Origin: a virus
Taxonomy: Duplodnaviria > Caudoviricetes
DNA length: 64,000 nucleotides
IMG/VR virus record: IMGVR_UViG_3300033121_001571
Direction: 5' to 3' (one strand)
Notes under the pieces: generated by a model
Database searches by the model: none
Told to the model about the DNA's origin: nothing
The model's input: the letters and a program-made list of their open reading frames with translations, nothing else
Shown: positions 1 through 64,000 of the stretch, one piece after another
Layout of the letters: every line of letters begins with the position of its first letter
How positions within the stretch are numbered: position 1 is the first letter of the stretch
Program-made: the position numbers and the translations under genes

Positions 1-178
1 TGCTTTCTTTGAGCAACGTATGATTCTTTCATATTTTCGTGTTTAATTGCTGGAGACTCTAGATTTTCTGTTGTGATTTTTGCTTTGTTTAGCTCATTCA
101 CTACAACAGACTCAATGTCTAGAGAGCTTAAAAATTGTTGGATTAAGTCTTTTTTATCTTTCATCGTTCTTTCTCTAC

Positions 179-457
179 TTATTCCAACCCATACTCTTTC
201 TCAAATTCAGGCACTGTCACAGAAAACTCTTTTCCATCAGCTGTCTTAAGAACAACTTCTCTTGGAGAGACTGAAACAACCGTGTATTTCAAGTTAGATT
301 TCTTGTGAAAAACCTTCAAGTCTGGACTGATCAAAGTTTTTTCGTCTTCAAAGACTTTCAAGTCAATATCATTGACTTCAGCAATCGCTTGAAGCTTTTT
401 TGCCCACTCTTCTCTAAAGAGAGAAACTATTTTCTCTTCTGTCAAGAGATCTTTCAT
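179..457 (-). CDS. Hypothetical protein, possibly virion-associated
   Basis: 92-aa ORF; TAGTTA motif 5 nt upstream of ATG (463-468). Confidence 0.7.
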   Translation of the reverse strand: MKDLLTEEKIVSLFREEWAKKLQAIAEVNDIDLKVFEDEKTLISPDLKVFHKKSNLKYTVVSVSPREVVLKTADGKEFSVTVPEFEKEYGLE

Positions 458-465
458 GTTAATAA

Positions 466-894
466 CTATGATGCTTTTCCAAGAAGTTCTTTCAAAGAAA
501 ACACTTCAATGCCCGCTCTTTTTAAGAGAGCAAGACCAGAAGTGTCTCTGTACTCTACGTCATATACAACTCTTGAGATCTCTGACCTCACAATCACTTT
601 TGAACACATCAGACACGGAGAGTGAGTAACATACATGATTTTTTTCTTGTGTGTGTCTGGACACATCAAACAAGCATTTAATTCTGCGTGAATAAATCCT
701 GACTTTCCTTCATCTAAAGAGTCGGGCACGTTTGGTTCACCTGGTGAGTTGCCATTGTAACCAAATGACAATATTGAGCTGTTGTCTTCTGGGACTATCA
801 CTGCTGCAACCTTTAACCTGGGATCGTATCCTCTTTGATCCGCTATCAACTTAGCGATATTCATCCAAACGTTTGGCCAAGATCTCACACTCAT
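466..894 (-). CDS. dCMP deaminase (ComEB/T4 cd-like)
   Basis: GYNG, HAELNA and SPCLMC zinc-deaminase motifs; start taken at MSVRSW (894), overlapping the upstream stop. Confidence 0.92.
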   Translation of the reverse strand: MSVRSWPNVWMNIAKLIADQRGYDPRLKVAAVIVPEDNSSILSFGYNGNSPGEPNVPDSLDEGKSGFIHAELNACLMCPDTHKKKIMYVTHSPCLMCSKVIVRSEISRVVYDVEYRDTSGLALLKRAGIEVFSLKELLGKAS

Positions 895-1463
895 ATGATG
901 ATCTTTGCTATTGGATGACAAGAGATACATCTTGCTTCATACATGTCGCTTCCTCCGATTTCGATGTCTTGATCAGACATCGTCTTTTTGTAGGAAAAGC
1001 TTGCTGGTTGAAAACAATTTGAACAAACTGCGTGAAGTTTTTCTACTCTAGTTGCCCATGGCATCATCTTCATGATTTCCTCAAAAGCTTTACACGAAGA
1101 TGACATATCTAAACTTGCAACAGCGACATTAAAACCTGTTCTGTACAAGTAGATCAAAGCGCTTGCACTTTCAGATATCATGAATGCTTCATCAACAGCA
1201 ACTAGGTTTTTTTCAGCATCTCCAGATGCATTTTTAGACACAAGTTCTAAGATGTCTTCACCAGAAGACACAGAGAAAGCTTGTTCACTCATGTTGTCGT
1301 GAGTCACTACTCTCTCAACGCTGTAACGATCATCTTTTTTTGGTTTGATCAGTATAGCATTGAACTTCTGTCGTCTCTTAAAATCAACATACTTCAACAA
1401 ATTAGAAGTCTTGGAAGCATACATGCAACCAGTAAAAATCACAAACTCATTCAAACTTTTCAC
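891..1463 (-). CDS. tdk: Thymidine kinase
   Basis: GCMYASKT P-loop, DDRYS..VVTHD, VDEA, KLHAVC..C and IGGSDMYEARCISC motifs. Confidence 0.93.
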   Translation of the reverse strand: MKSLNEFVIFTGCMYASKTSNLLKYVDFKRRQKFNAILIKPKKDDRYSVERVVTHDNMSEQAFSVSSGEDILELVSKNASGDAEKNLVAVDEAFMISESASALIYLYRTGFNVAVASLDMSSSCKAFEEIMKMMPWATRVEKLHAVCSNCFQPASFSYKKTMSDQDIEIGGSDMYEARCISCHPIAKIII

Positions 1464-2449
1464 GACGAGAAAACCTCCAGCGCCAACTTTGCTGATCTAG
1501 ATAACATACTGTCATAATTGAGTTGAAAATTTAATCTTTTGCACGCCTTGTTCAAGTAAAGTACTTTCAAATCAGTCCAGAATGTCTGTTGCGATTGTGT
1601 AACAGATCTAATCAAAACATCGATATCATCTTTTGATAGTGCATCTGCACACTTCTTCTCGTATTCTAACAGATCTTTAACGTCTGGTTTCGTTGATATC
1701 TTAGGACACTGACAGTTCACAATCTCTGACACAGAATTTCTGTTGTCTGACAACACACTCTCAACCATCTTAAAGTGTCGATCATAGATGTGAATTGAAG
1801 CAGCGTTGTGGTAGTAATTTCCGCACTCTATGTGTTTACCTAATCTTTCTGAAAGTTCAATTGTCATAAGTTCTTGAAAGACAGTAAATGCAGGAACATC
1901 GTTAGCGAGACCCCAGATAACATCTTGTGATCTCATGTTCACAACAGCATGTAGCTTGTTCTGCCTTAACAGGTATTGTAGACTAATCGTGCAAGGTACG
2001 TCTAGCTTTGCATTAACAGTGTCAAAAGCATTTCTTATGTGAATAACACACCTTCTTGAGTCATTGTCTCTAACGAGTTCATCTACTGCTAGAGACCACT
2101 GTGAGTTGTTTGCAGAGTCTATGGGCATAAACATTCGATATCCATAAGCACTGTTAGCTGTCACACCGTCATCAGAAATCTTTGACCACACAGAAGAATA
2201 CTTCTGTATCCAATCAACCTTGTTATTGGCAGACAAGTACCATAACAATTCACCAGCAACGTACTCTAAAGAGAATTTTCTACCATAGACATATGGATAT
2301 CTCTCTCGTGGATCTGTCAACATAAAAGAGAAATTCAGTTTTTCTCTGATTTTTTCTCCTCTTGGAGCTGACTCATAATCAAATTGGTTATAGACTTCAT
2401 CTAATATTTTCACGTAAGCGTGAGTGAAGCTGTCATAACTTTTCATCAA
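1460..2449 (-). CDS. Thymidylate-synthase homolog, probably dCMP hydroxymethylase/modifying type
   Basis: DSRR, PCTISLQY catalytic Cys, MRSQD, GLAND (Asp at the ThyA Asn177 position), SIHIYDRH. Confidence 0.85.
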   Translation of the reverse strand: MMKSYDSFTHAYVKILDEVYNQFDYESAPRGEKIREKLNFSFMLTDPRERYPYVYGRKFSLEYVAGELLWYLSANNKVDWIQKYSSVWSKISDDGVTANSAYGYRMFMPIDSANNSQWSLAVDELVRDNDSRRCVIHIRNAFDTVNAKLDVPCTISLQYLLRQNKLHAVVNMRSQDVIWGLANDVPAFTVFQELMTIELSERLGKHIECGNYYHNAASIHIYDRHFKMVESVLSDNRNSVSEIVNCQCPKISTKPDVKDLLEYEKKCADALSKDDIDVLIRSVTQSQQTFWTDLKVLYLNKACKRLNFQLNYDSMLSRSAKLALEVFSS

Positions 2450-3435
2450 ACACCAACTTTCAACTTTGAAATTAGATCCCAGTTAGCATTGAACCACTGG
2501 TATGTCTTGTAGACACCAACATGAATGTCTATCTTGGGTTGCCAGTACGTTTCCCACTGAAGAAGCTCGTTTGAACCCAAAGTGTGTTTCACATCGCCTG
2601 GGCGTTCTGGCGCCTCTCTCTTTGTAACGTGCACATATGTGTTGATTATGTCAAACAACTCTTGATTTGAAATAGATGTGTTGGTACAGACATTGAACAC
2701 GCGGTTTGATAGATCCTTTTCAGTGAGAACGTGATACACTGCATTAACGACATCTTGTACGTGGATCAAGTCTCTTGTCTGCAATCCGTCACCATCAAAT
2801 CTTAGTTGATCTCCTTTGAATGCAGAAGTCAACCAATTTGATATTGCTGTTGAGTACGCTGATCCACCAATCTGACCTTCACCGTATACGTTAAAAAATC
2901 TTAGTGCAACATAGTCAAAATTGTACAACTTGTGATATAATTGAAGATACTCTTCTATCTGAAGCTTTTGAAGCGCATATGGTGAATTGGGATTAGTTTC
3001 ATCCTTTTCTGTTGATGCTTCTTTAGAAGCTTTGTTTCCATACACTGCTGAAGAACTCGCAAACACAAATCGTTGAACATTACCCAGCCTAGCAGCATCG
3101 ATCAACGAAAGCGTCTTTGTCACATTTGTGTTGTGGCTATCGACAGGATTCTCTACTGAAAAAGAGACTCTTGGCATAGCTGCAAAGTGAACAATAACGT
3201 CAAATTCACCGTTCTTAACTCTTGAAAGAACAATATCAGAAGAAAAATCTGATATCACTAGTTTGTCATTGTTAATGACATCTTTTCTCAAGAGCGGAAG
3301 TTGACTGTTTGACAAATCATCAACTACAGTCATATCAAACTTTGAATCACCAAAGAAACTATTGACAAAGTTCCCTCCTATGAACCCAGCTCCGCCAGTG
3401 ACCAACACCCTCAAACGGTCTTTCTCTTCACTCAT
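2446..3435 (-). CDS. NAD-dependent nucleotide-sugar epimerase/dehydratase
   Basis: TGGAGFIG, ASSSAVYG, YALQK (YxxxK), RFFNVYG, GDGLQTRD. Confidence 0.92.
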   Translation of the reverse strand: MSEEKDRLRVLVTGGAGFIGGNFVNSFFGDSKFDMTVVDDLSNSQLPLLRKDVINNDKLVISDFSSDIVLSRVKNGEFDVIVHFAAMPRVSFSVENPVDSHNTNVTKTLSLIDAARLGNVQRFVFASSSAVYGNKASKEASTEKDETNPNSPYALQKLQIEEYLQLYHKLYNFDYVALRFFNVYGEGQIGGSAYSTAISNWLTSAFKGDQLRFDGDGLQTRDLIHVQDVVNAVYHVLTEKDLSNRVFNVCTNTSISNQELFDIINTYVHVTKREAPERPGDVKHTLGSNELLQWETYWQPKIDIHVGVYKTYQWFNANWDLISKLKVGV

Positions 3436-3486
3436 TTGGTCTTAGAATATTCTTTGAGTGCTCATAGTATATCTACATGTTTCACC

Positions 3487-4800
3487 TCAAAGAATATTCT
3501 GTGTGTCACCAAAAAAGTCTGGCAGTGCTGCGGAGGTTGTTGCTTCGTAAGAGCTGTGTTTTCTCACAGCATTTCGCAGATGCAAGTTATAACCGCAAGA
3601 CACTCGAGTGTCTTTTGAATAAAACTTGCAGTGTTCTATCAGAACAGAGGCAATGTCAGCTAAATTTGAAAGGTCTTTTTTGACAAGATAGGGATATTTT
3701 GTCTCTTTTGAAAGCATGCTGTACTCATTGACATCAACCCACAAAGGAAGACAACCAAGATCAATGCACTCTCTTGACGCTGTTCCACCAAAAGTGTCTT
3801 CTGTGTAAAGAGCTACAACTATGTCTGAGTTTCTAGCAATGAACTTGTATTCATCTCTAGAAAAAGCTCTATCAGTCAGTTTTAAGTAACCGTGTTTTCC
3901 ACACTCAGAGTGCAGTTCTTTGTTGCTGAATTTTTGGTTTGGATTTCCAGCAATCACAACAAAATCTTGTCTTCTTTTCCATAGCTCTGGAAGCACTTCA
4001 AACATGAATTTACCACAATTCGTGTAGTCGCTTGACCTTCCTTTTCCTCCGATTCTATTGGGAACAAACAACACAACTTTGTCTCTTGTTGCTTCGTGAA
4101 ATTCTTTTTCAACATCAAAAGATATCTCAGACAACAACGGTGCAGCGTTCGACTCAGTGACTGAGTACCCATCGTCCCAAGGTTTGCTCTTTGCGATTAT
4201 AGAATCAACAATTTCTTTTGTAAAGACTTTTCTAGCTTCAATCTCAAACTCTTTCAGAGCACTGTCGCACTGCCAAAAGTTGAAATCAGCTCGAATTGCT
4301 GCTTCACACTGTCCCAACCACAAAGAAGTTTCAGTCGGAAATTTTGGAACTGAAGGCACATCTACAAAGTGACTGTGAACAACAAATCTTGGTGACTGCT
4401 TGTTGAGATAGAACAGTGTCTTATAATTTCGAAATTGCATCGGATCGTTGATATAGACTATGTCATATCTCTTTTCACTCAAAGAGAGAGCACTTTGAAG
4501 TTTAGAAAACTGGAAATCGTATCTAGTGACTAGAGCATTTGGGATAACAGGTACAGCAACGTAGTTGAGTCTTGTCCCTTCCCACTTTTCCCACAGATCT
4601 GGATTGATATCTCTGTAATTTGTGAGACACTGAGTGTCAGGACCCATTATGTCTATGACTGTGTCTCTTGTAAGATTCAAGATCTCTCTTGCTCTGTTGA
4701 TCATCATCTGCCAACCAGAGTCAGTCTCTAACATAAAAACACCGTCAGTCGTGTAAGATGATAGCTGCGTCTGAATCAAGATTCTTTTCATTGTTAACAC
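3487..4800 (-). CDS. Putative GT-B glycosyltransferase
   Basis: 437 aa; C-terminal FVPNRI...IARNSDIVVALYTEDTFGGTASRECIDLGCLP resembles the GT-B donor-binding motif; next to the epimerase. Confidence 0.65.
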   Translation of the reverse strand: MLTMKRILIQTQLSSYTTDGVFMLETDSGWQMMINRAREILNLTRDTVIDIMGPDTQCLTNYRDINPDLWEKWEGTRLNYVAVPVIPNALVTRYDFQFSKLQSALSLSEKRYDIVYINDPMQFRNYKTLFYLNKQSPRFVVHSHFVDVPSVPKFPTETSLWLGQCEAAIRADFNFWQCDSALKEFEIEARKVFTKEIVDSIIAKSKPWDDGYSVTESNAAPLLSEISFDVEKEFHEATRDKVVLFVPNRIGGKGRSSDYTNCGKFMFEVLPELWKRRQDFVVIAGNPNQKFSNKELHSECGKHGYLKLTDRAFSRDEYKFIARNSDIVVALYTEDTFGGTASRECIDLGCLPLWVDVNEYSMLSKETKYPYLVKKDLSNLADIASVLIEHCKFYSKDTRVSCGYNLHLRNAVRKHSSYEATTSAALPDFFGDTQNIL

Positions 4801-4833
4801 TTAAACTACTACACAAGAGCTCGTTGTAAACGA

Positions 4834-4839
4834 TAGTTA
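4834..4839 (+). promoter_or_regulatory. TANTTA putative late-promoter motif (representative site)
   Basis: Recurs 4-15 nt upstream of ~16 start codons; see findings. Confidence 0.6.
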
Positions 4840-4844
4840 ACTAC

Positions 4845-5231
4845 GTGAAAATCAAACTTGGTGAACTTCGATCTCTGATAACAGAGACAATTGAAACGTT
4901 CACAAAAAGACACTATGACAAAGCTCTTGCAGTTGCAACACCAGGTTCTGTTTTCCCTGTCAGAAAAGGTAAGTACATAGAGATCTATCAAAAACTTCCC
5001 AGTTCACCAAGGGGTGGGTACAACGTAAGAGAAACGCTTAGTTGGGAAGAGTGCCCAGCAGTAGAGATAACAGGGTTGCCAATAAAAGGCCCAGACTACG
5101 AACAGTTCGGCGTCTCTTCACTAGGACCACTCTATGTTCCCGTAAAAACAAACTTTGGTTTGCAAGGATACCTGTACTATGCAGATCTTGGTCACTTAGA
5201 CATTCCAGGGATTCCTGATATTTCTTACTGA
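4845..5231 (+). CDS. Hypothetical protein with MKIKLGELRSLITE leader
   Basis: 128-aa ORF; TAGTTA at 4834-4839. Confidence 0.75.
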   Translation: MKIKLGELRSLITETIETFTKRHYDKALAVATPGSVFPVRKGKYIEIYQKLPSSPRGGYNVRETLSWEECPAVEITGLPIKGPDYEQFGVSSLGPLYVPVKTNFGLQGYLYYADLGHLDIPGIPDISY

Positions 5232-5242
5232 TAGTTAAGAAC

Positions 5243-5713
5243 ATGAAAATCTCCAAAAAGTTCATTTTTGAATCTCTCGAAGAAAATATTGAAGAACAAA
5301 TTGATGAATTGAGATCATCTCCAGAGATGCAATCTCTTGATACTTTCATCAACTACAAGTTAGACAACGAAGAGTTGTCTTATAACTGGATTGAACTTCA
5401 AGCTCTGTCTAGAAACTTGACAGCACAAAACGCAAAATTTAACAAAGACTATAGTGGTGCAGTCTCTGCAGCAAGTGCTTACGTAATACACACAGTTCGT
5501 AAAACGTTAGAAGAAGAAATGGGATTTGAATTCACTCCAAGAGAAAAGATGAAAGATGTACGTGGTTTCAGTTCAAATCCTCACGGTTCAAATAGGTGGG
5601 TAGGCAACCACGGAGGATCTGGTTTTATAGACCACGTTGGAGCTATGGGTGGAAAATACAACTGGAGCTCAAGCGACAGTAAAAACTTGTCAATGGGCGC
5701 AAAGAAAAAATGA
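5243..5713 (+). CDS. Hypothetical protein
   Basis: 156-aa ORF; TAGTTA at 5232-5237; Gly-rich C-terminus. Confidence 0.75.
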   Translation: MKISKKFIFESLEENIEEQIDELRSSPEMQSLDTFINYKLDNEELSYNWIELQALSRNLTAQNAKFNKDYSGAVSAASAYVIHTVRKTLEEEMGFEFTPREKMKDVRGFSSNPHGSNRWVGNHGGSGFIDHVGAMGGKYNWSSSDSKNLSMGAKKK

Positions 5714-5716
5714 TGT

Positions 5717-6175
5717 TTATTGCGTCACACAACGAGCACAACTACACTTTTCTCGAAAACCACAATTGAAACACTGTGAACAACACGCATGGTCATGCAA
5801 GATCAGATCTTTACCATGACACGAGCAATCACACTCTTCTTTGTCTAGGTGATTACAGTTAATTTCATTAGTTATTTTTGCGTTAGCAATCTTATTTTTA
5901 GACGCTAAAATTTGTTCTGAACGTTCTTGATCTTCACGTCTTAGTTCTAATATTTCACGCAACAGATCGTCTATTCCTGGTCGTATGCACGCAATAGTTT
6001 TTGATATGAAATCTGGACTATTGACTGCGTTCTCAAGGTCATCATTATCCATATCAAGCCAAAATCCCCGGTGGTGTGCGTCTTCATCTATACCTGATCT
6101 GATCAGATCAAGAATAGCCATTCCCAATATGACATCAAACTCAACTTGAGTTTCACCTAAAAAGTACTTTTTCAT
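5717..6175 (-). CDS. Hypothetical protein with Cys/His-rich C-terminus
   Basis: ORF ending CDCSCH...HDHACCSQCFNCGFREKCSCARC. Confidence 0.6.
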   Translation of the reverse strand: MKKYFLGETQVEFDVILGMAILDLIRSGIDEDAHHRGFWLDMDNDDLENAVNSPDFISKTIACIRPGIDDLLREILELRREDQERSEQILASKNKIANAKITNEINCNHLDKEECDCSCHGKDLILHDHACCSQCFNCGFREKCSCARCVTQ

Positions 6176-6528
6176 GTTTTCTGTGCCTTAACTTTTTCGT
6201 TCCGAAGCGCATCCTCGAGCGTCTTTGGCTGCGGGAGCTTGTGTACCATCGCGTAAAGGGCCTCTGTCGCGATTCCAACGCCAGTCGGCCATTCGACCGC
6301 GCCGTGGTCGACATAGGCCTCCGCGAACGCCGAGCGCTTCTGGATGCGGTCGAACGGCGGTTTGAGGACGAGCTTTGTGAAGTCAGCAGTCCCGCTTGTC
6401 CCATCGGAGAACGTCACGTTCAGCTGGAGCGCTCCGGGAACTACTGTCACACTCTCCACCTTGATCGTCGGTAGCTTTCTCACGGGTTGAGCCTTTGAAC
6501 CTTTCTCTATAGTCATTGTGGTGTTCAT
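6172..6528 (-). CDS. DUF2442-like protein, locally GC-rich
   Basis: L.VTFSDGTSGTADF...F..AYVDHGAVEWPTGVGIATEALY matches the DUF2442 pattern as I recall it; start uncertain (6516 or 6528). Confidence 0.7.
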   Translation of the reverse strand: MNTTMTIEKGSKAQPVRKLPTIKVESVTVVPGALQLNVTFSDGTSGTADFTKLVLKPPFDRIQKRSAFAEAYVDHGAVEWPTGVGIATEALYAMVHKLPQPKTLEDALRNEKVKAQKT

Positions 6529-6847
6529 CACAGTGTGCCTTCGCCTGGTCGAAGACGCTACCAAAGAGGTACCTCAACACGCCATCCCTATTAACCTCTT
6601 CTCTAAACTTCTCGACCATGTAATTCACCCATTCCTCACGGTCATACGGTTGGTCAACAACATTTCCAGACTCGTCCCACGAAATGCCATCAAAGACATT
6701 TGAACCTGGGCCGACCAACTTCATCTTACACGCCCCAGACTTAAAGATGATGTGTCCACCCGTTGAGTCTTCGAAACCTGGAACACATTTCTTTCGACCA
6801 TCAAGCATTGCAAACTCAAGAGAAATTCTAAATGTACTACGACTCAT
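6383..6847 (-). CDS. Hypothetical protein; 3' end runs into the DUF2442 gene
   Basis: ORF follows the kinase stop directly; C-terminal ~45 codons overlap the DUF2442 gene in another frame. Confidence 0.5.
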   Translation of the reverse strand: MSRSTFRISLEFAMLDGRKKCVPGFEDSTGGHIIFKSGACKMKLVGPGSNVFDGISWDESGNVVDQPYDREEWVNYMVEKFREEVNRDGVLRYLFGSVFDQAKAHCDEHHNDYRERFKGSTREKATDDQGGECDSSSRSAPAERDVLRWDKRDC

Positions 6848-6850
6848 TTA

Positions 6851-7486
6851 TCACCTCATCACGAAGTCAATGACGTCAAAGACTTCACGTTCAAGATTCT
6901 CATCGTCAACATTTAGACTCAGAAGACGACATTTTGTCCAAGATGCAAATTCTTTGTAGACATCGTGAAGCTTAGCAAGAACTAGTTCAGTGATGCTAGA
7001 ATCAAGGTTGTCTTTGATGTCTTTGTAACTAGATCGGTGACAGAAGACAATGACAGCACCCAAAGCAGCATACGCTTCATCGATGTGTTTCAACATCGTG
7101 AGATCTGTCTCACGACTGAAGACCTTTGAGTATGCATACTCACAAGGAAAACCTCGATCAAAGACAACACTGTGACCAGTCTGTCGTAGGATATCAAGAA
7201 CTCTTGGATCAGCAAAACGAAGTTGATTTAAGAACTGATCGTTCTTTGAAACTCTAGAAGAGAGAAATGACGTGTGTTCTGACGTTGCTTTGAAATAGGG
7301 CACTCTCAACTTTCTAGAGACTTCTTTTGCTATCTCTGTTTTACCACACATATCTGGACCAACGAAGAACACCAACTTTTGGTTGTTGATTGTAATATTT
7401 TTGTGAGAAGTGTGTTCTGGAAACGAAGTAAAACAATCAAGACATAAATCTCTATCTAAATTTAGGTTTAGGTGTTTACAATACAC
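6851..7486 (-). CDS. Deoxynucleoside monophosphate kinase
   Basis: GPDMCGKT P-loop; VVFDRGFPCEYAY (DR motif). Confidence 0.8.
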   Translation of the reverse strand: MYCKHLNLNLDRDLCLDCFTSFPEHTSHKNITINNQKLVFFVGPDMCGKTEIAKEVSRKLRVPYFKATSEHTSFLSSRVSKNDQFLNQLRFADPRVLDILRQTGHSVVFDRGFPCEYAYSKVFSRETDLTMLKHIDEAYAALGAVIVFCHRSSYKDIKDNLDSSITELVLAKLHDVYKEFASWTKCRLLSLNVDDENLEREVFDVIDFVMR

Positions 7487-7539
7487 ACTATAAACATACT
7501 AACACGTTACCATCTGTATTCGTTGTAATACGAACTTGT

Positions 7540-7716
7540 TCACAGCAACTTGTGAATCGCAGACTCTAGATCGTAATCTTTTACCTTTGAAACCATCACA
7601 GCGTCTGTTGGAAGACTTCCATCACAACGCATGTCAAGAGCTTGTTTTCTTGTCAAGACCCAGATGACGTCGCCATCTATCCATTTCTGAAACTCGATCA
7701 ATTCAAAGTACATCAT
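7540..7716 (-). CDS. Small hypothetical protein (58 aa, not in the ORF track)
   Basis: Manual translation MMYFELIEFQKWIDGDVIW...AIHKLL*; fills the gap directly after the zinc-ribbon gene. Confidence 0.55.
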   Translation of the reverse strand: MMYFELIEFQKWIDGDVIWVLTRKQALDMRCDGSLPTDAVMVSKVKDYDLESAIHKLL

Positions 7717-7902
7717 CTAACTCTTCTTGCTGTAAAGATCTCTGTGCCAACCTTCACCCTTGAGTAAAAAACTAGTTCCTCCAGAGATGAGTCTTTTCAG
7801 TTTTTGACCACATTTTTCACAATATCGATCAGAATCATCACTTATGTTGTGTTCTATCTCTGTGACCGTCTGACAACTCTTACACTCGTACTCGTAGATC
7901 AC
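7717..7902 (-). CDS. FmdB-family zinc-ribbon protein
   Basis: IYEYECKSC...CEKCG..LKRLIS..SFLLKGEGW..DLY; GTG start overlaps the DnaE-E stop. Confidence 0.88.
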   Translation of the reverse strand: MIYEYECKSCQTVTEIEHNISDDSDRYCEKCGQKLKRLISGGTSFLLKGEGWHRDLYSKKS

Positions 7903-8942
7903 TCGTTTACCTCTTTTAACTTCCACGTCGTGGTGGAGCACCCAAAATTGTTTCTCTCGACCTCTGCGAGGTGCAGATTGTATAGATTCACGTTTGATTT
8001 ATCTGAGAATCCCCACACGCTAAGTCGAACTGGTTTCGCGCCGAGACCGAGTGCAGATATGACAGCATAACTCTTTTTGTTCTTTGTCATTTTGATCTCT
8101 AAAGACGTGGGAACAAACCAAACAATGTTCTTGTCACCTTCTTCAAGGGTCTCAATCGGATTGATCTCTTTTGTCTCTAGCTTAGCTAACATCTGTGGGC
8201 TGACAACAGATGTCACGTCAAAACTTCCAAATAACTCGATCTGAAACTGTGCTTGTTCTACTTTTGTCCACTCTGGAACGTTATCTCTGTAATATTCAGC
8301 TAACTCTCTCATTCTCTCCACACCAGCATACGGATTCTTTTTTGGCGATTTCTTTATCTCGTCGTTGTGTTCAATCAACACCTTGAATGCTTGGTGCCAA
8401 TTGCTGAATAATTTTCCTTGGCCCACCGCATCAAGAGAACCCAAAGCTTTTATCTTGATCAGAGTCTCTAAGACTCTTTTATTGAACTTTGAGTGTCTCC
8501 ACGTGCCGTCAGAGTTGTACAGCATGTCTTCTATATTTTTGTACGGTCTGTTCTGCAAGATCTCTTGCACAGCCGCTTCGCCGATACTCTTACAAGAGTA
8601 AAATGACGGCATGAACTTTTTCCCTGGAAGCACTGTCCATTCGTCTGAAGCATAGTTGACATCAATCTGAGCTATGTCGTAGCCCAATTGTTTGATCTCT
8701 GAAAATGCTACTGCTTTCTTTTCAGGACTGTTTAACATAGACTCAACATACGCAGTCAACCACTCCTTTTCAAAGTACGTCATCAACCACGCACACCAGT
8801 AACTGTCGATCGCATAAGCAACTGCGTGACTGTTTGAAGTCAGAACACCATTTGCTAAATAGAACTGGTGATCTGGGTGATCAACTTCAAGATCATACGT
8901 TTGGTGTTTTCCGATGGGGGTTATTGATTTGATGTTACTCAT
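7899..8942 (-). CDS. dnaE: DnaE fragment E: IntC3 (37 aa) plus C-terminal Pol III alpha (HhH and OB regions)
   Basis: MSNIKSI...YDLEV..DHQFYLANGVLTSN|SHAVAYA; IDVNYA, KSIGEAAVQEILQNRPY, NKRVLETLIK..ALGS, TKNKKSYA. Confidence 0.93.
   Translation of the reverse strand: MSNIKSITPIGKHQTYDLEVDHPDHQFYLANGVLTSNSHAVAYAIDSYWCAWLMTYFEKEWLTAYVESMLNSPEKKAVAFSEIKQLGYDIAQIDVNYASDEWTVLPGKKFMPSFYSCKSIGEAAVQEILQNRPYKNIEDMLYNSDGTWRHSKFNKRVLETLIKIKALGSLDAVGQGKLFSNWHQAFKVLIEHNDEIKKSPKKNPYAGVERMRELAEYYRDNVPEWTKVEQAQFQIELFGSFDVTSVVSPQMLAKLETKEINPIETLEEGDKNIVWFVPTSLEIKMTKNKKSYAVISALGLGAKPVRLSVWGFSDKSNVNLYNLHLAEVERNNFGCSTTTWKLKEVNE
8832..8942 (-). other. Split intein 3, C-terminal part (IntC3)
   Basis: Block F/G motifs YDLEV...HQFYLANGVLTSN followed by Ser+1. 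Confidence 0.9.
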
Positions 8943-8944
8943 CT

Positions 8945-9280
8945 TTACCTATCACAGCTGGCAATTTTGACAGGCATATTTGCTTCAAGCCACAGTGCTG
9001 CCTCAATCGCGAACTCATCTTTTTCATCGCAGCACGCAACTACTTCACAGTATGAACCAAAATCGTGTGGAAACCACTTTATCTTTAACTGCATAGATGC
9101 ATCTCTGTGCTGTCTATTTTTCTGCAAGTGTTCCCACAGTTGGTCTCGCCAAATTCGGCACTGTGATAACATCTTTGTTTTGTTGTCAGGATCAGAACTA
9201 TCTAACTGAATTGCTTCTTCACTCGGAGAACAACAACCTAGTTCTATCTGAAACATGTGAAATAACCATACTGCAGCCAC
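8945..9280 (-). CDS. Hypothetical phage protein
   Basis: ORF containing KWFPHDFGSYCEVV; true start probably MFQIELG. Confidence 0.65.
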   Translation of the reverse strand: MAAVWLFHMFQIELGCCSPSEEAIQLDSSDPDNKTKMLSQCRIWRDQLWEHLQKNRQHRDASMQLKIKWFPHDFGSYCEVVACCDEKDEFAIEAALWLEANMPVKIASCDR

Positions 9281-9303
9281 AGAAACAGTTACACTGCAAC
9301 GTG

Positions 9304-10305
9304 TTAATCTCTATAAGAATTTTTACTTTGAGCTCTTTTTGCTGCATCATTAGCAGCTTCTTCCGCTAACTTAGTGCCCCACTCTTCTTGGATACTGTCT
9401 CCAAGAACTTGCCCTTCATCAGTAAGGAAAATAAAATCACCTTCTCTGTAAACAAGACCAGAGTCAATAGCCTTTATCATCATATTGGTAAAATCCAAAA
9501 ATGCATTATGTTTAATTGTTTCGTGTTTTTCAATTTCTCTTACTTGAAGATATAGTTCTTCTTCATTATCAACGCCGTTAACGGACATCAGATATGGTAT
9601 GATCTTTTCATAGCGACTTTGTAAGTTAAGAACTTCTTCCATTGTCTGTGCAATTAAACGACCTTCATCATTTAAATCATAAATAGTGTGTTTTCCTTTT
9701 CTACCAACTGGCTCTATGTATGGTTCAAGAAATCCATACCATAATTCAGTATCACGCATCTTAAAACCAAAATGATGAAATCCATTAAATTCTTTTTCTT
9801 TTTTATACACTTCAGGTAGAGTCATGGGTCCAAATTGACTAATTATGTATAAAGGTATTTGTTCTATACTAGAATGTGTATTTACAGTCTTGGGTGTTGG
9901 CGGTTTGTTAGTTCCAATTTTTCTGATGCTAGCAAGATCGATCAGATGTCCCTTAGCAGACATACGTTCTGTTCTAAGAAATTTTTCATAATCACGCTGG
10001 TTACAACTAATATTGTTTACAATCTGCCACATAATTGAATGGTTTTTACTTTGATCTATGACTTTAACAAACTGCATTTCAACTTTACCAAACAATGTCG
10101 ATCTAGTGTTGTGTATATCTACATTCTGAATGGAGTATATAAAATCTTGCTCTATGATAAATGGCCCTTTGTTTGCATATTCTGGTGTATTTACAATGAC
10201 AACATCATAATTTTTGATGTCAGACAACGATTTATAAGATGTCTCTTGCGATTTTTCAAACGCTTCTGAGATTAGCTTCCTGATCTGACCAATTGTAGTG
10301 ATCAT
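9304..10305 (-). CDS. Hypothetical protein, paralog of 10312-11307, with winged-helix-like C-terminal repeats
   Basis: Leader MITTIGQIRKLISEA; shared GPMT, PVG.K, YDLN and LTDEGQVLGD segments. Confidence 0.8.
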   Translation of the reverse strand: MITTIGQIRKLISEAFEKSQETSYKSLSDIKNYDVVIVNTPEYANKGPFIIEQDFIYSIQNVDIHNTRSTLFGKVEMQFVKVIDQSKNHSIMWQIVNNISCNQRDYEKFLRTERMSAKGHLIDLASIRKIGTNKPPTPKTVNTHSSIEQIPLYIISQFGPMTLPEVYKKEKEFNGFHHFGFKMRDTELWYGFLEPYIEPVGRKGKHTIYDLNDEGRLIAQTMEEVLNLQSRYEKIIPYLMSVNGVDNEEELYLQVREIEKHETIKHNAFLDFTNMMIKAIDSGLVYREGDFIFLTDEGQVLGDSIQEEWGTKLAEEAANDAAKRAQSKNSYRD

Positions 10306-10311
10306 TTGTTG

Positions 10312-11307
10312 TTAAATACCCTTTGCTGTCTGTGCTAGAACGTATCCCCACAACTCCTGCGCTTTATCTCCAAGAACTTGTCCTTCATCAGTCAAGTGAT
10401 AGACTTCATCTTCATCTTCATATATGAGACCAGATTTTATAGCTTTACTGATAGCTTTGTTTAGAGACACTATGTTGAATTTTCTAAATGCAATAAATCT
10501 AGCTTGAGTATCTAATAGATCAACTTTCATTGGACCGTTGACAGACAACAAGTAAGGAATTATCAATGAAGCTCTCTCTTCAACAGACAGAGCGGTAGAG
10601 ATTGAGTTATTAGAATTTATTGGTGAAGAGTTCAGATCGTAAACAACTTCTCCGTCTTTTTTACCAACTGGTTGAAGAACATCAGTAACATACTGAAGAT
10701 TTTCATGTCGATCACCAAACCACACGTCAATAAATCCTTCATCATAAGCAGAATACTTGCCTTCAAATTCTTGAACTTTTTCCATGATCTCTCTTGCAGT
10801 CATAGGTCCATTTTGTTTGACAACATACGATATAATGTCCAACATATGACCATCAAAACTTAACTTTTGTGTTCTTGTCTCTTGGTTTCCAACCTTGATC
10901 ACATCTGATATGTCAAAAAAAGCGGACACAGTTTCTGACTCTGACGAAAACAGATCATCATACAACTCTCCAGCGCTAACGTTTTCACAAACATAACAGC
11001 GTCTGATCCTACCATTTTTGATGTTTTTTATCTGCAGCGTAAAACACTTAACTACAGGTTGTTTGCGTTGTGACTTGTTTTTGAAAACAAAATAAGAAGG
11101 TTGGTCGCCATCAGTTTCTATGTCAAGAAACACTTTACGTGATGTGTTGACAACAAACACATCATCTTTGTCAATATTGAGTCTTGTTTGTTTGAACTTG
11201 ATAAGATCTCCGTTCTTAATGTCAAACACAGATCTGTATGTTGTTTCACTCTGGTTACTCAAAGCCTCAGAAATCAATTTTCTTAATTGACCAAGAGAAG
11301 TTATCAC
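10312..11307 (-). CDS. Hypothetical protein, paralog of 9304-10305
   Basis: Leader MITSLGQLRKLISEA; shared C-terminal motifs. Confidence 0.8.
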   Translation of the reverse strand: MITSLGQLRKLISEALSNQSETTYRSVFDIKNGDLIKFKQTRLNIDKDDVFVVNTSRKVFLDIETDGDQPSYFVFKNKSQRKQPVVKCFTLQIKNIKNGRIRRCYVCENVSAGELYDDLFSSESETVSAFFDISDVIKVGNQETRTQKLSFDGHMLDIISYVVKQNGPMTAREIMEKVQEFEGKYSAYDEGFIDVWFGDRHENLQYVTDVLQPVGKKDGEVVYDLNSSPINSNNSISTALSVEERASLIIPYLLSVNGPMKVDLLDTQARFIAFRKFNIVSLNKAISKAIKSGLIYEDEDEVYHLTDEGQVLGDKAQELWGYVLAQTAKGI

Positions 11308-11338
11308 TGGACTAAATAGTCACTGAACCAGTGTCAGA

Positions 11339-11635
11339 TCACAGTATTTCTCCCCAATCACAGTCTTCATCAGGATCAACACCAATCTCATCCCACGAAG
11401 CCCACGTTGTTCCGTCGTGCATCACTTCATTCAAGTGCGTTGGTTGCAAGTTCTTCTGAAGTGCTAGATCAAATGGAATGTGAACAATCACCGTCTTGTC
11501 GGTGTCACTCATCCTCGTGACAAAACACTTTGGGATCCACACGGTGTCTTTCTTAGACACAGATATCTTGACAGCACGCTCAGATTCACGCACCAAAGTT
11601 CCCTTGAACTCGTGAAAACTGTCACTTCTTCTCAT
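11339..11635 (-). CDS. Hypothetical protein
   Basis: 98-aa ORF with ESERAV...VWIPK motif. Confidence 0.65.
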   Translation of the reverse strand: MRRSDSFHEFKGTLVRESERAVKISVSKKDTVWIPKCFVTRMSDTDKTVIVHIPFDLALQKNLQPTHLNEVMHDGTTWASWDEIGVDPDEDCDWGEIL

Positions 11636-11849
11636 CAGTGCCTATCGCTTCGATCACAAGCTGTTGTATCTTTAGAGAACGTTCTGAGTCGATTCCAAAG
11701 ATCTTCTCAGTTTCTTTCAAAGAAGCAGGTTTATTGATAACAACTTTCACACAGTTCTTAATATGTCTTGCTAAACTATCAACTTTGCTAAAACACTTGT
11801 GACACCTGTTGCACTCGAAACTGCTTGACACAACTGACTTCTTTCTCAC
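11622..11849 (-). CDS. Small C2H2/C2HC zinc-finger protein
   Basis: FECNRCHKCFSKVDSLARHIKNC. Confidence 0.6.
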   Translation of the reverse strand: MRKKSVVSSSFECNRCHKCFSKVDSLARHIKNCVKVVINKPASLKETEKIFGIDSERSLKIQQLVIEAIGTDEKK

Positions 11850-12607
11850 GTAGTTTTGATCACACTCTCTCTTGGTTTCATAAGATTGTAGAGAACTTGT
11901 TCTACGTGTTTGAACAAATCCCTGTCAAATCCACACTCTCCTTGAAAGACTCTCAACGCAGAATCAATGTTTAAAGCACGGTGAGTCTTCGGTTGCAAAC
12001 TTCGAAAACGGATGATGCTGTTCAGACAGTGCCTTGCTAAGTCTGGATCATGGGACCTTTCAATCTCTCTGCAGGCACGTTGTGCAAAAAACTCTATCTG
12101 TTGATTGTGTTCAGGTAAAAAACTCATATTTTTGCACCTTGTGATACAGTTCAACGCTTCTTCTCGCACCACTTCTACGTCTGAAGCGAGCGCGCTCACA
12201 AAAAACTCTCCAACAGCTACTTCAAAAAACGGAAGAACATCGATAAACGGATCTAGATTTCCGCAACACATGACATTTAATTGAACACCGTAATCAATTG
12301 GTGTGGGAGACGCAAACAAGAACAAAAAACTATTTTGATCAACTTTAACGTATTGATACATTGTAAACGCTAGATACGACAGCAAACCTATGTCTTTCCA
12401 ACCTGTTTTCACTAAGTGACTAAAGATAACGTAAGGCCACTCATCAAGTCTACGATTTTTACCAACAAAACACTTTAGTGCTTCTGTTGATCTGTTCTGA
12501 TTTGAAAGGTGCTCTGACCACTCTTTGCAGAGCTTATTGTATGTTTTTTCGCTGAAGATCATTGTTGAGTTAAGCAGAGATCTAAGTTGTCTGAAGACAT
12601 ACACCAA
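11846..12607 (-). CDS. Hypothetical helical protein
   Basis: ORF; likely start MIFSEK (~12562). Confidence 0.65.
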   Translation of the reverse strand: MVYVFRQLRSLLNSTMIFSEKTYNKLCKEWSEHLSNQNRSTEALKCFVGKNRRLDEWPYVIFSHLVKTGWKDIGLLSYLAFTMYQYVKVDQNSFLFLFASPTPIDYGVQLNVMCCGNLDPFIDVLPFFEVAVGEFFVSALASDVEVVREEALNCITRCKNMSFLPEHNQQIEFFAQRACREIERSHDPDLARHCLNSIIRFRSLQPKTHRALNIDSALRVFQGECGFDRDLFKHVEQVLYNLMKPRESVIKTT

Positions 12608-13701
12608 TCACTACAATAGTTATTTCCTTCACCACACGCAATAAAAGTACCTGGAATGACTTTTGAACAGTATGAATTTCCTAACTTAAACACACCAGGA
12701 CTTGGATTTTTCAAAATCTTGAACAGATTGTATATTACACGATCACTGAACTTACCTCCTTCTTTGTATGAGAATTGATCGTATGATATACGAATAAGGG
12801 TCCATCCGTGTTGCACTATGTGTTCATCAAGCAATCGATCCATATTCCTAACATCATTAAAAACTTTTTCTCCTTTTATGCGAGGTTCAAAATGAATTAT
12901 ACCATCAAATTCAACATAAATACGTGCTGTTTTATCAGCAATATCAACTTGTTTTCGATGTGATTTATTTGTAAATACACTTGATTTAACAATCTGATTA
13001 TGTTTGAATTCATAAGGACTAGCGGTTAACAACAACTCAAATAACATTAACTCTGGTTTACTGTGCCATTTAGAATGTGCGGCGAGGGTGCATTTTTCAT
13101 AGAACTCATCAAAATGAGTATTACGCCAAGCTGTCAGACGTGCTGTTCGAATTGCAAGGATCTCTGGTCGAGCTGACGTTTTTTTTGCAGTGATGCGTGA
13201 TAGTTCGCGGCCCCTTGGAGACGAATTTCTTGATGCCATAGCTTCAGCTCGGCGTTTACGTTCATTTGGATTCGCCATAACAGCAGTAGAAACTGCAACA
13301 CTCATCTTAGCCTTATATGCAGTCAAATCGTCGCCACGTTCTTTTGCACGCTTCAACCATGCAAAATTCTGACCACGTTTCTTAAACGCAAGCTGTGTAG
13401 TAAGCGAAGTGAGCTCAGCGTCTGGATATGTAGTTATGTACTCCTTCTTGCTCATGTCATGGACTTGTGTCAAGTGTTTTGTAAGAGTACGACCTATAAA
13501 TCCGCAAATTCGACAAGTAACTGTGTCGTTGGCTGAAAGAACAGTTACTAGACACGCTTTTACGTGTTTTTCGTAGGGTCGCTGGTAAGAAAAGTTCTTA
13601 CCGCATCGGTCACAACGATATTGTATCCCTTTTCGTTGATCATCCACAATGGTAGCATCTCTCCCGTTTCCTTCGTCCTGAATTTGTGATTCCACGTGCA
13701 C
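12559..13701 (-). CDS. Putative homing endonuclease (Zn fingers plus DUF559/Vsr-like PD-(D/E)xK domain), directly after IntN3
   Basis: YRCDRCGKNF...HVKAC and CRICG...KHLTQVH; SKPE...QVDIA...VEFDGIIHF...GWTLIRI. Confidence 0.8.
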   Translation of the reverse strand: MHVESQIQDEGNGRDATIVDDQRKGIQYRCDRCGKNFSYQRPYEKHVKACLVTVLSANDTVTCRICGFIGRTLTKHLTQVHDMSKKEYITTYPDAELTSLTTQLAFKKRGQNFAWLKRAKERGDDLTAYKAKMSVAVSTAVMANPNERKRRAEAMASRNSSPRGRELSRITAKKTSARPEILAIRTARLTAWRNTHFDEFYEKCTLAAHSKWHSKPELMLFELLLTASPYEFKHNQIVKSSVFTNKSHRKQVDIADKTARIYVEFDGIIHFEPRIKGEKVFNDVRNMDRLLDEHIVQHGWTLIRISYDQFSYKEGGKFSDRVIYNLFKILKNPSPGVFKLGNSYCSKVIPGTFIACGEGNNYCSDWCMSSDNLDLCLTQQ

Positions 13702-13910
13702 TTTACCTTTTCTCCAGTAGTGAGCTCTACTTCAACTAAGTCGAGAACACCGTGATCATGTTTCATGATCACGGGAATAATAATGTCATTTCCTGAAATC
13801 TCGTCTCTAGATCTGACTAGATCATTAGGGCAAACATCTTTTAACAACTTAGTCTCTCTGTAAGAGCCATCAAAATTATATATATTCAGAGGTTGTAAAA
13901 AGTACAAACT
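13560..13910 (-). other. Split intein 3, N-terminal part (IntN3, Ser1)
   Basis: Starts at SLYFL right after DnaE FNK; block B CTWNH; ORF ends with no IntC. Confidence 0.87.
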
Positions 13911-14282
13911 TTTATTGAAACCGTACCCAGCGAAATATAAGATCTTATCGTAAAGGTTGTTAGCAACATCAGCAGTGTAACCGTTCTTTATGCATCCTTG
14001 AACAAAGCTATCTCGCGTTTCTTGTGCAGCCTTCTTCGCCGCTTCACCGCCCGAGATGCTGCGCTTCATGATGGCGCGGCGAACCTCGTCACACTTGTCC
14101 TTCGGGAAGCCGGCCACCTTCTCGGCCAGTTCCATCACCTGCTCCTGAAAAATTATACAGTTGTGCACCAGAAGGCCATTTGCGAAGAAATTGTGGTTCT
14201 TCTTGACCTGGATGTCGTACACGGGCTGTGCAGGAGCACGCTTGATTGCACGGATCTTGATGGGAACTACATCAGGCATCAT
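13560..14282 (-). CDS. dnaE: DnaE fragment D: IntC2 + 83-aa extein + IntN3
   Basis: PVYDIQV..NHNFFANGLLVHN|CIIFQEQVMELA...FAGYGFNK|SLYFLQ...VELTTGEKVKCTWNHKF. Confidence 0.92.
   Translation of the reverse strand: MMPDVVPIKIRAIKRAPAQPVYDIQVKKNHNFFANGLLVHNCIIFQEQVMELAEKVAGFPKDKCDEVRRAIMKRSISGGEAAKKAAQETRDSFVQGCIKNGYTADVANNLYDKILYFAGYGFNKSLYFLQPLNIYNFDGSYRETKLLKDVCPNDLVRSRDEISGNDIIIPVIMKHDHGVLDLVEVELTTGEKVKCTWNHKFRTKETGEMLPLWMINEKGYNIVVTDAVRTFLTSDPTKNT
13999..14030. repeat. 32-bp direct repeat, copy 1 (copy 2 at 15429-15460)
   Basis: tgaacaaagctatctcgcgtttcttgtgcagc is identical at both sites. Confidence 0.95.
14160..14282 (-). other. Split intein 2, C-terminal part (IntC2)
   Basis: VYDIQV..NHNFFANGLLVHN followed by Cys+1. 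Confidence 0.92.
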
Positions 14283-14754
14283 CCACCTCGACAATATCGA
14301 ACTCATCGAAGCAACACACTTCTTGGTCGAGCTCGCCGCCTTTCAAACCCTCGAAAAGACCCGAACCCGTGCTACGATTGTAGAACATCGCATCATTGTT
14401 ACGATAATCGTCAATGAGTTTGACTTCAGTCCCAGCGTCGAACCATTCATCGGGACGAGAGATGTATTTGACACGCTTAACTGGTTGGAGAGGTGTAGAT
14501 GAAAAGAAGCCTTCCGCCCCATCACGCATCATCTTGACGTGGACAATTCTCTCGTTAAGATGATCTGCTTGCAGGCGTTCACCTTCGTCAACTAGCCTGA
14601 TCACATTGGGACATGCAGTCGTCTTCTCTACCCATAGTGGGTCAAGAGGCGACGGATGGTGTGGACACGCACGCCAGTCGTGTTGACGTTGACGCTCGAG
14701 CAGGCAAAACACACCCGTCAAGTGCGTGTAACAAACAACGTAATCCCTCATCAT
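14272..14754 (-). CDS. Hypothetical protein inside the insert
   Basis: 160-aa ORF overlapping both neighbours in operon-like fashion. Confidence 0.55.
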   Translation of the reverse strand: MMRDYVVCYTHLTGVFCLLERQRQHDWRACPHHPSPLDPLWVEKTTACPNVIRLVDEGERLQADHLNERIVHVKMMRDGAEGFFSSTPLQPVKRVKYISRPDEWFDAGTEVKLIDDYRNNDAMFYNRSTGSGLFEGLKGGELDQEVCCFDEFDIVEVDDA

Positions 14755-15179
14755 TCACACTCCTGTTCGCGATGCATTAAGCACGCAGCACATATATCGC
14801 GGCCAGGTGTTGACGTCCAAAATTGCTCGTGGCAATCAACACACGTTTGCGTTGGGCTGATGGACAACTTCGTTGCTACGCCGTGTGATGACATAGAACG
14901 AGACAACGCATCAGCGTCCAGCACAACGCGACGTGGGTTGATTTTCATTGCCAACGAACTTGCACATAGTTGACACACCGGTCCATGGACGTCCAACACA
15001 CGAGGACCATGATACTCAAGTTCCATATCGTTGCCCACTTCTTCATGGGCTCGAAACGTATCGAACCAATCGGCATAGGTGAGGTCCTCACGCTTAGCCA
15101 CTTCAGGATGTGACTTCAAGGTATTGATGAAATTCTTGAACGAGGTGAGCAGCTCTTCCTCGAAATCTTCGATCTTCAT
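14751..15179 (-). CDS. Hypothetical Cys-rich protein inside the insert
   Basis: CQLC, CVDC and CAAC motifs. Confidence 0.55.
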   Translation of the reverse strand: MKIEDFEEELLTSFKNFINTLKSHPEVAKREDLTYADWFDTFRAHEEVGNDMELEYHGPRVLDVHGPVCQLCASSLAMKINPRRVVLDADALSRSMSSHGVATKLSISPTQTCVDCHEQFWTSTPGRDICAACLMHREQECE

Positions 15180-15181
15180 GC

Positions 15182-15712
15182 CTAAATTGTCCTCAAGTTG
15201 TGTGGGTAGTTCACAGCCTCAGACCCCCAGACGCGTCTCACCACATAACCTCGAGCCTCAGCCGCGCGGGTGAATGATTCATCGAGTCGATACTGTCGCT
15301 TCATCTTGGACGTCAGTTCGTGCTTTTCTGGATTGCCGTGCCAGTAGTCGCCATCGAACTCTACGAGAATGTTCTCATTTGGAACGTAGAAATCGAACTC
15401 ATGGTTGATGCCTTCAACGTGGCATCTGTGAACAAAGCTATCTCGCGTTTCTTGTGCAGCTTTCTTTGCAGCCTCGCCGCCAGAGATGCTTCGTTTCATG
15501 ATAGCTCTGCGAACTTCGTCACACTTATCTTTTGGAAAACCCGCAACTTTTTCTGCGAGTTCCATTACGCTTTCTTGAAATATCAAACAATTATGAACTA
15601 AAATAGAATTTGCAAAAAAATTACCATTCTTCTTGATTTGAAGATCGTAAACGGGTTGTGAAGGAACACGTTTGACCGCACGGATTTTGACGGGAACTAC
15701 GTTAGACATCAC
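15182..15712 (-). CDS. Alternative fragment D': IntC2' + ~53 aa DnaE fused to a DUF559/Vsr-like nuclease domain
   Basis: VYDLQI..NGNFFANSILVHN|CLIFQESVMEL...RDSFV, then HEFDFYVPNENILVEFDGDYWHGNP...GYVVRRVWGSE. Confidence 0.85.
   Translation of the reverse strand: MMSNVVPVKIRAVKRVPSQPVYDLQIKKNGNFFANSILVHNCLIFQESVMELAEKVAGFPKDKCDEVRRAIMKRSISGGEAAKKAAQETRDSFVHRCHVEGINHEFDFYVPNENILVEFDGDYWHGNPEKHELTSKMKRQYRLDESFTRAAEARGYVVRRVWGSEAVNYPHNLRTI
15429..15460. repeat. 32-bp direct repeat, copy 2
   Basis: Identical to 13999-14030; marks the DnaE/nuclease fusion point. Confidence 0.95.
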
Positions 15713-15972
15713 TTGCCTTGTTGATCTGAAACTTTGATCTGAAACTCTTCGACGTTTGACTCATCTGCGCTATCTTCAACACAAAGCACTCGAAGATAAC
15801 GAATTGCACACGCTAAGAACTGTTCAGGAACCAAATTTGGTGTTTCGTGTTTTGGTACTATCTCTCTTGGAGAAAAAGTCTCTTCCACAGAGTCACACCA
15901 ATGTAAGATACCAGTTAGAGTGTTTGTTTTTACCATAAACACAAAACTACTGCACAGATACTTTCTGTTCAC
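15709..15972 (-). CDS. Hypothetical protein
   Basis: 87-aa ORF coupled to the D' start. Confidence 0.5.
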   Translation of the reverse strand: MNRKYLCSSFVFMVKTNTLTGILHWCDSVEETFSPREIVPKHETPNLVPEQFLACAIRYLRVLCVEDSADESNVEEFQIKVSDQQGK

Positions 15973-15997
15973 TTAAGTTTTAAGATCTAAACAGAGA

Positions 15998-16525
15998 TCA
16001 CAGATCAATAATGATATATTTGTCATTTCTTTTCATGACATTATCGCTAGATATGTCCCCACGCATTTTCACATAGATTCTCAAAAAATCTTTGAGATCA
16101 GAATCGGGCAGAGACTCTACGCTTTCTGGGTTGCTAACAACTTCATCTATGATGAATTTTTCATCTCTTGTCAGTTGATCTAACTTTTCCATCACAGCAT
16201 ACACTGCATAAACAATGTTATCACCCACTTCTTCATCATATCCTTTTAACTTGCCCACTTCAAAAATTTTCACAAATAGTTCAAAATCAGGAATAGACTT
16301 TAGTTTATTCAAATGATAATCAACGCCATCGCTGTCTGGAAACATCTCATATGTTGGCACAAGTTTTATCACTTTTCCTGCTGAATATTCCATGATAACT
16401 CCTTCGTTACCAAACGCAACCACGTTTCCAACGTTTGGAGGGAGGATTCCGTCTCTTTTAAGTTTAGGAATGATTGTTTCAATAAAGTATGAATCGTAAA
16501 AACCTTGGTTTCTTTTTGTAAACAT
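15998..16525 (-). CDS. Minimal protein-kinase-like protein
   Basis: FGNEGVI (G-loop), VIKL, VMEKL hinge, GDISSDNVM catalytic loop, IIIDL. Confidence 0.7.
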   Translation of the reverse strand: MFTKRNQGFYDSYFIETIIPKLKRDGILPPNVGNVVAFGNEGVIMEYSAGKVIKLVPTYEMFPDSDGVDYHLNKLKSIPDFELFVKIFEVGKLKGYDEEVGDNIVYAVYAVMEKLDQLTRDEKFIIDEVVSNPESVESLPDSDLKDFLRIYVKMRGDISSDNVMKRNDKYIIIDL

Positions 16526-16528
16526 CTT

Positions 16529-17413
16529 TTATCTGTTCCAATCTGATCTGTCTTTGATGTGTGCTTCAATCACAATGACTTTTCCCCTGATAGCATCTTC
16601 AAAATCTTTTCTTGCAGTTGAGACAATATTTTTTACATTAGAAAGAAGCTCATCTAACTTGGGATCACCCGTTTCATTATAGTGAAATCCTCGAGTGTCA
16701 AGAATAGCCTGAGTAACGATTTCTGATATTACGTCTACCCAGTTGTAATTTCTAAACGCATTAGTAACAGCTGATTTCATTGTCAGCGCAGACACAATTT
16801 TTGGCCAAAAATAAAATTTGAAATAATCGTTCATATATTCGTTTTTTTCATTTTTGAAAGCATCAATGAACATTTTGTTGATAACTTTCATATACTTTCC
16901 CATTACAGAAATATTTGAAGTTTCATCGATCATAGCGTGTATAATCATCCAAGGTGTAGAAAGAAATCCCTTTTGAAGATGTTCAACTAGTGGAACAAGG
17001 ATCGCAGCACCTTGTTTTCTTGCTTCTTCTAATTGAAGAATTCTGTTTGATGGAACTCCAAATCTAGCTAAAATACTAGCATCACTATATCTTTCACGCG
17101 TTCTATCAGATGTTCTTCCCCTGTTTGATGCCCACCATGTAAATGCTGGTACTACGTAGATTGGAACTGACAGGTTCTTGTATAATTTAATCGCACTGTT
17201 GTAAAAGTTTTTGTTGTCAAAAAATTTCTTGACTTCTTTTCTATCTTTTTCGACGTCAGCATCACTTGAATGATTCTTAGTTTGTAAGACATAGTCTGAT
17301 TTTGCATTAACAGTCCAATCTTCTTCTCCAGCTGGCTCAATTCCAGCTAAAGGAGCTTCTGAGATCACTGAAGATCTGATAAGAGATCGGAGTTCGCTAA
17401 GTTTGATTTTCAC
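16529..17413 (-). CDS. Hypothetical protein, paralog 1 (MKIKLSELRSLI leader)
   Basis: Extensive identity with 18110-18997; GTG at 17413 chosen from TATTTA spacing (ORF track start 17419). Confidence 0.85.
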   Translation of the reverse strand: MKIKLSELRSLIRSSVISEAPLAGIEPAGEEDWTVNAKSDYVLQTKNHSSDADVEKDRKEVKKFFDNKNFYNSAIKLYKNLSVPIYVVPAFTWWASNRGRTSDRTRERYSDASILARFGVPSNRILQLEEARKQGAAILVPLVEHLQKGFLSTPWMIIHAMIDETSNISVMGKYMKVINKMFIDAFKNEKNEYMNDYFKFYFWPKIVSALTMKSAVTNAFRNYNWVDVISEIVTQAILDTRGFHYNETGDPKLDELLSNVKNIVSTARKDFEDAIRGKVIVIEAHIKDRSDWNR

Positions 17414-17432
17414 AATCACTAAATATCAACAC
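17312..17432. repeat. 121-bp exact direct repeat, copy 1 (copy 2 at 18896-19016)
   Basis: Base-by-base comparison; covers the promoter motif, the paralog 5' end and the last codons of IntN2. Confidence 0.93.
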
Positions 17433-17711
17433 TTCATCACTGTCTGTCAAAGACCCAGCGTTTACCCACCCACGGTTCTTTGTCATGACTAAGTGGTCTT
17501 CAGTGACAGTGAGTCGTTTTCCGTCCTCTAACTCTATCTCGATCACGTCTCTTACACCGTTCGACACAGCAGCTACAACCACGTCACTCTCTATTTCAGC
17601 AGATTCCTCGTTGTATGACGGGAGAGTGACGCCGACCATCTGCTTATCAACGATTTCCTTGATAGTGATCTCACCGTTGTCTGTCATCACTCTTGAGTCA
17701 CCAGTTAAGCA
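17397..17711 (-). other. Split intein 2, N-terminal part (IntN2)
   Basis: Block A CLTGDSRV; block B TEDH. Confidence 0.93.
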
Positions 17712-18074
17712 ACTGTAAGTCTTCTCAAGAATCTTATTGATTCTATCGTCACCCCAGTCCATCTGCTTGTTGTTATTCTTAGCGTCAATATACAACTTGT
17801 CTACGTCAGCAGCAAGTGGGCCAGGACGATAGATCGAAGTCAGAGTCGCAATGTCAATGATGTTCTCTGGTTTTGCTTTGACAAACAGGCGCTGAGCGCC
17901 CTTGCCAGTGACTTGAAATATGCCAGCAAACTTTGCTTCTTCATAGACCTTATAGACTTCTGGATCTTCCAGATCCATCTTTGATGGATGCATGTGTTCG
18001 CTGTGCCACTCTTTGATCTCATCAAAAGAGATCTTATCATTTGCAACGTTGTTGACTGACTTTACTTTTGCCAC
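17397..18074 (-). CDS. dnaE: DnaE fragment C: short IntC-like strand + extein + IntN2
   Basis: GIFQ...TSIYRPGPL...KILEKTYS|CLTGDSRV...IELEDGKRLTVTEDHLVMT. Confidence 0.92.
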   Translation of the reverse strand: MAKVKSVNNVANDKISFDEIKEWHSEHMHPSKMDLEDPEVYKVYEEAKFAGIFQVTGKGAQRLFVKAKPENIIDIATLTSIYRPGPLAADVDKLYIDAKNNNKQMDWGDDRINKILEKTYSCLTGDSRVMTDNGEITIKEIVDKQMVGVTLPSYNEESAEIESDVVVAAVSNGVRDVIEIELEDGKRLTVTEDHLVMTKNRGWVNAGSLTDSDEVLIFSDCENQT

Positions 18075-18109
18075 AGCGACAGTCTACTGACTGAGCTAAT
18101 TCTTTACAC

Positions 18110-18997
18110 TTAGCCTTGAATATGAGCTTCAATCACAATGACTTTTCCTCTGATAGCATCTTCAAAATCTTTTCTTGCAGTTGAGACAAGATCACTTATC
18201 TTTGCTAAGAGACTATCGATCTCTTGATCACCAGTCTTGTTGTAATGAAATCCTCGAGTGTCAAGAATAGCTTGCGTAAGAATTTCAGCTGCAATATCAT
18301 ACAACGAACGACCCTTAAACTTATAAACTCTAGCTGATTTCATCGTCAGTGAAGAAATAACACCTGGAAGCAGGTGGTTAAAATACCTTTCTTGTTTCTT
18401 GCTCTTAATTTGACCGTCAAAATCTTCGCCTTCTAAAAATAGATAAACGATCTCACTTACATACTTTCCCATGACAGACGACTCTGTCGATTCATCGATC
18501 ATAGCGTGGATGATCATCCAGGGCGTAGAAAGAAATCCTTTCTCAAGATTCTCAACTAGTGGAACAAAGATCGCTGCGCCTTGTTTTCTTGCTTCTTCTA
18601 AAGCTACGATCTTTTCTGGAGGTACACCAAACCCAGCTAAAATACTAGCATCTTCACTTCTTTCATAAGTTCTCTTAATGCGTCCTCTATCATCAAATTT
18701 AGATCCTCGTCCTGCAGCAAACCATGTAAATGCTGGCACTACGTAGATTGGAACCGACAGGTTCTTATACAACTTAATCGCGCTGCTACGAAAATTTTCA
18801 TTGTTAAAGAATTTTTTGACTTCTTCTCTATCTTTTTGAACAGTTGGCACATCATAATTTTTGAATCGAGCAATAGTCTTAGAGTCCATACCTTTAGTCC
18901 AATCTTCTTCTCCAGCTGGCTCAATTCCAGCTAAAGGAGCTTCTGAGATCACTGAAGATCTGATAAGAGATCGGAGTTCGCTAAGTTTGATTTTCAC
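18110..18997 (-). CDS. Hypothetical protein, paralog 2
   Basis: Paralog of 16529-17413; near-identical ends, divergent middle. Confidence 0.85.
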   Translation of the reverse strand: MKIKLSELRSLIRSSVISEAPLAGIEPAGEEDWTKGMDSKTIARFKNYDVPTVQKDREEVKKFFNNENFRSSAIKLYKNLSVPIYVVPAFTWFAAGRGSKFDDRGRIKRTYERSEDASILAGFGVPPEKIVALEEARKQGAAIFVPLVENLEKGFLSTPWMIIHAMIDESTESSVMGKYVSEIVYLFLEGEDFDGQIKSKKQERYFNHLLPGVISSLTMKSARVYKFKGRSLYDIAAEILTQAILDTRGFHYNKTGDQEIDSLLAKISDLVSTARKDFEDAIRGKVIVIEAHIQG

Positions 18998-19016
18998 AAT
19001 CACTAAATATCAACAC
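18896..19016. repeat. 121-bp exact direct repeat, copy 2
   Basis: Identical to 17312-17432 (offset 1584). Confidence 0.93.
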
Positions 19017-19040
19017 CAGCTTACAACGCGTACGCGTCGG

Positions 19041-19340
19041 TCACCAGTAACATGTACAGAACAAAGTGTTAACTCCTTCAATGTCTTTTTTTGAAAAAGA
19101 GTTATGGTGTAAAAAACTAACGAGTATATTTTTCTCTATGTCAAACACAAATTTCAATGTACTTTTTATTGGGTATGCAAAAAGGTTCGGAAATTTAGAA
19201 TTAAGTTCTCCCACGTACAAACCGAATATCTTTTCATTTTTGTCTAATAAAAGAGGTCTGTTGAAATTTGTTCTATGATAATAGACTCTTCCACAAGGAA
19301 GCACTCGAACAAGATTTCCAACTAAAAACTCATTTTTCAT
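19041..19340 (-). CDS. Small PH...CxC family protein (array member 6, C-terminally short)
   Basis: VRVLPCG...GLYV...VFDI...CTCYW*. Confidence 0.6.
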   Translation of the reverse strand: MKNEFLVGNLVRVLPCGRVYYHRTNFNRPLLLDKNEKIFGLYVGELNSKFPNLFAYPIKSTLKFVFDIEKNILVSFLHHNSFSKKDIEGVNTLFCTCYW

Positions 19341-19349
19341 TTAGGAACT

Positions 19350-19700
19350 TTAAGTTTTCTTAGTAGAGTTATGGTGTGTTACGTAACAACTCATACAACA
19401 ACAATGAAGTGCGCTATAACATAGTTCATCACTGCACTGTATAAAATCAGATGTCACAAATTTGACAAGTTTTTTACTTAACAGATCAAACAAAATAACA
19501 CTAACAAAATTCACTGGTCTGTTAAACTTATAACTGTTTATATCTTTTCTGTGAAGATCTGTCACTGAGATCAAATAACCATCAAGATCTTGGTGATCAA
19601 GACTTGTGTCTTCTTCCTCTTTACAGATAGCGTTAACAGCACCGTGAGCAATTATTTTCACAACGGTGTTTTCTAAGCTCTTAGTTAGTATCATCTTCAT
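19350..19700 (-). CDS. Small PH...CxCxxC family protein (array member 5)
   Basis: KIIAHG...GYLISV...LFDL...CCCMSC. Confidence 0.65.
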   Translation of the reverse strand: MKMILTKSLENTVVKIIAHGAVNAICKEEEDTSLDHQDLDGYLISVTDLHRKDINSYKFNRPVNFVSVILFDLLSKKLVKFVTSDFIQCSDELCYSALHCCCMSCYVTHHNSTKKT

Positions 19701-19748
19701 CTAAACACTTGTACTAGTGAGTGCTTTAAAATGAGATCAAAGAATTCA

Positions 19749-20087
19749 CTAATGCTTTCGTTTCTTATCGAAGTGTTTTACAACACAACTTTTGCAGTAA
19801 CAAGTCCATTTCGATTGATCGCTAATAAAGTTTATGATAGAACCAGACGTTCTAAAGATAACAACTGATTTAACACAGACATCAAACATTGTAACTCTCA
19901 CAAAAAACTTGTGTGGATGGTTTGCAAATCTGTTACGATTAGGTAGATCAGACACTGAAATCACATAACCATAACAAATAGTTATGTTCTCTAAACTCTC
20001 ATTTTGTGTCTTTCTAAGAACTCTGACTCTACCATGTGGGTGAACTCTTATGAGAGTGTTAATTGTAGATGTAATGTTCTTAATCAT
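19749..20087 (-). CDS. Small PH...CxCxxC family protein (array member 4)
   Basis: RVHPHG...GYVISV...MFDV...CYCKSC. Confidence 0.68.
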   Translation of the reverse strand: MIKNITSTINTLIRVHPHGRVRVLRKTQNESLENITICYGYVISVSDLPNRNRFANHPHKFFVRVTMFDVCVKSVVIFRTSGSIINFISDQSKWTCYCKSCVVKHFDKKRKH

Positions 20088-20111
20088 TTTTAACGTTTTT
20101 CAAAACTAACG

Positions 20112-20429
20112 CTAATAAAAGATCTTACAACAAACGTTTGTGTACAGATCTATGCAATAAGAACAGCCACACCCAACAATGTTTTTATTGTTGTTGTGTG
20201 CATATCTCATAGCACTGATCAACTGAAATTCAATTAACAAATTTTCACTCAGATCAAAAATAGTGATCGCTGACTTTGTTTTAGACAGAGAACAAATTGA
20301 AACAACGATACCAAAAAATATCTGTCCACGAGGGAAAATTGACTTCTCACGAGAAACACCTTTTGAAATAAAGCCAGTTTCTCCAAAACAATGAGGAGCA
20401 AAAAATTTGAGATCACCAACTTGAGTCAT
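20112..20429 (-). CDS. Small PH...CxCxxC family protein (array member 3)
   Basis: FAPHC...GIVVSI...IFDL...CGCSYC. Confidence 0.65.
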   Translation of the reverse strand: MTQVGDLKFFAPHCFGETGFISKGVSREKSIFPRGQIFFGIVVSICSLSKTKSAITIFDLSENLLIEFQLISAMRYAHNNNKNIVGCGCSYCIDLYTNVCCKIFY

Positions 20430-20438
20430 TGACTACCT

Positions 20439-20753
20439 TTAAGGTATTGGCAAAACGCTTTTACAACTCAAACAAGTACACCTTAAAACATTGTTCACAG
20501 AAACAAGTTCACTCGGCGTAGAAAACTTCATAACGTTCATGTTCATAAATGAAAACATCGTGATCTTGTCTTGCGTTCGAGAAAGAACAAGACCAACGTG
20601 AATGAACGTTGGATTGTGTAAGTACAACGAATACCAAAGAGATAGATCGTGGGGTATTATCTGAATAATCTGTCCCACAGCAAAAACGTGTCCAAGCACT
20701 TTGGCGCTCAATGATTTGTGTGCCTCTACTAAATACTCATACACTCGAAACAC
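20439..20753 (-). CDS. Small PH...CxCxxC family protein (array member 2)
   Basis: IIPHD...GLVLS...MFSF...CTCLSC. Confidence 0.62.
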   Translation of the reverse strand: MFRVYEYLVEAHKSLSAKVLGHVFAVGQIIQIIPHDLSLWYSLYLHNPTFIHVGLVLSRTQDKITMFSFMNMNVMKFSTPSELVSVNNVLRCTCLSCKSVLPIP

Positions 20754-21040
20754 TCACACTTAATCACGCTTAACACGTTATCATAAAGTGATTGTTCAGT
20801 TATCGAAAACTGCACTAACTTACCTAATTTGATGTCTAAAAAAACAACAAGTACCATACCCTCAGACTTCCACTCAGTGTTCAAAACAATACCAATTAAA
20901 GCTGAATAAGGATGAAGAGTAAATGTTTTAAACGTTTTTTCTCCAATGATATCAATCTCACTGTCGTGAGGATGAACTTTGATCACTTTAGCAATAATTC
21001 TATTTTTCACAATTTTCTCACATAGACAACGTTTTTGCAA
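20729..21040 (-). CDS. Small PH...CxCxxC family protein (array member 1)
   Basis: KVHPHD...GIVLN...FLDI...CECFEC; start probably GTG near 21010. Confidence 0.62.
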   Translation of the reverse strand: MQKRCLCEKIVKNRIIAKVIKVHPHDSEIDIIGEKTFKTFTLHPYSALIGIVLNTEWKSEGMVLVVFLDIKLGKLVQFSITEQSLYDNVLSVIKCECFECMSI

Positions 21041-22827
21041 CCATAGATCTTAAATAACTTGTGTTCAAATGCTAGACTCTCTTGAGAAGCTATGTTTGGA
21101 ATAGAACGCACAAGAAAACGATCAAGTCTGTGGTGACAATCTGTCCACCAAAATCTCGGTTTTGTCTCGTGACTCACAACAAAACCTGAACTCAAATAAC
21201 CGTTACCAGAACCACCCAAACGTGTATCACGATATGTCATGATTCTGTCAAAAGAGTTTTCTTTAGCCCAAGTTGCGGCAGCGCTGATCAGTTTTGACAT
21301 TCCTCCCACAACTACCGTGTTCTTCAAAAAAGCAACTCTAGCAATCTCTAGAGTCTTATCACTCCATTTTTTGATCTGGTGTGGCTTTCTAACAGTCAGT
21401 GTTGCTACAGTCTCGCCATTTTCTGTCTCAAGAATAAATCCTTTTGAAGCTGGCACGTTACCATCGATGTGATTTTCAACAAGAAATTCCGCAACAGATG
21501 CTGGATGAACTGCACGTACTCTGAGCCTTCGAGCAAAGATCTTCTTTGCTTTTTGCAGTTTGACTCTGATCATGCTCTTGATGATCTCTCGCTTGGTGAG
21601 ATCTTGCCATTCGTCTTCAAACACATGTAACAAAGAAGTGTTTGTTGTAGAGGCTAGATCTGACTTTTTCTGGTGATACTCACTGTCTGATATCACAGCA
21701 TCAGAGTGCCAGTATAATCCATTACACTCAATCGCAAATCTCTGATCACTTGACAGTATGTCTAGCTCTAACGGAGCTATTCGTTTTCGATCATTAAGCG
21801 TTGCTCCCGGATCGAACGTCAAGACGTATTCATAGATCTCACTCTGCCACCTTGAAATGACACGTGGATTGCAAGTTGAACACAGCTTTCCCTTACATAG
21901 AGATGACAGTTTTACTTGACAAGTCTCTCCGCACTCTTTACAAGAGACAACAATAAGACTTTGAAATCCAGCAACTTCATATGAATCAACATTCCATTTA
22001 TCTTTCACCGATTCAAGTCTCTCAGCGATCATCTCATGAGTGATTCTAAACGGTGAATTCACTCCCAACTCTATGAGTCTTTTTCTTGTCTGAATTATCT
22101 GTTGTTTGACTCTGTCAGCACAAGCTTTGTGTACCCAGTGACTGGATTTGACACTCTCACTGAGGTTTTCAGAACGTCTCTTTATTCTATCATCAGTCTC
22201 AGACGTTTGTCCGTGTTGAGTCCAGTGCTTTTCTTTCTTCCATTTTTCTGTGAGTGTCTTAGATATCTGAACAGCCGCTTGAGCTACTGAAGCACTGTTT
22301 TCTTTCGTCTGCCCAGAGCGCCAGTGACCGTTCTTTTTTATGAAATCTCTGCACTTTGTTGCAGCGATTCTCACAGACTCGCTCGTCTGTTCTGTCAGAC
22401 CCTTGTTCCAAGCTGGAGTGTTATTTCGTTTTCTAGTTTCGGCTCCACGAAGCTGAGAGTTTTTCTTGCTACACTTTCCGCAGAGCCTCTCATAACCAGA
22501 CTGAAATGACAAGAACTTGACAGGCCCAAAACACTGAGTGCACGGTCCTGGGTGAGAGACAAACAACAAATAAGCATCTTCAGCTAAGACACTGTGAACT
22601 TTTGCTAAGTGAGCTCGAACACTGTTAAGACTTGCTTTCATCTGTTGAGAGCAGATCGGACACTTCGAAAGAAGTGATATCGTCGGAGGGCCTGAGGTCC
22701 CTCGCGAAAACTTTTCCTCTTGCGGTGATAACTTCTTGGTCTCCAAACATTCTTTTTGTTGATCCGTCTTCAAGACAGATCTCAATCCATCCTCGTCGTT
22801 GTCTTTCATCTTTGATGATGAGTTCAA
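21007..22827 (-). CDS. Putative Hef-like homing endonuclease (Zn fingers, PD-(D/E)xK domain, C-terminal GNAT-like domain)
   Basis: CPIC..HLAKVH, PAWNKGLT repeats, ELDI...AIECNGLYWHS, HVFEDEW, EIAR...VVGGMSKL; start uncertain. Confidence 0.8.
   Translation of the reverse strand: MNSSSKMKDNDEDGLRSVLKTDQQKECLETKKLSPQEEKFSRGTSGPPTISLLSKCPICSQQMKASLNSVRAHLAKVHSVLAEDAYLLFVSHPGPCTQCFGPVKFLSFQSGYERLCGKCSKKNSQLRGAETRKRNNTPAWNKGLTEQTSESVRIAATKCRDFIKKNGHWRSGQTKENSASVAQAAVQISKTLTEKWKKEKHWTQHGQTSETDDRIKRRSENLSESVKSSHWVHKACADRVKQQIIQTRKRLIELGVNSPFRITHEMIAERLESVKDKWNVDSYEVAGFQSLIVVSCKECGETCQVKLSSLCKGKLCSTCNPRVISRWQSEIYEYVLTFDPGATLNDRKRIAPLELDILSSDQRFAIECNGLYWHSDAVISDSEYHQKKSDLASTTNTSLLHVFEDEWQDLTKREIIKSMIRVKLQKAKKIFARRLRVRAVHPASVAEFLVENHIDGNVPASKGFILETENGETVATLTVRKPHQIKKWSDKTLEIARVAFLKNTVVVGGMSKLISAAATWAKENSFDRIMTYRDTRLGGSGNGYLSSGFVVSHETKPRFWWTDCHHRLDRFLVRSIPNIASQESLAFEHKLFKIYGCKNVVYVRKL
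22625..22792 (-). other. Degenerate Hint/intein half-domain (no block A; block-B TxxH replaced by FGDQ)
   Basis: IEICLEDGSTKRMFGDQEVITARGKVFARDLRPSDDI aligns by eye to IntN2 IEIELEDGKRLTVTEDHLVMTKNRGWVNAGSLTDSDEV. Confidence 0.7.
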
Positions 22828-23512
22828 TTGTTCTCTCTACCAGTCTAAGCGTTTCAAGGCCAAGCAGATCATATTTAATGAAATTTCCGATCGCCTCTAG
22901 ATGTTTATAATTTACTCCCTCTACCCAAGGACTCTGAGGTTCCCCTTTTGATGTGATAAGAGGCATCTTATCAGGAAGATCGTCAGCTATTAGCACTCCA
23001 CCCGCGTGACGACCCAAAGAACGACCCTGTTTGAACAAGACATTCATAGACTCACCCACTTCAGGGTGCTTGTCAATGAAGTCTTTGAAAGGCTTATCGT
23101 ACTTCAGAGCATCTTCATACGTGAGAACAAACAAGTTCTTGTCATCACCGTGCTTTGTTGTTGCTTTTCTGACGCTTTGTTCAACTGTCTTCGTGGCAGC
23201 ATTGACTTCTTCGAACGGTATGCCATAGAACTTGCTGAGATCTTTTAGAAGAGATTTGACTTTAAATGCGTTGACATTTGAGATCGGAACAACGTTTTCA
23301 TATCCAAAGAAATTTCTCAGCTGATCAAGCACGAGATCTCTGTTAGCAAGATCAGAATCGATATCGGGAGACCCAGAGTTATGCGTTAAAACCCAATTGG
23401 TGTTGTCTTGTGATATCCAAAATGTATGATTATTCTCAACTTCTATATCAATAAGACGTGTACTTTCTTCAACTATTTGAATCGATTCTATCTTAGCTGT
23501 GTTTGTTAACAA
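22625..23512 (-). CDS. dnaE: DnaE fragment B: IntC1 + catalytic palm region + degenerate half-intein tail
   Basis: IDIEVENNHTF...VLTHN|SGSPDIDSD; GRHAGGVLI; IKYDLLGLETL. Confidence 0.93.
   Translation of the reverse strand: MLTNTAKIESIQIVEESTRLIDIEVENNHTFWISQDNTNWVLTHNSGSPDIDSDLANRDLVLDQLRNFFGYENVVPISNVNAFKVKSLLKDLSKFYGIPFEEVNAATKTVEQSVRKATTKHGDDKNLFVLTYEDALKYDKPFKDFIDKHPEVGESMNVLFKQGRSLGRHAGGVLIADDLPDKMPLITSKGEPQSPWVEGVNYKHLEAIGNFIKYDLLGLETLRLVERTIELIIKDERQRRGWIEICLEDGSTKRMFGDQEVITARGKVFARDLRPSDDITSFEVSDLLSTDESKS
23378..23512 (-). other. Split intein 1, C-terminal part (IntC1, 45 aa)
   Basis: KIESI...DIEVENNHTF...THN followed by Ser+1. Confidence 0.92.
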
Positions 23513-24482
23513 GACTTTCCTTATGTTTAGAAATTAAATGTTTTGTATTCTTGTAATTACGGTTTTCTAAATTTGGAATTACCTTATAAAGACCTTCATT
23601 ACGTAATGAAGCATAAAAATCTTCCATATAGATAACATCTATAATAATTCCTTGTGCAATTAACAAATTGCGTATTTTCATATTAGAATTTAACAATTTT
23701 GAAAACAGTGAATCACTTTCTCTAACACCTTTTAATTCAATATAACGATTTTCATTGGGAAAGAAAAAATCAGGCGTATAACAAACATCCCTACCTTCAC
23801 TTGTTACATGAAAAGTTTTGCTTTCATAAAGCGGTACATTTGATTTATAGATACAATATCGATAAAAATCTGCCTCAAATGAACTTTTGAAATAAGGACT
23901 ATTCTCAATATCTAAACGCCATCCAGATCTACCATTTATATGGATTGCTATCATTCCTTTTGATTGAGCTTCAAAAGTACATTTTTTACTACAAAATCTC
24001 ATTTTATAACTCTGCTTAGTAGATTTTACTAAGCCACATACTTGGCACACACATTTTATTTTGTTTTCTTTACTCTTTTGCGTACATTTAGCACTACAAT
24101 ACTTTCTTTTTTGATTTTTTGATTCAAAAATCACATTACAATAATTACACGTCATTTGAACAATTGGATTCTTAGTTAGAGTCTTAGAAGTTTCTATTTT
24201 AGAACACGCTCTAGAACAAAATTTTCGCCCCAATTTAGATTGGGGCACAAAGTATTCTTTGTTACATAACAGACAATTTTTCATAAACCGACCTACAATA
24301 AAATTTCTAACGCTAGAGCGCTTTTGTTTGTTTTTAACTTGACACTCAGTAGAACAGTACATTCTAGCTAACTTGCTAGTTGAACCTTTACCCACGCCAG
24401 AGCACTCAATTTGAAATATTTTTTCACAATATTTACAAGTTTTCTTTACTATGATCATAGTGGTACGTATACAACAGATCAT
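23493..24482 (-). CDS. Putative free-standing homing endonuclease between IntN1 and IntC1
   Basis: Four CxxC...(F/Y)CS..C zinc-ribbon repeats; FKSSFE...YTPDF...IELKG (PD-(D/E)xK); overlaps both flanking dnaE fragments. Confidence 0.82.
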   Translation of the reverse strand: MICCIRTTMIIVKKTCKYCEKIFQIECSGVGKGSTSKLARMYCSTECQVKNKQKRSSVRNFIVGRFMKNCLLCNKEYFVPQSKLGRKFCSRACSKIETSKTLTKNPIVQMTCNYCNVIFESKNQKRKYCSAKCTQKSKENKIKCVCQVCGLVKSTKQSYKMRFCSKKCTFEAQSKGMIAIHINGRSGWRLDIENSPYFKSSFEADFYRYCIYKSNVPLYESKTFHVTSEGRDVCYTPDFFFPNENRYIELKGVRESDSLFSKLLNSNMKIRNLLIAQGIIIDVIYMEDFYASLRNEGLYKVIPNLENRNYKNTKHLISKHKESLVNKHS

Positions 24483-24738
24483 CAGTTGTCAATTCATGTG
24501 TTCGTTTCTTTATGAATTTTCCATCCCCAGCACAAACTAACCACTCATGATTTTCAGAACACTTAAATGTCGTACCATTTACCTTAATAAGGTACGTTTT
24601 TGTAACATGTTGCACAGTTTTATATGTTACTCTTTGTAAAGAACCGTCTTGTGTCAAGACTTTATCTCCAACTTTAATTTCATCAAGAGACGTAGTTTTA
24701 TTTTTTTCTAAAAGAACACGAGTATTTGGTTCTAAACA
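24433..24738 (-). other. Split intein 1, N-terminal part (IntN1)
   Basis: Block A CLEPNTRV...IKVGDKVLT; block B CSENH. Confidence 0.93.
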
Positions 24739-26253
24739 CCTATGAACAGAGAGAAATCTGCTAAACGGTAGGTCCCACTTGATTGGATCTAAGTCTGTGA
24801 TCTCTAAAACATAGTTAACAAGTGAACCCGCACCAGAGCCTCTACCAGGACCAACTAGAGTGACGCTTCTAGCAAGTTCCATGATCTTCTGATAAGAGAT
24901 GAAATAATCTGAGTTTTTCATCTGCTTGATGACAGACAACTCTTCTTTAAGTCTCTCTACGTACTCTTCTTTCTCTGCAAGGCCCTTCTTGATCATGCCT
25001 TCTTTGCACAGTTTACACAAGTGACTGAAAGACGAAGAGTCTTCTGGGACAAGTCTTTTGACAGGGAACTTTGGCGTCCTATCAGGTTCAACAACGCCAA
25101 TCACTTGGTGAGCAATGTCGTGTGTTCTCTCAATCGCTGCAGCGATAACTTCGTCATCATAGAACGAAGTGCCCTCTTTAGAACGCAAGTACTCATCCCA
25201 CATCTGAGAAGCGTTCTTTGGATACAATTCACACTTCAAATCATCTTTAGACTTCGGAAGAGAGTCAGGTGAGTATGTCTTGTAGTTCATAAACCCAAGC
25301 TTCTTGTATAACTCTCTTTCTTTCCAGACGTTTGGATTATAGTAGTGAGCATCACCAGTGACCACAAGTTGATCTGTGACACCGTTTCTCTTGGCAAATT
25401 CTAGTATTGATCTGTTTATCAGATTCTGAGCAAGAATTCTGTTAAATTGCAGTTCAAGATAACAGTTGCCCTTTCCAACAATATCTGTCATCAGATCATA
25501 GAAGTTTCCAACTGCTGTAACACACTTCTCCATAAGAGACGGATCGTCCAACAACGACTGGTCCATAGAATCAAACTTGATCTTCTGAAGTTCTTGAAAC
25601 ACGTTATAACTTGGAAGTCCACCCAAGCAAGCAGAGGTGACAATGATGTCACCATCTTTTGCAGCCTCACGAAGGATGCGAGAATCAATTCTGGGGAACC
25701 TATAAAAACCCTTTAAGTAGCCTAAAGCTACTGCCTGAAACATTTTCTGGAGCCCACGTGATGACTTTGGCAGTACCACCAGGTGATGGCGGCGGTTGAT
25801 TGGGTTGAAGTGCTTTGTCGTCTTTGTCTCTTCTTCATCTTCAATAGTCAAAGCATTTGAAACTTCAATGTCTTCAGTCTCATCATTTTGATCAACAACA
25901 GCAATGAGCTTCGTCTGAAGCTCTTCTTGTTTTTTCAGCAGTTTTGCTGCTGTTTTTTTCTCTGTTGCCGCTAGATCGTGTTCCTCTTTGTCTCTCTGCC
26001 ACTGTTGTAGATCAGGGTGAAAATATGCTTCTACGCCTGGGATATACTTGAAGTTTTCCCCCGCCGATTTCCACTTTTCAACAAATAATTGAGCGTGAGC
26101 ATAAGAGTTGCAGTGACCGTGCTCAGTGATTGCGTGTGCGTCTAGACCGTTTTCTTTGCAAAACTTGAAGTGTTCGTCTGGGTATCCCAAACCATCAAAT
26201 GCAGAAAACCCTGTGTGGGCGTGAAGTCCAACGAATTTCTTGGGAAATGGCAC
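24433..26253 (-). CDS. dnaE: DnaE fragment A: PHP domain + N-terminal polymerase region + IntN1
   Basis: FVGLHAHTGFSAFDG, ITEHG, GVEAY, SACLGG, TGDAHY, GPGRGSGAGSLV, FSRFLSVHR|CLEPNT; GTG start at 26253 assumed (ORF track 26307). Confidence 0.95.
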   Translation of the reverse strand: MPFPKKFVGLHAHTGFSAFDGLGYPDEHFKFCKENGLDAHAITEHGHCNSYAHAQLFVEKWKSAGENFKYIPGVEAYFHPDLQQWQRDKEEHDLAATEKKTAAKLLKKQEELQTKLIAVVDQNDETEDIEVSNALTIEDEEETKTTKHFNPINRRHHLVVLPKSSRGLQKMFQAVALGYLKGFYRFPRIDSRILREAAKDGDIIVTSACLGGLPSYNVFQELQKIKFDSMDQSLLDDPSLMEKCVTAVGNFYDLMTDIVGKGNCYLELQFNRILAQNLINRSILEFAKRNGVTDQLVVTGDAHYYNPNVWKERELYKKLGFMNYKTYSPDSLPKSKDDLKCELYPKNASQMWDEYLRSKEGTSFYDDEVIAAAIERTHDIAHQVIGVVEPDRTPKFPVKRLVPEDSSSFSHLCKLCKEGMIKKGLAEKEEYVERLKEELSVIKQMKNSDYFISYQKIMELARSVTLVGPGRGSGAGSLVNYVLEITDLDPIKWDLPFSRFLSVHRCLEPNTRVLLEKNKTTSLDEIKVGDKVLTQDGSLQRVTYKTVQHVTKTYLIKVNGTTFKCSENHEWLVCAGDGKFIKKRTHELTTDDLLYTYHYDHSKENL

Positions 26254-26300
26254 GAGTTTGTGAAGATATACTGCTAGTAAGCAAACAGTTACACAGCACC

Positions 26301-26333
26301 AAAACAAAAGGCAGGAACTGTATAGTTCCTGCC
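26301..26333 (-). terminator. Intrinsic terminator upstream of dnaE-A
   Basis: GGCAGGAACT/AGTTCCTGCC 10-bp stem followed by TTTTGTTTT on the minus strand. Confidence 0.75.
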
Positions 26334-26354
26334 CAAGAGAATTTTAAACTATTT

Positions 26355-27161
26355 TTAGCCCAAGACTTCTTCTAAAATCTTGTCAATCTTTCTTGAGAAA
26401 GACTCACCTTTCCACTTCTGTGTGTGTCCACTCTGTGGATCAGTGACTGTCAAATCACCGTCATCTCCAACAGAAATAGCTGCTTGATCTCCGTTCTTAA
26501 ACCTAGTGTCAGGTCCTGCAAGATATGCACGGCCCTTCAAACGAGTGTGTGCAGGAGCACCCCCTAATTTACCATAAATCTTGTATGTTGTCTTCTTTCC
26601 TTTTCCTGCTGCTTGTTTTGCTTGTTTTTCTGCGGGAGGAACAGGCACTGGTTTGCTGACAGGACGTTCTGCAGGAGGAACTGGAGATTTATCCGTATCA
26701 TCAAGAACCCAATTTAGCAAACTCGAATCAATTTCAGAATCTTTGAAATCTGAAGCTGCTAGACTTGGACTGACTACGGCAGGAACTTGTGGTTCGTTTC
26801 TAACAAGAGAGTCTTCAGAACCCAACGCAGCATCTGCGACTGCTTTAGACACTCGTCCAGGATTACGTCCTTGAGGAAGATTTGGTCTAGACGCAACAAT
26901 TCCATTAGCAGAGTCATAAGCTTTCTTTGCTTCAGGAGTACCAATTTGGTTAATTGCTCTCTTGACTTTTGCCATCAATTCTGGATTTTTCTTTGACTCA
27001 TCGTTATATGATGGGTTCAAAGACCTCTTTAGCTCCGTTGCCGCAGCCATGACGTCCATCATAGATGCACCATCTGGTAGACCTAACACTGCATATGGTG
27101 ATTCTGCCACCTCTGAAATTAAACGCCTAAGTTGCTTAACGTTGATTCGCATCTCAGACAT
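26355..27161 (-). CDS. Protein with a degenerate J-domain and a Pro-rich linker
   Basis: SPYAVLGL...AS...LNPS (for HPD)...AKKAYDS; leader MRINVKQLRRLISE. Confidence 0.7.
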   Translation of the reverse strand: MSEMRINVKQLRRLISEVAESPYAVLGLPDGASMMDVMAAATELKRSLNPSYNDESKKNPELMAKVKRAINQIGTPEAKKAYDSANGIVASRPNLPQGRNPGRVSKAVADAALGSEDSLVRNEPQVPAVVSPSLAASDFKDSEIDSSLLNWVLDDTDKSPVPPAERPVSKPVPVPPAEKQAKQAAGKGKKTTYKIYGKLGGAPAHTRLKGRAYLAGPDTRFKNGDQAAISVGDDGDLTVTDPQSGHTQKWKGESFSRKIDKILEEVLG

Positions 27162-27215
27162 ATGTATTATGAGAATAAGAACTTATCTGAAAATTATCAC
27201 CTTTACATTCAATCT

Positions 27216-28217
27216 TTATGGTGACACATTCAGCATGTTTTTAAAGTAATCGATTGTCATATCTAACCCATCAGACAGATCAATTTTTGGACTCCAATTA
27301 AGTAATTCTTTGGCTTTTGTGATATCTGGTTTTCTTTGTGTTGGATCGTCAACTGGTAGATCTTTGAATTGAATCTTGTCATTAGAGAACTTAGACCCAT
27401 AAACTTTTCTTCCAACTTTTTCTGCTAACTCTAACATAGTGAATTCAACTGGGTTTCCCAAATTCACTGGACTATCTACGCTAGCAACAGAAGCTAACGA
27501 ACAAAGCCCACTTACAAGATCACTGACATAACAAAAACTTCTTGTCTGTTTTCCATCTCCATAAATTGTCATTGGCTCATTTCTCAGTGCTTGACAAATA
27601 AAATTGCTAACAACACGACCATCATGAGGATCCATGTTTGGACCATACGTGTTAAAAATTCTAGCAACTCGAACGTCTACACCTTGTTTTTTGTACTCAA
27701 AACACAGTGCTTCTGCTACGCGTTTGCCCTCATCATAACACGATCTTGGGCCATAAGAATTTACGTTTCCCCTATAAGTCTCTGGCTGAGGAGAACAATC
27801 TGGGTCCCCATAGATTTCACTTGTGCTAGCGTGAACAACTCTACAAGAAAAGAGTTTAGCAAGTTCAAGTACATTTTTTGTACCGTTATAGCAAGCGTCT
27901 AACGTGTGCACTGGGAGATCTTGATAACGTGGTGGAGATGCGGGACACGCTAGATTGAAAATCACATCTATCTTTTTCTTTCTGTCATAAACGGGAGGTT
28001 GTAAGTTTTTAAGTCGCTTTAGAAACTTCTTTTTTGAGATGTCCTGTTGATAAAACATAAATCTTGCATCATCATACAACTCCTGAAAGTGACTTGAACA
28101 AATGCTTGAAGAAGAAAAATCATCAATCCCAATCACAGTATTGTGATTCCGTTCGAACAAACTTCCAGCTAAGTTGCTACCAATAAATCCAGCAACTCCA
28201 GTGATTAAAACTCTCAT
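27216..28217 (-). CDS. UDP-glucuronate decarboxylase (UDP-xylose synthase)-like SDR
   Basis: NLACPASPPRYQ, ASTSEIYGDP, GPRSCYDEGKRVAE, RIFNTYGP, DGRVVSNFI, DDPTQRKPDI. Confidence 0.92.
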   Translation of the reverse strand: MRVLITGVAGFIGSNLAGSLFERNHNTVIGIDDFSSSSICSSHFQELYDDARFMFYQQDISKKKFLKRLKNLQPPVYDRKKKIDVIFNLACPASPPRYQDLPVHTLDACYNGTKNVLELAKLFSCRVVHASTSEIYGDPDCSPQPETYRGNVNSYGPRSCYDEGKRVAEALCFEYKKQGVDVRVARIFNTYGPNMDPHDGRVVSNFICQALRNEPMTIYGDGKQTRSFCYVSDLVSGLCSLASVASVDSPVNLGNPVEFTMLELAEKVGRKVYGSKFSNDKIQFKDLPVDDPTQRKPDITKAKELLNWSPKIDLSDGLDMTIDYFKNMLNVSP

Positions 28218-28273
28218 AATGACTATTATACAACACTAGAATCAACGTGTAACAAGTACTTATCTCAGTAAAA

Positions 28274-28534
28274 ATGACTGACAAAGACAACTCACTTAAT
28301 GAGATAAAACAAACGTTGTTAGAGAGTTTTGGTCCACAATTAGATTCGTTAGAATACTATGACACAGATCAGTTATCAGAGATGTCTAAAAAAGCAGCAA
28401 AATCTTGGACCAAGGGAACAAAAAAGTTCAAAGACAAAGTTAACAAGGCAAAAAAAGCAGGAATGAAAAATCCTGAAGGATTTGCTGCTTGGATAGAAAA
28501 GAAAGCCACGGGACACTGGCCTTCAGAAGATTGA
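28274..28534 (+). CDS. Hypothetical protein
   Basis: 86-aa ORF with KNPEGFAAW...TGHWP; TACTTA upstream. Confidence 0.7.
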   Translation: MTDKDNSLNEIKQTLLESFGPQLDSLEYYDTDQLSEMSKKAAKSWTKGTKKFKDKVNKAKKAGMKNPEGFAAWIEKKATGHWPSED

Positions 28535-29059
28535 TCAACCAAGACGTCTTTTTAACAAATAGATCAGGTTTTCATGGTCATCATAAATCTGTGCCAACAA
28601 GTTATCAACACCCATTGACATTCCACTTGCATTCATCATAGAAACTAACTCATTTATGACCATCAATAAACCGTTTTCAACGGCTAGCGAACATTTCACT
28701 AATTCTTTTTCATCATACGTTGCTGTGTGACAATACTTTGCAACAACTCTTTGAATGTGTTTAGTCTGAAGCACAGCATCAACACCAGTATCATAGCCAA
28801 TTCCAACAGCTTTTTCAGCAACTTTATCAACGTGATCTTGCGTGGTGCTATAGAGTCGTTCATACATCAAGTGATCACCATAAAAAGGATCACCTTTTGC
28901 GCGCCAGTGATTAGTTTGATGTATCAAAGCTGCAGATCTAAGATAGACTAGCAAGACAGACAGTTGAGGTTGGTTAGTAACAGATTCCCACTGTTCTAAT
29001 AAACGACTTAACTCTAGGTCAACGCTGCTTTCAAAGTTGAATCCTGTAACAGCTAACAT
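28535..29059 (-). CDS. Dps/ferritin-like protein
   Basis: HQTNHW..KG..FYGDHL..ERLY....DKVAEK pattern. Confidence 0.75.
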   Translation of the reverse strand: MLAVTGFNFESSVDLELSRLLEQWESVTNQPQLSVLLVYLRSAALIHQTNHWRAKGDPFYGDHLMYERLYSTTQDHVDKVAEKAVGIGYDTGVDAVLQTKHIQRVVAKYCHTATYDEKELVKCSLAVENGLLMVINELVSMMNASGMSMGVDNLLAQIYDDHENLIYLLKRRLG

Positions 29060-30123
29060 TACTTTAGCCTCGAAACAAATCTTACTGTTGAAGAAGACTC
29101 AGGCACCCAAGTGACTGTGACTGGGTGACCTTTAGAATATAGTTCATAGTTAATATTTTTGACATACTTGTCAAGAACTCTCTCGTCCAGTTCTGACAGT
29201 GTACGACCCTTTGGCAAACTTGCTTTTACTGGCACCCACACTGTGCCAGGATCTATTCCTTCACTTAAAAGTGTTCCTGATTTATCTCTAAATTGAGACT
29301 CAATGACGTTATAAAGTTTTGAAACACTATCAACGTATTTATTTCTTGAAATTTGTTTATCAGTTAACAGTCTTTCTCTGATATCTTGTTTCTTTTGCGT
29401 AAAGACAACTTTTGGCAGAGTCACAGACTCATCTTGTCTCTCTTTGTCAATTTCAGCAATCTTTTTTTCTACTGCTTTCATAAGCTTTTTTTCATCAACA
29501 TGATAGTATGTAAAGTTTGCTTGTGCAAATCTCTTGACCGCAAGAAACATCGATTGATAATCCATTCTCTTACCATAGTCTTGTATGATAAGATCTGCTT
29601 GCTGATCGTACCAAAAATCTGACAGATCTAACAAATTTTCATCTGTTTTTTCTGCGTCTTTATCAGTCTTTTCTGGATCTGACAAAGCAAAAGAATAAGT
29701 GCTATCGTTGTTTTTTCTCTCTGATAAAATCATCTCAAGATGATCATCACCATCATACTTTTTAACTGCTTTCTCTAACAACTTTAAATCAGCTCTCTTA
29801 GCAGCAGAGAATCTCACTGTCTGATCGTTGTCAAACAAAAATTTGTTGACTTGAGAAACAGGTAAGAAAAATGTTGCTACTTTTCTAGCGACAGGAATTG
29901 TGCTTTCTGCAAGCTTTAATGTTGTCTTATTCGACAAAGATCTTTGAAGTTTTTTTCCATATAGAGTCTTTGTCTCTAACAAAGAGTGAGCCTCCTCAAG
30001 GACTTCCTCAAGAGGACCATCTCCTAAAAATGAGTTCCCTAAAACATACTTCAGTTCACACACCAGTTCATGCAAGAACTTTGCGTTCTGCACATGGTCT
30101 CTCAATGAAGAAAAGTTAAGCAT
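29059..30123 (-). CDS. Hypothetical protein
   Basis: 354-aa ORF; TAATTA upstream. Confidence 0.8.
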   Translation of the reverse strand: MLNFSSLRDHVQNAKFLHELVCELKYVLGNSFLGDGPLEEVLEEAHSLLETKTLYGKKLQRSLSNKTTLKLAESTIPVARKVATFFLPVSQVNKFLFDNDQTVRFSAAKRADLKLLEKAVKKYDGDDHLEMILSERKNNDSTYSFALSDPEKTDKDAEKTDENLLDLSDFWYDQQADLIIQDYGKRMDYQSMFLAVKRFAQANFTYYHVDEKKLMKAVEKKIAEIDKERQDESVTLPKVVFTQKKQDIRERLLTDKQISRNKYVDSVSKLYNVIESQFRDKSGTLLSEGIDPGTVWVPVKASLPKGRTLSELDERVLDKYVKNINYELYSKGHPVTVTWVPESSSTVRFVSRLK

Positions 30124-30180
30124 TATGACTCTACACGTAATTATAGTTCTAAATATTTAGTGTAGACAATACATAAACAT

Positions 30181-30204
30181 AAAGCGAGAATTTCTTCTCG
30201 CTTT
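30181..30204. terminator. Hairpin, probable terminator
   Basis: aaagcgagaa-tttc-ttctcgcttt. Confidence 0.6.
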
Positions 30205-30227
30205 ATCCCGCCAGTCAACTATTGAGT

Positions 30228-30755
30228 TTATTTTTGAATGAATGTATCCCAGTCGGTGTGCCAAGCAGACGGAGATCCAAAATCCCAAAAGTGCATCTGC
30301 GATGGTGGAACTGGCTTACTAAGCAACTTGAGTTGCGCCTCTTCAGGCGTCTTATTTGCTTTTGCTTTGTTGCAGGGTTTACAACACGCAACACAGTTCG
30401 TCCAGCTAGTTGGACCTCCCCGTGAAGAAGGCAAGATGTGATCAATAGTGATCTCAGAATAAGAGAGCTTCTGAGAACAGTATTGACACTTCCATCCATC
30501 ACGGTTGAAAAGCACACGCTTTCTAAACTTGGGAACTTTGTGTGCTCCCTTGTTATTGATACGATACTTCATCCTGATCGTTGCAGGAATTTTGATAGAC
30601 TGCGATACCGTGCGTAACTCTTCATTCCACACAGACATGCTGTGTTCTGATGGAACAACCTCTGCCTTTCCCTTGTAAACAAGGGTAAAAGCTCTCCAAG
30701 GAGAGATAAAGTGTAACGGTTCGTACGTGGAGTTAAGTAACAAAGTTCGGTTCAT
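30228..30755 (-). CDS. HNH endonuclease (McrA-like)
   Basis: LLLNSTYEPL; RDGWKCQYC...TIDHILPSSRGG..SWTNCVACCKPCNKAKAN. Confidence 0.92.
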   Translation of the reverse strand: MNRTLLLNSTYEPLHFISPWRAFTLVYKGKAEVVPSEHSMSVWNEELRTVSQSIKIPATIRMKYRINNKGAHKVPKFRKRVLFNRDGWKCQYCSQKLSYSEITIDHILPSSRGGPTSWTNCVACCKPCNKAKANKTPEEAQLKLLSKPVPPSQMHFWDFGSPSAWHTDWDTFIQK

Positions 30756-30819
30756 GCAAACCTCTTGCGTGTATAATAACACACAGTTTTGGGCTTTACA
30801 CTGCGTGAATAAATAGTAC

Positions 30820-31422
30820 TTAGCAGAACCAAACTTTACAAAACTCATATAAATCATCTTTTGTTAGAAACAATACTGATGGCGTATAATACTCGCTCAT
30901 TATTGCTCTTTCTGATGATAAGTGGTCTAAGTTCATAGCATGACCAATCTCGTGCATTATGATGACTTTTTTCATAGTTTCACCCATAAGCCTATCAAAA
31001 ACAACATATATTGAAACTCCACATGGACTATCACCTTCAAAAAAGGTCATTCCATACAAATTTTTTGGATAATTGATCTCATCCCACCTTACAACCCAAT
31101 CATCCGTAGATTTAGCTTCAAACACTTTGACGTATAAGACATTACTGACAACGTCTTCTTCATCAGCTGGACTATCACAAGTAAAAACTTTTGGTGCCCA
31201 AGTAAACTTGTTACTTGTGTGCACTCGCCAGCTATCAGCAGCAACATATGTAAAACGCTTGTTCTCTGGAGAGAGAGAAGACACGTCAATTACCATCTTG
31301 ACAGAGTGAAAATCAGAGTATTGAGTGTTTGGTTGTTTATTTACTGTACAACACAAACTGCACAGAACAAAAAAAAGTATCAGTAATTTCTTAAATGTTG
31401 CAGTGACGCTACGGCCACACAC
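30820..31422 (-). CDS. Matrixin-like zinc metalloprotease with signal/lipoprotein-like N-terminus
   Basis: HEIGHAMNLDH plus Met-turn AIMS; hydrophobic N-terminus ending in Cys. Confidence 0.82.
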   Translation of the reverse strand: MCGRSVTATFKKLLILFFVLCSLCCTVNKQPNTQYSDFHSVKMVIDVSSLSPENKRFTYVAADSWRVHTSNKFTWAPKVFTCDSPADEEDVVSNVLYVKVFEAKSTDDWVVRWDEINYPKNLYGMTFFEGDSPCGVSIYVVFDRLMGETMKKVIIMHEIGHAMNLDHLSSERAIMSEYYTPSVLFLTKDDLYEFCKVWFC

Positions 31423-31444
31423 AAATCTAAGTAATAGACATAAT

Positions 31445-32314
31445 TCAGATCGGGTTTATAAGGTGCTTCATAAATGAAGTATAGTTGATATTTTTCTCAG
31501 AAACAACTGCTTCAATAGTTGCTAAAAACAATAGTTCTTCATTATTGAATGACTTCATAATCACGTCATTTTTAAACTTTGTCCAAGTTGGACTTAGTAT
31601 CTTTTCTTTTTTGAATAACTTATTTTCAATAATCAGCTCATTAAAAGCTTTTCGAACAAATTCTTTTGCGTTATCTTGCATAGAAGTTATACGATAGTTT
31701 CTAATGTACTTACTAAGTCTTGTTAAAGTCCACTCTGTTGAAAAATGTGAATCTATGTCTATCGATGAATTGTGTATGAGAGAAAGTACGCGGTTATCAT
31801 AGATCAATTTTTCATGATTAAAAGCAACTTTACAGTTTACTATGTCAAATTTTGACAAGACTTCGTCGATTGGACGACATTGTTTGATTACTTGCAAATG
31901 TGGATATGCAGATTTTGTAAATGGAGATTGCGCTGAAGCTATGTATTTCTCGTGTTCAGTTAAGAAGATGTTATACGCAAAATCTTTAATAGATTTTTCC
32001 ATATAATACTGCGATCTTTTGGATCTAACGTAACATAAAAAATTCTCTAGATCTATGGGATTTTCAAACCAGATATCAATGTCTGAATAGACGCCTTTCA
32101 TTATTTTATTTATTGAATACAGATATGACAGGGCGGCGCCACCAGCAACATATCCCGAACACTCAAAAACTTTGAAAAGAAGATCTGAAAATTGTCTATT
32201 AGAGATAGGTGCAGCTGTTGTTGTAAGCTTGTAAAACACATGTTTTTTATCAGACAGATCTGTCTGATAAGCAACTGTGTCAAGCACTAAATCTGTTTTT
32301 TTGTTGTATGTCAC
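31445..32314 (-). CDS. Nucleotidyltransferase-like protein (CCA/polyA-pol head-like)
   Basis: YVAGGAA...SDIDIWF...FDIVNCK. Confidence 0.65.
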   Translation of the reverse strand: MTYNKKTDLVLDTVAYQTDLSDKKHVFYKLTTTAAPISNRQFSDLLFKVFECSGYVAGGAALSYLYSINKIMKGVYSDIDIWFENPIDLENFLCYVRSKRSQYYMEKSIKDFAYNIFLTEHEKYIASAQSPFTKSAYPHLQVIKQCRPIDEVLSKFDIVNCKVAFNHEKLIYDNRVLSLIHNSSIDIDSHFSTEWTLTRLSKYIRNYRITSMQDNAKEFVRKAFNELIIENKLFKKEKILSPTWTKFKNDVIMKSFNNEELLFLATIEAVVSEKNINYTSFMKHLINPI

Positions 32315-33084
32315 AGAGCGTTCACTATGTTGTTAAAGTACGATTCGTCTTTTTCTACGAGAAAAAACTTTCTACCTTTGTTTCTTGCAGCAAATGCAGC
32401 AACGCCAGAACCTGCAAATGGATCAATGATCCAGTCACCAACATTAGTGTGAACTTCAATCGGTATCTCAAACAAAGAAACAGGCTTTTGCGTTGGATGA
32501 ATTTTGTTTCTAAAGATCTCATTTATGTCTGTCCAGACATTTGATCTTCTGTAAAATTCACTCTTTGCTGGATATTTTTTGTTGAACCCCGCATAACCCC
32601 TCTTTTCAGACAAGAGAGGAACGTTAAAGATCTTTGGTTTATTAGCTATTCCTTTGACAAAATAAGCAAGTTCTTCGCGTGTAAAGAGATAGTTGCTCGC
32701 AGTTCCTATAGCACGTTTTTTCTTCCAAGTGATAAGCGAAGACATCTCAAACTTTTTCTTCTCTTCAACAGCTGAGATATACTTGAAGAAACTTCTGTTC
32801 CCGGGTTTTCCAATTCCACCCCAAACATAACAAGCAGCTCTGTCATCTAACAGAGATGACCACTGTCGTGTCCAGTCTACCATCCATGAAACAAACTTAT
32901 CTTCATCTAATATTTCGTTATCCCAACGCTCTGAAACAATACCGTTGTAAGGAGGATCTGTCAAGATCAAGTTTGTAACTCCGATCTGTTGTTTAGCATA
33001 ATCAACAACACTTTGATCGGTACAATCCCCGTGAACAACTATGCCATCAGCAAAAGTTTTCACTGTGAAATTAGACATACACAA
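32311..33084 (-). CDS. N4-C/N6-A DNA methyltransferase (beta class)
   Basis: TDPPY, HPTQKP, DPFAGSG. Confidence 0.92.
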   Translation of the reverse strand: MCMSNFTVKTFADGIVVHGDCTDQSVVDYAKQQIGVTNLILTDPPYNGIVSERWDNEILDEDKFVSWMVDWTRQWSSLLDDRAACYVWGGIGKPGNRSFFKYISAVEEKKKFEMSSLITWKKKRAIGTASNYLFTREELAYFVKGIANKPKIFNVPLLSEKRGYAGFNKKYPAKSEFYRRSNVWTDINEIFRNKIHPTQKPVSLFEIPIEVHTNVGDWIIDPFAGSGVAAFAARNKGRKFFLVEKDESYFNNIVNAL

Positions 33085-33871
33085 ACTCTCCTGATATCAT
33101 GGGTGAACCGTATTTAGCTTTTCCGACACACACTCTCAAATTTGGTAACACGTATTGATCAAATTGAGAGTGTGTGTGTCCCGATATCGATGTAAATTTC
33201 TTGTTAGGATGTGCTTTTGCAACATCTAACAGAAGATGACCCATAGATTGACACGTGTAAAACGGTACGTATTTGGGATCAGATTGCCCACCTTCAAATT
33301 TGTGGGACTCAGGGAAAGGCGGTACGTGAGTAACAATCATAAATTCATCATAACTAGATAAAGTTTTCATCAAGTTTTTCTTAAGATGTAAGACGCTGTC
33401 TGACGCAAGTTTTCTAGAAACTGACAAGATCTTGTCAGATTTATCGTAACTCTTCTCATAAAAATCACCGATAAATCGCCAATCATTCATAAACACAGTT
33501 CGGTCAATGTGACCAAACATGTCATACCATGAATCATGTCCTATCATGACTGTCTTTTTTGACAATTGAACAAATGTTTTATTTGTCAAATAGTTCAACC
33601 ACGTTGAAGAAGCAACTAATTTTTCAAGAGCATCTCTCACAATAGAAACATAAGAACCCCACATGTCATGGTTCCCACACACAAAATATATTGGTTTCTC
33701 CACTGTGTCAAGTAATTTCAAGTGTTGAATCAATGACGATGCAACAGAGATATCACCAGATAACACGTATCCAGCGTAAGGTTGTTCACGCAACATATCA
33801 ATGAACTCAACTAAAGAATTTTGTTCTATGTGATCTAAGTGAATGTCAGTTAACCAACCGAGTTTTGTCAT
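33071..33871 (-). CDS. Calcineurin-like metallophosphoesterase
   Basis: TDIHLD, SGDIS, GNHD, THVPP, SGHTH. Confidence 0.92.
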   Translation of the reverse strand: MTKLGWLTDIHLDHIEQNSLVEFIDMLREQPYAGYVLSGDISVASSLIQHLKLLDTVEKPIYFVCGNHDMWGSYVSIVRDALEKLVASSTWLNYLTNKTFVQLSKKTVMIGHDSWYDMFGHIDRTVFMNDWRFIGDFYEKSYDKSDKILSVSRKLASDSVLHLKKNLMKTLSSYDEFMIVTHVPPFPESHKFEGGQSDPKYVPFYTCQSMGHLLLDVAKAHPNKKFTSISGHTHSQFDQYVLPNLRVCVGKAKYGSPMISGEFVYV

Positions 33872-33914
33872 CTAGTACCTTTCATTAAGGTAACAACACG
33901 TTGTCACAAGAGTA

Positions 33915-34466
33915 TTATGATTTAACCCTAGACCAATAAAGTTCACTCTTGCTGTTTATTTGCGAGAATAGTTCTTTTCGTAAAGAGGGCCAATTCTTCA
34001 ACGAACGATACAACTTTATCAGCAATAACAATCTAGAAAAGTTCACATATAACCGATCTTTTCTAAAGACAAGAATTGAAATAATGCAAAAAATACTATA
34101 CAACGTAGCATACAAATACTCAAAAATTGAGAGTAGAAAAACTAAAGGAAGAACAAAAGGAAATGTGTAAACCAAAGAAAGTAATAAATTTTTAGGTTTT
34201 CTTTGAAAAAGAAGATCTTCATTACAATCAAAGTTTATTTCATAAAAGCTCATTCCATGAGGATCTCTAAAAAAATACACATTAAACGGTATCTCACCTT
34301 TTTCTGTGTACGAAAATCCACGTACACAATAGATACATTCATTTATCTTAGTGAACTTAAAAACAAAGATATCATCAAGTTCATTGTATTGTTGAATATA
34401 TTTTACATTCCTCCATGACTCAGAGATAACTGTAGAAATCATTTTAGTAAGGTTAAAAGTTGCCAT
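33915..34466 (-). CDS. Hypothetical membrane protein
   Basis: Two hydrophobic segments; AT-rich. Confidence 0.6.
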   Translation of the reverse strand: MATFNLTKMISTVISESWRNVKYIQQYNELDDIFVFKFTKINECIYCVRGFSYTEKGEIPFNVYFFRDPHGMSFYEINFDCNEDLLFQRKPKNLLLSLVYTFPFVLPLVFLLSIFEYLYATLYSIFCIISILVFRKDRLYVNFSRLLLLIKLYRSLKNWPSLRKELFSQINSKSELYWSRVKS

Positions 34467-35424
34467 AGTTCACCTGAAAACATGCAAGACCCAAAGATCT
34501 CCACAACTTAACAACAGAGTCTCTGTCATCAAGAACAAAATTGACATAATATTTTCCATATATGTTGTTGACGTACAGTTCCCTTTTTACAATATCATCA
34601 CTTCTAGAATCACCAGCAGTTCTCATGTACAAATCATAATGAATTGGCTTAGAATTTGGCAACAGACAGTGTGCATCAATAAATGCTTGTGTCTGTTGCC
34701 TGTATGTCTCTGGACGTGCAGAGACAAAGATTACTTTTGTGTTCTTGGTGTTAAAAGTAACAACTACGTCTCTAACTGGAGAGTTGATCTTATCTTTCAC
34801 GTGACACTCTGACGCATCATACGGTGATCGATCGCCTATAATTGCTAGAGTTCCGTCAAGATCACATATGATAGCATGGGGCAAAGAATTGTCTTGTTCA
34901 CTTTGATGAACTGGGATATTAGACACAAAGTTATGAACTTTGTCTTCAGGATAAGAAGATCCAACAGAGAATTGCTTGGCCATTCTTAATATGATTTCTG
35001 AGCTCATTGTCAACTCAGAAGAACACGATTCATTCCTCTTGTCATTTCTTTTGACACATTCATCAAGCGGAGTTCGTATCCACTTTTCCTCTACTGTCAA
35101 ACAAGAGAAATACTTGCTCATAGTCAAGACTTCTTTTACTGACTTTGATTTCAAATGTGTGTCATCACAAACAACATCAAAACCAGAATTTAACATATCT
35201 TTCAACAGAGATAACTTCATGTGTCTGACAAGAGATTCATACTTTTCATCTTTGATTGAAAAATCATACCATCGATTGTGAGGTCCGACCAACATATTTC
35301 TTATGTTGTCTCTGTTGAGTCTTAACATAGTCCCATTAGATTCAGCGACTAGTCTAGCAGCGTACGTAGACTTACCAGAGCCAGGTAAACCACGTAAAAC
35401 AACTATCTTTCTAGACGAATTCAT
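34453..35424 (-). CDS. pseT: Polynucleotide 5'-kinase/3'-phosphatase (T4 PseT-like)
   Basis: GLPGSGKST, NRDNIR, CDLDGTLA, DDRDSVV..WR..GL.CFQV. Confidence 0.93.
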   Translation of the reverse strand: MNSSRKIVVLRGLPGSGKSTYAARLVAESNGTMLRLNRDNIRNMLVGPHNRWYDFSIKDEKYESLVRHMKLSLLKDMLNSGFDVVCDDTHLKSKSVKEVLTMSKYFSCLTVEEKWIRTPLDECVKRNDKRNESCSSELTMSSEIILRMAKQFSVGSSYPEDKVHNFVSNIPVHQSEQDNSLPHAIICDLDGTLAIIGDRSPYDASECHVKDKINSPVRDVVVTFNTKNTKVIFVSARPETYRQQTQAFIDAHCLLPNSKPIHYDLYMRTAGDSRSDDIVKRELYVNNIYGKYYVNFVLDDRDSVVKLWRSLGLACFQVNYGNF

Positions 35425-35428
35425 TCGT

Positions 35429-35850
35429 GGCCGAGAAGCGTACCTTATCGCCCTCGGCCTTCTGTTTATCAACAAGGATGTTGATTGTCCTACGTGAAGA
35501 GAAAATCACACGTTTAAGTCTGAAAGTCAGTCCTTAGACTCGTTAGTTCTACCATTAAACTACCCAGGCACATGTAAGACTCTTTGAGTCTTGGGCCCGA
35601 GGTGAGAATTGAACTCACATTAACGAGCAATTCAGCAATCAGACGGTTGATTGATTTTTTTACTTCTCGTTCAGACAAATCAGTCTTTGGCAATAGACTG
35701 AGTTTGATTACCGCTATGCCTCTGCCAGTTGGGCTATCTCGGCAAGTTTTTTGCCAGCGCCGAGAGAAGGATTCGAACCTTCACTTTTCACAGTATCATT
35801 AGCGTTAGTCTTAAAGTAAGACTGCGCCTTCTGCAACTACGTTGCAGAAA
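35429..35850 (-). ncRNA. Candidate structured ncRNA with two circularly permuted tRNA-like domains
   Basis: Two T arm-acceptor-D arm units with closed acceptor stems (35712-35804 and 35539-35627) plus several further hairpins; intergenic. Confidence 0.72.
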
Positions 35851-35854
35851 TCTT

Positions 35855-36583
35855 TTACTCGAAGATGTAGTTCAACATCTTCTCAGAAACTTTCTGTGCT
35901 TCAATCTCACGACTGTTGCACTCTTCTCTTGCAAATTTCACTGCTTTCTGCAGTTTCTCTACGCGAGAGAGCATATCAGCAACTTTTTGAGCAGGAAGGG
36001 CACCTGAAAACTTCACAGTCTTCCAGGTTCCAACAGTCTTATCTTCATAACCCTCCTTCACCTGAGCAGGATGCTTGTCTGTCGCAGGACTGAGAACGAG
36101 CGGAACAAAGACTTTCTTTGTTCTTGAAGTCTCAGCTGGTCGAGAGACATAAGCACCCACGTTCTTATCGAAGACCCAATCTTCTGAAGGATCAAGAACA
36201 GGAAGCTTGCTAACAAGCGTGTGAATATCTACAAGCTTCTTCTCAAGAAAAAGCAGATAAGTCACTGGTACGCTCTTTGCCAGAACTACATCACCCAGAG
36301 TAATATCAGCAGTCGCTGAGCAATTTGCATAGTCTTTGGTCGCAGTGATATCAAAAAACTCTACAAGAGTCTGTTGAATCTGCTTCAGAGCAGAACTGAC
36401 ATCAACTTGAACCTTAGTTGACTCAGAAGGAAGTTGTTCTCCAACCTCATCATTTGGACGATAAGTCCTAGAGATACCAGACAGCAACGCTGGCTTCTGC
36501 ACCTTCTGATAGAAGTCAGTCAGCGTGTTGTGAGCTTTTGCTTTTACTGATTTTTCAACTGCAACTACCTGACAAAGTCTCAT
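35855..36583 (-). CDS. Conserved-looking hypothetical protein directly upstream of the tRNA-like RNA
   Basis: 242 aa, MRLCQVVAVEK...GISRTYRP..E.GEQLPSES...VPVTYLLFLEKKL...ATDKHPAQV...KFSGALP...AVKFAREE.N. Confidence 0.85.
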   Translation of the reverse strand: MRLCQVVAVEKSVKAKAHNTLTDFYQKVQKPALLSGISRTYRPNDEVGEQLPSESTKVQVDVSSALKQIQQTLVEFFDITATKDYANCSATADITLGDVVLAKSVPVTYLLFLEKKLVDIHTLVSKLPVLDPSEDWVFDKNVGAYVSRPAETSRTKKVFVPLVLSPATDKHPAQVKEGYEDKTVGTWKTVKFSGALPAQKVADMLSRVEKLQKAVKFAREECNSREIEAQKVSEKMLNYIFE

Positions 36584-36676
36584 TTGTTCACCTGTTTCTA
36601 GTATACCGTCCCGTGTGCCAGTGGACAACCCTAGTTTAATACAGTGAAACACTGTGTGAAAACTACAAATGAAAAT

Positions 36677-36744
36677 AGCAAAAAGCAAAACTGAAGACTT
36701 GAAACACCGTCTTAAGTGTCTTGTCTTCAGTTTTGCTTTTTGCT
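36677..36744. repeat. 22-bp perfect inverted repeat, probable terminator
   Basis: agcaaaaagcaaaactgaagac (36677-36698) / gtcttcagttttgctttttgct (36723-36744), right after the Hsp20 stop. Confidence 0.85.
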
Positions 36745-36745
36745 G

Positions 36746-37108
36746 TTACTTGATCTCTATCAACCTCTTTGCTGGATTTCTTTTCTTTAACTTAATGTTC
36801 AAGATACCATCTTCGAGCGTTGCAGAAGCTTCTACGATATCAACTACGCCAGAAGGTAACATCAGATCGTAAGATCTACTCTGCTCCTTAAGCGTATACG
36901 CAATATTGATTTTACCCTCAAGCAAAGTACAAGTCAACGTATCTTTCTTAACCCCAGGAAGCTTTACTTCAATCTCTAGGTCTTCTCCCACACTATTCAT
37001 CGTGTAAGAACAAGAGTCTCTAGCGTAGAAGTAATCATCTATAGGAAACGAACTCAAGATATCATCAAAAACTGACTTACGACTTGGAACTAAGAAACGA
37101 CTTAGCAA
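36746..37108 (-). CDS. Small heat-shock protein (Hsp20-like)
   Basis: IEVKLPGVKKD...ATLEDGILNIKL.K...IEIK. Confidence 0.85.
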   Translation of the reverse strand: MLSRFLVPSRKSVFDDILSSFPIDDYFYARDSCSYTMNSVGEDLEIEVKLPGVKKDTLTCTLLEGKINIAYTLKEQSRSYDLMLPSGVVDIVEASATLEDGILNIKLKKRNPAKRLIEIK

Positions 37109-37168
37109 CTTTTTCTCCTTTCTTGTGTTGCTTGTTAACAGTAAACACTTACACTCACTTGTAAAGGC

Positions 37169-37549
37169 CTAGTATCCTAACTTTATTCTATTTTTATTTT
37201 TTTCACCCTTTTCAAGGAAAACTTTTTTGAACTCTGACATAGAAAAACCAGAAGCAATCACTATTTCAATCAAGTAGTGCATAGCGTCAGATAGTTCTTC
37301 AAGATACATTTCACGATCAAATTCTTTGACTTCTGTTGCACGATGGTGTTTAGAATTTTTCAACAAGACACAAGCTTCATACATCTCTTCCATACAACAG
37401 TGGACCAATTCTTTTATGTCTCGTTGTCCCTTCTTAGACGTTAAATCAAATGGAGACTTTGGAAAGTTTCTTTCTTGAGAAAGAAGATCCATGAATTCCT
37501 TCTGTTGAAGGAACATCTCTTCTAGAGAATCTTTCATGTTAGATCTCAA
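37169..37549 (-). CDS. All-alpha dUTPase/dCTPase (MazG-like, T4 gp56-like)
   Basis: EEMYEA...K.H...LEELSDAMHY...KN..R...GY. Confidence 0.8.
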   Translation of the reverse strand: MRSNMKDSLEEMFLQQKEFMDLLSQERNFPKSPFDLTSKKGQRDIKELVHCCMEEMYEACVLLKNSKHHRATEVKEFDREMYLEELSDAMHYLIEIVIASGFSMSEFKKVFLEKGEKNKNRIKLGY

Positions 37550-37764
37550 TTTTTATCAAGTTGAAAAATCGCTGCTCTATCAAGCAATTCTTGGTGCCAC
37601 TTCACGACCTTTTCCTTGTACGCAGCGCTTAGTACTAAACTATTATCTGTTGGTGACTGTTCTAACTCAATCTCTCTAAAAAGATCTGTGCAATCAATGC
37701 CAGTTATAATAGCTTCTTGAACTATCTGTACTACGCGGTGCCAAACTTCATCATTGACTTTCAT
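37546..37764 (-). CDS. Hypothetical protein
   Basis: MKVNDEVWHRVVQIVQEAIITGIDC. Confidence 0.65.
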   Translation of the reverse strand: MKVNDEVWHRVVQIVQEAIITGIDCTDLFREIELEQSPTDNSLVLSAAYKEKVVKWHQELLDRAAIFQLDKN

Positions 37765-38386
37765 CTGTTTCTTCTTCTTTCGTAAGTTGTAAGATTGCAT
37801 CTCGAATGTCAAGTCCATCAATAGCATCTCCAATGCAAGTCCAACCTTTGAAGTTTCTTCTAGCAAATACTTCCAATTTTTCAACACCTGGAAACATAGA
37901 ATCTAGACTGTGTTGAAGTACATCAGGTTTTATAGAGTGTCCTTTATTTTGTGCCAAACACACAGAACGTTGTGATTTATCCTGAAGATCTTTGTAAACA
38001 CTCTTACCAGACGTACACACTAAAGCGATTTCATGTGCCTGTCTAAAAAGACGACCCATTCCAATTCTTGTGATATTGTTTATATTTTTTTCTTTAGAGG
38101 CGTCTTTTTTAATCTTTACCCACACGTATGTTTGCTTGAGTTTGAATCCCCAACTCTTTGCAACGTCTAAGCCAACGTCTAACAACGTTGAAGGCACCCA
38201 CAAAACTAAAACACAACCACTTGGATCAACAACAGATCTTATGTCTAAGTTTTTAATCTCGTTATTTGACAACTCTTTATATTGAGAAACAGCTGAACGT
38301 TTGGTCTTAGCTTTCATAGATCGAAGCTTATCATCAAAAGACCAGGGAGGATCTACTACGATTACTTTGAATTTCTTTGCAGCCAT
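37751..38386 (-). CDS. MT-A70-family adenine methyltransferase
   Basis: IVVDPPW, LVLWV, SWGF...YVWVK, GMG, HSIKP, LEVFARR..GW. Confidence 0.9.
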   Translation of the reverse strand: MAAKKFKVIVVDPPWSFDDKLRSMKAKTKRSAVSQYKELSNNEIKNLDIRSVVDPSGCVLVLWVPSTLLDVGLDVAKSWGFKLKQTYVWVKIKKDASKEKNINNITRIGMGRLFRQAHEIALVCTSGKSVYKDLQDKSQRSVCLAQNKGHSIKPDVLQHSLDSMFPGVEKLEVFARRNFKGWTCIGDAIDGLDIRDAILQLTKEEETDESQ

Positions 38387-38979
38387 GTCTTAACTTTTGA
38401 AGCTATAATTTCGTGCACTCCAAATGTACTCTTATCAGAAGAAACAATGATTGTGCTGTGCTTACCTGTGACTTCAGTAAGCAATTGATATTGTTCTTTC
38501 ACGGTTGATTGAAACTTGTTGTCAGATTCATAAACGTCTTTTGGAGTTTCTCTGTGACAGCTGTTAAGCAAAACAACTGTAAGATCTGGTTCTATAAGAA
38601 ACCAATTCAAAAATTTTACATACCACTTTGGTACGTTTGAAGCAATTCCATATATCTCAGCTGACAGCTTCCAGCGATCAACAACCACTACGTCAAACTT
38701 TAACATCTTGTAGAAGATAGACATTTGCAATAAAAACTTATTGAAGAACTGTACAGTTTGAAAAAAACTAGGAAATGTTTTAGCATAACCTTTCACTAAC
38801 ATGTAGTCTATCACTTTTCTTGTTCCAAACAATTTCTCACGATAAGAGATTTGAAAACAATCAGAAAAACTGTCTGTGAAAGAATTTATGTAATTGACTA
38901 ATAGGGGTATTTGTGTTGATTTTCCAACTCCATCGGGACCCTCAAACACAACCAAAGACCCGAGTTTGAAAATTTTCAT
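38362..38979 (-). CDS. tmk: Thymidylate kinase
   Basis: FEGPDGVGKSTQ, VVDRW..S...YG, PDLTV. Confidence 0.85.
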   Translation of the reverse strand: MKIFKLGSLVVFEGPDGVGKSTQIPLLVNYINSFTDSFSDCFQISYREKLFGTRKVIDYMLVKGYAKTFPSFFQTVQFFNKFLLQMSIFYKMLKFDVVVVDRWKLSAEIYGIASNVPKWYVKFLNWFLIEPDLTVVLLNSCHRETPKDVYESDNKFQSTVKEQYQLLTEVTGKHSTIIVSSDKSTFGVHEIIASKVKTWLQRNSK

Positions 38980-38995
38980 TAATTAGAGTATACTG

Positions 38996-39265
38996 TCAGA
39001 GCATATTGTTGAACAAGTACAGTTTACTTGCTAATAAATCATATGTTTCACTTTTGATGCTATCAGATAACTTCTCTAAAACGCTTGACATTCTATCTTT
39101 TGATTCTTGATCAAGTCTTGGCACTATGTTAGTGACAATATACGACTCTACGCTCTCTGCTAACTCTTCAGATAGCTGACGTAAAACATACTCTGGCATC
39201 CTACCTGTCAATTCTTCACTTATGATCTTTTTAAGATCAGAGATCTTGATGTCCACGTCAGTCAA
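38996..39265 (-). CDS. Hypothetical protein with IKISDLKKIISEE leader
   Basis: 89-aa ORF. Confidence 0.7.
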   Translation of the reverse strand: MTDVDIKISDLKKIISEELTGRMPEYVLRQLSEELAESVESYIVTNIVPRLDQESKDRMSSVLEKLSDSIKSETYDLLASKLYLFNNML

Positions 39266-39593
39266 CAGAACCCTTCTTTAGAGAAATAGATATAGCATTT
39301 GAAACAAGTGATCTTAAGTCGTCTTCAGTCTGTTTGACAACTTTGTCAACGACGTTTTGAATGTGTTTGAAAGTTACATCATCAAAATTTCTAGTCTCAG
39401 AATCAAACTTATCTCTAAAAGATAGAACGAGATTTTTCTGCATAGTGCTACGCAACTTCTCAGAGAACCCACTGATTGCATCAACTAGATTCTTATTTGA
39501 ATCTACGTTCTGCACGGGTTCAGTCTGAAAGACTGCAGGCGACATAGCAACTTCTTTGATTAACTTCTTTAGATCTCTAACTGAGATTTTCAC
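39258..39593 (-). CDS. Hypothetical protein with MKISVRDLKKLIKE leader
   Basis: GTG at 39593 lies 5 nt after TACTTA. Confidence 0.72.
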   Translation of the reverse strand: MKISVRDLKKLIKEVAMSPAVFQTEPVQNVDSNKNLVDAISGFSEKLRSTMQKNLVLSFRDKFDSETRNFDDVTFKHIQNVVDKVVKQTEDDLRSLVSNAISISLKKGSVD

Positions 39594-39609
39594 GTCAATA
39601 AGTATTGCA

Positions 39610-42123
39610 TCAACACTTACTGACGCCACACGCAGCACAAGTCATACAACCTTGCATGTACTGCAAGTCTTGACTACCACAATTTTCACAAGTTTTTTCA
39701 AGTCTGTATTTTGTTCCATCAGAAACATAACTCTTGCTTAAAACTTTTGCAAGTGCTGTTGAAAATGAAGTGATATCTGAATATTTGTCTTTTCTCAGTT
39801 GTTCAACAATGAAATTAACAGGAACTCCGTGTCGTAGAGACAAAGAAACCATTCTTGTTAAAGAACCATAAGAAGGATTGTCAAATAAGTTAACAATGTC
39901 TTTAAAAACAAGCAAGTCTTTCTCTGAATCATCAACGCTTATTTCTAAGTTATAAGTCACAACACCGTCAGAATTCTTTCCATTTTTAATGATAGTTCCT
40001 TTTTTGAATTTCTTTGGTACTTCAACGTGTTGTGACAAACCTGCAAACACTTCATATGGTTTATCGTTCAACAAACCCACAATTACCAAATACGTCTCTC
40101 CCTTCACGTTGACCCGAGATAAATCACACTTAAGCTCTTTTGGCCTCTTTTGTGCGTTGCCAACTAATATTCCTGAAGCATCCTGACGGTCAGAAGAACC
40201 GTTCTTTGACAAGTTCTCTGTAGAGACAAGCACACCGTTCTTAGACTCATCTCTGTACATGGTTATACCTTTACAACCTAGTTTCCATGCAAGCATATAA
40301 GTCTCTGAGATCTGTTCACTCGTTGCGCTCTTTGGAAGATTTATTGTCTTAGACAGACTGTGCTCACAGAACTGTTGTGCAGTAGCTTGGATCTTTACAG
40401 CTGAAAGGTGAGGAATTTCATTTGCTGTGAAACCCCAATAAGGAGATCTCTTGATATCTGTCTCACCAGTAATATCTTTCCAAAGCTGGAGTCCATGGTG
40501 AGTCACCATGTACTCTTGCCAAGAGTCGCCAGAGTCATCTACGAAATCAATCTTTTCTGCGGAGTCTTTATTGACTTTTCTTCTTCTCCCGTACTCCAAC
40601 AAAAACACAGGTTCAATACCACTAGTTGTCTGTGTCATCGTTGAAACAGTACCAGCAGGTGCAGTGGTAGTCAACGCAATATTTCTACGTCCATATGTAA
40701 CAAGATCTTGTATCTCTTCTGGTAAGAGATATTGCTTTAGTCTGTCTAAGTAAGGATGACTCTCTGCATATCGTTTAGGATCACAAACAGGAAACTTACC
40801 TCTTTCTTTTGCCATAAGAACAGATTCTCTGTGTGTAGCAAGTGCTAGTGTTTTATAGATCTCTTCAGTGAGTTTCAAAGACTCATCACTTCCATATCCA
40901 ATGTTAAGATACGCAAACACATCTCCAAGAGCAGTGATTCCAGTGCCAGTGCGGCGACCTTTCACACCAGCTTCTCTTATTCTTTCCCACAACCTTTCTT
41001 CTACAGAAGAAACTTCATCTGGCTCATTACTACAGTTAACTTTTTCGATGATTTTATTGACTGCTTCTAATTCTAAGTCTACGAGATCATCCATCAACCG
41101 TTGAGCTTTTCTAGCGTCTTTTTCAAAAGCATCAAAATCAAACTTTGCAGCAGACGTAAACGGATCAGAGACATATTTCACTAGATTGATCAACAACAGA
41201 CGACAAGAATCATACTTGGATAGACCAATTTCTCCGCACGGATTAGTCGATATTGTCTCAAATCCTTTATCACTGAAGATATCAGCCATAGAGTCTTTAG
41301 TCATTCTATCCCAGAAAAACACTCCAGGATCTCCACACTTCCACACTGCCAGCGCTAACTGATCCCAAATCTTTCTAGCTTTTACTGTCTTTGTCAGTTT
41401 AGCAGTTTCTGGTGTTGCAGAAACAGGCCAACGCAAAACAAAGTTATCATCATTTTCAACTGCTTGCATAAACTCATCAGTTAACCTGATTGATATGTTA
41501 GCTCCCGTGACATTTTCTTGATTTGTTTTGATATCAATAAATGTCTCTATTTCTGGATGATAACAAGAGATTGTCATCATAAGCGCGCCACGGCGACCGC
41601 CTTGACCAACTTCTCTAGTTGAATTTGAGTACCTCTTCATAAACCCAGCAATGCCATCTGTTGTCCTAGCGGCATTTGTGGTTGGCATTCCTTTTGGTCG
41701 AATGTTAGACAGATCAAACCCTACACCTCCTCGACGTTTGGAGATCTGAACTAATTGCTGGTCGGTCATACAAATCCCACCGTACGAATCTAGTGGAGAC
41801 GGAATGACAAAACAGTTAGAAAGTGATTGTATCTGGTTAGAGTTTCCTATACCAGACATTGGTGATCCTTGAGGAACAATTTTCCAGTTAGAAAACAACT
41901 GATAGATCTCATCATACGTCATTGGATTGGGATACATCGACTCAATACGCAAAAACTCTTTTGCAAGTCTTTTGTGCATGTCGTCTGGTGTCACTTCAAT
42001 GACATCATTTTCGATATTTCGAAGAGCATATTTTTCTACAAAAGCATCTGCTGCTAACTCATCACCCTTGAAATACTTTAACGATTCAGCCTTTGCAAAA
42101 GCGTCTAATTTTTTATTTGTCAT
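39610..42123 (-). CDS. nrdJ: Class II (B12-dependent) ribonucleotide reductase
   Basis: SLSNCFV, GGRRGALM, TNPCGEI, APAGT..TMTQTTSGIEP, KGITMYRD; C-terminal CENC...CAACGVSKC. Confidence 0.93.
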   Translation of the reverse strand: MTNKKLDAFAKAESLKYFKGDELAADAFVEKYALRNIENDVIEVTPDDMHKRLAKEFLRIESMYPNPMTYDEIYQLFSNWKIVPQGSPMSGIGNSNQIQSLSNCFVIPSPLDSYGGICMTDQQLVQISKRRGGVGFDLSNIRPKGMPTTNAARTTDGIAGFMKRYSNSTREVGQGGRRGALMMTISCYHPEIETFIDIKTNQENVTGANISIRLTDEFMQAVENDDNFVLRWPVSATPETAKLTKTVKARKIWDQLALAVWKCGDPGVFFWDRMTKDSMADIFSDKGFETISTNPCGEIGLSKYDSCRLLLINLVKYVSDPFTSAAKFDFDAFEKDARKAQRLMDDLVDLELEAVNKIIEKVNCSNEPDEVSSVEERLWERIREAGVKGRRTGTGITALGDVFAYLNIGYGSDESLKLTEEIYKTLALATHRESVLMAKERGKFPVCDPKRYAESHPYLDRLKQYLLPEEIQDLVTYGRRNIALTTTAPAGTVSTMTQTTSGIEPVFLLEYGRRRKVNKDSAEKIDFVDDSGDSWQEYMVTHHGLQLWKDITGETDIKRSPYWGFTANEIPHLSAVKIQATAQQFCEHSLSKTINLPKSATSEQISETYMLAWKLGCKGITMYRDESKNGVLVSTENLSKNGSSDRQDASGILVGNAQKRPKELKCDLSRVNVKGETYLVIVGLLNDKPYEVFAGLSQHVEVPKKFKKGTIIKNGKNSDGVVTYNLEISVDDSEKDLLVFKDIVNLFDNPSYGSLTRMVSLSLRHGVPVNFIVEQLRKDKYSDITSFSTALAKVLSKSYVSDGTKYRLEKTCENCGSQDLQYMQGCMTCAACGVSKC

Positions 42124-42166
42124 TTTTAACCTAAATTCACGAACTAAGACAGATTACATTCATAAA

Positions 42167-43573
42167 TCAATCTCTAGACTTGTTGCTAGTTGTCTCAGAA
42201 ACAATCTTTTCGCGTTGCAGTTCTTTCCACTTGCTTCTTAACGTTGCTTTGATATCTTCTTCATTTTCTTTATTTGCATCTGCAGGCGTACTAGACTCTC
42301 CCACAACAGTAAAAGAGGATCTACTTGTATCTATCTTGATGGGATAGACAAGACCGTCTCGACCTGATCGGTTTTTTGCTATGTAAATTCTACCAAGGCC
42401 TGTTGCTTTTTCGTGAACTCTTCTAGAGAGACCAAGAATAAAATCAGCAACGTGAGCTTTACCATATGCTTCAGACATATTTGTCATATCAATGATCTCT
42501 GAACTTGCACCCTCTTTGTTAGATTGAGAAGCAGTTGCAATTGGAAATCCCTTTTCATCAGCTAAGGAACGCAGTTCTTCATAGATCAACTTTAATTCAT
42601 GCCTTAATGAATCATACTCTCTAGTAGATCTCATGATGTCTGCATAGTCAACTATGACAAGATCGGGCTTAAATCCCTTTAATTCTAATCTTTCCATGTG
42701 TGCTCTTAACGTGAACACTGACGCAGAGTTAGATGGAAAGTGTTTAATAATGAGTTTCCCTAAGCTCATGTTCTTGTACTTATCCATAACTTGGTCTTTT
42801 GAATCGATAACATCGCTAGCATTGATGTCACACAAATTTGAATCATATCTGACACCTATCACGTGTTCTGCTAACTCAAACGTGTAGTGCAACACATTTT
42901 TTTGCATACGTAAAGCATTTGCACCAAGTGCAGTCAAAAAGTGTGATTTTCCCACGCCAGAACATGCAACAACTACAAACAGTTCACCTTTACCCATTCC
43001 ACCGTTAAGAATGTCTTTTTGATCTAACTCAGCTATTCCTGTTGGAATACAGTCTCTGCTTAATCTAGTAAATCTAGCTTCATAGTCAACAAAAAAATCA
43101 TGACCCATAGACGGGCTTGTACCAACTTGAGTGGCTTTCTTAATCTCTGAAACTATGCTGTCATATTTTTCAGAGTCAGAGTCAATCTTTGAAATTGCGT
43201 TCTCAATAGCCTTCTTAAGAGCTTGTTTACGACAAAATTCAATGCTTTTGTCTTTAACGTATGGTAAATCACCAGGATCTGGGTTTAGTTTAACTTTTTG
43301 TAAATAACTGATTATTTGTGTCTGGATATACTCATCTGCGTTAGTCTTCAACGCATCTTTAACAAGCGTTAACAAAATTGAAAATGAAGGAAACGTCTTG
43401 TATTTTTTTGCATGAGAAAAATACTTCTCTGTCAAAAATGACAGATGCTTTGATTCTATGTACTTTGGATCAAAGACTTCTAACATATCCTCAGCAAATT
43501 TCTGGTCTACTAAAAGCGCTTGAACAAACTTCTCTTGAAAAGAAGAACCAAAATCTGCAAACGAATTAATCAT
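42167..43573 (-). CDS. DnaB-like (T4 gp41-like) replicative helicase
   Basis: ACSGVGKS, YTFEL, IVDYADIM, TASQSN, IAKNRSGRDG. Confidence 0.93.
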   Translation of the reverse strand: MINSFADFGSSFQEKFVQALLVDQKFAEDMLEVFDPKYIESKHLSFLTEKYFSHAKKYKTFPSFSILLTLVKDALKTNADEYIQTQIISYLQKVKLNPDPGDLPYVKDKSIEFCRKQALKKAIENAISKIDSDSEKYDSIVSEIKKATQVGTSPSMGHDFFVDYEARFTRLSRDCIPTGIAELDQKDILNGGMGKGELFVVVACSGVGKSHFLTALGANALRMQKNVLHYTFELAEHVIGVRYDSNLCDINASDVIDSKDQVMDKYKNMSLGKLIIKHFPSNSASVFTLRAHMERLELKGFKPDLVIVDYADIMRSTREYDSLRHELKLIYEELRSLADEKGFPIATASQSNKEGASSEIIDMTNMSEAYGKAHVADFILGLSRRVHEKATGLGRIYIAKNRSGRDGLVYPIKIDTSRSSFTVVGESSTPADANKENEEDIKATLRSKWKELQREKIVSETTSNKSRD

Positions 43574-44528
43574 TCAATTCCTGTCTTGCTAAGTACTGCA
43601 AATCATAACAAACACTCTCAACATCTAAATCAGATATGTGTTCATCATGAAGCAGACGGTACAACGTAATCTTATCAATGTGAGGCTTATTTGTACCACA
43701 GGTATAATCAATCTTAAGCCGTGTCTGTTGAGTCAACATACTTCCATCTAAAAAAACTAATCTCCAATTCTGTTTTACGAGTTCAGCTTCGTCAATCACT
43801 CTCTTGTACAATTTAGAATCACTGATGTGCGTGTGACAATAATTCAACAGATCTTCTACCAAGACTGACTCTTGTGACGACAATATTGGAAACAGTTTAG
43901 AGACAGTCTTAAATCCAAATCCCTTCACTCCGGGAATGTTATCGCTTGGATCTCCACACAAACACTTTGCTAACGCAAAGTTCTGCGGAGTGATTCTGAA
44001 TTCATCAAATATGTTTTGTTCTGACACATACTTTTTCTTGTGAAAACTGTAGATCAGCGTGTTTTCATCTACTAATTGATAGAAATCTTTGTCAGAAGAT
44101 GCAATGATGTTTTTTTGTCCTCTCAGTGCATACTTGCAAAGATACGATATAACATCATCTGCTTCACACTCAGATGCATATAGTTGGTGAACTGGCAAAT
44201 TTTTCAAAAACTGGATAAGAATCACAGTCTGTCTTTGTCTGTTATCGTCTGTTGATGGAATATCTCCCTCGTAATAACGATTAAGTTTTTCTGGTTTTCT
44301 ATTCATCTTATATTCGCTAAAGATGCTTCTTCTCTTGGAAGACCCACCTCCTTCCCACGCGATAAAGACTTGCTTTGGTTTGATCTCTCTAATCAACTTT
44401 TGAAGAGTCTTGACATAACCAATAAAGCCTCCCATTGGTTCACCGTTAGCATCCATAGATGGAAATGCAGACCAAGATCTCAAAAACAGGTTTGCTGAAT
44501 CAATGATTAGGTTAGTAGAATCATTCAT
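43566..44528 (-). CDS. 5'-3' exonuclease/flap endonuclease (T4 RNase H-like)
   Basis: IIDSANLF, YKMNR, EADDVI, SSDKDFYQL, GDPSDNIPGVKGFG. Confidence 0.93.
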   Translation of the reverse strand: MNDSTNLIIDSANLFLRSWSAFPSMDANGEPMGGFIGYVKTLQKLIREIKPKQVFIAWEGGGSSKRRSIFSEYKMNRKPEKLNRYYEGDIPSTDDNRQRQTVILIQFLKNLPVHQLYASECEADDVISYLCKYALRGQKNIIASSDKDFYQLVDENTLIYSFHKKKYVSEQNIFDEFRITPQNFALAKCLCGDPSDNIPGVKGFGFKTVSKLFPILSSQESVLVEDLLNYCHTHISDSKLYKRVIDEAELVKQNWRLVFLDGSMLTQQTRLKIDYTCGTNKPHIDKITLYRLLHDEHISDLDVESVCYDLQYLARQELND

Positions 44529-44578
44529 TACATGTAAATTACAAATACTCAAACTGACGTACAGATAATTACACTTGC

Positions 44579-45193
44579 ATGAGTTCTCTGCTTTTAGAAT
44601 TTCTTTCGCTTTCATTAAATGAAATCAGAAGCAAAACATTTTCACTTAAAACATTCGAACAACTTCCCTCTAGAACGAAAATGATTGACTATGCAAACAG
44701 ACACTTGGTAAGAGCTGGATTGGGAACATCAAGAGCAACTTACATCTTATCTTCTAAGAAAGCGTTAAAGATTGCAAGAAATAACGCGGGTGTAGATCAA
44801 AACATAGCAGAGATAGTTGCATCTGCGAAGTTAAAAAGCGATTTGTTCCCGAAAGTTTATGATTTTGACGAAAATGGTAAATGGATCATTGCTGACTTAG
44901 TCAGACAGCTACGAAATACTGAAGAATTTACTGAAATCACTGGTTACACACCAGATGATTTTTTTAGTGATGTCACTCTTGGCGCAAGCTCTACAGAAGA
45001 ATTTGTAAAAGCATTTCCAAACACAACTCAAACAGGTATAGCATTGTTTGATGAACTATCTACAATACATAAATTAGATCCACAATTTGGAATGGATCTA
45101 GCTTATGATAACTGGGGTATAACTCCTGACAGACGTCTAGTGATGTTAGACTCTGGGATGACAAACAGCATCTACGAAAAATGGTACGAATGA
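44579..45193 (+). CDS. Protein-kinase-like protein
   Basis: GLGTSRATY, ALKIA, QNIAE, DLAYDNWG, MLDSG. Confidence 0.72.
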   Translation: MSSLLLEFLSLSLNEIRSKTFSLKTFEQLPSRTKMIDYANRHLVRAGLGTSRATYILSSKKALKIARNNAGVDQNIAEIVASAKLKSDLFPKVYDFDENGKWIIADLVRQLRNTEEFTEITGYTPDDFFSDVTLGASSTEEFVKAFPNTTQTGIALFDELSTIHKLDPQFGMDLAYDNWGITPDRRLVMLDSGMTNSIYEKWYE

Positions 45194-45885
45194 GACAGAC
45201 AATAACATTAAATGAGTTAAGAACGATCATATCGGATTCTTTGCTGCAAGAATCTGTTATTGACAAACTTAACGATGCTGTCAAAAATAAAGAATCTGAA
45301 GAAGACGCTGCAAAAAAATTGTTAGCTATCGCTAAAAAAAACTTACGAAAGATAGGTTTTGGATCATCAAGAGTATCTTATGCGCTTTCTTCAAAAAAGG
45401 TGCTAAAGATTGCACTAAATTCAAAAGGTTATATTCAGAACAGAGTTGAATTTTTGTTGTCAAACAAACAAGATATCAACAAACATGTCACAAAAGTTTT
45501 TGCAACAGCACCATATAACACTTTCAATTTCATAATCAGCGAACTTGTACGCCCAGCAAATATGCGTGACATCATCAATGTCACAGGCACAATTTTGAGT
45601 AAATTTTTAACATACGTCTATGACGTGAAAAATTCTCCAGAGATGGTTGAATACCTAACAAAAGAAAATAAAATAACACCACAAGGCCTAGAATTAGCTC
45701 AATGGTTGAGCAATCTAGAAGACAAATATGACGTATATATCACAGATCTTTACATGCCAGAACAATGGGGTATGACATCAGATCAGAAACTCGTGGTGTT
45801 AGACACAGGATTCACGGGAGAGACTTCGAACTTCTACGGGTCTTCTAGATATGAAAACGATTGGATCAGCCCGTTAGATGACTAA
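45181..45885 (+). CDS. Protein-kinase-like protein (paralog of the preceding gene)
   Basis: GFGSSRVSY, VLKIA, QNRVE, DLYMPEQWG, VLDTG. Confidence 0.72.
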   Translation: MVRMRQTITLNELRTIISDSLLQESVIDKLNDAVKNKESEEDAAKKLLAIAKKNLRKIGFGSSRVSYALSSKKVLKIALNSKGYIQNRVEFLLSNKQDINKHVTKVFATAPYNTFNFIISELVRPANMRDIINVTGTILSKFLTYVYDVKNSPEMVEYLTKENKITPQGLELAQWLSNLEDKYDVYITDLYMPEQWGMTSDQKLVVLDTGFTGETSNFYGSSRYENDWISPLDD

Positions 45886-47079
45886 TCACTCACTGACAAC
45901 TTCGTCTTGATCATCACTTTCTGATTCTTCATCATCACTTGCTGGTGATCCAAACTGTTTAGTCAAGGCTGTGTCAATGATTTTTTCAATGTAAGTCTTA
46001 TATAATGGATCTTTTCTGATTTGGTCAAATTCATCTTTTCTAAAAGACTTAGAAAGAATTTCTTCTCCCGTTTGGACATTCACAACTTCAAGTTTTTTCC
46101 AACCACCATCACCAGAAATCGAAAGTTTTTGATTGTTATGAACAACTGAATTCTTGTCACAATAAGCTCGCAATACATCAAACAATTCTTCATTTTCATC
46201 AATACCCACACCAAACAAGATTTTAAACTCAAACTTTTGAAATGGTGGGGCTACCTTGTTTTTCTTGATGTTAACAGTGACTTTAATGCCAATCTCATTT
46301 CCTGCTTTGTCTTTTACTGGTGACCCTGAACCTAATCTTATTCTCACAGAAGCGTGAAATGGAATTGCACGACCGCCAGGAACAAAATTTGGATCGCCGT
46401 GCATAACTCCTATGCTTGTTTTTAACTGGTTGATACAGATCAAAGTGATGTTATTTTTAGCCAAGACACCAGATATCTTTCTCATACACTTCGCAATGAC
46501 TCTAGCTTGAAGACCCATTGTGTCTTTGTCATATTCACCCTCTAGTTCTGCTTTTGGTGACGTAGCTGCAACGCTGTCCCAAATCACTAAAATTGGAACA
46601 TTTTTATCAATGATCTGCTTTGCTTTTTCAATAGTGCTTTCCATGATATGGAACACTTCTTCTGTACAGTGAGTATCAACATAAACAAATCTCTTGCTAA
46701 CATCAACACCCATCTTTGCTAACTTGTCTACGGGTGTAGCATTTTCTGTGTCAATATAAACAACTAAACCTCCCAAACTTTGAACATATGACGCAGCGTT
46801 ATATGCTAAGTGTGACTTGCCAGAACTTGGAAGTCCTGATATCTCAATGACTCTTCCTTCTGGATAACCGCCTCCTGCTGCGTTCCTGATCGCGTAATTT
46901 AACTGAACAGAACCCGTGTCTAACCACCTTTTGACAATAGTTGGTGCTTCTGCCTCAGACAAGTTATAAGCAACCCTGAGTCCCATCTCTTTGTTGATAT
47001 CCTTTATCAACTGAGATGTAAAATCATCTACTGCCTTGTTCTCTTTTTCTTTTTTAGACACGTTTCCTCTTGTTTGCAA
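45886..47079 (-). CDS. recA: RecA/UvsX recombinase
   Basis: GRVIEISGLPSSGKS, YIDTENA, WDSVAA, GLQAR, INQL, PGGRAIPFHASVR, KNKVAPPF. Confidence 0.95.
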   Translation of the reverse strand: MQTRGNVSKKEKENKAVDDFTSQLIKDINKEMGLRVAYNLSEAEAPTIVKRWLDTGSVQLNYAIRNAAGGGYPEGRVIEISGLPSSGKSHLAYNAASYVQSLGGLVVYIDTENATPVDKLAKMGVDVSKRFVYVDTHCTEEVFHIMESTIEKAKQIIDKNVPILVIWDSVAATSPKAELEGEYDKDTMGLQARVIAKCMRKISGVLAKNNITLICINQLKTSIGVMHGDPNFVPGGRAIPFHASVRIRLGSGSPVKDKAGNEIGIKVTVNIKKNKVAPPFQKFEFKILFGVGIDENEELFDVLRAYCDKNSVVHNNQKLSISGDGGWKKLEVVNVQTGEEILSKSFRKDEFDQIRKDPLYKTYIEKIIDTALTKQFGSPASDDEESESDDQDEVVSE

Positions 47080-47142
47080 AAATAAATGCTAGTGAGACCA
47101 ACGGCTTCTATGACGTTGGTCTCTTTTTCAAGTGACTACTTT

Positions 47143-48006
47143 TCAGTCTTTTTCAAGATCTTCAAAAGCAGCATCTAACGACATAGTCTTTTTAGGCGCA
47201 GCATCGAGGTCTACAACAGGACTCTTCTTCTTTTTATCCTGTTTTAGTTCTGACTCAAGCTTATCTACAAGATCAAGTTTCTTCTCGCTTGACTTATCAG
47301 TATAAGAACCATCAGAAGCAAATGAAGATGGACTTCCCGCTTCTAGCCACTTATTCAAGATGTCTTCAATTTCGCTCTCTGTCTTAGTATTAAACCTGTA
47401 CAGAGGCATGATATCATCAGGTACTGACTGAAGCCACTTGTTCATCTCATCAACGTCTTTAGAAAGCGGAGATGAACTTCTTGCAACGTCAACAGACAGA
47501 TCAAGGGCACTTTTTCCCTTTGCTTGTGTGGCTTTCACCTTAAGATCAAGACCACTTTTTGGATCCATGATGTCTGCTTGTATCTCTTCATCCAAGTAGA
47601 ATCCTAGCATTCTTTGCATTATTGTCTTGCTGAATGTCCATATCTGGACGCCTAGTTGTGGAGCATCACGATCAATGATCGCAGCGTGACTTCTCAATTT
47701 TGGATTGAGTTGCTTTGCAATCTGCTTGTCTTCATCTTTTCCAGATGAATAAAGTTTCTTCTGCAGATCATAAATTGGATCTGGTTTTCCAAATTGCTTT
47801 GGAGCTACTATTGACTCACCACCAACATAATAGATCCAAAGATCTTTGAAAGGTGTGCCATCTTCTGTAGACTTCCAGGGCACACACCTGATTTTATACT
47901 CGCCTACTGTCTGACACTTCTTCCACTTTTGGAGCTTGTTTGCGTTTTTTGTTGAAAAATCGAATTCTTGCAACTTCTTTCGAATTGCATCTAAGTTTAC
48001 TGCCAT
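47143..48006 (-). CDS. Single-stranded DNA-binding protein (T4 gp32-like)
   Basis: Typical context, GKPDPI and DP..G.D motifs, acidic C-terminus LDAAFEDL. Confidence 0.8.
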   Translation of the reverse strand: MAVNLDAIRKKLQEFDFSTKNANKLQKWKKCQTVGEYKIRCVPWKSTEDGTPFKDLWIYYVGGESIVAPKQFGKPDPIYDLQKKLYSSGKDEDKQIAKQLNPKLRSHAAIIDRDAPQLGVQIWTFSKTIMQRMLGFYLDEEIQADIMDPKSGLDLKVKATQAKGKSALDLSVDVARSSSPLSKDVDEMNKWLQSVPDDIMPLYRFNTKTESEIEDILNKWLEAGSPSSFASDGSYTDKSSEKKLDLVDKLESELKQDKKKKSPVVDLDAAPKKTMSLDAAFEDLEKD

Positions 48007-48030
48007 GTTTTCCTTTTTTTGTTTGAACGA

Positions 48031-48309
48031 TTACGTCTTTTTAGACTTTTTTTCGTAACTATTTTTTCGTTTGTTGGCATTGACATCATCAGCAGATGCG
48101 CCTAATGGTGCCATGTAGCCCATTATAGCGCCAACTCCTGAAAATTCGTCAACATTTTGTTTCTGATCTAATCTGTCTTTGTCGTCTTTTTTTGTGCTCT
48201 TAGCACTTTTGACAGAGTTAGATTTTGACACTAACTGCTGAGGAACTCTTGCATTAGCTTGCTCACTTAAAAGCAAGTCAAGATATTCCTTGAGAAGTGT
48301 CAAATCCAT
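48031..48309 (-). CDS. Hypothetical protein
   Basis: DEFSGVGAIMGYMAPLG; TATTTA upstream. Confidence 0.7.
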   Translation of the reverse strand: MDLTLLKEYLDLLLSEQANARVPQQLVSKSNSVKSAKSTKKDDKDRLDQKQNVDEFSGVGAIMGYMAPLGASADDVNANKRKNSYEKKSKKT

Positions 48310-48332
48310 CGCTTATAAATATACTGCCAACT

Positions 48333-48929
48333 TCAAATTTGACCCTTTTCTTGCTTAGTAGCAATAAGATCAGATAAATGAACTATCGTAGCAAGCTTTG
48401 GTTCTTTCATACTATATTTCTTATTTGCGTCCTCGTACATACCGTCATTCAATAAAATTGCAAGATACTCTTCTTGAGAAAGAGTAACGTTAAAATGTTG
48501 ACACAACCACAGAGATCTGTGTGGCACTAACATATATTTCAAATTCTCATTAACTGCATAGTCTTCTCCAAGTTTTTGACGACGCCATTCTTCTGCAGGA
48601 ACATAATAATCGTTTGTCAAATCACCAGCTTTTCCAATATCATGAAACAACGATGTTAATATGACTGAATCCTTCATAGATTTCCACTCTGATTGTTCAC
48701 AATAAGATTTCATCATCACTACAGCATTCTTACACACTCTAAGAGAGTGATCGACTAAACCGCCAGCAAACGAATTATGATAAGAACGCTTACTAGACGC
48801 GGGACACAGAGCAAGTCTCTCACCAAAATGATCAACTAACTTAAGTGCAGATTCAGATCGATCACCAATCTTAGAAAGAAGATCTCTAAATTGATTAAAG
48901 TTTTCAGTGATCTCTTCAGCAGTCAGCAT
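48333..48929 (-). CDS. HD-domain phosphohydrolase (YhaM-like)
   Basis: PAS...YHNSFAGGLVDHSL...LFHDIGK...HLSD. Confidence 0.88.
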   Translation of the reverse strand: MLTAEEITENFNQFRDLLSKIGDRSESALKLVDHFGERLALCPASSKRSYHNSFAGGLVDHSLRVCKNAVVMMKSYCEQSEWKSMKDSVILTSLFHDIGKAGDLTNDYYVPAEEWRRQKLGEDYAVNENLKYMLVPHRSLWLCQHFNVTLSQEEYLAILLNDGMYEDANKKYSMKEPKLATIVHLSDLIATKQEKGQI

Positions 48930-48953
48930 GTAGTAAGTTTACTATGCAGTGGT

Positions 48954-50156
48954 TTAAAGTTCAAGCTCAGTTATCTTCAGAGGAAATGCTTGAACGTATC
49001 TCTTAGTCTTCACAAAATCAATTGACTTAACAAGATCAACAAATTCTCGTGGTACATCTACATACATAGCATCATGCACAAAAAATAAAGGTCTGATCTT
49101 TTTAGAGATCTGCTCATACTGTTTAATCAAACCAGCAAATCCAAGCAAGACAACATCTACGCCAGAAGACTGTGCAAAATAGTTAACTAAAACATGGTCT
49201 TTTATATCATCAACAAAGATAGGCCGGCCGAAAGCATTCATCACATAACTGTCATCTGCAACTTGTTGTTTCAAACGTTTCACAAGTTTTTTAGTCTTAA
49301 ACGTTGATTTTGCAAATTCATACAACCTACTCTCTTCTGGCAAGAATTCACTACTCTTACCGCTTCCATAGATCTCAGAAATGATGATCTCTTTAATCTT
49401 GCTTCTATCTAACGACGTTACTTGCGCTCTTTCAGCAACCCACGAATACAGATCACTTGAGTTACAAGTACCATTAGCTTCATATAAACATATTCTTGGT
49501 TCAAGTTCTGAAAAATCTACACTTAAAATCACACCATCATCATAGACTGATCTCAGTAATCTTGCTCTGTGTTCTTTCTTTAGAGTCAAAACGTGTGGGC
49601 CAGACATCACTGTTAACCTTCCTGTCAAAGTGTTCATTCTGTCATATTCCACTCTACCAACAAATCCATTTTCATCTGGCAAAAATGTCTTAAGAGATGC
49701 AACGTTCCCATCACGAGCTTGCACAAGATCTCTAAGCACAGACTTATCAACACGTATAGACTTAAGAGCCTGAAGAGACGGTGTTTCTTTCACCCACGTG
49801 CCCTCATAATAATGTTTTGAAACCTTGGGTAGGGTAACCATTAACCTATCCACAAGATTTTTCGTGAAGTCTCTGTGTGCTTTCTGTGAAACGTACTTAC
49901 TCCACACAGAACTTCTTGTAGCACCCAATTGTGACAACATACGATTTATGTTTGATGGAATATCAAACAACATGTCTTGCCTGTAAAGTTTTAAAATTGT
50001 GTTAAGACAATCAGAAGCATTCTGATCGTGATACGTTTTTAAGACATAAAAATCTCTTGGAACGTTTTCTGTCCAATAAAAACTCTCAGGTGATTCACTG
50101 TTAAAACACAAGCTCTTCTCTGTTCCCAACAGAGTGTTAGATACACAAACATTCAC
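48954..50156 (-). CDS. Short PolA-family polymerase domain protein
   Basis: TGRL, DFSELEPR (motif A), K...IYG (motif B), NYFAQS, FVHDA (motif C). Confidence 0.82.
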   Translation of the reverse strand: MNVCVSNTLLGTEKSLCFNSESPESFYWTENVPRDFYVLKTYHDQNASDCLNTILKLYRQDMLFDIPSNINRMLSQLGATRSSVWSKYVSQKAHRDFTKNLVDRLMVTLPKVSKHYYEGTWVKETPSLQALKSIRVDKSVLRDLVQARDGNVASLKTFLPDENGFVGRVEYDRMNTLTGRLTVMSGPHVLTLKKEHRARLLRSVYDDGVILSVDFSELEPRICLYEANGTCNSSDLYSWVAERAQVTSLDRSKIKEIIISEIYGSGKSSEFLPEESRLYEFAKSTFKTKKLVKRLKQQVADDSYVMNAFGRPIFVDDIKDHVLVNYFAQSSGVDVVLLGFAGLIKQYEQISKKIRPLFFVHDAMYVDVPREFVDLVKSIDFVKTKRYVQAFPLKITELEL

Positions 50157-50190
50157 TTTGAATTAGTACAACAAAAAGTGCAAAATTACA

Positions 50191-53043
50191 TCACTTCTTC
50201 GTGGGTAACTGTGAAGGTATACTCTTGATAACATCCAACACGTTTGGTGCACCTTCAAACACTCCGTATGCATCGTAGTAACCCCACGTCCATTGTGTTT
50301 CGAATTTTCCAGGCGTTATAGTGTGAGTCAATCCAGTGACAACATACAAGTTATCTATTGAAGTTCCTGTATTAAAATCAACAAAAAATATCTGTGCCAT
50401 CTGTGCTAACGGACAACCAAGCGTAGACATAGAAAGTGTCGCTGGAATGACTCTTAACGGCAATCCAGAAACACCGGATCCATTTGGCATAATCACGTTC
50501 TTGGCACTGTTTGATCTAAGCATGTTTACAGTGCTAAGCAACGCATCTGCTTTTGATGATAAGTTTGCAGACACTATCGTACTTCCATTTGCACCATATG
50601 TTATGGAAGGAACCATCTTTGAAACAACATCTTTAATTTGACGAACATTTGAAAATTGCGTCAGCTTGATCTTACCAGTCTTTGCATCTAACGTGATTTG
50701 GTTGTTGATTGCGTCTAAGTTTAGAATAGACGACTGTGTTAGTGACTTTTGATCAATGAATTTCTTCGCATAGTCAGTTGACCCCACTTCTATAAATGTC
50801 TTTTCATTTGCATTTTTCAAGATAGTTGCTGCTGCTTTGTGAGGATTAGCTTGTTTATCATAGACGTGAATCCTCATAATTTTTCTGAGTTGTTGACCTT
50901 TTAACTGGTTGTCAAACAACATAGTCGCATCTTTTGCAGAATAAGCAAGAGTCAATAACACATCAGAATCGCCGACTTGCGTGGGACGTTCGTGTGTTGT
51001 TTCAACGTACATCTCTATGACTGGCTTTTTGAAGGGCCCATATCTACTGTTCATTGCAGACAGCGCATTTTCAAAATCTTTTTCTTTGTTCTTCAAAATA
51101 GAAGCATCTTTGTTTTTTGGATCGTATGGTTCATAATAACTTCGTAATCCGTAACCTATCGCACGGTTGTCTAAGACTTGTGCATTGATAACAAGTCTCA
51201 AAAATTCTTCTAGCGTGATCTTCTCCCCACCACGTCTGATGACGTGGTCTCTATACTGATCTAAAAATACTTGAAGATCAATAGGAAACTCAGCGATGCT
51301 GTGTCCAGAAACAGGCCCGCACTGGTCATTTAAAACGTAAAATAACAACTGTAGTTCATCAACAGCGTCAGCACTAGTCATACATTGACCAACAAAAACA
51401 GAAAATAACTTTCCAAATGAGACAACGCCTCGATTAAACTCTTTTACGTTGTTGTTTTTGTTATCATTTTTGTATTTAGCGATCTCTGCTAACAGCGGTG
51501 AATCAACAACAGAAGAATTGTGATCACCGGGCAAAAATGGATCAGGCCCGGAGATAAGCTCTTGAAACTTTTTTCTAACGTTGTCAGCAACTTTTGTTTC
51601 ATACCTAGCTTTAAGATCAAACTTTGTTTTTGACTGATCTTGTTTGTACAGTTTGTTGAGAGCGTCGATAAGTTTTTTCACAGTTGCTGGATCTTTACTG
51701 TCTTTCATATGTTTAAGAGTGTCTATAGCTTGTGAAACATCACTAGGTTTCCAATCTGGAAACTCTCCGATCTCAGCTGAATCTAGAACTTGATGAATTC
51801 TGATCTCTTTGTTAATTCCTTCTGGCGGATCTAGTTTTAACTTCTTTCTATACGAAGAGATATCTTCAGATAACTGTTGTATGTCATCTAATAACTTCTG
51901 CGCATCGCCACGAGTGTCTGATATTTTTAAAGAACGTAGTTCTGAAACGCCTTTTGTATACAATTCTACTCCTATAGACACTTGCCCAACTTGATCAAAA
52001 TTAAAACTTGTGTTTATGATTCCATACGCTTCTCTGACCATCATGTTGTTGTTGATATATTCGAAATATAGATTACCTGTGTTAACAGGTGCTCTCCACC
52101 CATAAGTTACCCAAATAGTAACGTTAGAATACGATCTAGGTCTAAGCAAGTCACTTATCTCTGCGAGTCTAGATCTGTCGTGTAGTTTTAGTTGTAAGTG
52201 CGCTTTCTTATATGAATATGTTCCTACTGCTGGCGTAACTGTCACACTGAAATTTTCAATGCTAGCAAATGGTCTGAATGGATCTAGTATTTCATTGTAC
52301 CTATCACCTTGTGCTTGAGCATTTGGTCTTGGTGACACCATTGTAACAGGCGACGTAAACATCTCAACGCCAGCATAATCAACTTCAATTCCATTTGATG
52401 TGACTTGCTTTCCCTGAAGCATAGCCTTATCAGCAGACGACATGTTTTTAACATCAACATTACCTAACAAAAATCTTAATTGACTCATAGGTGGTAATGC
52501 ACCGTTAGGTTCTCTAGAAACTTGGAATTCTACATCAAGATATGGTACAAGACTAGACACCACAACATTTGGCATACTGTTGAGAAATGTCTCAATTCTT
52601 TTAGTGTGTCTATTTGCTGGATGTAGGAATGGTGCCTTAGACGAAAAAAGCAACACTGGTTTCTTGAGATCAAAGTCTTTGCCGATTATCAAACCAGCAT
52701 CTGAAATTGTCTTGAGGTTTTTCCCGTCTAAGTACTTGTCTGCACCTTTTGCACCAAAAAACTTTTGTGATCCAACGTTAGTGTAGATCGTAAATCGATT
52801 TTCAAGATCTTGTTTGTTGATTGGGTCAGCGCCAGTAGAAAGATCAGTCAAATTTTTGACAAAATCTTCACTCTTGTAAACTCCGTGAGCGTCATTTTCA
52901 ATTAGTCTGCTAAGACGCTTTAGAGGTTTATCAAACTCTTCAAGAGGGCCACCTAAATCAACATCAACACCTGATGCCATATCAATAGGCACCATCATAG
53001 AATTGATCTGTTCTAGCGTTGAAAATTTAGTCATTTTATCCAA
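50191..53043 (-). CDS. Putative baseplate hub/tail protein
   Basis: 950 aa; C-terminal GCP......FFVDFNTGTSIDNLYVVTGLTHTITPGKFET; tail-module context. Confidence 0.65.
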   Translation of the reverse strand: MDKMTKFSTLEQINSMMVPIDMASGVDVDLGGPLEEFDKPLKRLSRLIENDAHGVYKSEDFVKNLTDLSTGADPINKQDLENRFTIYTNVGSQKFFGAKGADKYLDGKNLKTISDAGLIIGKDFDLKKPVLLFSSKAPFLHPANRHTKRIETFLNSMPNVVVSSLVPYLDVEFQVSREPNGALPPMSQLRFLLGNVDVKNMSSADKAMLQGKQVTSNGIEVDYAGVEMFTSPVTMVSPRPNAQAQGDRYNEILDPFRPFASIENFSVTVTPAVGTYSYKKAHLQLKLHDRSRLAEISDLLRPRSYSNVTIWVTYGWRAPVNTGNLYFEYINNNMMVREAYGIINTSFNFDQVGQVSIGVELYTKGVSELRSLKISDTRGDAQKLLDDIQQLSEDISSYRKKLKLDPPEGINKEIRIHQVLDSAEIGEFPDWKPSDVSQAIDTLKHMKDSKDPATVKKLIDALNKLYKQDQSKTKFDLKARYETKVADNVRKKFQELISGPDPFLPGDHNSSVVDSPLLAEIAKYKNDNKNNNVKEFNRGVVSFGKLFSVFVGQCMTSADAVDELQLLFYVLNDQCGPVSGHSIAEFPIDLQVFLDQYRDHVIRRGGEKITLEEFLRLVINAQVLDNRAIGYGLRSYYEPYDPKNKDASILKNKEKDFENALSAMNSRYGPFKKPVIEMYVETTHERPTQVGDSDVLLTLAYSAKDATMLFDNQLKGQQLRKIMRIHVYDKQANPHKAAATILKNANEKTFIEVGSTDYAKKFIDQKSLTQSSILNLDAINNQITLDAKTGKIKLTQFSNVRQIKDVVSKMVPSITYGANGSTIVSANLSSKADALLSTVNMLRSNSAKNVIMPNGSGVSGLPLRVIPATLSMSTLGCPLAQMAQIFFVDFNTGTSIDNLYVVTGLTHTITPGKFETQWTWGYYDAYGVFEGAPNVLDVIKSIPSQLPTKK

Positions 53044-53329
53044 TCAAAGCTGCGACTTCACTCAAGTCAGGAATTTTAACAAGTGTTCCTGCTGGAACTT
53101 GTAATCCCCATCCAATGTCACTAGCAGCTGCAAGAATCCACCAATATCTAGCATCGTTGTAAACAACGCCAGCTACCGTGTCAAGTCTTTCTGCACCACG
53201 GAGAACGATCTCTTTTGTAGAAATTCTGTTATTTTTTACTGCACTTCGAATCGCTTGAATAGTTTTTGATGTACCAAATTGTGAACCAAAGTCAATGATC
53301 GAAGTTCGAGAGTATCTGCTGAATGCCAT
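53036..53329 (-). CDS. LysM-like baseplate wedge protein (gp53/tail X-like)
   Basis: ERLDTVAGVVYNDARYWWILAAAS.IG...VPAGTLVKIP. Confidence 0.82.
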   Translation of the reverse strand: MAFSRYSRTSIIDFGSQFGTSKTIQAIRSAVKNNRISTKEIVLRGAERLDTVAGVVYNDARYWWILAAASDIGWGLQVPAGTLVKIPDLSEVAALIG

Positions 53330-53332
53330 GTG

Positions 53333-56300
53333 TTAACTCTTCTTGTTCTTAACTGGAACAGCTCTTTGTGACATCGTACCAACTGGATACACTGGCGCTC
53401 TGTTATATCCCATGTGATCAATACCTGGCGATATGTCGTGAATTGGTGAAAACGAAACTGTTATCTTGCACATTTTGGGTGCAGTTCTACCAGGAGACAC
53501 TTCCCATGTAACGTTATCGTTCCAGTCAAATCCTAAACTGTCAATCGTACCAGCGATACCTTTTCCTCCAACTTCTTTGAATGATTTTGCTATTGCATTT
53601 GCATCTTGACCATCTTCTTTTAAGAACGTTGACAATAACTGAGCAAACTCATCAGTCTTTGCACTTATTGCTTTTCCTACGATCTTATCAATAGTGTATT
53701 TTGTTGGTCTAAGCATCGTCAGTGGAATCACATATCTTCCACCGATATAACGACTCTGAAACTCACTTGGATTATCGTATTGTTGCTTGATTGTCTGTGC
53801 ATTTATATCCATCCCGCCGAAATCAGCTTCTTCATTAACTTCAACTTTACAGACGACTAACTGGTTATCTAGAATCTTTTCAATACGAACTTGAAAGAAA
53901 TCTGGCACTCCTGTCTGCCAAAACATAAGTGCATTCTGCGGTTTTCCAGAAAAATTGACAGAAATAGTTGAGTCATTGTACAAAGGATACGGAGTGTTTC
54001 CTTGTGGAATAAATGTCAATTCACTTGGAGTTTTCACAGATTCAAGAAATGCTTTAATGAGTTTTTCATAGTCAGCTTGCGTAAGTTTATCAATGTCTGT
54101 GAAAACTTTGTTGTCTAATTTCATAGTTGGATCTCCCAAACCAAACAACCTAGCTAAACCAAATCTAGAATAGTTTGTCTTCCACATATCACCAAGTCTG
54201 ATCCTGACTAACGGGCTTGCACCAATTAACTGAGAAAATGGTTGTGTAAACAAATACTTGCCGTCTTTGTCTTGTAATTTTTTCCCAGCTGTGTATTGAG
54301 GATATACTAAAGTGACTAACTTATTGATCTTGTTCCACATAGCATCAAAGTCTGGAAGTGACGTCGAAACTAGATAAAAGCTCATGGCCATTTTTCTAGC
54401 TGTGCTCTTATAGATCTTTACTGGCTCTACTCTCCCATAATAGTCACCTGATTCATAGTTTGGTGCAAACTCATCTGTAAGAGAAGTCAAGAATGCATGA
54501 AAAGAAATAATTTCATTTGTTCTCACGTCGTGAAAATAAAACGGCACGTATTCTGCGTCTAACATTTTTTCCATAGAATCAACAACGTCTTGTGGAATCC
54601 TCCAACCGTTTGCTTTTGTTCCTATGTGAGATTGTGCTCTAGAATCTAGATCACTTAACACACCAATAGACGGATCAAAAGAACCCAATTCTTTTGCTGC
54701 AATCGCAGATGTTCCAATGTTAGAAGGTAACAAATAAAGTGCTGGTGCTCTGTTAGATGCCCACGCTAATTTAAGACTGTTTTGAAGTCTGTTTTTTGAT
54801 GCTGCATTTCCATTTAAATTTCCATATGCATCCATAGAAGAAACTTTCAATCCTGGACCTATGACATTTTTGTCATAACTTGTCTCTTGAACTGATAAAA
54901 GAGCATCTCCAAGTTGAGCAAAAACGTTACAAGCGTTGATTACCTTAGAAGATTTTAGAAGATCAACGAATGCTAAAAGTTTTTCTACTGCATCAATTGG
55001 ATTGCTTCCAATCTTTGAAAGATAGTCAATGATAACATAGCTAGAACGCACAATTGCTCTGCACACTACAGCGTTAAATCCAGCATCTTGTCCAAAAGAG
55101 TCTGCAACCGCTAGACCAATAGCTCCAAGAGGGTTGTCTGTTTTAAGACCAAAGAACGCGCGGGCGCCCGTTCTCAAACACTCTCCAAAAGAGTGAATAG
55201 TTGGATTGATTCCCACCAAACTAGCTATGTCAAGATTTACAGCAGAAGTAATTGTTCCTAAAAGACCACCAGTCTGATCTTTCTTTTGCCCACTATAATA
55301 ACGACCCAACGCGTATCTTCCCAAAGTGTCTCTAGTTGGATTCTTAGTCTGAGGACTTATAAGATTAAGAAGTGCGCCCAAGCTCTCTATTATGATTTCT
55401 AAACTTGCAACCAGCGCTGCAGAAAGAGGAATCATACCTAACGCATCCATTCCTGAAAATTTATCGCTAGGGTTGTTAAGAGAACCCCAAGAATCAGAAC
55501 CACCAATATCAATGATGTTATCTGTTGGAACTTCTGTGTCTGCTAACTGTTTTAAGATATCCTTTGTTTGAAGCGTGATATTTTTTACTTTAGTGACACC
55601 GAGTTGAGAAGTTCCTGGTAACACTGCAATTGATGAAGCAACGGTTGAACTAGGATCAAATCCTTGGTCATTAGACAATATCTCTGACGTCGCTCTCATC
55701 ATAAGTGCAGGACCAACTTGCATCATCTTTCTAGAAGAAACACTCTCTCCTCCCTTGCTAGATCCCTTTTCTAACCCAACAAGCACTGTAGGATTGTAGT
55801 AGGGAGATACGTTTTCTGTGTCAGGATAAGACACCTGCAAAAATGGAGGAAGATTTGAGTTTTCTTCAATTGGTTGAAATCTGTTGTTTTTCAACACAGC
55901 AGACGTATATTTCTTTATTGTCTTTGAGGTCTCAGTGTCTGCTTTGATCAATAAATCATTTCCGTCTGGAATATTAGCTGAGGACTTTCCTTTCTTAAAC
56001 TCCGTTGCTATCTCAGGAAATTGCTCAGAGTAATATGAGTTTAGTGCTGGCTCAAACCCTTCTTGATTATCCGGAAACTTAATAGGAGTTGGATTACCTT
56101 GATCTGCTGAAAGATTTATCTCAGAGTAACCTGGAGAGACTGGAATATTGTTTGGGACGCCGTTAGTCTGTTCTGTACCAGAGGTAGAGTCACTAAGATA
56201 TTTTGATAGCCTCTCTTTTGTTTTCTTTGTTAGATCTTTTTTAGTGTTATCTTTTTTGATATCGCCAGAAGAATACTGCCCCTGAGAACCTCCTTGGTCT

Positions 56301-56374
56301 TCTGGCACACCTGTGTCATAAGTGTACAGATCTCCATCTATACTAAACCCGCCCGTGCCAGTGTCAATTGGCAT
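53333..56374 (-). CDS. Putative baseplate/tail-tube initiator-like structural protein
   Basis: FHAFLTSLTDEF...YGRVEPVKIYKST.R...SPLVRIRLGD...TWE...APK. Confidence 0.65.
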   Translation of the reverse strand: MPIDTGTGGFSIDGDLYTYDTGVPEDQGGSQGQYSSGDIKKDNTKKDLTKKTKERLSKYLSDSTSGTEQTNGVPNNIPVSPGYSEINLSADQGNPTPIKFPDNQEGFEPALNSYYSEQFPEIATEFKKGKSSANIPDGNDLLIKADTETSKTIKKYTSAVLKNNRFQPIEENSNLPPFLQVSYPDTENVSPYYNPTVLVGLEKGSSKGGESVSSRKMMQVGPALMMRATSEILSNDQGFDPSSTVASSIAVLPGTSQLGVTKVKNITLQTKDILKQLADTEVPTDNIIDIGGSDSWGSLNNPSDKFSGMDALGMIPLSAALVASLEIIIESLGALLNLISPQTKNPTRDTLGRYALGRYYSGQKKDQTGGLLGTITSAVNLDIASLVGINPTIHSFGECLRTGARAFFGLKTDNPLGAIGLAVADSFGQDAGFNAVVCRAIVRSSYVIIDYLSKIGSNPIDAVEKLLAFVDLLKSSKVINACNVFAQLGDALLSVQETSYDKNVIGPGLKVSSMDAYGNLNGNAASKNRLQNSLKLAWASNRAPALYLLPSNIGTSAIAAKELGSFDPSIGVLSDLDSRAQSHIGTKANGWRIPQDVVDSMEKMLDAEYVPFYFHDVRTNEIISFHAFLTSLTDEFAPNYESGDYYGRVEPVKIYKSTARKMAMSFYLVSTSLPDFDAMWNKINKLVTLVYPQYTAGKKLQDKDGKYLFTQPFSQLIGASPLVRIRLGDMWKTNYSRFGLARLFGLGDPTMKLDNKVFTDIDKLTQADYEKLIKAFLESVKTPSELTFIPQGNTPYPLYNDSTISVNFSGKPQNALMFWQTGVPDFFQVRIEKILDNQLVVCKVEVNEEADFGGMDINAQTIKQQYDNPSEFQSRYIGGRYVIPLTMLRPTKYTIDKIVGKAISAKTDEFAQLLSTFLKEDGQDANAIAKSFKEVGGKGIAGTIDSLGFDWNDNVTWEVSPGRTAPKMCKITVSFSPIHDISPGIDHMGYNRAPVYPVGTMSQRAVPVKNKKS

Positions 56375-56377
56375 TTT

Positions 56378-56557
56378 TCACCTGCCCATAAGTACACTGC
56401 TTGAAAAAGTAGATATTGCGTTCACAAACAACGAAAGTAAATTTTTCGTAGTGCTTTCAATCTTGATCTTTTGAGCTTCGTCAGCGTTTTTTAACGCATC
56501 AAGATATAGAGGATCTGATTCAAGCTTTGTCAAGAGTTCATTAAGATCTATTTTCAT
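56378..56557 (-). CDS. Small hypothetical protein (59 aa, not in the ORF track)
   Basis: MKIDLNELLTKLESDPLY...VLMGR*; start overlaps the tape-measure stop. Confidence 0.55.
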   Translation of the reverse strand: MKIDLNELLTKLESDPLYLDALKNADEAQKIKIESTTKNLLSLFVNAISTFSSSVLMGR

Positions 56558-59500
56558 TGAGGACCAAGAGTTATTGGAGGTACTGGTGAATTTCTGTTGT
56601 CTGGTAGAGGTGCTTGTGCAGGTTTGCTCTGATCAGTCAAGAAGTTCAATCTATCTCTTACTATAGATTCTTTTCTTAGAATCATGACTTTTTCAACTTC
56701 ATCAACATTCATTGAGATCTGAAAGTTTACGTTGACAACAACAGCTTTATTAGTGACTTTGTAAACACCCGTCTTACCAATTCCAATTCCCTTTGCAACT
56801 GCCTCTAGTCTAGCTGGAATATCGATCTTGCTACCTGCTGCTAACGCAGTGTCAAGATCATTTACTCTCTTGACCATTTCTTCAACAGCACCAAGAGCAG
56901 TTGCAATACCTCCCGACTTGAGTGCATCCGCTGTTTTATTCAATGGCATCGCAGCGCCTTGCTTAGCGGCACCAGCGGCCATGCTGTTTGCTTTAACTAG
57001 CGCGTTATTTATCTTCTTGGTGAGAACTTCTGGCATGTTCTCGACGCCCTTCTCGAAACCTGCGGTCACATTTTGACCAATGTCTTCAAAAACTTTTGAT
57101 GGTGAGTGAATATCAAAGACTTTCTTTGCAACCTTGATCAAGTCTTTGAAAACAGGAATGTCTAACAGTTCATTTAACTTTTTACCAATAGCATCAACGA
57201 CATTTGAAAATACTTCAGAGATTGCTTTGATACTAAAGACATCTTTGATAGCATCAAATGCTTTTTTAAACGTACTCTTTACAGTTGCAACGATACCATC
57301 GTCACCAACGAAGACGTTCTTTATCTTGTCAATAATACCAGAGAACCAATCAGATGCTTTAGACCAAACACCTTTGATAGAATCCCACGCAGAAGAAAAT
57401 GACGTAGAGATAGATTCTTTGATCTTAGTAAAGATCTTTTGTAACGGTGCAATGACCTTATCATTAAAGAACGTTTCCATAGTTGACCAAATTGCAACAA
57501 TTCCTTCATATGCTTTCTTAAACGGCCACGTTAGTAAATTGACAGCAGAGTTAAAGAAAGAAACTACCGCGTTAAATCCCGCTTTGATAGAAGCCCACAA
57601 GCTGTCAAATGCACTTGAAATTATCTTTAGAACACCTTGTTCTTTAAACGCAGAAACAATCTTTGCTGTGAATTCTCCCAACTTCTTCATAACATCACCA
57701 GCAAAATCGTAAATTTTACTCAGTAACTTGAAAAGCTTACCAAAGACTGGTATGTCCTCTCCTTTCTTTAGAACTTTTGAGATAACGCTGTAAAACTTAC
57801 TCATAAACTCAAACGCAAACTTTACACCCGTAGCAATCAACAAAGGTATAGAGTCAATAGCAAATTCTATACCTTTTTTCACTGTGTTAACTAAGTTTTT
57901 TCCTATTGCTGCAATAGAATCAGCCATCTTGTCTGTGTCACCAGAAAACAGATCTCTGATAAATTGTCCAACAGAAGCAACTAAATCAATCTCAGCAGAG
58001 AGGTATTCTTTGAATCTACCAGTGAAATTTTTGCCAAGTGCGCTTGTCATTCCGTCAAATAGTTGTTTTGATAACTCAGAAGCTTTAGATGCAATCGTCT
58101 GTTGAAAACTTGGAGGCAAGAGTCCAAATGTAAGTGTGTTGATTATACCAAGACTTAACACACCAACTTTTGCTTCAGTTTCGCCAAATTTCTCCGTTAG
58201 AGTCTTTTGATATTTTTCCATAGCCTTACTAGTCTCAACTGCAACACCTGCAATCGCAGCAGCTATTCCAATCTTTCCAAGAGCACCACCAAACTTGCTC
58301 ATAGATTTAGCACCAGATGCTTCAACTGCTTGTGTAAATCCACCAGAAACTAACTCAAATACTTTTGTACCAAGTGTTGGTATGTACTTTACTATTGCTG
58401 AAGTGAGTGCTGTCAATAGCGCCTTTGATAGAACAGGACCGAACAACGCAGTTGCTAAAAATGGAAGCGCAGGACGGATCATATTCAAAAATTCTTCAGA
58501 CTTCAAATAGTTGAATATCTTACCAGCAACTACACTAAACAAGTTCTTTGCAGCTGGCCACAGAACTTTCCAAGCGCCCTCTAACGACTTAGCAATTGGA
58601 CCAAATGCATCTAAAACAAACCCAGCACCCTTTGAACCGCTCTTTAACTTTGCAATAGCTGCTGACGGATCATTTATAAGATCTGCTAAGAAATTCATTC
58701 CTTTTGCTGCAGAATCTGCGACCCACTTGATTCCCTGTGCTGTTATGTTAGCTAACGCCTTAAACATAGTCTTAAACCCGTTAACTATCCTGGCACCAGA
58801 CGAAGAAGAAGCATCAAAAAATGTGAAGAACTTTGAACGTAATTGATTCATAAGTTCAGGCAAAGATGCTTTTCCCTCTGACAGGTCTTTGAAAAATTTC
58901 ACAATAGCATCTGTCACGCCTGATGCTAATTTTCTAAACTTGTCAGGTTTGAAAAAGTCTGCTATTCCGCCTAAGAAATCTTTCATTCCTGGGAATGTCT
59001 GGACAAACATTCTACCCAGTTTGACTCCTTCCATGTACACGACTTGTAGACCCCTCTTGATGTTATAGATGATCTCTCTGAATTCTCTTGATGACTGAAT
59101 ACCTCCTAGTATTCCCTTAATAAACATGTCAAAAAATCCACCAGTCTGAGTTGCACCAGGTTTCACAAGTCTTTCAATGTTATCAGCTAACTTTGACATA
59201 GCTTCTGCTTGTGTCAGTGTCTTCTTTTCAGCGTCACCACCTTTCTTTTTCACTTCATCTAAAGATAACCCCTGATTTTTCAGAGAAAACGCCATTCTTG
59301 CTGTTGCTTCATCAAGACCTGTTGTCTGTGACAACAACTTTAGCTCTTGTCTTGACATGTTTTCTGCAGATTTTCCTGCTGACAAGAAAGCTTTTCTCAA
59401 AGAATCAACTTGAGACGCAGGGTCTTGTGCTTCCATCAACTTGAAAGCATCAACCTGAACTCCGAACGCTTGTGAAAGCTTTGCAGCGTTTTCAGCAGCA

Positions 59501-60552
59501 GAATCAAATGTCTCAAATGCATCTAACGTTCCAACGATCTTCTCAAGTTCTACACCCAACTTTCTAGCAAACACAGACGCTTCAGATATCTGTTTGACAG
59601 TAGCGCCGGCGAAGTGTTTAACATCAACAAGCGCTTTGGCTACATCTTTACCAATAATCTTTGAATCCATAGCAAAGGCTTTACCCATCTCAAGAGCATA
59701 CTTTGCTGTGTCTTTCATAACGTCTGCAAGTTTATCTCCAGCTACGAGTGCTCTTTGAGCAAATGCAGCCATCTGATCATCAGCGACTCCAAGGCCCTTT
59801 TGATATGCTAAGATCGCTCCGCCGTTAGATTGTAGTTCTTTAGTGAGTCTCTGAAATGAAGCACCCATAGCGACAGCAAGTTTTGTAAATGCTTCAATTC
59901 TCTCAGCTAGATTTCCAAAGACTCTCCAAGCCGACAAACCCGTGTCTGAGAACCCTTTTAGGGTCGTAGACATCTCAATTACTGTCTTTGGCGTGGGACC
60001 AGTCAGAGCACCAAACTCTTTTCTTAAGTGTTCAAGAGCTAGTGCTAATTCATTCATACCGCCACCTGCAGCAGCTGCCATATCGACAAGACCTGTAAAG
60101 ATCTTAAGCGGAATTGCTATGATAGCAGCTCCAACGTTAAACAAACCACCCGCGAAACTAGACAAAAAGCTAAGTGAAGATTTGCTTATTGCAACAATGT
60201 TTCGAAATCCCTGGTATAACCCCGACAGCGCGCCAACTGACAAAGCTGCTGCTACGGGGAATTTCTTTTCTAATTGAGTTGAAACTTTTTTGAATTGGTC
60301 TTGTGCCGTCTTAGTTACAGAGCTAGTGTCTTCTATAGATTTTTTCAGTTTTTCAAGATTGATATCATTTAACTCTTCTGCTGATTTTTTCTGCTTGGAA
60401 AAATCAACTTTTTGAGCTGCAGATGCTAATTTCTCCATCAAAGAAATCTGAGTCTCAAGAGATTTCTCAAGTTTCTCTGAAGCTTTTGTAACAGCTTCTA
60501 TTGTTTCATTGAGTTTTTCTGCAAACTCTAACTGAGACTTATCAACAGCCAC
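56554..60552 (-). CDS. Tape measure protein
   Basis: 1332 aa, Ala/Gly/Lys-rich helical, periodic W/F repeats, IHSPSKVF motif, downstream of the tail chaperone. Confidence 0.85.
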   Translation of the reverse strand: MAVDKSQLEFAEKLNETIEAVTKASEKLEKSLETQISLMEKLASAAQKVDFSKQKKSAEELNDINLEKLKKSIEDTSSVTKTAQDQFKKVSTQLEKKFPVAAALSVGALSGLYQGFRNIVAISKSSLSFLSSFAGGLFNVGAAIIAIPLKIFTGLVDMAAAAGGGMNELALALEHLRKEFGALTGPTPKTVIEMSTTLKGFSDTGLSAWRVFGNLAERIEAFTKLAVAMGASFQRLTKELQSNGGAILAYQKGLGVADDQMAAFAQRALVAGDKLADVMKDTAKYALEMGKAFAMDSKIIGKDVAKALVDVKHFAGATVKQISEASVFARKLGVELEKIVGTLDAFETFDSAAENAAKLSQAFGVQVDAFKLMEAQDPASQVDSLRKAFLSAGKSAENMSRQELKLLSQTTGLDEATARMAFSLKNQGLSLDEVKKKGGDAEKKTLTQAEAMSKLADNIERLVKPGATQTGGFFDMFIKGILGGIQSSREFREIIYNIKRGLQVVYMEGVKLGRMFVQTFPGMKDFLGGIADFFKPDKFRKLASGVTDAIVKFFKDLSEGKASLPELMNQLRSKFFTFFDASSSSGARIVNGFKTMFKALANITAQGIKWVADSAAKGMNFLADLINDPSAAIAKLKSGSKGAGFVLDAFGPIAKSLEGAWKVLWPAAKNLFSVVAGKIFNYLKSEEFLNMIRPALPFLATALFGPVLSKALLTALTSAIVKYIPTLGTKVFELVSGGFTQAVEASGAKSMSKFGGALGKIGIAAAIAGVAVETSKAMEKYQKTLTEKFGETEAKVGVLSLGIINTLTFGLLPPSFQQTIASKASELSKQLFDGMTSALGKNFTGRFKEYLSAEIDLVASVGQFIRDLFSGDTDKMADSIAAIGKNLVNTVKKGIEFAIDSIPLLIATGVKFAFEFMSKFYSVISKVLKKGEDIPVFGKLFKLLSKIYDFAGDVMKKLGEFTAKIVSAFKEQGVLKIISSAFDSLWASIKAGFNAVVSFFNSAVNLLTWPFKKAYEGIVAIWSTMETFFNDKVIAPLQKIFTKIKESISTSFSSAWDSIKGVWSKASDWFSGIIDKIKNVFVGDDGIVATVKSTFKKAFDAIKDVFSIKAISEVFSNVVDAIGKKLNELLDIPVFKDLIKVAKKVFDIHSPSKVFEDIGQNVTAGFEKGVENMPEVLTKKINNALVKANSMAAGAAKQGAAMPLNKTADALKSGGIATALGAVEEMVKRVNDLDTALAAGSKIDIPARLEAVAKGIGIGKTGVYKVTNKAVVVNVNFQISMNVDEVEKVMILRKESIVRDRLNFLTDQSKPAQAPLPDNRNSPVPPITLGPQ

Positions 60553-60591
60553 GACTTGCTATAGGTATGAACGCATTCAGTTAGATTTAGA

Positions 60592-60870
60592 TCACAATGG
60601 CCAAGGTATACCCAAAATACGTTCAAACTCTCTAGCAGAGGCGTTTTTAAGATTTAACTTGTGCAACACGCTATCAACTGTAGCTCCAGGTCTGTTTAAT
60701 TCATCCTGAAATCTTTTTGAATTTAACATAGCTCTTGCAACAGCATCAACTTCTTCTGGCGTACCTTTGACTTTGACGTTGACCATCTTGCCAAGCAACC
60801 AGGCAGCTACAGACGCAAAAAAAATCTTTCCAATAAGATTCAATCTTAATTCATTTATTTGTTGCGACAC
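60592..60870 (-). CDS. Hypothetical protein
   Basis: 92-aa ORF ending GIPWPL; TATTTA upstream. Confidence 0.75.
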   Translation of the reverse strand: MSQQINELRLNLIGKIFFASVAAWLLGKMVNVKVKGTPEEVDAVARAMLNSKRFQDELNRPGATVDSVLHKLNLKNASAREFERILGIPWPL

Positions 60871-60913
60871 AACGTAAATATGGACATGTCATCTATAATC
60901 ATAGATAGAGTTC

Positions 60914-61183
60914 TTGAACATTCTTAAACCGGGTTCTCTAATCTTGCTAAAGTGCTATTGTAACACAAAAGAAACAAAATCACACTATCACAAATTATTA
61001 GATCCAATCAATTTACAAAACATATTTGTTCCTATGAACTTTCCTTTGTTTTTTTTGAACATAGAAAGCACCAATAACAGTATGTCTATATTGAAAGGAC
61101 TAGAGATAATAAGCGTCTACTACAACAATACCTTACAAAAGTTGTTGTTGACAAAAAATTACAACTACGTATTGATCACGTAA
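60914..61183 (+). CDS. Hypothetical AT-rich protein on the opposite strand
   Basis: 89-aa ORF filling an otherwise empty gap. Confidence 0.45.
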   Translation: MNILKPGSLILLKCYCNTKETKSHYHKLLDPINLQNIFVPMNFPLFFLNIESTNNSMSILKGLEIISVYYNNTLQKLLLTKNYNYVLIT

Positions 61184-61446
61184 ATCTTCTAAGTCTTGCA
61201 GGCGTCTTGTCTCTGGTCATATTTTGTAATGATCTAGTTGTTGGATCATTGTGATGTAAAGCTCTAGAACGAGCGTCTCCGCCTTCAGTTGATTTTTCTA
61301 ATTCTTTATTGACTCTCTCTATAAAGAATTTCTTGTATGCAACAGGCAAAGTCATAGCTTCAGTGAACGAAAATCCCATATAGTACATCAATAAAAACGT
61401 AGGCTCTAAAACTACAATCTCTTTGTCAGCTTGACTGAGGCCAAAG
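61176..61446 (-). CDS. Tail assembly chaperone C-terminal extension, probably reached by frameshift
   Basis: Reading frame FFGLSQADKE...LMYYMGFSFTEAMTLPV..KKFFI overlaps the end of the upstream gene. Confidence 0.65.
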
Positions 61447-62289
61447 AAACGATGGACCGATCGGAATCGATACCTCCTCTTCGGCTTCACAGCTTGGACA
61501 CACTGAATTTTGTGACATAACAATACCAGGTTCGTTATTTCGAATATAACTTCGAAGTGATAGAGAATCTCTAGCAGGCATAACTTGAATAAATCTTCCT
61601 ATAGCTGCTTTGTCAGTCACAGAATCAATTGCAATTATGTTTTGATGAAGCATTGATGTAACATGTGACTCGCTTGGAAGACCAAGTTTCTTCTGCTTTT
61701 CTTTTGTCTGTGAAGCTTCTTCTTCATCTCTTCCAGTCAAAAACTTAAACTTGACTACTTTTTTCGTAAGTGGAAGAGTGACTTCAAATAGATTTTTTCC
61801 TTCCTCTAACGGATTTATAGTTAATCTCTTGATCTCAAGTTCTTTCAAATCAAATAATCTCTTAGTCTTTGCTTCACACTTACTGCACTCAACTTCTGCT
61901 TCATAGTCTGAACCGTAACCTGTCACTCTAATTGCTACCATAAGAGCAGCGCGGTCACCAACTAAAAGATCTGCGGGATTCACAGTTTTATCAAGTATAC
62001 ATGACTTCAATAACTCAGAAATCGTAGTACCTTTCTTCATAAAAGCTGTAGAGGTCAAGATGTCTTCCTCTTTCGCAGTCATTACTTTAATCTCAATAGA
62101 GTCTTTCATGTAGAAAGGAGAACCAACTGGATACACCAGACCATTTGACGGAAGAGGGACAATTTCAATTGGAACAGAATAAGAAAATTCTGCCTTAGCT
62201 CTGTCAGCTAAAGACATAGCTGGAATACCTTGCACTTGCTGTGGCGTTGTCTGAGAGAACACTGAGTTCTTTGACTCTCTATCGTCCAT
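61426..62289 (-). CDS. Baseplate hub/tail assembly chaperone (T4 gp26-like)
   Basis: LPSNGLVY, MTAKEEDILTS, LLVGDR..LM..IR..GYG, CSKC, CPSC. Confidence 0.8.
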   Translation of the reverse strand: MDDRESKNSVFSQTTPQQVQGIPAMSLADRAKAEFSYSVPIEIVPLPSNGLVYPVGSPFYMKDSIEIKVMTAKEEDILTSTAFMKKGTTISELLKSCILDKTVNPADLLVGDRAALMVAIRVTGYGSDYEAEVECSKCEAKTKRLFDLKELEIKRLTINPLEEGKNLFEVTLPLTKKVVKFKFLTGRDEEEASQTKEKQKKLGLPSESHVTSMLHQNIIAIDSVTDKAAIGRFIQVMPARDSLSLRSYIRNNEPGIVMSQNSVCPSCEAEEEVSIPIGPSFLWPQSS

Positions 62290-62328
62290 GAGTATTATTT
62301 ACCTATTACTTTTTTTATCTACACAAAT

Positions 62329-62535
62329 TTATGCAACTGGAATGACATTGTACTTTACATTGAAAGTCCAGTTGTTGTCTACGAATTGTTCAATCTGTTT
62401 TTCTGAAATGTTAAACACACTCAATATAAACTCCCACTTTTCTTGATACTCTTCTATTTCTATAGAACCCAAAACAAGATCATAGTCTAACCGCTCCTGC
62501 AAAAAGAAAACACTTGTGAGGTTGTACAAAAACAC
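62329..62535 (-). CDS. Hypothetical protein
   Basis: 68-aa ORF in an operon-like run. Confidence 0.5.
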   Translation of the reverse strand: MFLYNLTSVFFLQERLDYDLVLGSIEIEEYQEKWEFILSVFNISEKQIEQFVDNNWTFNVKYNVIPVA

Positions 62536-62885
62536 TAGAAAGGCTGAGGTTCTTGCAAATTTGCATTTGCAACATTCAGATCTTGTTCTGTTGACAAGAT
62601 ATAAGCTTCTACGCTTGGATCAAGACCCAGTTCTACAAGGTCTTTTCTAGATGCGAGACTCAACTCTCCGTCAGCAACTAAATGTTCTAAGAATTTTCTA
62701 GTAGTGTTTATGCTATAACCAATCTCAACAGCGATAGGTCCTATCAAGACTGGTCCACCATCGCGATGCAACAGTCTCATTATCTTATTTCTAACTGATG
62801 GAGGCGGTTGTTGACTCACTCTTGAATTCAACACGCTGGGATCAATACCAGACTTTGTGCCCCAAACTTTGAAGATCTTTGGCAT
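62535..62885 (-). CDS. Hypothetical winged-helix-like protein
   Basis: IMRLL...IGPIAVEIGYSINTTRKFLEHLVADG. Confidence 0.6.
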   Translation of the reverse strand: MPKIFKVWGTKSGIDPSVLNSRVSQQPPPSVRNKIMRLLHRDGGPVLIGPIAVEIGYSINTTRKFLEHLVADGELSLASRKDLVELGLDPSVEAYILSTEQDLNVANANLQEPQPF

Positions 62886-62888
62886 CTG

Positions 62889-63104
62889 TTAACTCTCAGT
62901 TTTATCAAGGTATTTCATCAAGTTTGTCATATATGACAAACAAGACGTTGCTGTCACGTAAACTTTATCTGCAGTCGAACCTGCAGTAGTACTAGTGATT
63001 TTTCTCAAACTCGTTAAAGCAGATATTGCTTTTTTTGCAAATTCAATTGCAAGCTTTCGTCTTTCAGCAAGTGGGATATTGCTATAATCAGTATTATCTT
63101 CCAT
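62889..63104 (-). CDS. Hypothetical protein
   Basis: 71-aa ORF; TACTTA upstream. Confidence 0.6.
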   Translation of the reverse strand: MEDNTDYSNIPLAERRKLAIEFAKKAISALTSLRKITSTTAGSTADKVYVTATSCLSYMTNLMKYLDKTES

Positions 63105-63157
63105 CGCTTCTTTAAGTATCAGCTTGATTTCTTAGTATCAACTATTGAAAATCAATC

Positions 63158-63394
63158 TTATTCAACTTGTTGTAATGTAGACATGTGTACTGTAAACCTG
63201 TGATAGTTAACTTTATCGTCAGTGCGCTTGACTACAACAAGGCTAGGATAACGAAGTCCAAGCCATCGAACATAGGTTACAGGAATTTTCCGACCAGTTG
63301 TTGGACTAGTGTAGATGAATTTGGTACCACGTTCAAATGGTTCCATTAAAGATTCTTTAATCAGATAGACTAGTTGTTTCTTGGTGATTTTCAT
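63158..63394 (-). CDS. Hypothetical protein with MKITKKQLVYLIKE leader
   Basis: 78-aa ORF; TAGTTA upstream. Confidence 0.7.
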   Translation of the reverse strand: MKITKKQLVYLIKESLMEPFERGTKFIYTSPTTGRKIPVTYVRWLGLRYPSLVVVKRTDDKVNYHRFTVHMSTLQQVE

Positions 63395-63605
63395 TGAGAG
63401 CTGCCACTATAACTAGTTATGCGAAACAAGTCGCAATCAAAATGATCAACGTAAATGTACTCTGTTTGCTGTTGTTCCTAAAACAGTTTCTACAGCAATC
63501 TCTATATCACTTAGTTTTTCTAATATCTCTTTGACTTACTGAGTGACCATATCACGTTTTTCTTCTTTGGTCTTGTTTCTAATGTCATCTTTGAGCATGA
63601 CTCTT

Positions 63606-63947
63606 TTAAGTATCCAAGTTATCTCTAAGTATTGATAGTAAGTGATCGTACTCAAGTGTCTCTGCGTAACCGTCACCGGTAAATGTACGTATGTCAACAA
63701 CAACAACGCTTGCGTACCAAGATTTGATCAGTTTAAACATGACATCAGTTAACACTGTATACACCATATCATCAATCACAAATTTTTTGTCTTTTTTAAT
63801 TTGGGGTTTAACTTTGTCAGGATCAAAGTTTCCAATCACTACGATGTTTTCAGCATTATCAATGTACAGATTAGAAACATCTTCTTCTGTAACATACCAC
63901 TCTTCTTGATCAACATTTTCAATTTTTTCTGAACTAAAATCAGTCAA
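63606..63947 (-). CDS. Hypothetical acidic protein, possibly extending past the window end
   Basis: 113-aa ORF. Confidence 0.6.
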   Translation of the reverse strand: MTDFSSEKIENVDQEEWYVTEEDVSNLYIDNAENIVVIGNFDPDKVKPQIKKDKKFVIDDMVYTVLTDVMFKLIKSWYASVVVVDIRTFTGDGYAETLEYDHLLSILRDNLDT

Positions 63948-64000
63948 TACAACATTAACATATATTTCAGTGTTTACGTCATCGTTGTCATATGGATGAA

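Follow-up and report, generated by a model that had tools for sequence, protein, structure and literature searches.

A phage DnaE polymerase gene in five pieces, with three split inteins and a splicing-dead intein remnant

The locus and its five DnaE fragments

The window analyzed here is a 64-kb stretch of a 284-kb contig from an uncultivated giant phage. Over 18 kb of it, five colinear minus-strand ORFs, namely A (24433-26253), B (22625-23512), C (17397-18074), D (13560-14282), and E (7899-8942), encode one DnaE-type DNA polymerase, as the original prediction had proposed at these same coordinates. The features of the region, in gene order and with the source of each assignment in parentheses, are the following.

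24739..26253, minus strand: fragment A extein, 505 aa, PHP and first palm part (Pfam, NF004226)
24436..24738, minus strand: IntN1, 101 aa, Cys1, block B CSENH (allele profile)
23493..24482, minus strand: free-standing endonuclease-like gene, 329 aa, between IntN1 and IntC1 (phrog_1271)
23378..23512, minus strand: IntC1, 45 aa, ending THN before Ser+1 (local IntC HMM, 59.7 bits)
22805..23377, minus strand: fragment B extein, 191 aa, palm, with PDIDSD and KYDLLGL (Pfam, NF004226)
22628..22804, minus strand: B tail, 59 aa, homologous to the C-terminal half of an IntN (profile, hhalign)
21007..22827, minus strand: homing-endonuclease gene of the B/C gap, about 555-606 aa (phrog_3339)
18045..18074, minus strand: C head, 10 aa, MAKVKSVNNV (by-eye likeness to the first IntC beta-strand)
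17712..18044, minus strand: fragment C extein, 111 aa, fingers, with GIFQ and YRPGP (Pfam, NF004226)
17400..17711, minus strand: IntN2, 104 aa, Cys1, TEDH (TIGR01445, 55.5 bits, over cut-off)
15182..15712, minus strand: D' chimera ORF, 176 aa, between C and D (translation, DNA repeat, Pfam)
14160..14282, minus strand: IntC2, 41 aa, ending VHN before Cys+1 (TIGR01443, 40.3 bits, over cut-off)
13911..14159, minus strand: fragment D extein, 83 aa, end of the fingers to GFNK (Pfam, NF004226)
13563..13910, minus strand: IntN3, 116 aa, Ser1, TWNH (relation to Npu DnaE IntN)
12559..13701, minus strand: endonuclease-like gene after IntN3, 380 aa (Pfam ROS_MUCR, weak phrog_559)
8832..8942, minus strand: IntC3, 37 aa, ending TSN before Ser+1 (TIGR01443, 19.3 bits, over cut-off; local HMM, 68.8 bits)
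7902..8831, minus strand: fragment E extein, 310 aa, SHAVAY, HhH region, and C-terminal part (Pfam HHH_6, NF004226)

The five pieces tile the DnaE model NF004226 without gaps (A covers 4-402, B 402-600, C 572-680, D 676-752, and E 752-1009), jointly accounting for 4-1009 of its 1146 positions; no single piece reaches the whole-protein cut-off of the model, as is expected for fragments. By Pfam, A comprises PHP and DNA_pol3_alpha 2-103, B DNA_pol3_alpha 101-260, C DNA_pol3_finger 9-116, D DNA_pol3_finger 113-166, and E HHH_6, and the PHP, palm (DNA_pol3_alpha), fingers, and HhH domains are therefore all present in order. D and E additionally match two cyanobacterial models, NF007079 (DnaE-N) and NF005616 (DnaE-C). 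The catalytic acidic motifs, SPDIDSD and KYDLLGL, lie in B and the fingers motif YRPGP in C. The catalytic roles of PDxDxD and of the Asp in K-x-D-x-L-G-L are presumably those assigned via E. coli DnaE.

The extein lengths (505, 191, 111 or 121 with the head, 83, and 310) add up to the roughly 1200 residues that had been anticipated. In a global alignment to the uninterrupted proteins of related loci L040 and L027, the joined exteins restore exactly the junctions foreseen, RFLSVHR|SGSPDID, KTYS|CIIFQEQ, and GFNK|SHAVAY, the last of which rebuilds the FNKSH motif across D/E. No extein segment is missing in this alignment. The A extein is 72% identical to that of L001. Gene A has a GTG start at 26253, downstream of a terminator-like hairpin (26334-26309), and the gene carrying IntC1 has a TTG start with the Shine-Dalgarno-like motif AAGGAAAG; upstream of A and C there is no clear ribosome-binding site.

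Three complete split inteins

A, C, and D carry IntN halves and B, D, and E carry IntC halves, giving complete split inteins at A/B, C/D, and D/E (inteins 1, 2, and 3) that are related, in that order, to gp41-1, NrdJ-1, and Npu DnaE. D thus bears intein halves at both ends (IntC2 and IntN3), as predicted. With boundaries fixed by alignment to intein-free alleles, all catalytic positions are present in the three inteins and are conserved in divergent alleles at the same sites. The layout is that of class 1: intein 1 (A/B) has Cys1...HN|Ser, intein 2 (C/D) has Cys1...HN|Cys, and intein 3 (D/E) has Ser1...SN|Ser. The block B motif T/S-x-x-H reads SENH, TEDH, and TWNH in IntN1, IntN2, and IntN3, invariant or nearly so in the alleles, and the intein C termini are THN|S, VHN|C, and TSN|S. 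The +1 nucleophile follows the presence of the intein at two of the three sites: Ser or Thr stands at site 1 in 16/16 intein alleles versus 10/83 intein-free alleles, and Cys at site 2 in 10/10 versus 24/88. The classic charge pattern of an acidic IntN and a basic IntC is seen in pair 2 only. When all six frames of the 64 kb were scanned with local HMMs, one extra IntC (in ORF 15182-15712) and no further IntN appeared besides the known halves.

How well do curated intein models recognize these ends, as the original prediction would have them do? Intein 2 and IntC3 score over the cut-offs, and intein 1 and IntN3 remain sub-threshold. As single sequences, IntN1 and IntC1 fall below every curated intein threshold, and the Pfam Hint-type matches of IntN1 are likewise sub-threshold; its allele profile nevertheless matches the gp41-1 intein 6riz_A (E 1.8e-11). 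C1, L2, C60, S61, H64, and W66 of IntN1 are kept in ten alleles, and IntC1 alleles retain LIDIEV..HTF..LTHN|S/T. IntN2 matches the NrdJ-1 intein 8ubs_A (E 3.7e-9). IntN3 scores 18.3 against a curated threshold of 24.5 and is related to Npu DnaE IntN (E 1.6e-4); its alleles all begin SL and retain CT..HKF, and IntC3 alleles retain QTYDLE..H.DHQ.YL.NG.L.SN|SH. The penultimate residue of intein 3 is Ser, not His, in every allele. Low pairwise identity and membership in three different characterized intein families suggest that inteins 1 to 3 would be mutually orthogonal.

Endonuclease genes in the gaps

An endonuclease gene between the halves, the mark of a fractured gene, is found in the A/B gap (329 aa), in the gap of the B/C remnant (606 aa), and in the D/E gap (380 aa), all three products being predicted nucleases. 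The A/B-gap protein matches phrog_1271 ("HNH endonuclease," E 7.9e-16) and combines zinc-ribbon repeats with a C-terminal PD-(D/E)XK-like motif, its nuclease type being assigned from motifs only; a weak match to T7 endonuclease I is all that the PDB returns. The D/E-gap protein has C2H2 and Ros/MucR zinc fingers and a Vsr-like VEFDGIIH core. Both genes have orthologues in the same gaps of L028 and L041.

In the C/D gap, all that is left of an endonuclease is a truncated nuclease core inside D'. This ORF joins another copy of IntC2, terminating in VHN|C, to 52 residues of the D extein and an 86-aa Vsr-like nuclease core. Its DNA repeat is 77% identical to 13992-14281, its Pfam matches are to finger and intein, and its C-terminal part shares 78% identity with the L028 endonuclease (residues 191-276). 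Judged from these identities, the core is derived from the intein-2 endonuclease, truncated into the chimera.

A dead intein remnant at B/C

What of the B/C junction, which was absent from the original account? No functional intein is present there. Instead, B ends in a tail whose profile (12 sequences) matches residues 60-106 of the NrdJ-1 intein 8ubs_A (E 4.6e-6) and which hhalign aligns to IntN with a probability of 90%, though only to IntN residues ~60-105. The tail has no Cys1 and no block A, and F..Q replaces T..H, removing the TxxH motif. In a Foldseek search with its AF2 model (pLDDT 74), inteins were the top 11 listed matches and most of the top 25, all at E >=0.1; the tail is accordingly predicted by the model to be a folded intein sub-domain. 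The C head follows a pattern, M-[AS]-K-[IV]-[TK]-S, that is kept in 10 loci; its likeness to the starts of IntC1 and IntC3 was judged by eye, the head being too short for statistics. It lacks blocks F and G and is followed by Ala-Asn-Asp, with no +1 nucleophile. Since all that remains is an IntN C-terminal half and a first IntC strand, B/C cannot splice. The intein homology of this remnant is real, yet on its sequence it is splicing-dead and not a functional intein.

Tail and head are kept as a pair in at least 11 loci. The gap between them in the window measures 4.5 kb and holds eight ORFs. Its endonuclease matches phrog_3339 ("homing endonuclease," E 5.4e-57) and has a zinc finger, a Vsr-like ECNGLYWHS core, and a Mom/GNAT-like C-terminal region; homologues directly follow the tail in L003 (L070) and L041.

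Relatives and selection

Most of 104 related IMG/VR phage loci carry the same DnaE segments as a single gene, which is uninterrupted in 61 of the 90 complete loci. Inteins 1 to 3 recur at the same sites in relatives. L028 has the same four breaks plus one more, and L041 has more still. Double-ended fragments like D form more than 60 clusters in metagenomes. The five-piece layout is therefore not unique; it takes the known "fractured gene" layout to an extreme. The D extein is 93-98% identical to those of relatives, and their flanks are 42-72% identical. Between strains, gene D has a pN/pS of 0.05, and the codon changes in IntC2 comprise 9 synonymous and 1 non-synonymous, values that point to purifying selection on both.

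Comparison with known systems

The split DnaE intein of cyanobacteria (Ssp and Npu DnaE), reportedly described by Wu, Hu, and Liu in 1998, interrupts the same host protein, which in cyanobacteria has one split. Its insertion point in Ssp DnaE is AEY|CFNKSH; GFNK|SH in the window lies four residues downstream. Intein 3 is related in sequence to the Npu IntN but, unlike the cyanobacterial inteins, uses Ser1 and Ser+1 rather than Cys and still has its endonuclease gene.

Fractured genes of environmental phages were described by Dassa, London, Stoddard, Schueler-Furman, and Pietrokovski in 2009 (PMC2677866), including three DnaE loci that differ in insertion point; one of these has an additional in-frame IntC. 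As there, an essential replication gene is broken in the window at a split intein, with overlapping ORF ends and, separating the halves, a free-standing endonuclease gene (often Vsr-like). Unlike those loci, the window holds a whole gene with three split inteins and a dead fourth, its gaps have grown to 3-4.6 kb and contain unrelated genes, and one endonuclease has been truncated into a chimera. The view in the original prediction that a protein normally has one split falls short of what is known, given the second intein half of Dassa et al. and the up to five or six interruptions in IMG/VR relatives.

In phage Aeh1, NrdA is split by mobE into NrdA-a and NrdA-b, and assembly requires the C- and N-terminal tails that the insertion produced (Crona et al. 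2011, PMC3045599). The B/C junction resembles this case, with a mobile endonuclease dividing an essential enzyme whose parts are not re-ligated, but its tails, whose role is putative, are recognizably derived from a split intein. Ordered one-pot joining with orthogonal split inteins, among them gp41-1 and NrdJ-1, has been engineered by Pinto et al. 2020 (PMC7090010). The window likewise carries several split inteins, two of them related to gp41-1 and NrdJ-1; here the arrangement is natural and on a native enzyme, and orthogonality is suggested by sequence.

A probable two-chain polymerase and its alternatives

How might such an enzyme be put together? Intein and homing-endonuclease elements would have broken dnaE four times, leaving five same-strand genes over 18 kb. 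The endonuclease genes in the gaps, together with the very high extein identity beside the inteins, argue that homing created the breaks and still spreads them. After translation, IntN1 would pair with IntC1, IntN2 with IntC2, and IntN3 with IntC3, and protein trans-splicing would yield A-B, of ~755 aa including the 59-aa tail, and C-D-E, of ~514 aa, in which both ends of D are spliced. The original prediction had DnaE reassembled by three split inteins, and three canonical inteins are indeed there; five pieces need four joins, however, so that three inteins cannot join all, and B/C has only its dead remnant. Two chains, AB and CDE, thus probably make up the mature enzyme, an outcome we regard as likely. 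AB would contribute PHP and palm, and CDE the fingers and HhH, the two chains meeting through the native domain interface and possibly also through the dead half-intein pair as an extra docking clasp. A fuller reading, which we put forward tentatively and do not favor, is that the clade has domesticated the dead half-intein as such a clasp and also carries three orthogonal natural split inteins on one protein. The clasp may then be the IntN C-terminal lobe and the first IntC strand, held non-covalently between the polymerase halves, and the three inteins, one of them a Ser1/Ser+1 intein without catalytic cysteines, may act side by side, as may four or more in relatives. If true, both a dead split-intein half serving as a clasp and several orthogonal natural split inteins on the same protein would be new.

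The tail and head might instead be inert scars, with AB and CDE associating through the native palm-fingers interface alone or the remnants being unneeded. Although somewhat unlikely, this deserves serious weight: the remnants lack any catalytic block, and the tails are less alike between loci (20-53% identity) than the adjoining extein. Yet tail length, strand pattern, and G/D positions are kept between loci sharing only 45-70% extein identity, L001 retains the tail although the endonuclease gene is gone from that gap, the tail models as a folded sub-domain, and the Aeh1 NrdA tails were shown to be essential (PMC3045599). Whether any of the fractured dnaE is used at all may also be asked, since an ORF with a family-A polymerase domain (DNA_pol_A) lies at 48954-50156, the search for a second dnaE covered 64 kb of 284 kb, and the intein-2 endonuclease is truncated. 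That the gene is a decaying relic, with replication by the family-A ORF, a second dnaE, or a host enzyme, is nonetheless improbable: all five ORFs are open and retain PDIDSD, KYDLLGL, YRPGP, and FNKSH, gene D is under the constraint noted above, the layout is retained in divergent relatives, and the L041 record (309 kb, 91%-complete) has no dnaE signal beyond the fractured pieces.

A single chain of ~1200 aa, in which B/C too is joined covalently by a cryptic intein, RNA splicing, or ribosomal bypass, is very improbable. The string ICLEDG in the window's B tail looks like an intein start, but its Cys corresponds to a mid-IntN position (as in Npu EYCLEDGS), where other loci have Leu, Phe, or Ile. 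The missing blocks F and G and +1 nucleophile before the C extein count against it as well, as does the long, ORF-filled gap, and no intron family was found in the B/C region or in the 286-nt gap of L001. Least credible of all is an assembly chimera, an idea invited by the repeats that flank fragment C and by the duplication of part of D in D'. The stretch 10461-19619 is colinear and 95-99.6% identical in four independent assemblies, of which three are from JGI samples and one is from an SRA run, so the order C...D'...D is not an assembly artefact, and L028 and L041 have the same piece order as the window. The D' ORF itself is present in the four assemblies and, with its IntC2-like half, could compete for or divert fragment C as a second splice partner.

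Five genes for one polymerase

The genes of the window are phage-like and include those for RecA, a DnaB-type helicase, a flap endonuclease, ribonucleotide reductase, polynucleotide kinase, thymidylate synthase, and a DNA methylase, nearly all on the minus strand and at ~38% G+C. The protein of ORF D, introduced below, is recorded from one contig of 284,379 bp, which makes the virus a giant phage. Among named phages, there was no megablast match for 5 kb of the window, and protein matches there were at most 33% identical.

Five minus-strand ORFs, A to E, had been predicted to carry consecutive parts of DnaE. All five are present at the coordinates listed here, and Pfam assigns consecutive DnaE parts to them in the expected order. 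Checked against a DnaE model, their exteins (the DnaE parts proper) tile the full-length NF004226 from position 4 to position 1009.

DnaE-encoding ORFs of the window and the NF004226 positions they cover
A: 24433-26253, minus strand, positions 4-402
B: 22625-23512, minus strand, positions 402-600
C: 17397-18074, minus strand, positions 572-680
D: 13560-14282, minus strand, positions 676-752
E: 7899-8942, minus strand, positions 752-1009

The exteins become contiguous once the inteins are removed, again as predicted: in a global alignment with the uninterrupted genes of the related IMG/VR loci L040 and L027, the junctions are exact and no extein is missing. The only extra material in the joined exteins is 64-70 residues at the B/C junction. 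A scan for sigma-70 promoters returned chance level, and the minus strand has a single strong terminator, upstream of A.

The layout is of the "fractured genes" kind described by Dassa et al. 2009 (PMC2677866), who listed three DnaE loci that differ in insertion point, as well as a DnaE piece bearing an additional IntC (the C-terminal half of a split intein). New in the window are a whole gene seen in context, in which three split inteins are joined by a fourth that is dead yet conserved, the enlarged gaps, and a chimeric decoy ORF. In a literature search of incomplete coverage, Dassa 2009 and Crona 2011 were the only reports to emerge on natural proteins with several split inteins or on dead split inteins in docking, and no paper turned up on a natural protein assembled by three of them or on a conserved dead split-intein pair.

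Three split inteins

How might five gene products become one polymerase? The original prediction called on three split inteins, and complete halves do lie at A/B, C/D, and D/E (sites 1, 2, and 3). Five pieces, however, need four joins, and the fourth (B/C) has a degenerate remnant only.

Split inteins of the window
Intein 1, A/B: Cys1, SENH, THN followed by Ser; IntN 101 aa, IntC 45 aa
Intein 2, C/D: Cys1, TEDH, VHN followed by Cys; IntN 104 aa, IntC 41 aa
Intein 3, D/E: Ser1, TWNH, TSN followed by Ser; IntN 116 aa, IntC 37 aa

Intein 2 scores above the cut-offs of the curated models TIGR01445 and TIGR01443, and among solved structures it is nearest to the NrdJ-1 split intein (E 3.7e-9). IntC3 is above the TIGR01443 cut-off, while the Npu DnaE IntN is related to IntN3 (E 1.6e-4). 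By itself, intein 1 gives only sub-threshold Pfam matches; a profile of ten alleles from the same site matches the gp41-1 intein (E 1.8e-11), and residues C1, L2, C60, S61, H64, and W66 are conserved in the IntN of all ten. The catalytic positions of inteins 1 and 3 are all kept in the alleles of other loci, at just 26-66% identity.

The extein residue that follows each intein (+1) tracks intein presence at two of the three sites. At site 1 it is Ser or Thr in 16/16 intein-bearing alleles versus 10/83 intein-free ones, which mostly have Glu, Lys, Gln, or Val. At site 2 it is Cys in 10/10 versus 24/88, and at site 3, where Ser is the native residue, it is Ser in 8/8 versus 71/86. Comparison of the window with its strain-level variant L105 gives 17.5 synonymous versus 3.5 non-synonymous differences for gene D (pN/pS 0.05), and codon changes in IntC2 number 9 synonymous and 1 non-synonymous. 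Taken together, allele conservation, the tracking +1 residue, and the synonymous excess support maintenance of the window's inteins by selection. We infer from their sequences that inteins 1 to 3 would splice.

Would they also keep to their own partners? Pairwise identity is 20-27% among the three IntN and 31-37% among the three IntC, and each intein is nearest to a different characterized family. Two of these, gp41-1 and NrdJ-1, have already served side by side as orthogonal pairs in one-pot assemblies (PMC7090010), so cross-reaction among the window's inteins would be unlikely. Classic charge complementarity is found in pair 2 only (-14 versus +4). The engineered gp41-1/NrdJ-1 assembly achieved ordered multi-piece ligation in vitro; the window's version is natural and would offer a complete, in-context case with five gene products and three different split inteins.

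The fourth junction

B runs 59 residues beyond the point where intact homologues enter the C segment (the B tail), and C has 10 residues ahead of that point (the C head). This B/C break recurs in no fewer than 11 distinct loci, with exteins 45-85% identical to those of the window, and each locus has a tail of 47-62 residues and a head of the type M-[AS]-K-[IV]-[TK]-S. A position-1 nucleophile, TxxH, blocks F or G, a terminal Asn, and a +1 nucleophile are absent from all of them.

What, then, are the tail and head? A profile of 12 tails matches residues 60-106 of the NrdJ-1 intein (E 4.6e-6), which make up the C-terminal half of the NrdJ-1 IntN and reach as far as the natural split point. hhalign of the tail against an IntN alignment points to the same region with 90% probability. 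The AlphaFold model of the tail (pLDDT 74) has five strands, and inteins are the top 11 Foldseek matches listed and most of the top 25, with individual E-values that are weak (at least 0.1) because the query is short. The C head resembles the first IntC strand (compare AKIESIQIV in IntC1 and SNIKSITPI in IntC3), though it is too short for statistics.

Two other explanations of the break were weighed. A Cys in the B tail could be the Cys1 of an intein split at an atypical point, leaving a short IntN. It aligns mid-IntN, however: the Cys of the window's "ICLEDG" falls on the internal "EYCLEDGS" of Npu DnaE, and other loci have Leu, Phe, or Ile there. This candidate was rejected. An intron was rejected as well, with no group I/II intron or other RNA of Rfam matched in window positions 7000-27000; the B/C gap of the related locus L001 gave only a sub-threshold gyrA-RNA match, taken as chance. 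L001 also has no endonuclease gene in its B/C gap and yet keeps the tail, so an overlapping reading frame does not account for the tail's conservation. The gap nuclease of the window, L003, and L041 is a zinc-finger/Vsr-like protein of 531-606 aa, whereas that of L028 (8720-9760) is of a different type, with NUMOD1, NUMOD3, and I-TevI DNA-binding domains, which shows turnover of endonuclease genes at one break.

We conclude from these comparisons that B/C is a degenerate split intein, incapable of ligation. Once mature, the polymerase most likely comprises two chains, AB and CDE. The remnants may be scars, or they may form a docking clasp; in phage Aeh1, the tails of the split NrdA act in docking (PMC3045599), a role that is shown there and is proposed by analogy for the tails at this break. 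A complex prediction from the tail and head alignments scored 0.17 against a mark of 0.32 and counts neither way. With the conserved dead half-intein, the fate of a split intein that has lost catalysis can be put to the test: scar or docking module.

Related loci and the working polymerase

Two IMG/VR scans yielded 104 loci of the same DnaE clade, onto which twelve window pieces were mapped by tblastn. The interruption counts cover the 90 complete loci.

Interruptions per complete locus
0 interruptions: 61 loci
1 interruption: 19 loci
2 interruptions: 5 loci
3 interruptions: 3 loci
5 interruptions: 1 locus (L028)
6 interruptions: 1 locus (L041)

Clade-wide, the insertion sites are A~205, A471, A504 (site 1), B~121, B/C, C55, C121 (site 2), and D83 (site 3). 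L028 (3539-14971) encodes DnaE in six genes, with the window's four breaks and, at A471, one more split intein, so that 33 extein residues (A472-504) separate an IntC from IntN1. Even more broken is L041 (2039-15733), with six mapped interruptions; one of its ORFs consists of IntC1, the 7-residue extein SGAPDID, and then a further Cys-initial intein inside the catalytic PDID motif. D-like fragments with both an IntC and an IntN form more than 60 clusters in public metagenomes. The clade offers an allelic series at no fewer than seven insertion sites, from which candidate orthogonal split inteins could be drawn together with their native junctions. In one of its inteins both nucleophile positions are Ser; cysteine-less split inteins are described as scarce (PMC12707363).

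Is the fractured dnaE a working gene? All five window ORFs are open with intact catalytic motifs, the layout is kept in L028 and L041, and in L041 (a 309-kb record, 91% complete) the DNA_pol3_alpha signal occurs only at the fractured locus. These features would fit a working polymerase, with 64 kb of the phage's 284-kb contig covered.

Elsewhere in the window, a 400-aa ORF (48954-50156, minus strand) has a family-A DNA polymerase domain (E 1.8e-9); two ORFs of 950-1013 aa, neither matching any family, precede it. A second polymerase may be present in the phage.

Gaps, homing, and gene conversion

The A/B gap is a classic 0.9 kb with a single endonuclease-like gene, orthologous to those of L028 and L041. 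The D/E gap starts with a zinc-finger/Vsr-like gene, also with orthologues in L028 and L041, followed by five more ORFs, among them two adjacent paralogues (9304-10305 and 10312-11307, minus strand; 31% identity, E 1e-38). The B/C gap holds a 606-aa endonuclease gene, six tandem ORFs, and a 297-aa gene. The tandem ORFs (19041-21040, minus strand) encode ~100 aa each with Cys-rich C termini and have no Pfam or PHROG match. Behind the Vsr-like core of the B/C endonuclease (21007-22827, minus strand), the C-terminal region is weakly similar to Mom-like/GNAT proteins (Pfam Mom 0.0018, phrog_1384 8.5e-9), an unusual combination, though wholly within PHROG 3339. A phmmer search of the PDB with three endonuclease-like proteins gave no useful match.

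The C/D gap contains a 296-aa paralogue of the 297-aa B/C gene, two small ORFs, and a G+C-rich island (14000-16000; 47.6% versus ~38%) that matches the C/D gap of L028, with its 142-aa and 160-aa genes. The paralogues that flank C (16529-17419 and 18110-19003, minus strand; ~296 aa, no family match) are ~79% identical in DNA. They share an exactly identical block of 121 nt (17312-17432 and 18896-19016), which also encodes the last IntN2 residues and looks like recent gene conversion or recombination.

Identity to relatives is a patchwork around the junctions. The D extein (13911-14159) is 93-98% identical to those of L001, L002, L028, and L041, and the A and E exteins are just 42-72% identical to the same relatives; IntC2 and IntC3 are 86-94% identical to L028, L041, and L078. 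Between strains, a strongly diverged tract covers genes g142 and g160, IntC2, and the first part of the D extein, with near-identical flanks. The divergence of g160 (pS 0.42) beside such neighbors points to a recombination tract. Patchwork and tract both fit gene conversion around the junctions, and the D extein in particular fits co-conversion during intein or endonuclease homing. If so, the patchwork documents homing-driven gene conversion among giant phages.

Between C and D lies the chimeric decoy ORF.

D': 15182-15712, minus strand, open ORF of 176 aa with an IntC2-like half, 52 D-extein residues, and an 86-aa nuclease end

The IntC2-like half ends in VHN followed by Cys, with the block-F His changed to Gly. 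In the extein part, 50/52 residues are identical to D, though the DNA is just 77% identical. The C-terminal part corresponds to the last 86 residues (Vsr-like core) of the intein-2 endonuclease. L028 encodes this endonuclease as a 276-aa C2H2/Vsr-like protein, and in the window's G+C-rich island D' takes its place. D' looks recent and lineage-specific, forming one 90% cluster only, in four independent assemblies of the same phage population. One speculation is that D', if expressed, splices to fragment C, giving a dead-end fingers-nuclease chimera in competition with D.

Follow-up and report, generated by a model that had tools for sequence, protein, structure and literature searches.

A stranded split-intein half in the fractured dnaE gene of a giant phage as the probable scar of a homing-endonuclease cassette

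Results

The window that we analyzed is a 64,000-nucleotide stretch of a wastewater giant phage (IMG/VR record IMGVR_UViG_3300033121_001571), and all of the parts described below lie on its minus strand. It encodes D, the working DnaE fragment (13560-14306), and D' (15182-15712), a second copy of the beginning of D that bears its own C-terminal intein half (IntC). Our data suggest, with a probability of about 80%, that D' is a recombination scar, formed when the native 5' end of D was displaced by the homing-endonuclease cassette of a higher-GC phage.

Relationship between D' and D

D' is an intact open reading frame (ORF) of 176 codons that joins three pieces: a 41-amino-acid IntC (IntC2', residues 1 to 41; 15590-15712), 53 DnaE extein residues that match D (residues 42 to 94, CLIFQES...RDSFV; 15431-15589), and the last 82 residues of a nuclease. 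BLASTP aligned D' with D at 83/101 identities (82%; E = 3e-61), and both proteins keep VHN|C at the splice junction. Beyond RDSFV, the reading frame of D' continues into a sequence with 78 to 86% identity to the C-terminal third of 246-amino-acid zinc-finger and Vsr-like endonucleases. Two statements of the earlier note, that D' runs for about 53 DnaE residues before continuing in frame as a nuclease and that both IntC2 copies retain HN|C, are thus confirmed. Upstream of D', a Shine-Dalgarno-like AAGG and a TGATG stop-start overlap are retained, a context of translational coupling.

At the DNA level, D and D' share a repeat of 290 nucleotides (nt) with 77% identity, the two copies lying 1430 nt apart. 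Is D' a duplicate of D? Synonymous sites between the two are saturated (pS of 0.70 in the IntC and 0.99 in the extein), with pN of only 0.15 and 0.05, respectively, and the GC content at third codon positions (GC3) is 0.32 to 0.38 in D' (0.32 in IntC2') versus 0.66 to 0.79 in D. An in-genome tandem duplication followed by divergence was ruled out because of this synonymous saturation and GC3 contrast; D' and D appear instead to be xenologues. A blastn search of the locus against 50,697 phage records returned no match.

A GC-rich block and its two junctions

A block with a GC content of ∼0.50 stands out at 14000-15430 within a genome of 0.38. Positions 14031-15428 are colinear with, and 77 to 99% identical to, three IMG/VR phages of higher GC content (L001, L002, and L004; 0.52 to 0.57); to the right of 14034 these donors are only ∼70% identical, and to the left of 15431 the identity ends. 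In all three, the order is intact: fragment C with IntN2, the 246-amino-acid zinc-finger and Vsr-like endonuclease, ORF142, ORF160, and D with IntC2. Judged by composition and similarity, the block at 14031-15428 appears to be imported. It opens with the 3' part of the endonuclease gene (82 codons and the stop; 15182-15430), continues with two cassette passengers, ORF142 (14751-15179) and ORF160 (14272-14754; span of both, 14272-15179), and closes with the 5' end of the working D (14031-14279), which comprises IntC2 (14160-14279) and the first ∼43 extein codons. The passengers have no Pfam or PHROG family, are 85 to 95% identical to their counterparts in the intact cassettes of L001, L002, and L004, and are hypervariable among strains. 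The 5' end of D has a donor-like GC3 (0.66 to 0.79) and 87 to 94% nucleotide identity to L001 and L004, with ∼70% beyond 14034.

The flanks, by contrast with the donors, are of the resident type. The remainder of D (13560-14030) continues the extein to ...GYGFNK and then IntN3, with Pfam support; it is unlike the donors and is 100% identical in the sister contigs L077 and L079, while contig L076 diverges after 14002. On the other side lies DnaE fragment C (17397-18074), from the resident low-GC lineage, whose extein ends in ...KTYS and whose IntN2 begins at Cys122 (about 17400-17711). Pfam identifies DNA_pol3_finger (E = 7e-24) and Intein_splicing (E = 3e-8) in fragment C, Cys122 and the TxxH block are invariant in an alignment with relatives, and the fragment is ∼100% identical among strains. 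Between IntN2 and IntC2' are three resident genes (15709-17419), o296 (16529-17419), o175 (15998-16525), and o87 (15709-15972), which have no known family and no match in the higher-GC relatives L001 to L005; o175 also had no relatives among the viral contigs searched.

Inspection of the left junction base by base revealed 5 nt, GTTCA, common to the resident extein and the endonuclease gene (12/16 nt if extended), at which the extein is joined in frame to codon ∼164 of the endonuclease gene. On the right, the 290-nt repeat terminates in an exact 32-nt repeat, present at 13999-14030 within D and at 15429-15460 within D'. The left copy contains the last 30 nt of the stranded extein piece, and the 3' end of the repeat is the GTTCA junction motif. 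Both copies are of the resident type, and the donors differ from them at many positions. This pattern points to a homologous crossover beside the 32-nt resident repeat, in the most conserved stretch of dnaE. Together with the microhomology on the left, such a crossover would therefore make D' a displaced native gene start fused to a truncated endonuclease gene, and the working D would now be a hybrid of a foreign IntC2 and a resident body. An apparent second IntC::nuclease chimera, in L003, proved to be a further split intein in fragment B, with no scar.

Splicing features of the native IntC2'

The resident and donor IntN2 sequences are 57 to 65% identical, and IntC2' and IntC2 are 73% identical; because the latter value is in line with the former, the differences in IntC2' are attributable to lineage divergence. 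In D', block G has the penultimate His, terminal Asn, and +1 nucleophile (His40-Asn41|Cys42), each conserved in 31/32 homologues. In block F, Asp23 is present, as in 32/32 homologues, and the His is missing: its position is taken by Gly30, which is unique to D' (the 32 homologues have 28 His, 3 Asn, and 1 Lys) and which we assign to F:13 on the assumption of the D118/H125 spacing of Npu DnaE. The Asp at F:4 and the His at F:13 of block F are assisting residues, termed 'less conserved' (PMC4031507). Pfam Intein_splicing (PF14890) scored D' at 27.6 bits (E = 2.9e-6), below the cut-off of 35.8, and D at 47.2. The suggestion that D' carries three substitutions at usually conserved positions stands for one of them only, Gly30; the other two are ordinary variants of the family, with QES present in 7/32 homologues and AN-S in 1/32.

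IntC2' is the native partner of IntN2. A model of the IntC2'-IntN2 complex reached an ipSAE of 0.71, with the best control at 0.01. The mark applied is reached by 58/80 solved complexes and 2/110 mismatched pairs, with a partner pLDDT of at least 70 and runs that share at least 89% of contacts; a pass may only reflect likeness to, or memory of, solved split inteins. The model supports binding of IntC2' to IntN2 and makes competition with D possible. The claim that IntN2 has two IntC-bearing candidate partners was thus borne out, D' having kept HN|C and the block F Asp. The predicted spliced junction peptides are TYSCLIFQESVMELAEK for fragment C with D' and TYSCIIFQEQVMELAEK for fragment C with D.

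The nuclease part of D' is truncated

The first residue of the nuclease part of D' corresponds to residue ∼164 in the 246-amino-acid endonucleases, so that only the last third is retained, without the two C2H2 zinc fingers and without the first two helices (8-21 and 31-44 of the domain model). It keeps the motif FDF...EFDGDYWHGN...W.S and all family-invariant columns of the retained part. For the family, the domain model (pLDDT of 78.7), which D' covers only in part, supports a Vsr-type nuclease fold: the top Foldseek matches were 3r3p (I-Bth0305I; E = 1e-3) and E. coli Vsr (1vsr and 1cw0), with a probability of 1.0 and TM scores of 0.41 to 0.57. Sequence searches were less informative. Pfam Vsr and MTES_1575 gave sub-threshold scores only, a PDB sequence search with the 131-amino-acid endonuclease domain gave no match, and one with the profile of the full-length endonuclease was dominated by zinc-finger matches from eukaryotes. 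No similarity was detected between the nuclease part and the neighbouring 380-amino-acid endonuclease. Lacking its DNA-binding zinc fingers, the truncated endonuclease is probably inert.

D' is confined to one phage population

D' was intact in six further wastewater contigs (L076 to L081), giving an intact ORF in 7/7 copies including that of the window. Among 5.8 billion protein clusters, none covers both halves of D' except the 99%-identical P0001. D' thus appears to be a one-off chimera, present only in one near-clonal phage population; relatives, in which its conservation had been put forward as a check, have a single IntC. No selection signal can be read from the seven copies because their resident-derived half is nearly identical throughout.

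In four wastewater metatranscriptome runs, contigs cover D' with a flat depth (about 1000 to 2000) across every gene, which is compatible with DNA carry-over; these contigs carry neither strand nor level information, and none joins across the 1430-nt repeat. An exact bridging pattern for an empty-site or deletion allele had no match in viral or metagenome contigs, collections apparently without the relevant samples, and a metagenome scan guided by the IntC2' protein reached 67% identity at most and did not return the known D' contigs.

Could D' be a maintained second partner of IntN2? The earlier note had proposed a titrating decoy or switch, and a related possibility is a useful DnaE-finger::nuclease chimera made by trans-splicing; in either case D' would be expressed and selected, diverting part of fragment C into a finger-domain::nuclease protein or a stalled complex. 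The in-frame fusion, the intact ORFs in 7/7 copies, and the AAGG and TGATG signals would equally fit a maintained gene, and the native IntC with HN|C and the block F Asp, the complex model (0.71 versus 0.01, possibly through memory of solved split inteins), and the full set of family-invariant nuclease residues in the retained part are what such a partner would be expected to show. We nevertheless consider this very unlikely, both as an account of D' and as a claim that D' is expressed and selected. We found no evidence of maintenance: the chimera is restricted to one near-clonal population with an essentially invariant resident-derived half, its junction is a microhomology accident within the endonuclease gene, its nuclease lacks the zinc fingers and first core helices, and Gly replaces the splicing-assisting block F His (PMC4031507). 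Moreover, a protein that soaks up an essential replicase piece stoichiometrically would more probably harm the phage than help it, and relatives manage with a single IntC. A cassette that replaced the 5' end of D explains the one-off chimera. The milder proposal that D' is simply decaying is only partly right: lineage variation accounts for most of the substitutions cited, and all 7 copies seen have an intact ORF. If D' were a selected partner, the phage or a selfish cassette would tune or poison polymerase assembly, for example, that of co-infecting relatives with a cross-reacting IntN2, and regulated competition between split-intein partners would have its first natural example.

Exact 32-nt direct repeats that flank a 1.4-kb foreign block restoring the interrupted gene also recall site-specific integration, in which the repeats would be the attL and attR of an element carrying a replacement gene end, as in islands that target tRNA genes. 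This is still less probable: the block holds no integrase or recombinase (ORF142 and ORF160 being without family), the left repeat runs into the middle of the endonuclease gene rather than an element end, the repeats are resident rather than element sequence, and the donors hold the same genes in a normal fractured-gene gap without repeats.

Both junctions are real and not an assembly error, because contigs from several samples and two assembly sources span the left one (JGI assemblies L076 to L079 and L081, Logan contig L080, and Logan contigs of runs X1 to X3); the right one is spanned by JGI contigs L077 and L079 and by Logan contigs from X1 to X3. A joining of reads from two co-occurring phages is therefore the least credible account of D', even though the cassette region is polymorphic, contigs break there, and L076 changes to unrelated DNA at the same site, since with only 5 shared nt at the left junction a k-mer assembler would have too little sequence on which to jump.

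Where do the strains differ? In L077 and L079, both flanks are ∼100% identical to the window and only 14010-15050 is less so (76 to 97%; the imported block and the replaced start of D vary at 75 to 95%), with a common right boundary; in L076, only the upstream flank is ∼100% identical, the variable stretch starts at about 15280, and the contig diverges after 14002. Strain diversity is thus confined in L077 and L079 to the replaced gene end with a fixed boundary. Such a pattern has been described for the repeated replacement of gene ends by WHO elements (PMC7282813) and for the mobile-endonuclease gene hybrids of fungal mitochondria (PMC3630166); the common boundary could simply mark the end of usable homology.

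Discussion

How might the scar have formed? We propose that D received a copy of a cassette from a related phage of higher GC content, which pushed aside the native IntC2' and 53 extein codons. The trigger would have been a double-strand break or a broken replication end close to codon 102 of D; the incoming endonuclease may have produced it, at a candidate cut site near 13999-14030. Repair would then have copied the donor and involved a template switch. The tract taken from the donor would have run from the 3' third of the endonuclease gene through ORF142 and ORF160 to the donor IntC2 and ∼43 donor extein codons. At one end, repair would have closed by a homologous crossover just 5' of the resident 32-nt block, now present twice; at the other, an illegitimate join at GTTCA would have linked the resident extein to endonuclease codon ∼164, in frame by chance. 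Later exchanges with other cassette alleles may have repeatedly replaced the same segment in sister strains. Duplication of 32 nt of resident DNA calls for either a template switch or two resident molecules, and this makes the scheme more complex than simple repair of a double-strand break. We infer the order of events from composition and similarity alone, because no empty-site allele was found.

D' probably still has its original translation signals and an IntC that is able, according to the complex model, to dock on IntN2. Some of fragment C may thus be lost to a dead-end product, a diversion that we read as a tolerated cost of invasion by a selfish element and not as a designed switch.

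The locus resembles the fractured genes of phages, in which a split intein and a free-standing Vsr-like (EDxHD) homing endonuclease interrupt replication genes including dnaE (Dassa et al. 2009, PMC2677866; I-Bth0305I, PMC3239194). Here too split inteins break dnaE, and zinc-finger and Vsr-like endonuclease genes occupy the gaps; I-Bth0305I and Vsr are the best fold matches of the endonuclease domain model, and relatives L001, L002, and L004 have the textbook layout at the same site. Unlike in those systems, the endonuclease gene at this site has lost its 5' part and is joined to a stranded second copy of IntC and extein, and therefore one IntN faces two IntC; we found no mention of a duplicate IntC of this kind in Dassa et al. 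2009 (PMC2677866).

A foreign gene end lies beside an endonuclease gene and the native end is retained, which places the locus among gene-end replacements, its closest analogues being the endonuclease gene hybrids of fungal mitochondria and the yeast WHO elements. Mobile endonuclease ORFs (mORF) of fungal mitochondria create comparable gene hybrids in Allomyces atp6 and in Glomus atp6, atp9, cox2, and nad3 (PMC3630166). In both settings, the endonuclease gene travels with a foreign gene end and leaves the native one behind as a displaced duplicate; the two copies, identical or almost so as proteins, differ strongly in DNA, and in-frame fusions of the host gene with the endonuclease ORF occur. 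The locus described here belongs to a phage, not a mitochondrion, and is the mirror image: what was replaced is the 5' end, and the endonuclease is on its upstream side. It also differs in that the endonuclease gene is truncated at the junction and the stranded end bears a split-intein half and can therefore interact with the product of another gene. WHO homing elements at yeast FBA1 repeatedly replace one gene end (Coughlan et al. 2020, PMC7282813). In both cases, a fixed point separates a side on which alleles agree at ∼99% from one on which they agree far less, and displaced gene fragments and decaying endonuclease genes adjoin the working gene. WHO elements, however, have an intact endonuclease, a defined homology fragment, and demonstrated boundary cleavage (PMC7282813), whereas in the window the first junction looks accidental, being at microhomology, and cleavage is putative.

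Read as a scar, the locus would display base by base how a selfish cassette overwrites the start of an essential fractured replicase gene and leaves the old start behind. The working polymerase piece would now depend on a foreign IntC pairing with a resident IntN, to which the IntN of those higher-GC relatives is only about 60 to 65% identical, a natural test of split-intein cross-compatibility, and the native IntC would survive on a dead-end protein, a natural competition of two IntC for one IntN. Gene-end-replacement homing, known from fungal mitochondria and yeast WHO elements, would thereby extend to the fractured genes of phages.

Results

In the window, a single DnaE (Pol III alpha) is split over five pieces, all on the minus strand, as are all genes near D and D'. 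Piece A (24433-26307) carries IntN1 at its end, B (22625-23512) IntC1 at its start, and C (17397-18074) IntN2 at its end; D (13560-14306) consists of IntC2, extein, and IntN3, and E (7899-8942) has IntC3 at its start. Zinc-finger/nuclease genes occupy the gaps between the pieces, and the neighborhood also encodes ribonucleotide reductase and a DnaB-like helicase. A phage database search gave no match to the locus; the public runs that contain it are labeled wastewater. The window presumably comes from a large, uncultured phage of wastewater.

The second IntC2-type copy, D' (15182-15712, minus strand), is an intact 176-codon ORF. Its first 41 residues are an IntC (IntC2') whose last three are VHN; DnaE extein follows in residues 42-94 (CLIFQES...RDSFV), and residues 95-176 are the nuclease part. 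It matches D at 83 of 101 residues (E = 3e-61), and the make-up of IntC, DnaE, and nuclease described in the earlier note is thereby confirmed. At the DNA level, D' and D share a 290-nt repeat (77% identity, spacing 1430 nt); its last part, 13999-14030 and 15429-15460, is an exact 32-nt repeat.

Judged by their divergence, the two copies did not arise by recent duplication. Synonymous differences have reached saturation (pS 0.70 in IntC and 0.99 in the extein 5' of the 32-nt block), with few nonsynonymous differences (pN 0.15 and 0.05, respectively). GC3 is resident-like in D' (0.32 to 0.38) versus 0.66 to 0.79 in the 5' end of D, and a block of ∼0.50 GC extends from ∼14000 to ∼15430 in a genome of 0.38. 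IntC2' and IntC2 are 73% identical, and the resident IntN2 is only 57 to 65% identical to that of higher-GC relatives, so the differences in IntC2' are those expected from lineage divergence. IntC2' is the native half that coevolved with IntN2; the foreign half is the IntC2 of the working D.

Where did the foreign end come from? When viral contigs were scanned with D as the query, higher-GC phages (0.52 to 0.57 GC) came up, three of which (L001, L002, and L004) have the order C with IntN2, a 246-amino-acid (aa) endonuclease, ORF142, ORF160, and D with IntC2. The window is colinear with these loci from 15431 to 14034 at 77 to 99% nucleotide identity; identity falls to ∼70% right of 14034 and is lost left of 15431. 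At the left junction, the resident extein (...GATAGCTTTGTTCA) meets the donor endonuclease gene (...GATAACGTCGTTCA, codon ∼164) at GTTCA, where D' switches from resident to donor with the frame kept; the match is 5 nt exact and 12/16 when extended. At the right junction, the 32-nt block and all sequence 3' of it, where donors deviate at many third positions, are resident-type, and the sequence immediately 5' is donor-type; thus, 32 nt of resident DNA were truly duplicated. Such a duplication would fit a template switch, or the involvement of two resident molecules, better than simple two-ended repair.

The passenger genes ORF142, with three CxxC pairs, and ORF160 (14272-15179) accompany the endonuclease in those three phages and are absent from L005, L011, and L022, where it adjoins D.

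As to conservation among relatives, which the earlier note had raised, six further contigs from wastewater samples carry D'. The chimera occurs in a single, near-clonal population only. In these strains, C, the resident genes o296, o175, and o87, and D' codons 1 to 94 are essentially identical to the window; differences of 5 to 25% occur in the interior of the cassette and in the imported 5' end of D. The right boundary of the variable stretch (∼14010) is common to L077 and L079; the left boundary is at ∼15050 in these two and at ∼15280 in L076. The common boundary may be a cleavage site of incoming endonucleases or, equally, only the end of usable homology. In L076 (3760-4237), the second D copy is also broken inside the 32-nt block (...GATAGCTTTGT followed by GCGCGG...), beyond which lies unrelated, very GC-rich, protein-coding DNA; the cause is either misassembly into a chimera or a further rearrangement at this hot spot.

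D' has only the last third of the 246-aa endonuclease. Full-length relatives have two C2H2 zinc fingers and then the nuclease domain; D' lacks the fingers and the first two helices, and no site-specific activity is expected. Every family-invariant residue of the retained part is kept. Sequence profiles by themselves did not establish Vsr-like membership, which is supported by a domain model (pLDDT 78.7) whose best fold matches are I-Bth0305I (3r3p) and E. coli Vsr (1vsr, 1cw0).

Can D' compete with D for fragment C? D' has kept an upstream AAGG that resembles a Shine-Dalgarno sequence, and its start overlaps the stop of o87 in TGATG. The complex of IntN2 (C residues 119-225) and D' residues 1-52 was modeled with custom alignments; it scored 0.71 (best control, 0.01), passing a mark that 58/80 solved complexes and 2/110 mismatched pairs reach, with partner pLDDT of at least 70 and at least 89% contact agreement between runs; since split inteins have solved structures, this pass may reflect likeness only. 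From these features, D' may well be produced and be able to dock on C. The earlier note was right in its physical premise that one IntN faces two IntC halves, and the two could plausibly compete on mechanistic grounds. RNA-library contigs over the locus have flat, very high depth, which phage DNA in these libraries could also produce.

The same note read three substitutions at conserved positions as possible decay. Over 32 homologues, QES occurs in 7 and AN-S in 1 (P0016, a D homologue of full length in which LIFQES occurs as well); Gly30 alone, at the position of the block F His (28 His, 3 Asn, and 1 Lys), is unique to D'. In PMC4031507 this His is counted among the assisting residues, which are "less conserved." For an adaptive decoy or switch we found nothing in favor, given the single population, an accidental microhomology origin, and a crippled nuclease.

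Elsewhere in the locus, the B/C break (22625-22760; 18030-18074) is without a canonical intein: the tail of B is IntN-like and lacks the usual blocks, and C, which has no HN/C, begins MAKVKSVNNV. In relatives that include L006 to L010, these parts adjoin without such a gap. IntN3 of D (13560-13910) starts FNK/SLYF (Ser1), where relatives have C, SC, or TC; L004 to L010 have no intein there. In the relative L003 (1039-6037), additional (split) inteins break A and B further, and a 577-aa endonuclease gene lies between two B pieces on the opposite strand. A 606-aa gap protein (21007-22827; 599-aa homologue at the same site in L003) has zinc-finger-like motifs, a Vsr-like ECNGLYWHS motif, and weak C-terminal Pfam matches to Mom (E = 0.0018) and GNAT. 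Six small paralogous ORFs in a run (19041-21040; ∼100 to 116 aa, Cys-rich C termini) fill much of the B-C gap; none is assigned to a family. Two ∼296-aa paralogues flanking C (16529-17419 and 18110-19003) share an exact 121-nt direct repeat (17312-17432 and 18896-19016) and are only ∼73 to 80% identical outside it; a joint between them that "goes back 1538" occurs in RNA-run and DNA-run contigs.

Discussion

We consider it probable (roughly 80%) that D' is a scar, left when an invading homing-endonuclease cassette replaced the start (5' end) of D. The gene order of the three higher-GC phages is that of "fractured genes" (Dassa et al. 2009, PMC2677866). Variation confined to the cassette and the replaced end of D is like that of WHO elements at yeast FBA1, where homing replaces one gene end over and over (PMC7282813). 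The pattern also resembles endonuclease-borne gene hybrids of fungal mitochondria, in which a foreign gene end supplants the native one and leaves it stranded (PMC3630166). What we rate as new here is the combination, in one locus, of fractured genes and endonuclease-borne gene-end replacement, both of which are known.

Follow-up and report, generated by a model that had tools for sequence, protein, structure and literature searches.

A 1398-bp cassette borrowed from a GC-richer relative probably interrupts dnaE in the phage analysed here, having entered through one homeologous and one illegitimate joint. In the window, by which we mean the whole 64,000-nt stretch of Caudoviricetes DNA (IMG/VR record IMGVR_UViG_3300033121_001571), DnaE is encoded in pieces joined by split inteins, a "fractured gene" layout. 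The foreign GC-rich block (14031–15428; all features named below lie on the minus strand) comprises the 3′ third of an endonuclease gene, orf142, orf160, an intein C-half (IntC) and 43 dnaE codons, and it would interrupt the resident IntC-dnaE gene. In the course that we propose, the source relative would have carried, between its intein halves, two small ORFs and a Vsr-like homing endonuclease with zinc fingers. The copied block would start at the sequence GTTCA, within the final third of the endonuclease gene (the illegitimate joint), continue through orf142, orf160 and the relative's IntC, and return homeologously to resident dnaE (14031–14028). Since 32 resident bases lie between the two switch points, they would now be present twice. 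Two products would result: a chimeric full-length gene D, with the foreign IntC, 43 foreign codons and the resident remainder, and a truncated resident gene D′, in frame with the nuclease core.

The interrupted gene and its two C-halves

The resident dnaE piece that ends in an intein N-half (IntN, from CLTGD) lies at 17397–18074 and matches Pfam DNA_pol3_finger (7.3e-24) and Intein_splicing (3e-08). Its partner C-half is the duplicated one: IntC was recognized on both D and D′ (Pfam, NCBIfam), the intein junctions Cys1 (CLTGD) and HN|C are readable, and tblastn located more dnaE pieces. The IntN piece shares 62% and 60% amino acid identity with its homologues in L002 and L003, two loci described below, and has a single relative in IMG/VR, at 50%. 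Between IntN and D′ lie the resident orf296, orf175 and orf87 (15709–17419; GC3 0.28–0.33), which gave no Pfam or PHROG family and no recognisable endonuclease, so that the resident allele would be one without a homing endonuclease at the IntN/IntC site. No relative of orf175 was found in IMG/VR, and orf296 gave only two hits, both at 29%, in JGI metagenome contigs. The next split intein has a full-length resident endonuclease (12559–13701; PHROG endonuclease family, 6.1e-08), a homologue of L002 7054–8091 with 52% amino acid identity to the 345-aa endonuclease of that locus.

Gene D (13560–14282; database entry P0004) is the only full-length copy and matches Pfam Intein_splicing (2.6e-12) and DNA_pol3_finger (8e-09). 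It consists of the foreign IntC (14282–14160), a dnaE finger piece and the next split intein's N-half; when aligned with L002 and L003, the finger piece is foreign up to 14031 and resident from 14030. Gene D′ (15182–15712) joins the resident IntC′ (15712–15590) and 53 resident dnaE codons in frame to 82 endonuclease codons, and its stop codon is the endonuclease's own. D′ matches Pfam DNA_pol3_finger (9.1e-07) and NCBIfam intein_Cterm (7.6e-08), with Intein_splicing at 2.9e-06, below the cut-off, and its residues 97–168 match PHROG endonuclease families (3.1e-09 and 3.5e-07).

An earlier, sequence-only reading had proposed that the native gene was the 5′ part of D′ followed by the 3′ part of D, and composition and reading frame fit this proposal. 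The native form would be 15712–15429 continued by 13998–13560, interrupted after codon 94, and a deletion between the repeats would restore it in frame. An uninterrupted native allele was found neither among 42 protein hits nor in the five-member cluster of D, so that the polarity of the event rests on composition and relatives; a 38-mer of the resident 3′ part of D had no exact match in JGI metagenome contigs. Every full-length D-type protein found has the foreign IntC. Since the resident IntC was not found on any full-length gene, it is apparently the foreign IntC that functions, and the resident IntN would now pair with the foreign IntC of D. The foreign and resident C-halves differ at 11 of 40 residues, with all seven charged residues conserved.

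The DNA between the repeats had been described as visibly GC-richer, and this was borne out: 14001–15000 (GC 0.515) is the GC-richest of the 64 one-kb windows. In 200-nt windows, GC was 0.47–0.55 across 13900–15499 (0.48–0.55 in the block itself), against 0.31–0.45 in most flanking windows. GC3 was 0.72–0.73 in the 5′ part of D (14031–14282) versus 0.34–0.35 in the homologous codons of D′, 0.52 in both orf160 and orf142, and 0.61 in the endonuclease remnant; the 54 minus-strand ORFs of at least 120 aa had a mean of 0.358 (sd 0.084). Plotted in 30-codon windows, GC3 changed across the repeat from 0.67–0.83 to 0.30–0.43 in D and from 0.17–0.43 to 0.53–0.67 in D′, a step between about 0.7 and about 0.35 at both repeats. 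The 5′ part of D was also said to encode nearly the protein of D′ with GC3-rich synonymous codons. Of 93 aligned codons, 40 were identical, 40 differed synonymously and 13 non-synonymously, and 32 of 38 synonymous third-position differences had G/C in D and A/T in D′, in agreement with that claim. Over the same codons the donor-type loci had GC3 values of 0.65 and 0.80, compared with 0.72 in D and 0.34 in D′.

These data bear on the opposite polarity, in which the GC-poor D′ is an intruder in a GC-rich resident block, or the two copies are an internal tandem duplication that later diverged. The GC-rich-type IntC in every full-length D in the database would suit such a reading, but D′, the 32-mer and the 3′ part of D share the codon usage of the genome, identity of the block to GC-rich phages reaches 100% in 60-nt windows, and the endonuclease remnant is carried by the block. 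Moreover, 32 of 38 differences in one direction are not expected of in-place divergence within one genome. We therefore consider this polarity highly improbable.

Donor-type loci and the endonuclease

The sequence-only reading had predicted a donor with a full endonuclease upstream, and two such loci from GC-richer phages, L002 and L003, were found in IMG/VR (locus GC 0.52–0.56). Their gene order is IntN-dnaE, zinc-finger Vsr-like endonuclease (246 aa, or 276 from an upstream GTG), orf142, orf160, IntC-dnaE. Four IMG/VR stretches match orf160, each encoding a relative, and three of them hold the whole block and the full upstream endonuclease in the same order (L001, which equals L002 in sequence, L002 and L003). 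The block aligned end to end with all three at 78–100% identity, starting in the final third of the endonuclease gene and ending at codon 84 of IntC-dnaE, which supports the earlier claim of a foreign segment made up of an endonuclease 3′ end, two ORFs and the start of IntC-dnaE.

Identity to L001/L002 and to L003, respectively, was 0.78 and 0.84 in the endonuclease remnant, 0.83 and 0.79 in orf142, 0.95 and 0.90 in orf160, 0.88 and 0.89 in IntC, and 0.88 and 0.93 in the inserted extein; it was 0.69 in the 32-mer and 0.73–0.77 beyond. In 60-nt windows, identity to L002 was 0.60–0.93 across the endonuclease remnant and orf142 and 0.85–1.00 from about 14950 to 14031, with 0.97–1.00 in 14830–14530, and it stepped sharply to 0.70–0.77 just beyond 14030. 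The Cys-rich cargo ORF orf142 (14751–15179) is 87% identical in amino acids to orf142 of L002 and travels with the endonuclease; the second cargo ORF, orf160 (14272–14754), is 95% identical to its counterparts in L001 and L002 and 89% to that in L003. Neither ORF gave a Pfam or PHROG family. Donor-like contigs were found alongside the phage in runs X20 and X1. The exact donor was not found, and a 29-mer beside the illegitimate joint had no match in IMG/VR; GenBank phages gave no match to 11000–19500 (megablast) or 14031–15428 (blastn). For another GC-rich island of the window (5900–7100), DNA comparison with the parent records of L002, L003 and L011 gave no match.

The endonuclease remnant (15182–15428) keeps the nuclease core of a Vsr-like homing endonuclease and has lost all zinc fingers. 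Residues 191–276 of the L002 endonuclease match 15442–15185 at 78% (tblastn), and the closest full-length proteins are P0055 (86%) and P0056 (84%). The remnant reached TIGR00632 (Vsr) at E 0.0013, far below the cut-off of that profile, and the family profiles as a whole (TIGR00632 at E 0.0013 and 0.0053, Pfam DUF559 at 0.062) all fell below their cut-offs. The string FDFYVP...VEFDGDYWHG is invariant in eight of eight aligned sequences and contains Vsr-type motifs. Its E-x4-Y-W-H motif, with an E-to-H spacing of 7, agrees with the description by Dassa et al. (2009) of a Vsr-like family with motifs matching Asp51, Phe67, Trp68 and His69 of Vsr and an invariant Glu where Vsr has Phe62. An AlphaFold2 model of the 96-aa nuclease domain, built from an eight-row alignment, had a mean pLDDT of 43, too low to judge whether the fold is Vsr-type. 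Sequence searches of the PDB gave nothing below E 0.66 for the nuclease domain and eukaryotic zinc fingers only for the whole endonuclease. A free-standing endonuclease gene lies between the intein halves in L002, L003, L012 and L019; in the window none stands alone there, and what is left is the final 82 codons, as part of D′.

The 32-bp repeat, the two joints and the course of the event

As claimed earlier, an exact 32-bp repeat lies at 13999–14030, in gene D (codons AAQETRDSFV plus CA), and at 15429–15460, where it closes the resident part of D′. It is one of four exact repeats of at least 25 nt in the window and forms the end of a 290-nt direct repeat whose copies are 77% identical and spaced 1430 nt apart. 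In the 252 nt upstream of the 32-mer the copies are 74% identical, with a longest identical run of 11 nt. A run of at least 32 arose by chance in 0.16% of trials when the diverged codons of this upstream part were resampled and in 0.07% when extein codons only were used. L001, L002 and L003 each agree with the 32-mer at 22 of 32 positions and differ at 10; thus both copies are resident-type. Judged by this comparison, the repeat is resident DNA caught between the homeologous switch point and the joint at the microhomology, and neither an attachment nor a target site. The exact 32-mer had no match in IMG/VR.

A transposon or integrative element with a target-site duplication was also considered and rejected. 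The block is bounded at points that, in the donors, lie inside unbroken genes (one in the endonuclease, one in dnaE), a homeologous crossover forms one of these "ends", and no recombinase was found among the block ORFs (Pfam, PHROG).

In the site table, dnaE has the donor base (G) at 14031 and the resident base (T) at 14028, and the homeologous switch falls between them. The illegitimate joint is at the microhomology GTTCA (15429–15433), 5 nt common to the dnaE and endonuclease genes (alignment, site table). The sequence at this joint is TTTGTTCAAGG in resident dnaE, GTCGTTCACAAG in the donor endonuclease genes and TTTGTTCACAG in D′; in protein, full-length endonucleases have ..GDNVVH(K/R).. 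(P0056, ..VVHRYYVEG..), versus ..DSFVHRCHVEG.. in D′. Joining by homology at one end and by microhomology at the other, as in one-sided homing, is thus found in the window. A second protein form, P0003, leaves dnaE at the same residue as D′, right after ...RDSFV. Neither the window nor L001–L007 encodes its 18-aa tail, and its contig is not in IMG/VR. A comparison of the target site across eight relatives gave no pattern at the site.

The fusion recurs on other contigs. The D′ fusion cluster has four members, P0045 (identical to the window), P0001 (four contigs), P0043 (six) and P0044 (one), and three variants of the intact 175-codon frame are spread over at least 12 contigs, which come from two sources. 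We weighed this against an assembly chimera of two strains joined at the shared 32-mer, an explanation so improbable that we give it almost no weight. The four runs compared are represented by k=31 contigs, which are broken at the 32-bp repeat; none of them shows a 1430-nt skip, an excision junction that such contigs could not reveal in any case. The Logan contigs of X20, the likely source run, break at both copies, as such a chimera would have it. However, both insert ends enter the same resident 32-mer, which two linear strains cannot explain, and a 415-nt X2 contig from another study covers 15290–15704 with no differences, bridging the illegitimate joint by 139 and 244 nt on its sides. At the other copy, X2 and X5 contigs bridge 13999–14030 in a sister allele. 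Word depth in X20 was 84.1 for the two insert contigs and 102.5 and 107.5 for the flanks; with one figure per contig, this gap might come from a chimera, from a minority of insert-free genomes or from GC bias.

The setting of the transfer would have been co-infection, with one-sided break repair or copy-choice replication. The relative's endonuclease may have made the starting break, on the circumstantial basis that the enzyme is in the donor and not the recipient and that P0003 breaks at the same residue. Simple strand annealing of one break predicts a donor-type 32-mer in D, and a resident-type one was seen, so that an extra element is needed: another resident molecule, another change of template, or a donor in which the 32-mer was resident-type from the start.

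Two resident-type 32-mers would be directly accounted for by two separate steps, a history that we hold possible if somewhat doubtful. Replacement of the whole cassette would first give a genome in which the series endonuclease, orf142, orf160 and foreign IntC leads into resident dnaE at ~14030, and an unequal illegitimate crossover at GTTCA with a still-native genome would then yield D′ and the 32-bp duplication. Foreign-cassette alleles without D′ exist: an X5 contig has 357 letters in place of 14850–15800 and a switch point 3–9 nt from that of the window, and the chimeric D proteins P0051 and P0052 are on 14 contigs. This X5 sister allele, with a GC-rich cassette 9% different and no D′, counts against the course proposed above. 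On the other hand, two rare events would be required, a GC-poor phage allele with a full endonuclease was not seen, and the X5 cassette differs at 74 sites in 14025–14849 and is therefore not the direct parent.

The part played by the endonuclease might also be incidental, the exchange being template switching or illegitimate recombination between co-infecting relatives; we regard this as unlikely. With a resident split intein already in place, the recipient would offer no target across an intact intein site; good homology is confined to the dnaE finger extein (0.70–0.77), where the homeologous joint falls; and a nearby segment bounded by a 121-bp repeat has no endonuclease remnant at all. Yet the block begins within the endonuclease gene, the locus is variable in every relative examined, P0003 leaves dnaE at the residue where D′ does, and in published work nuclease genes are found at phage exchange boundaries (PMC10448857). 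Transfer of the cassette from a GC-richer relative by the two joints remains our preferred reading.

Relation to known systems and meaning

The kind of event is known, from fractured genes and from one-sided homing, and the chimera is a variant thereof. As in the fractured genes of Dassa et al. (2009), phage dnaE is broken by split inteins, with a Vsr-like endonuclease gene separating the halves in the donor loci. Unlike those genes, the site in the window would, from its sequence, have no working endonuclease, and a truncated one sits in the foreign cassette; a duplicated C-half and a chimeric gene with the intein half of another lineage are not described in the accessible part of that paper. 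In L011 a fractured dnaE likewise has a decayed endonuclease between the intein halves, of which the last 69 residues only are retained, whereas the remnant in the window is in frame with a duplicated resident IntC-dnaE fragment and is more than a deleted gene.

In one-sided homing of phage T4, breaks are repaired illegitimately at microhomologies (Edgell, Gibb, and Belfort, 2010; PMC2988022). The window resembles that case in having homology on one side, microhomology on the other and an ectopic joint beside a homing endonuclease gene. The T4 events were laboratory crosses with group I introns, whereas the window would hold a natural product at a split-intein site; it also differs in its free-standing endonuclease, in lineages that are 70–77% identical in the homologous arm and in an initiating break that is putative. 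Co-conversion and trans homing by free-standing phage endonucleases are described for T4 mobE (PMC2790892), and "HEG islands" at exchange boundaries by Barth, Dunham, and Seed (2023; PMC10448857). As there, an endonuclease gene would mobilise flanking DNA and cargo, with partial, polar transfers and mosaic identity. Unlike there, the cargo is half of a protein-splicing element that needs a partner encoded by the recipient, and the transfer left the endonuclease itself truncated. In a full-text literature search, exchange of intein halves was not the topic of any title among the matches listed.

A further reading, which is improbable in our estimate, combines two ideas: that D′, with a frame kept intact in three variants, is not junk, and that the break shared by D′ and P0003 after ...RDSFV is a possible cleavage site of the endonuclease. 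If so, an expressed D′ would trans-splice with IntN through its resident IntC′ and either put a Vsr-type nuclease core on N-terminal DnaE or titrate IntN, acting as a nuclease delivered by an intein or as a control on polymerase assembly. The cleavage site would then lie 280 bp inside the C-extein, and one-sided homing at a fractured gene would have left its natural record here.

The fusion also sets an annotation trap, since the D′ cluster is publicly named by JGI as a very-short-patch-repair (Vsr) endonuclease. The full-length endonucleases, together with resident dnaE sequence, offer a direct route to target mapping for a little-studied family. The locus would serve as a natural test of cross-reactivity between split inteins, in which a C-half that differs at over a quarter of its residues would work with an IntN piece of ~60% identity to that of the donor. 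Intein halves, endonuclease genes and small cargo ORFs would thus move between phage lineages as partial cassettes, and a transfer of this kind can leave behind a rival decoy for part of an essential gene.

Composition of the block and layout of the fractured dnaE

The locus as a whole is a multi-piece fractured dnaE, and all genes of the region are on the minus strand. Gene D (13560–14282, minus strand), the full-length copy, encodes an intein C-half (IntC), a DnaE finger piece and the N-half (IntN) of the next intein (Pfam); comparison with the uninterrupted gene of L003 and the C-extein of L002, two donor-type IMG/VR loci, showed that this next intein begins with the Ser following GYGFNK. 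The truncated copy D' (15182–15712, minus strand) consists of a second C-half, 53 DnaE codons and 82 in-frame endonuclease-like codons, and this tail matches endonuclease families (PHROG, 3.1e-09 and 3.5e-07). The N-half partner of both C-halves lies at 17397–18074 (minus strand; Pfam), and orf296, orf175 and orf87, between it and D', gave no nuclease match in Pfam or PHROG. Using donor proteins as tblastn queries, we found more dnaE pieces and endonuclease genes at 24837–22715 and 8942–7905.

The sequence-only reading had described an exact 32-bp repeat bounding GC-rich DNA. The 32-mers at 13999–14030 and 15429–15460 are indeed identical, and 14001–15000 is the GC-richest of the 64 one-kb windows (0.515; most fall at 0.33–0.44). 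A direct repeat of 290 nt with 1430 nt spacing ends in the 32-mer; elsewhere it is 74–77% identical with a longest identical run of 11 nt, and when diverged codons were resampled, an identical run of at least 32 nt arose in 0.16% of trials, and in 0.07% with extein codons only. GC3-rich synonymous codons in the 5' part of D, also claimed from the sequence, were borne out: GC3 was 0.72, compared with 0.34 for the homologous codons of D' and a mean of 0.358 (sd 0.084) in the 54 minus-strand ORFs of at least 120 aa. The 93 aligned codons comprised 40 identical, 40 synonymous and 13 non-synonymously different; at 32 of 38 synonymous third-position differences, D has G/C where D' has A/T. The proposed sliding GC/GC3 plot revealed a GC3 step at each repeat copy (30-codon windows).

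A partial duplication also frames the gene for the matching N-half, which is bounded by a 121-bp exact direct repeat (17312–17432 and 18896–19016, 1584 nt spacing). This repeat contains the last 12 IntN codons and the starts of the paralogous orf296 and orf297, so that an IntN-tail relic lies upstream of orf297; beyond it the two ORFs are 37–90% identical (60-nt windows). Further repeat pairs occur nearby (16587–16626 with 18150–18189, and 16683–16708 with 18246–18271), and two paralogous ORFs in tandem (333 aa at 9304–10305, 331 aa at 10312–11307), alike at their N-termini, lie between dnaE pieces.

Donor-type relatives and the two joints

GenBank phages contained nothing similar to region 11000–19500 or to the block at 14031–15428 (1398 bp). 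The suggested search for a higher-GC phage with a full endonuclease upstream succeeded in IMG/VR, where L002 (GC about 0.52, on a 150.8-kb contig) and L003 (GC 0.56) share the gene order IntN-dnaE, zinc-finger endonuclease, orf142, orf160, IntC-dnaE, and the block aligns end to end with the donor-type loci. All 4 matching IMG/VR stretches encode an orf160 relative, and L001 is identical to L002 in all 10 proteins that they share. Identities to L001/L002 and L003, respectively, were 0.78 and 0.84 for the endonuclease remnant, 0.83 and 0.79 for orf142, 0.95 and 0.90 for orf160, 0.88 and 0.89 for IntC, 0.88 and 0.93 for the inserted extein, 0.69 and 0.69 for the 32-mer, and 0.77 and 0.73 for the next 88 aligned nucleotides; in 60-nt windows, identity to L002 peaked at 0.97–1.00 over 14830–14530 and fell sharply at 14030. 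The block is of foreign origin.

The donor zinc-finger endonuclease has 246 aa, or 276 if read from a GTG upstream, and the full-length enzyme carries two C2H2 zinc fingers (Pfam 1.4e-11). Its C-terminal core FDFYVP...VEFDGDYWHG is invariant in 8 of 8 sequences, and the spacing of Glu and Tyr-Trp-His agrees with the Vsr-like family described in PMC2677866; profile matches to Vsr (E 0.0013 and 0.0053) and DUF559 (0.062) were all far below cut-offs.

In D, donor-type sites extend to 14031, and resident-type sites take over from 14028. The three donor loci each show 10 mismatches to the 32-mer over its 32 positions, indicating that both copies are resident DNA. At the other joint, where the resident sequence of D' terminates in GTTCA, resident dnaE reads TTTGTTCAAGG, the donor endonuclease genes GTCGTTCACAAG and D' TTTGTTCACAG; this comparison indicates that the endonuclease-derived part of D' begins immediately past the shared GTTCA. 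Full-length endonucleases in the protein collection have ..GDNVVH(K/R).. at this position, and ..VVHRYYVEG.. of protein P0056 resembles ..VHRCHVEG.. of D'. The 32-bp repeat is thus nothing more than resident DNA with the homeologous switch on one side and the 5-nt microhomology joint on the other, and we rejected its reading as the target-site duplication of a discrete element. In this rearrangement one joint is homeologous and the other lies at a microhomology, the resident 32-mer is present twice, and the fusion is in frame. The repeat and GC observation was confirmed, and the earlier interpretation, that recombination with a related higher-GC phage gave the native gene a new 5' end, was supported with refinements: both 32-mers are resident-type, and the joints are one of microhomology and one homeologous.

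Of 23 sequencing runs listed, 20 contain part of 13700–15800 and three contain at least half of the sampled words; contigs from four runs were aligned to the window. Contigs of X20, the likely source run, break within both repeat copies, as expected because the repeat is 32 bp and the contigs were built with k=31. A 415-nt contig from X2, a run of another study, spans 15290–15704 with 0 differences, demonstrating that the endonuclease-dnaE joint exists independently. The second joint is bridged in a sister allele (X2 contig 13670–14103, X5 contig 12800–14849) that differs at 14025, 14028 and deeper into the block. The D' fusion protein forms a cluster of four: the window's own P0045, P0001 (4 contigs), P0043 (6 contigs; 4 changes, every one in the endonuclease part) and the partial P0044; one source labels the cluster a very-short-patch-repair endonuclease. 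In X20 the two insert contigs (14001–15458) had a word depth of 84.1 and the contigs on either side 102.5 and 107.5, which could reflect a minority of insert-free genomes or GC bias only.

Origin of the block

We infer that recombination took place in co-infection with a GC-richer relative, which would have brought in the block. Runs X20 and X1 also contain donor-like contigs, which in X20 have low depth (14.5 and 3.3). The joints, homeologous on one side and microhomologous on the other, match one-sided homing in T4, where microhomologies serve to resolve the side without homology (PMC2988022). If a single break had been repaired by simple strand annealing, the 32-mer in D would be donor-type, whereas it is resident-type; this path therefore requires that a second resident molecule took part or that the template switched once more. 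Alternatively, the structure could have arisen in two steps, cassette replacement and then an unequal illegitimate crossover with the native genome. A break made by the donor's endonuclease is plausible, since the enzyme is present in the donor and missing from the recipient, and protein P0003 and D' depart from dnaE at one and the same residue; a target-site comparison over 8 relatives gave no pattern. P0003 (111 aa, 4237-bp contig) has an X5-type foreign IntC and extein to ...QETRDSFV, followed by an unrelated 18-residue tail encoded in neither the window nor loci L001–L007.

Nine of 46 returned relative loci were examined (L011–L019). L012 and L019 have a split intein with a near-full endonuclease immediately upstream of IntC, in L011 just the 69 C-terminal residues of the endonuclease and a portion of orf142 are left, the intein is absent from this site in five (L013, L014, L015, L016 and L018), and L017, which begins within the gene, is uninformative on intein presence. 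These varied contents mark the interval separating the intein halves as a variable cargo site, which fits the endonuclease islands without fixed borders and the fractured genes pictured in PMC10448857 and PMC2677866, respectively. In L011, a 309-kb GC-rich relative, the endonuclease stub (4225–4431) directly follows IntN, orf160 is absent and orf142 is disrupted.

Two further places in the window stand out in GC or GC3. The last 50 codons of D (13563–13712), overlapping the 5' end of the next endonuclease gene, reach GC3 of 0.53–0.67 and are 0.73–0.82 identical to L002, against about 0.5 on either side; they may be a second small exchange patch or a conserved overlap. An island at 5900–7100 (GC 0.475 at 6001–7000) carries minus-strand ORFs at 6172–6564 and 6383–6847 (GC3 0.68 and 0.49) with weak PHROG matches only, to families of unknown function; the records containing L002, L003 and L011 yielded no DNA match to this island.

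Population alleles and compatibility of the foreign IntC

The D cluster has five members. The three of full length, P0004 (the window's), P0051 (8 contigs) and P0052 (6 contigs), all begin with donor-type IntC; the other two are N-terminally cut and uninformative on IntC type. Among 42 matches to D' residues 1–94, resident-type IntC was confined to the D' fusion cluster, and the next best matches were 83–87% identical and donor-type. No uninterrupted native gene was therefore seen among these matches (lengths 96–308 aa), and in the proteins found the complete gene is attached to the foreign C-half only. The X5 sister allele (contig on 12800–16616) matches the window in its flanks except at one site, and its GC-rich cassette has 74 differing sites within 14025–14849. 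It has 357 other letters in place of 14850–15800, a stretch that takes in D' with its endonuclease remnant as well as the end of orf87, and thus lacks D'; it may derive from a deletion or represent a replacement that occurred independently.

The locus layout and the type of recombination are already known; our full-text literature search turned up no description of a chimeric split-intein gene that keeps a decoy copy beside it. The foreign and resident IntC differ at 11 of 40 residues, with all seven charged residues conserved, and the window's IntN-ending dnaE piece is 62% and 60% identical overall to those of L002 and L003. DnaE has an essential role. It follows from these facts that the foreign C-half should be compatible with the resident N-half and would work with it.
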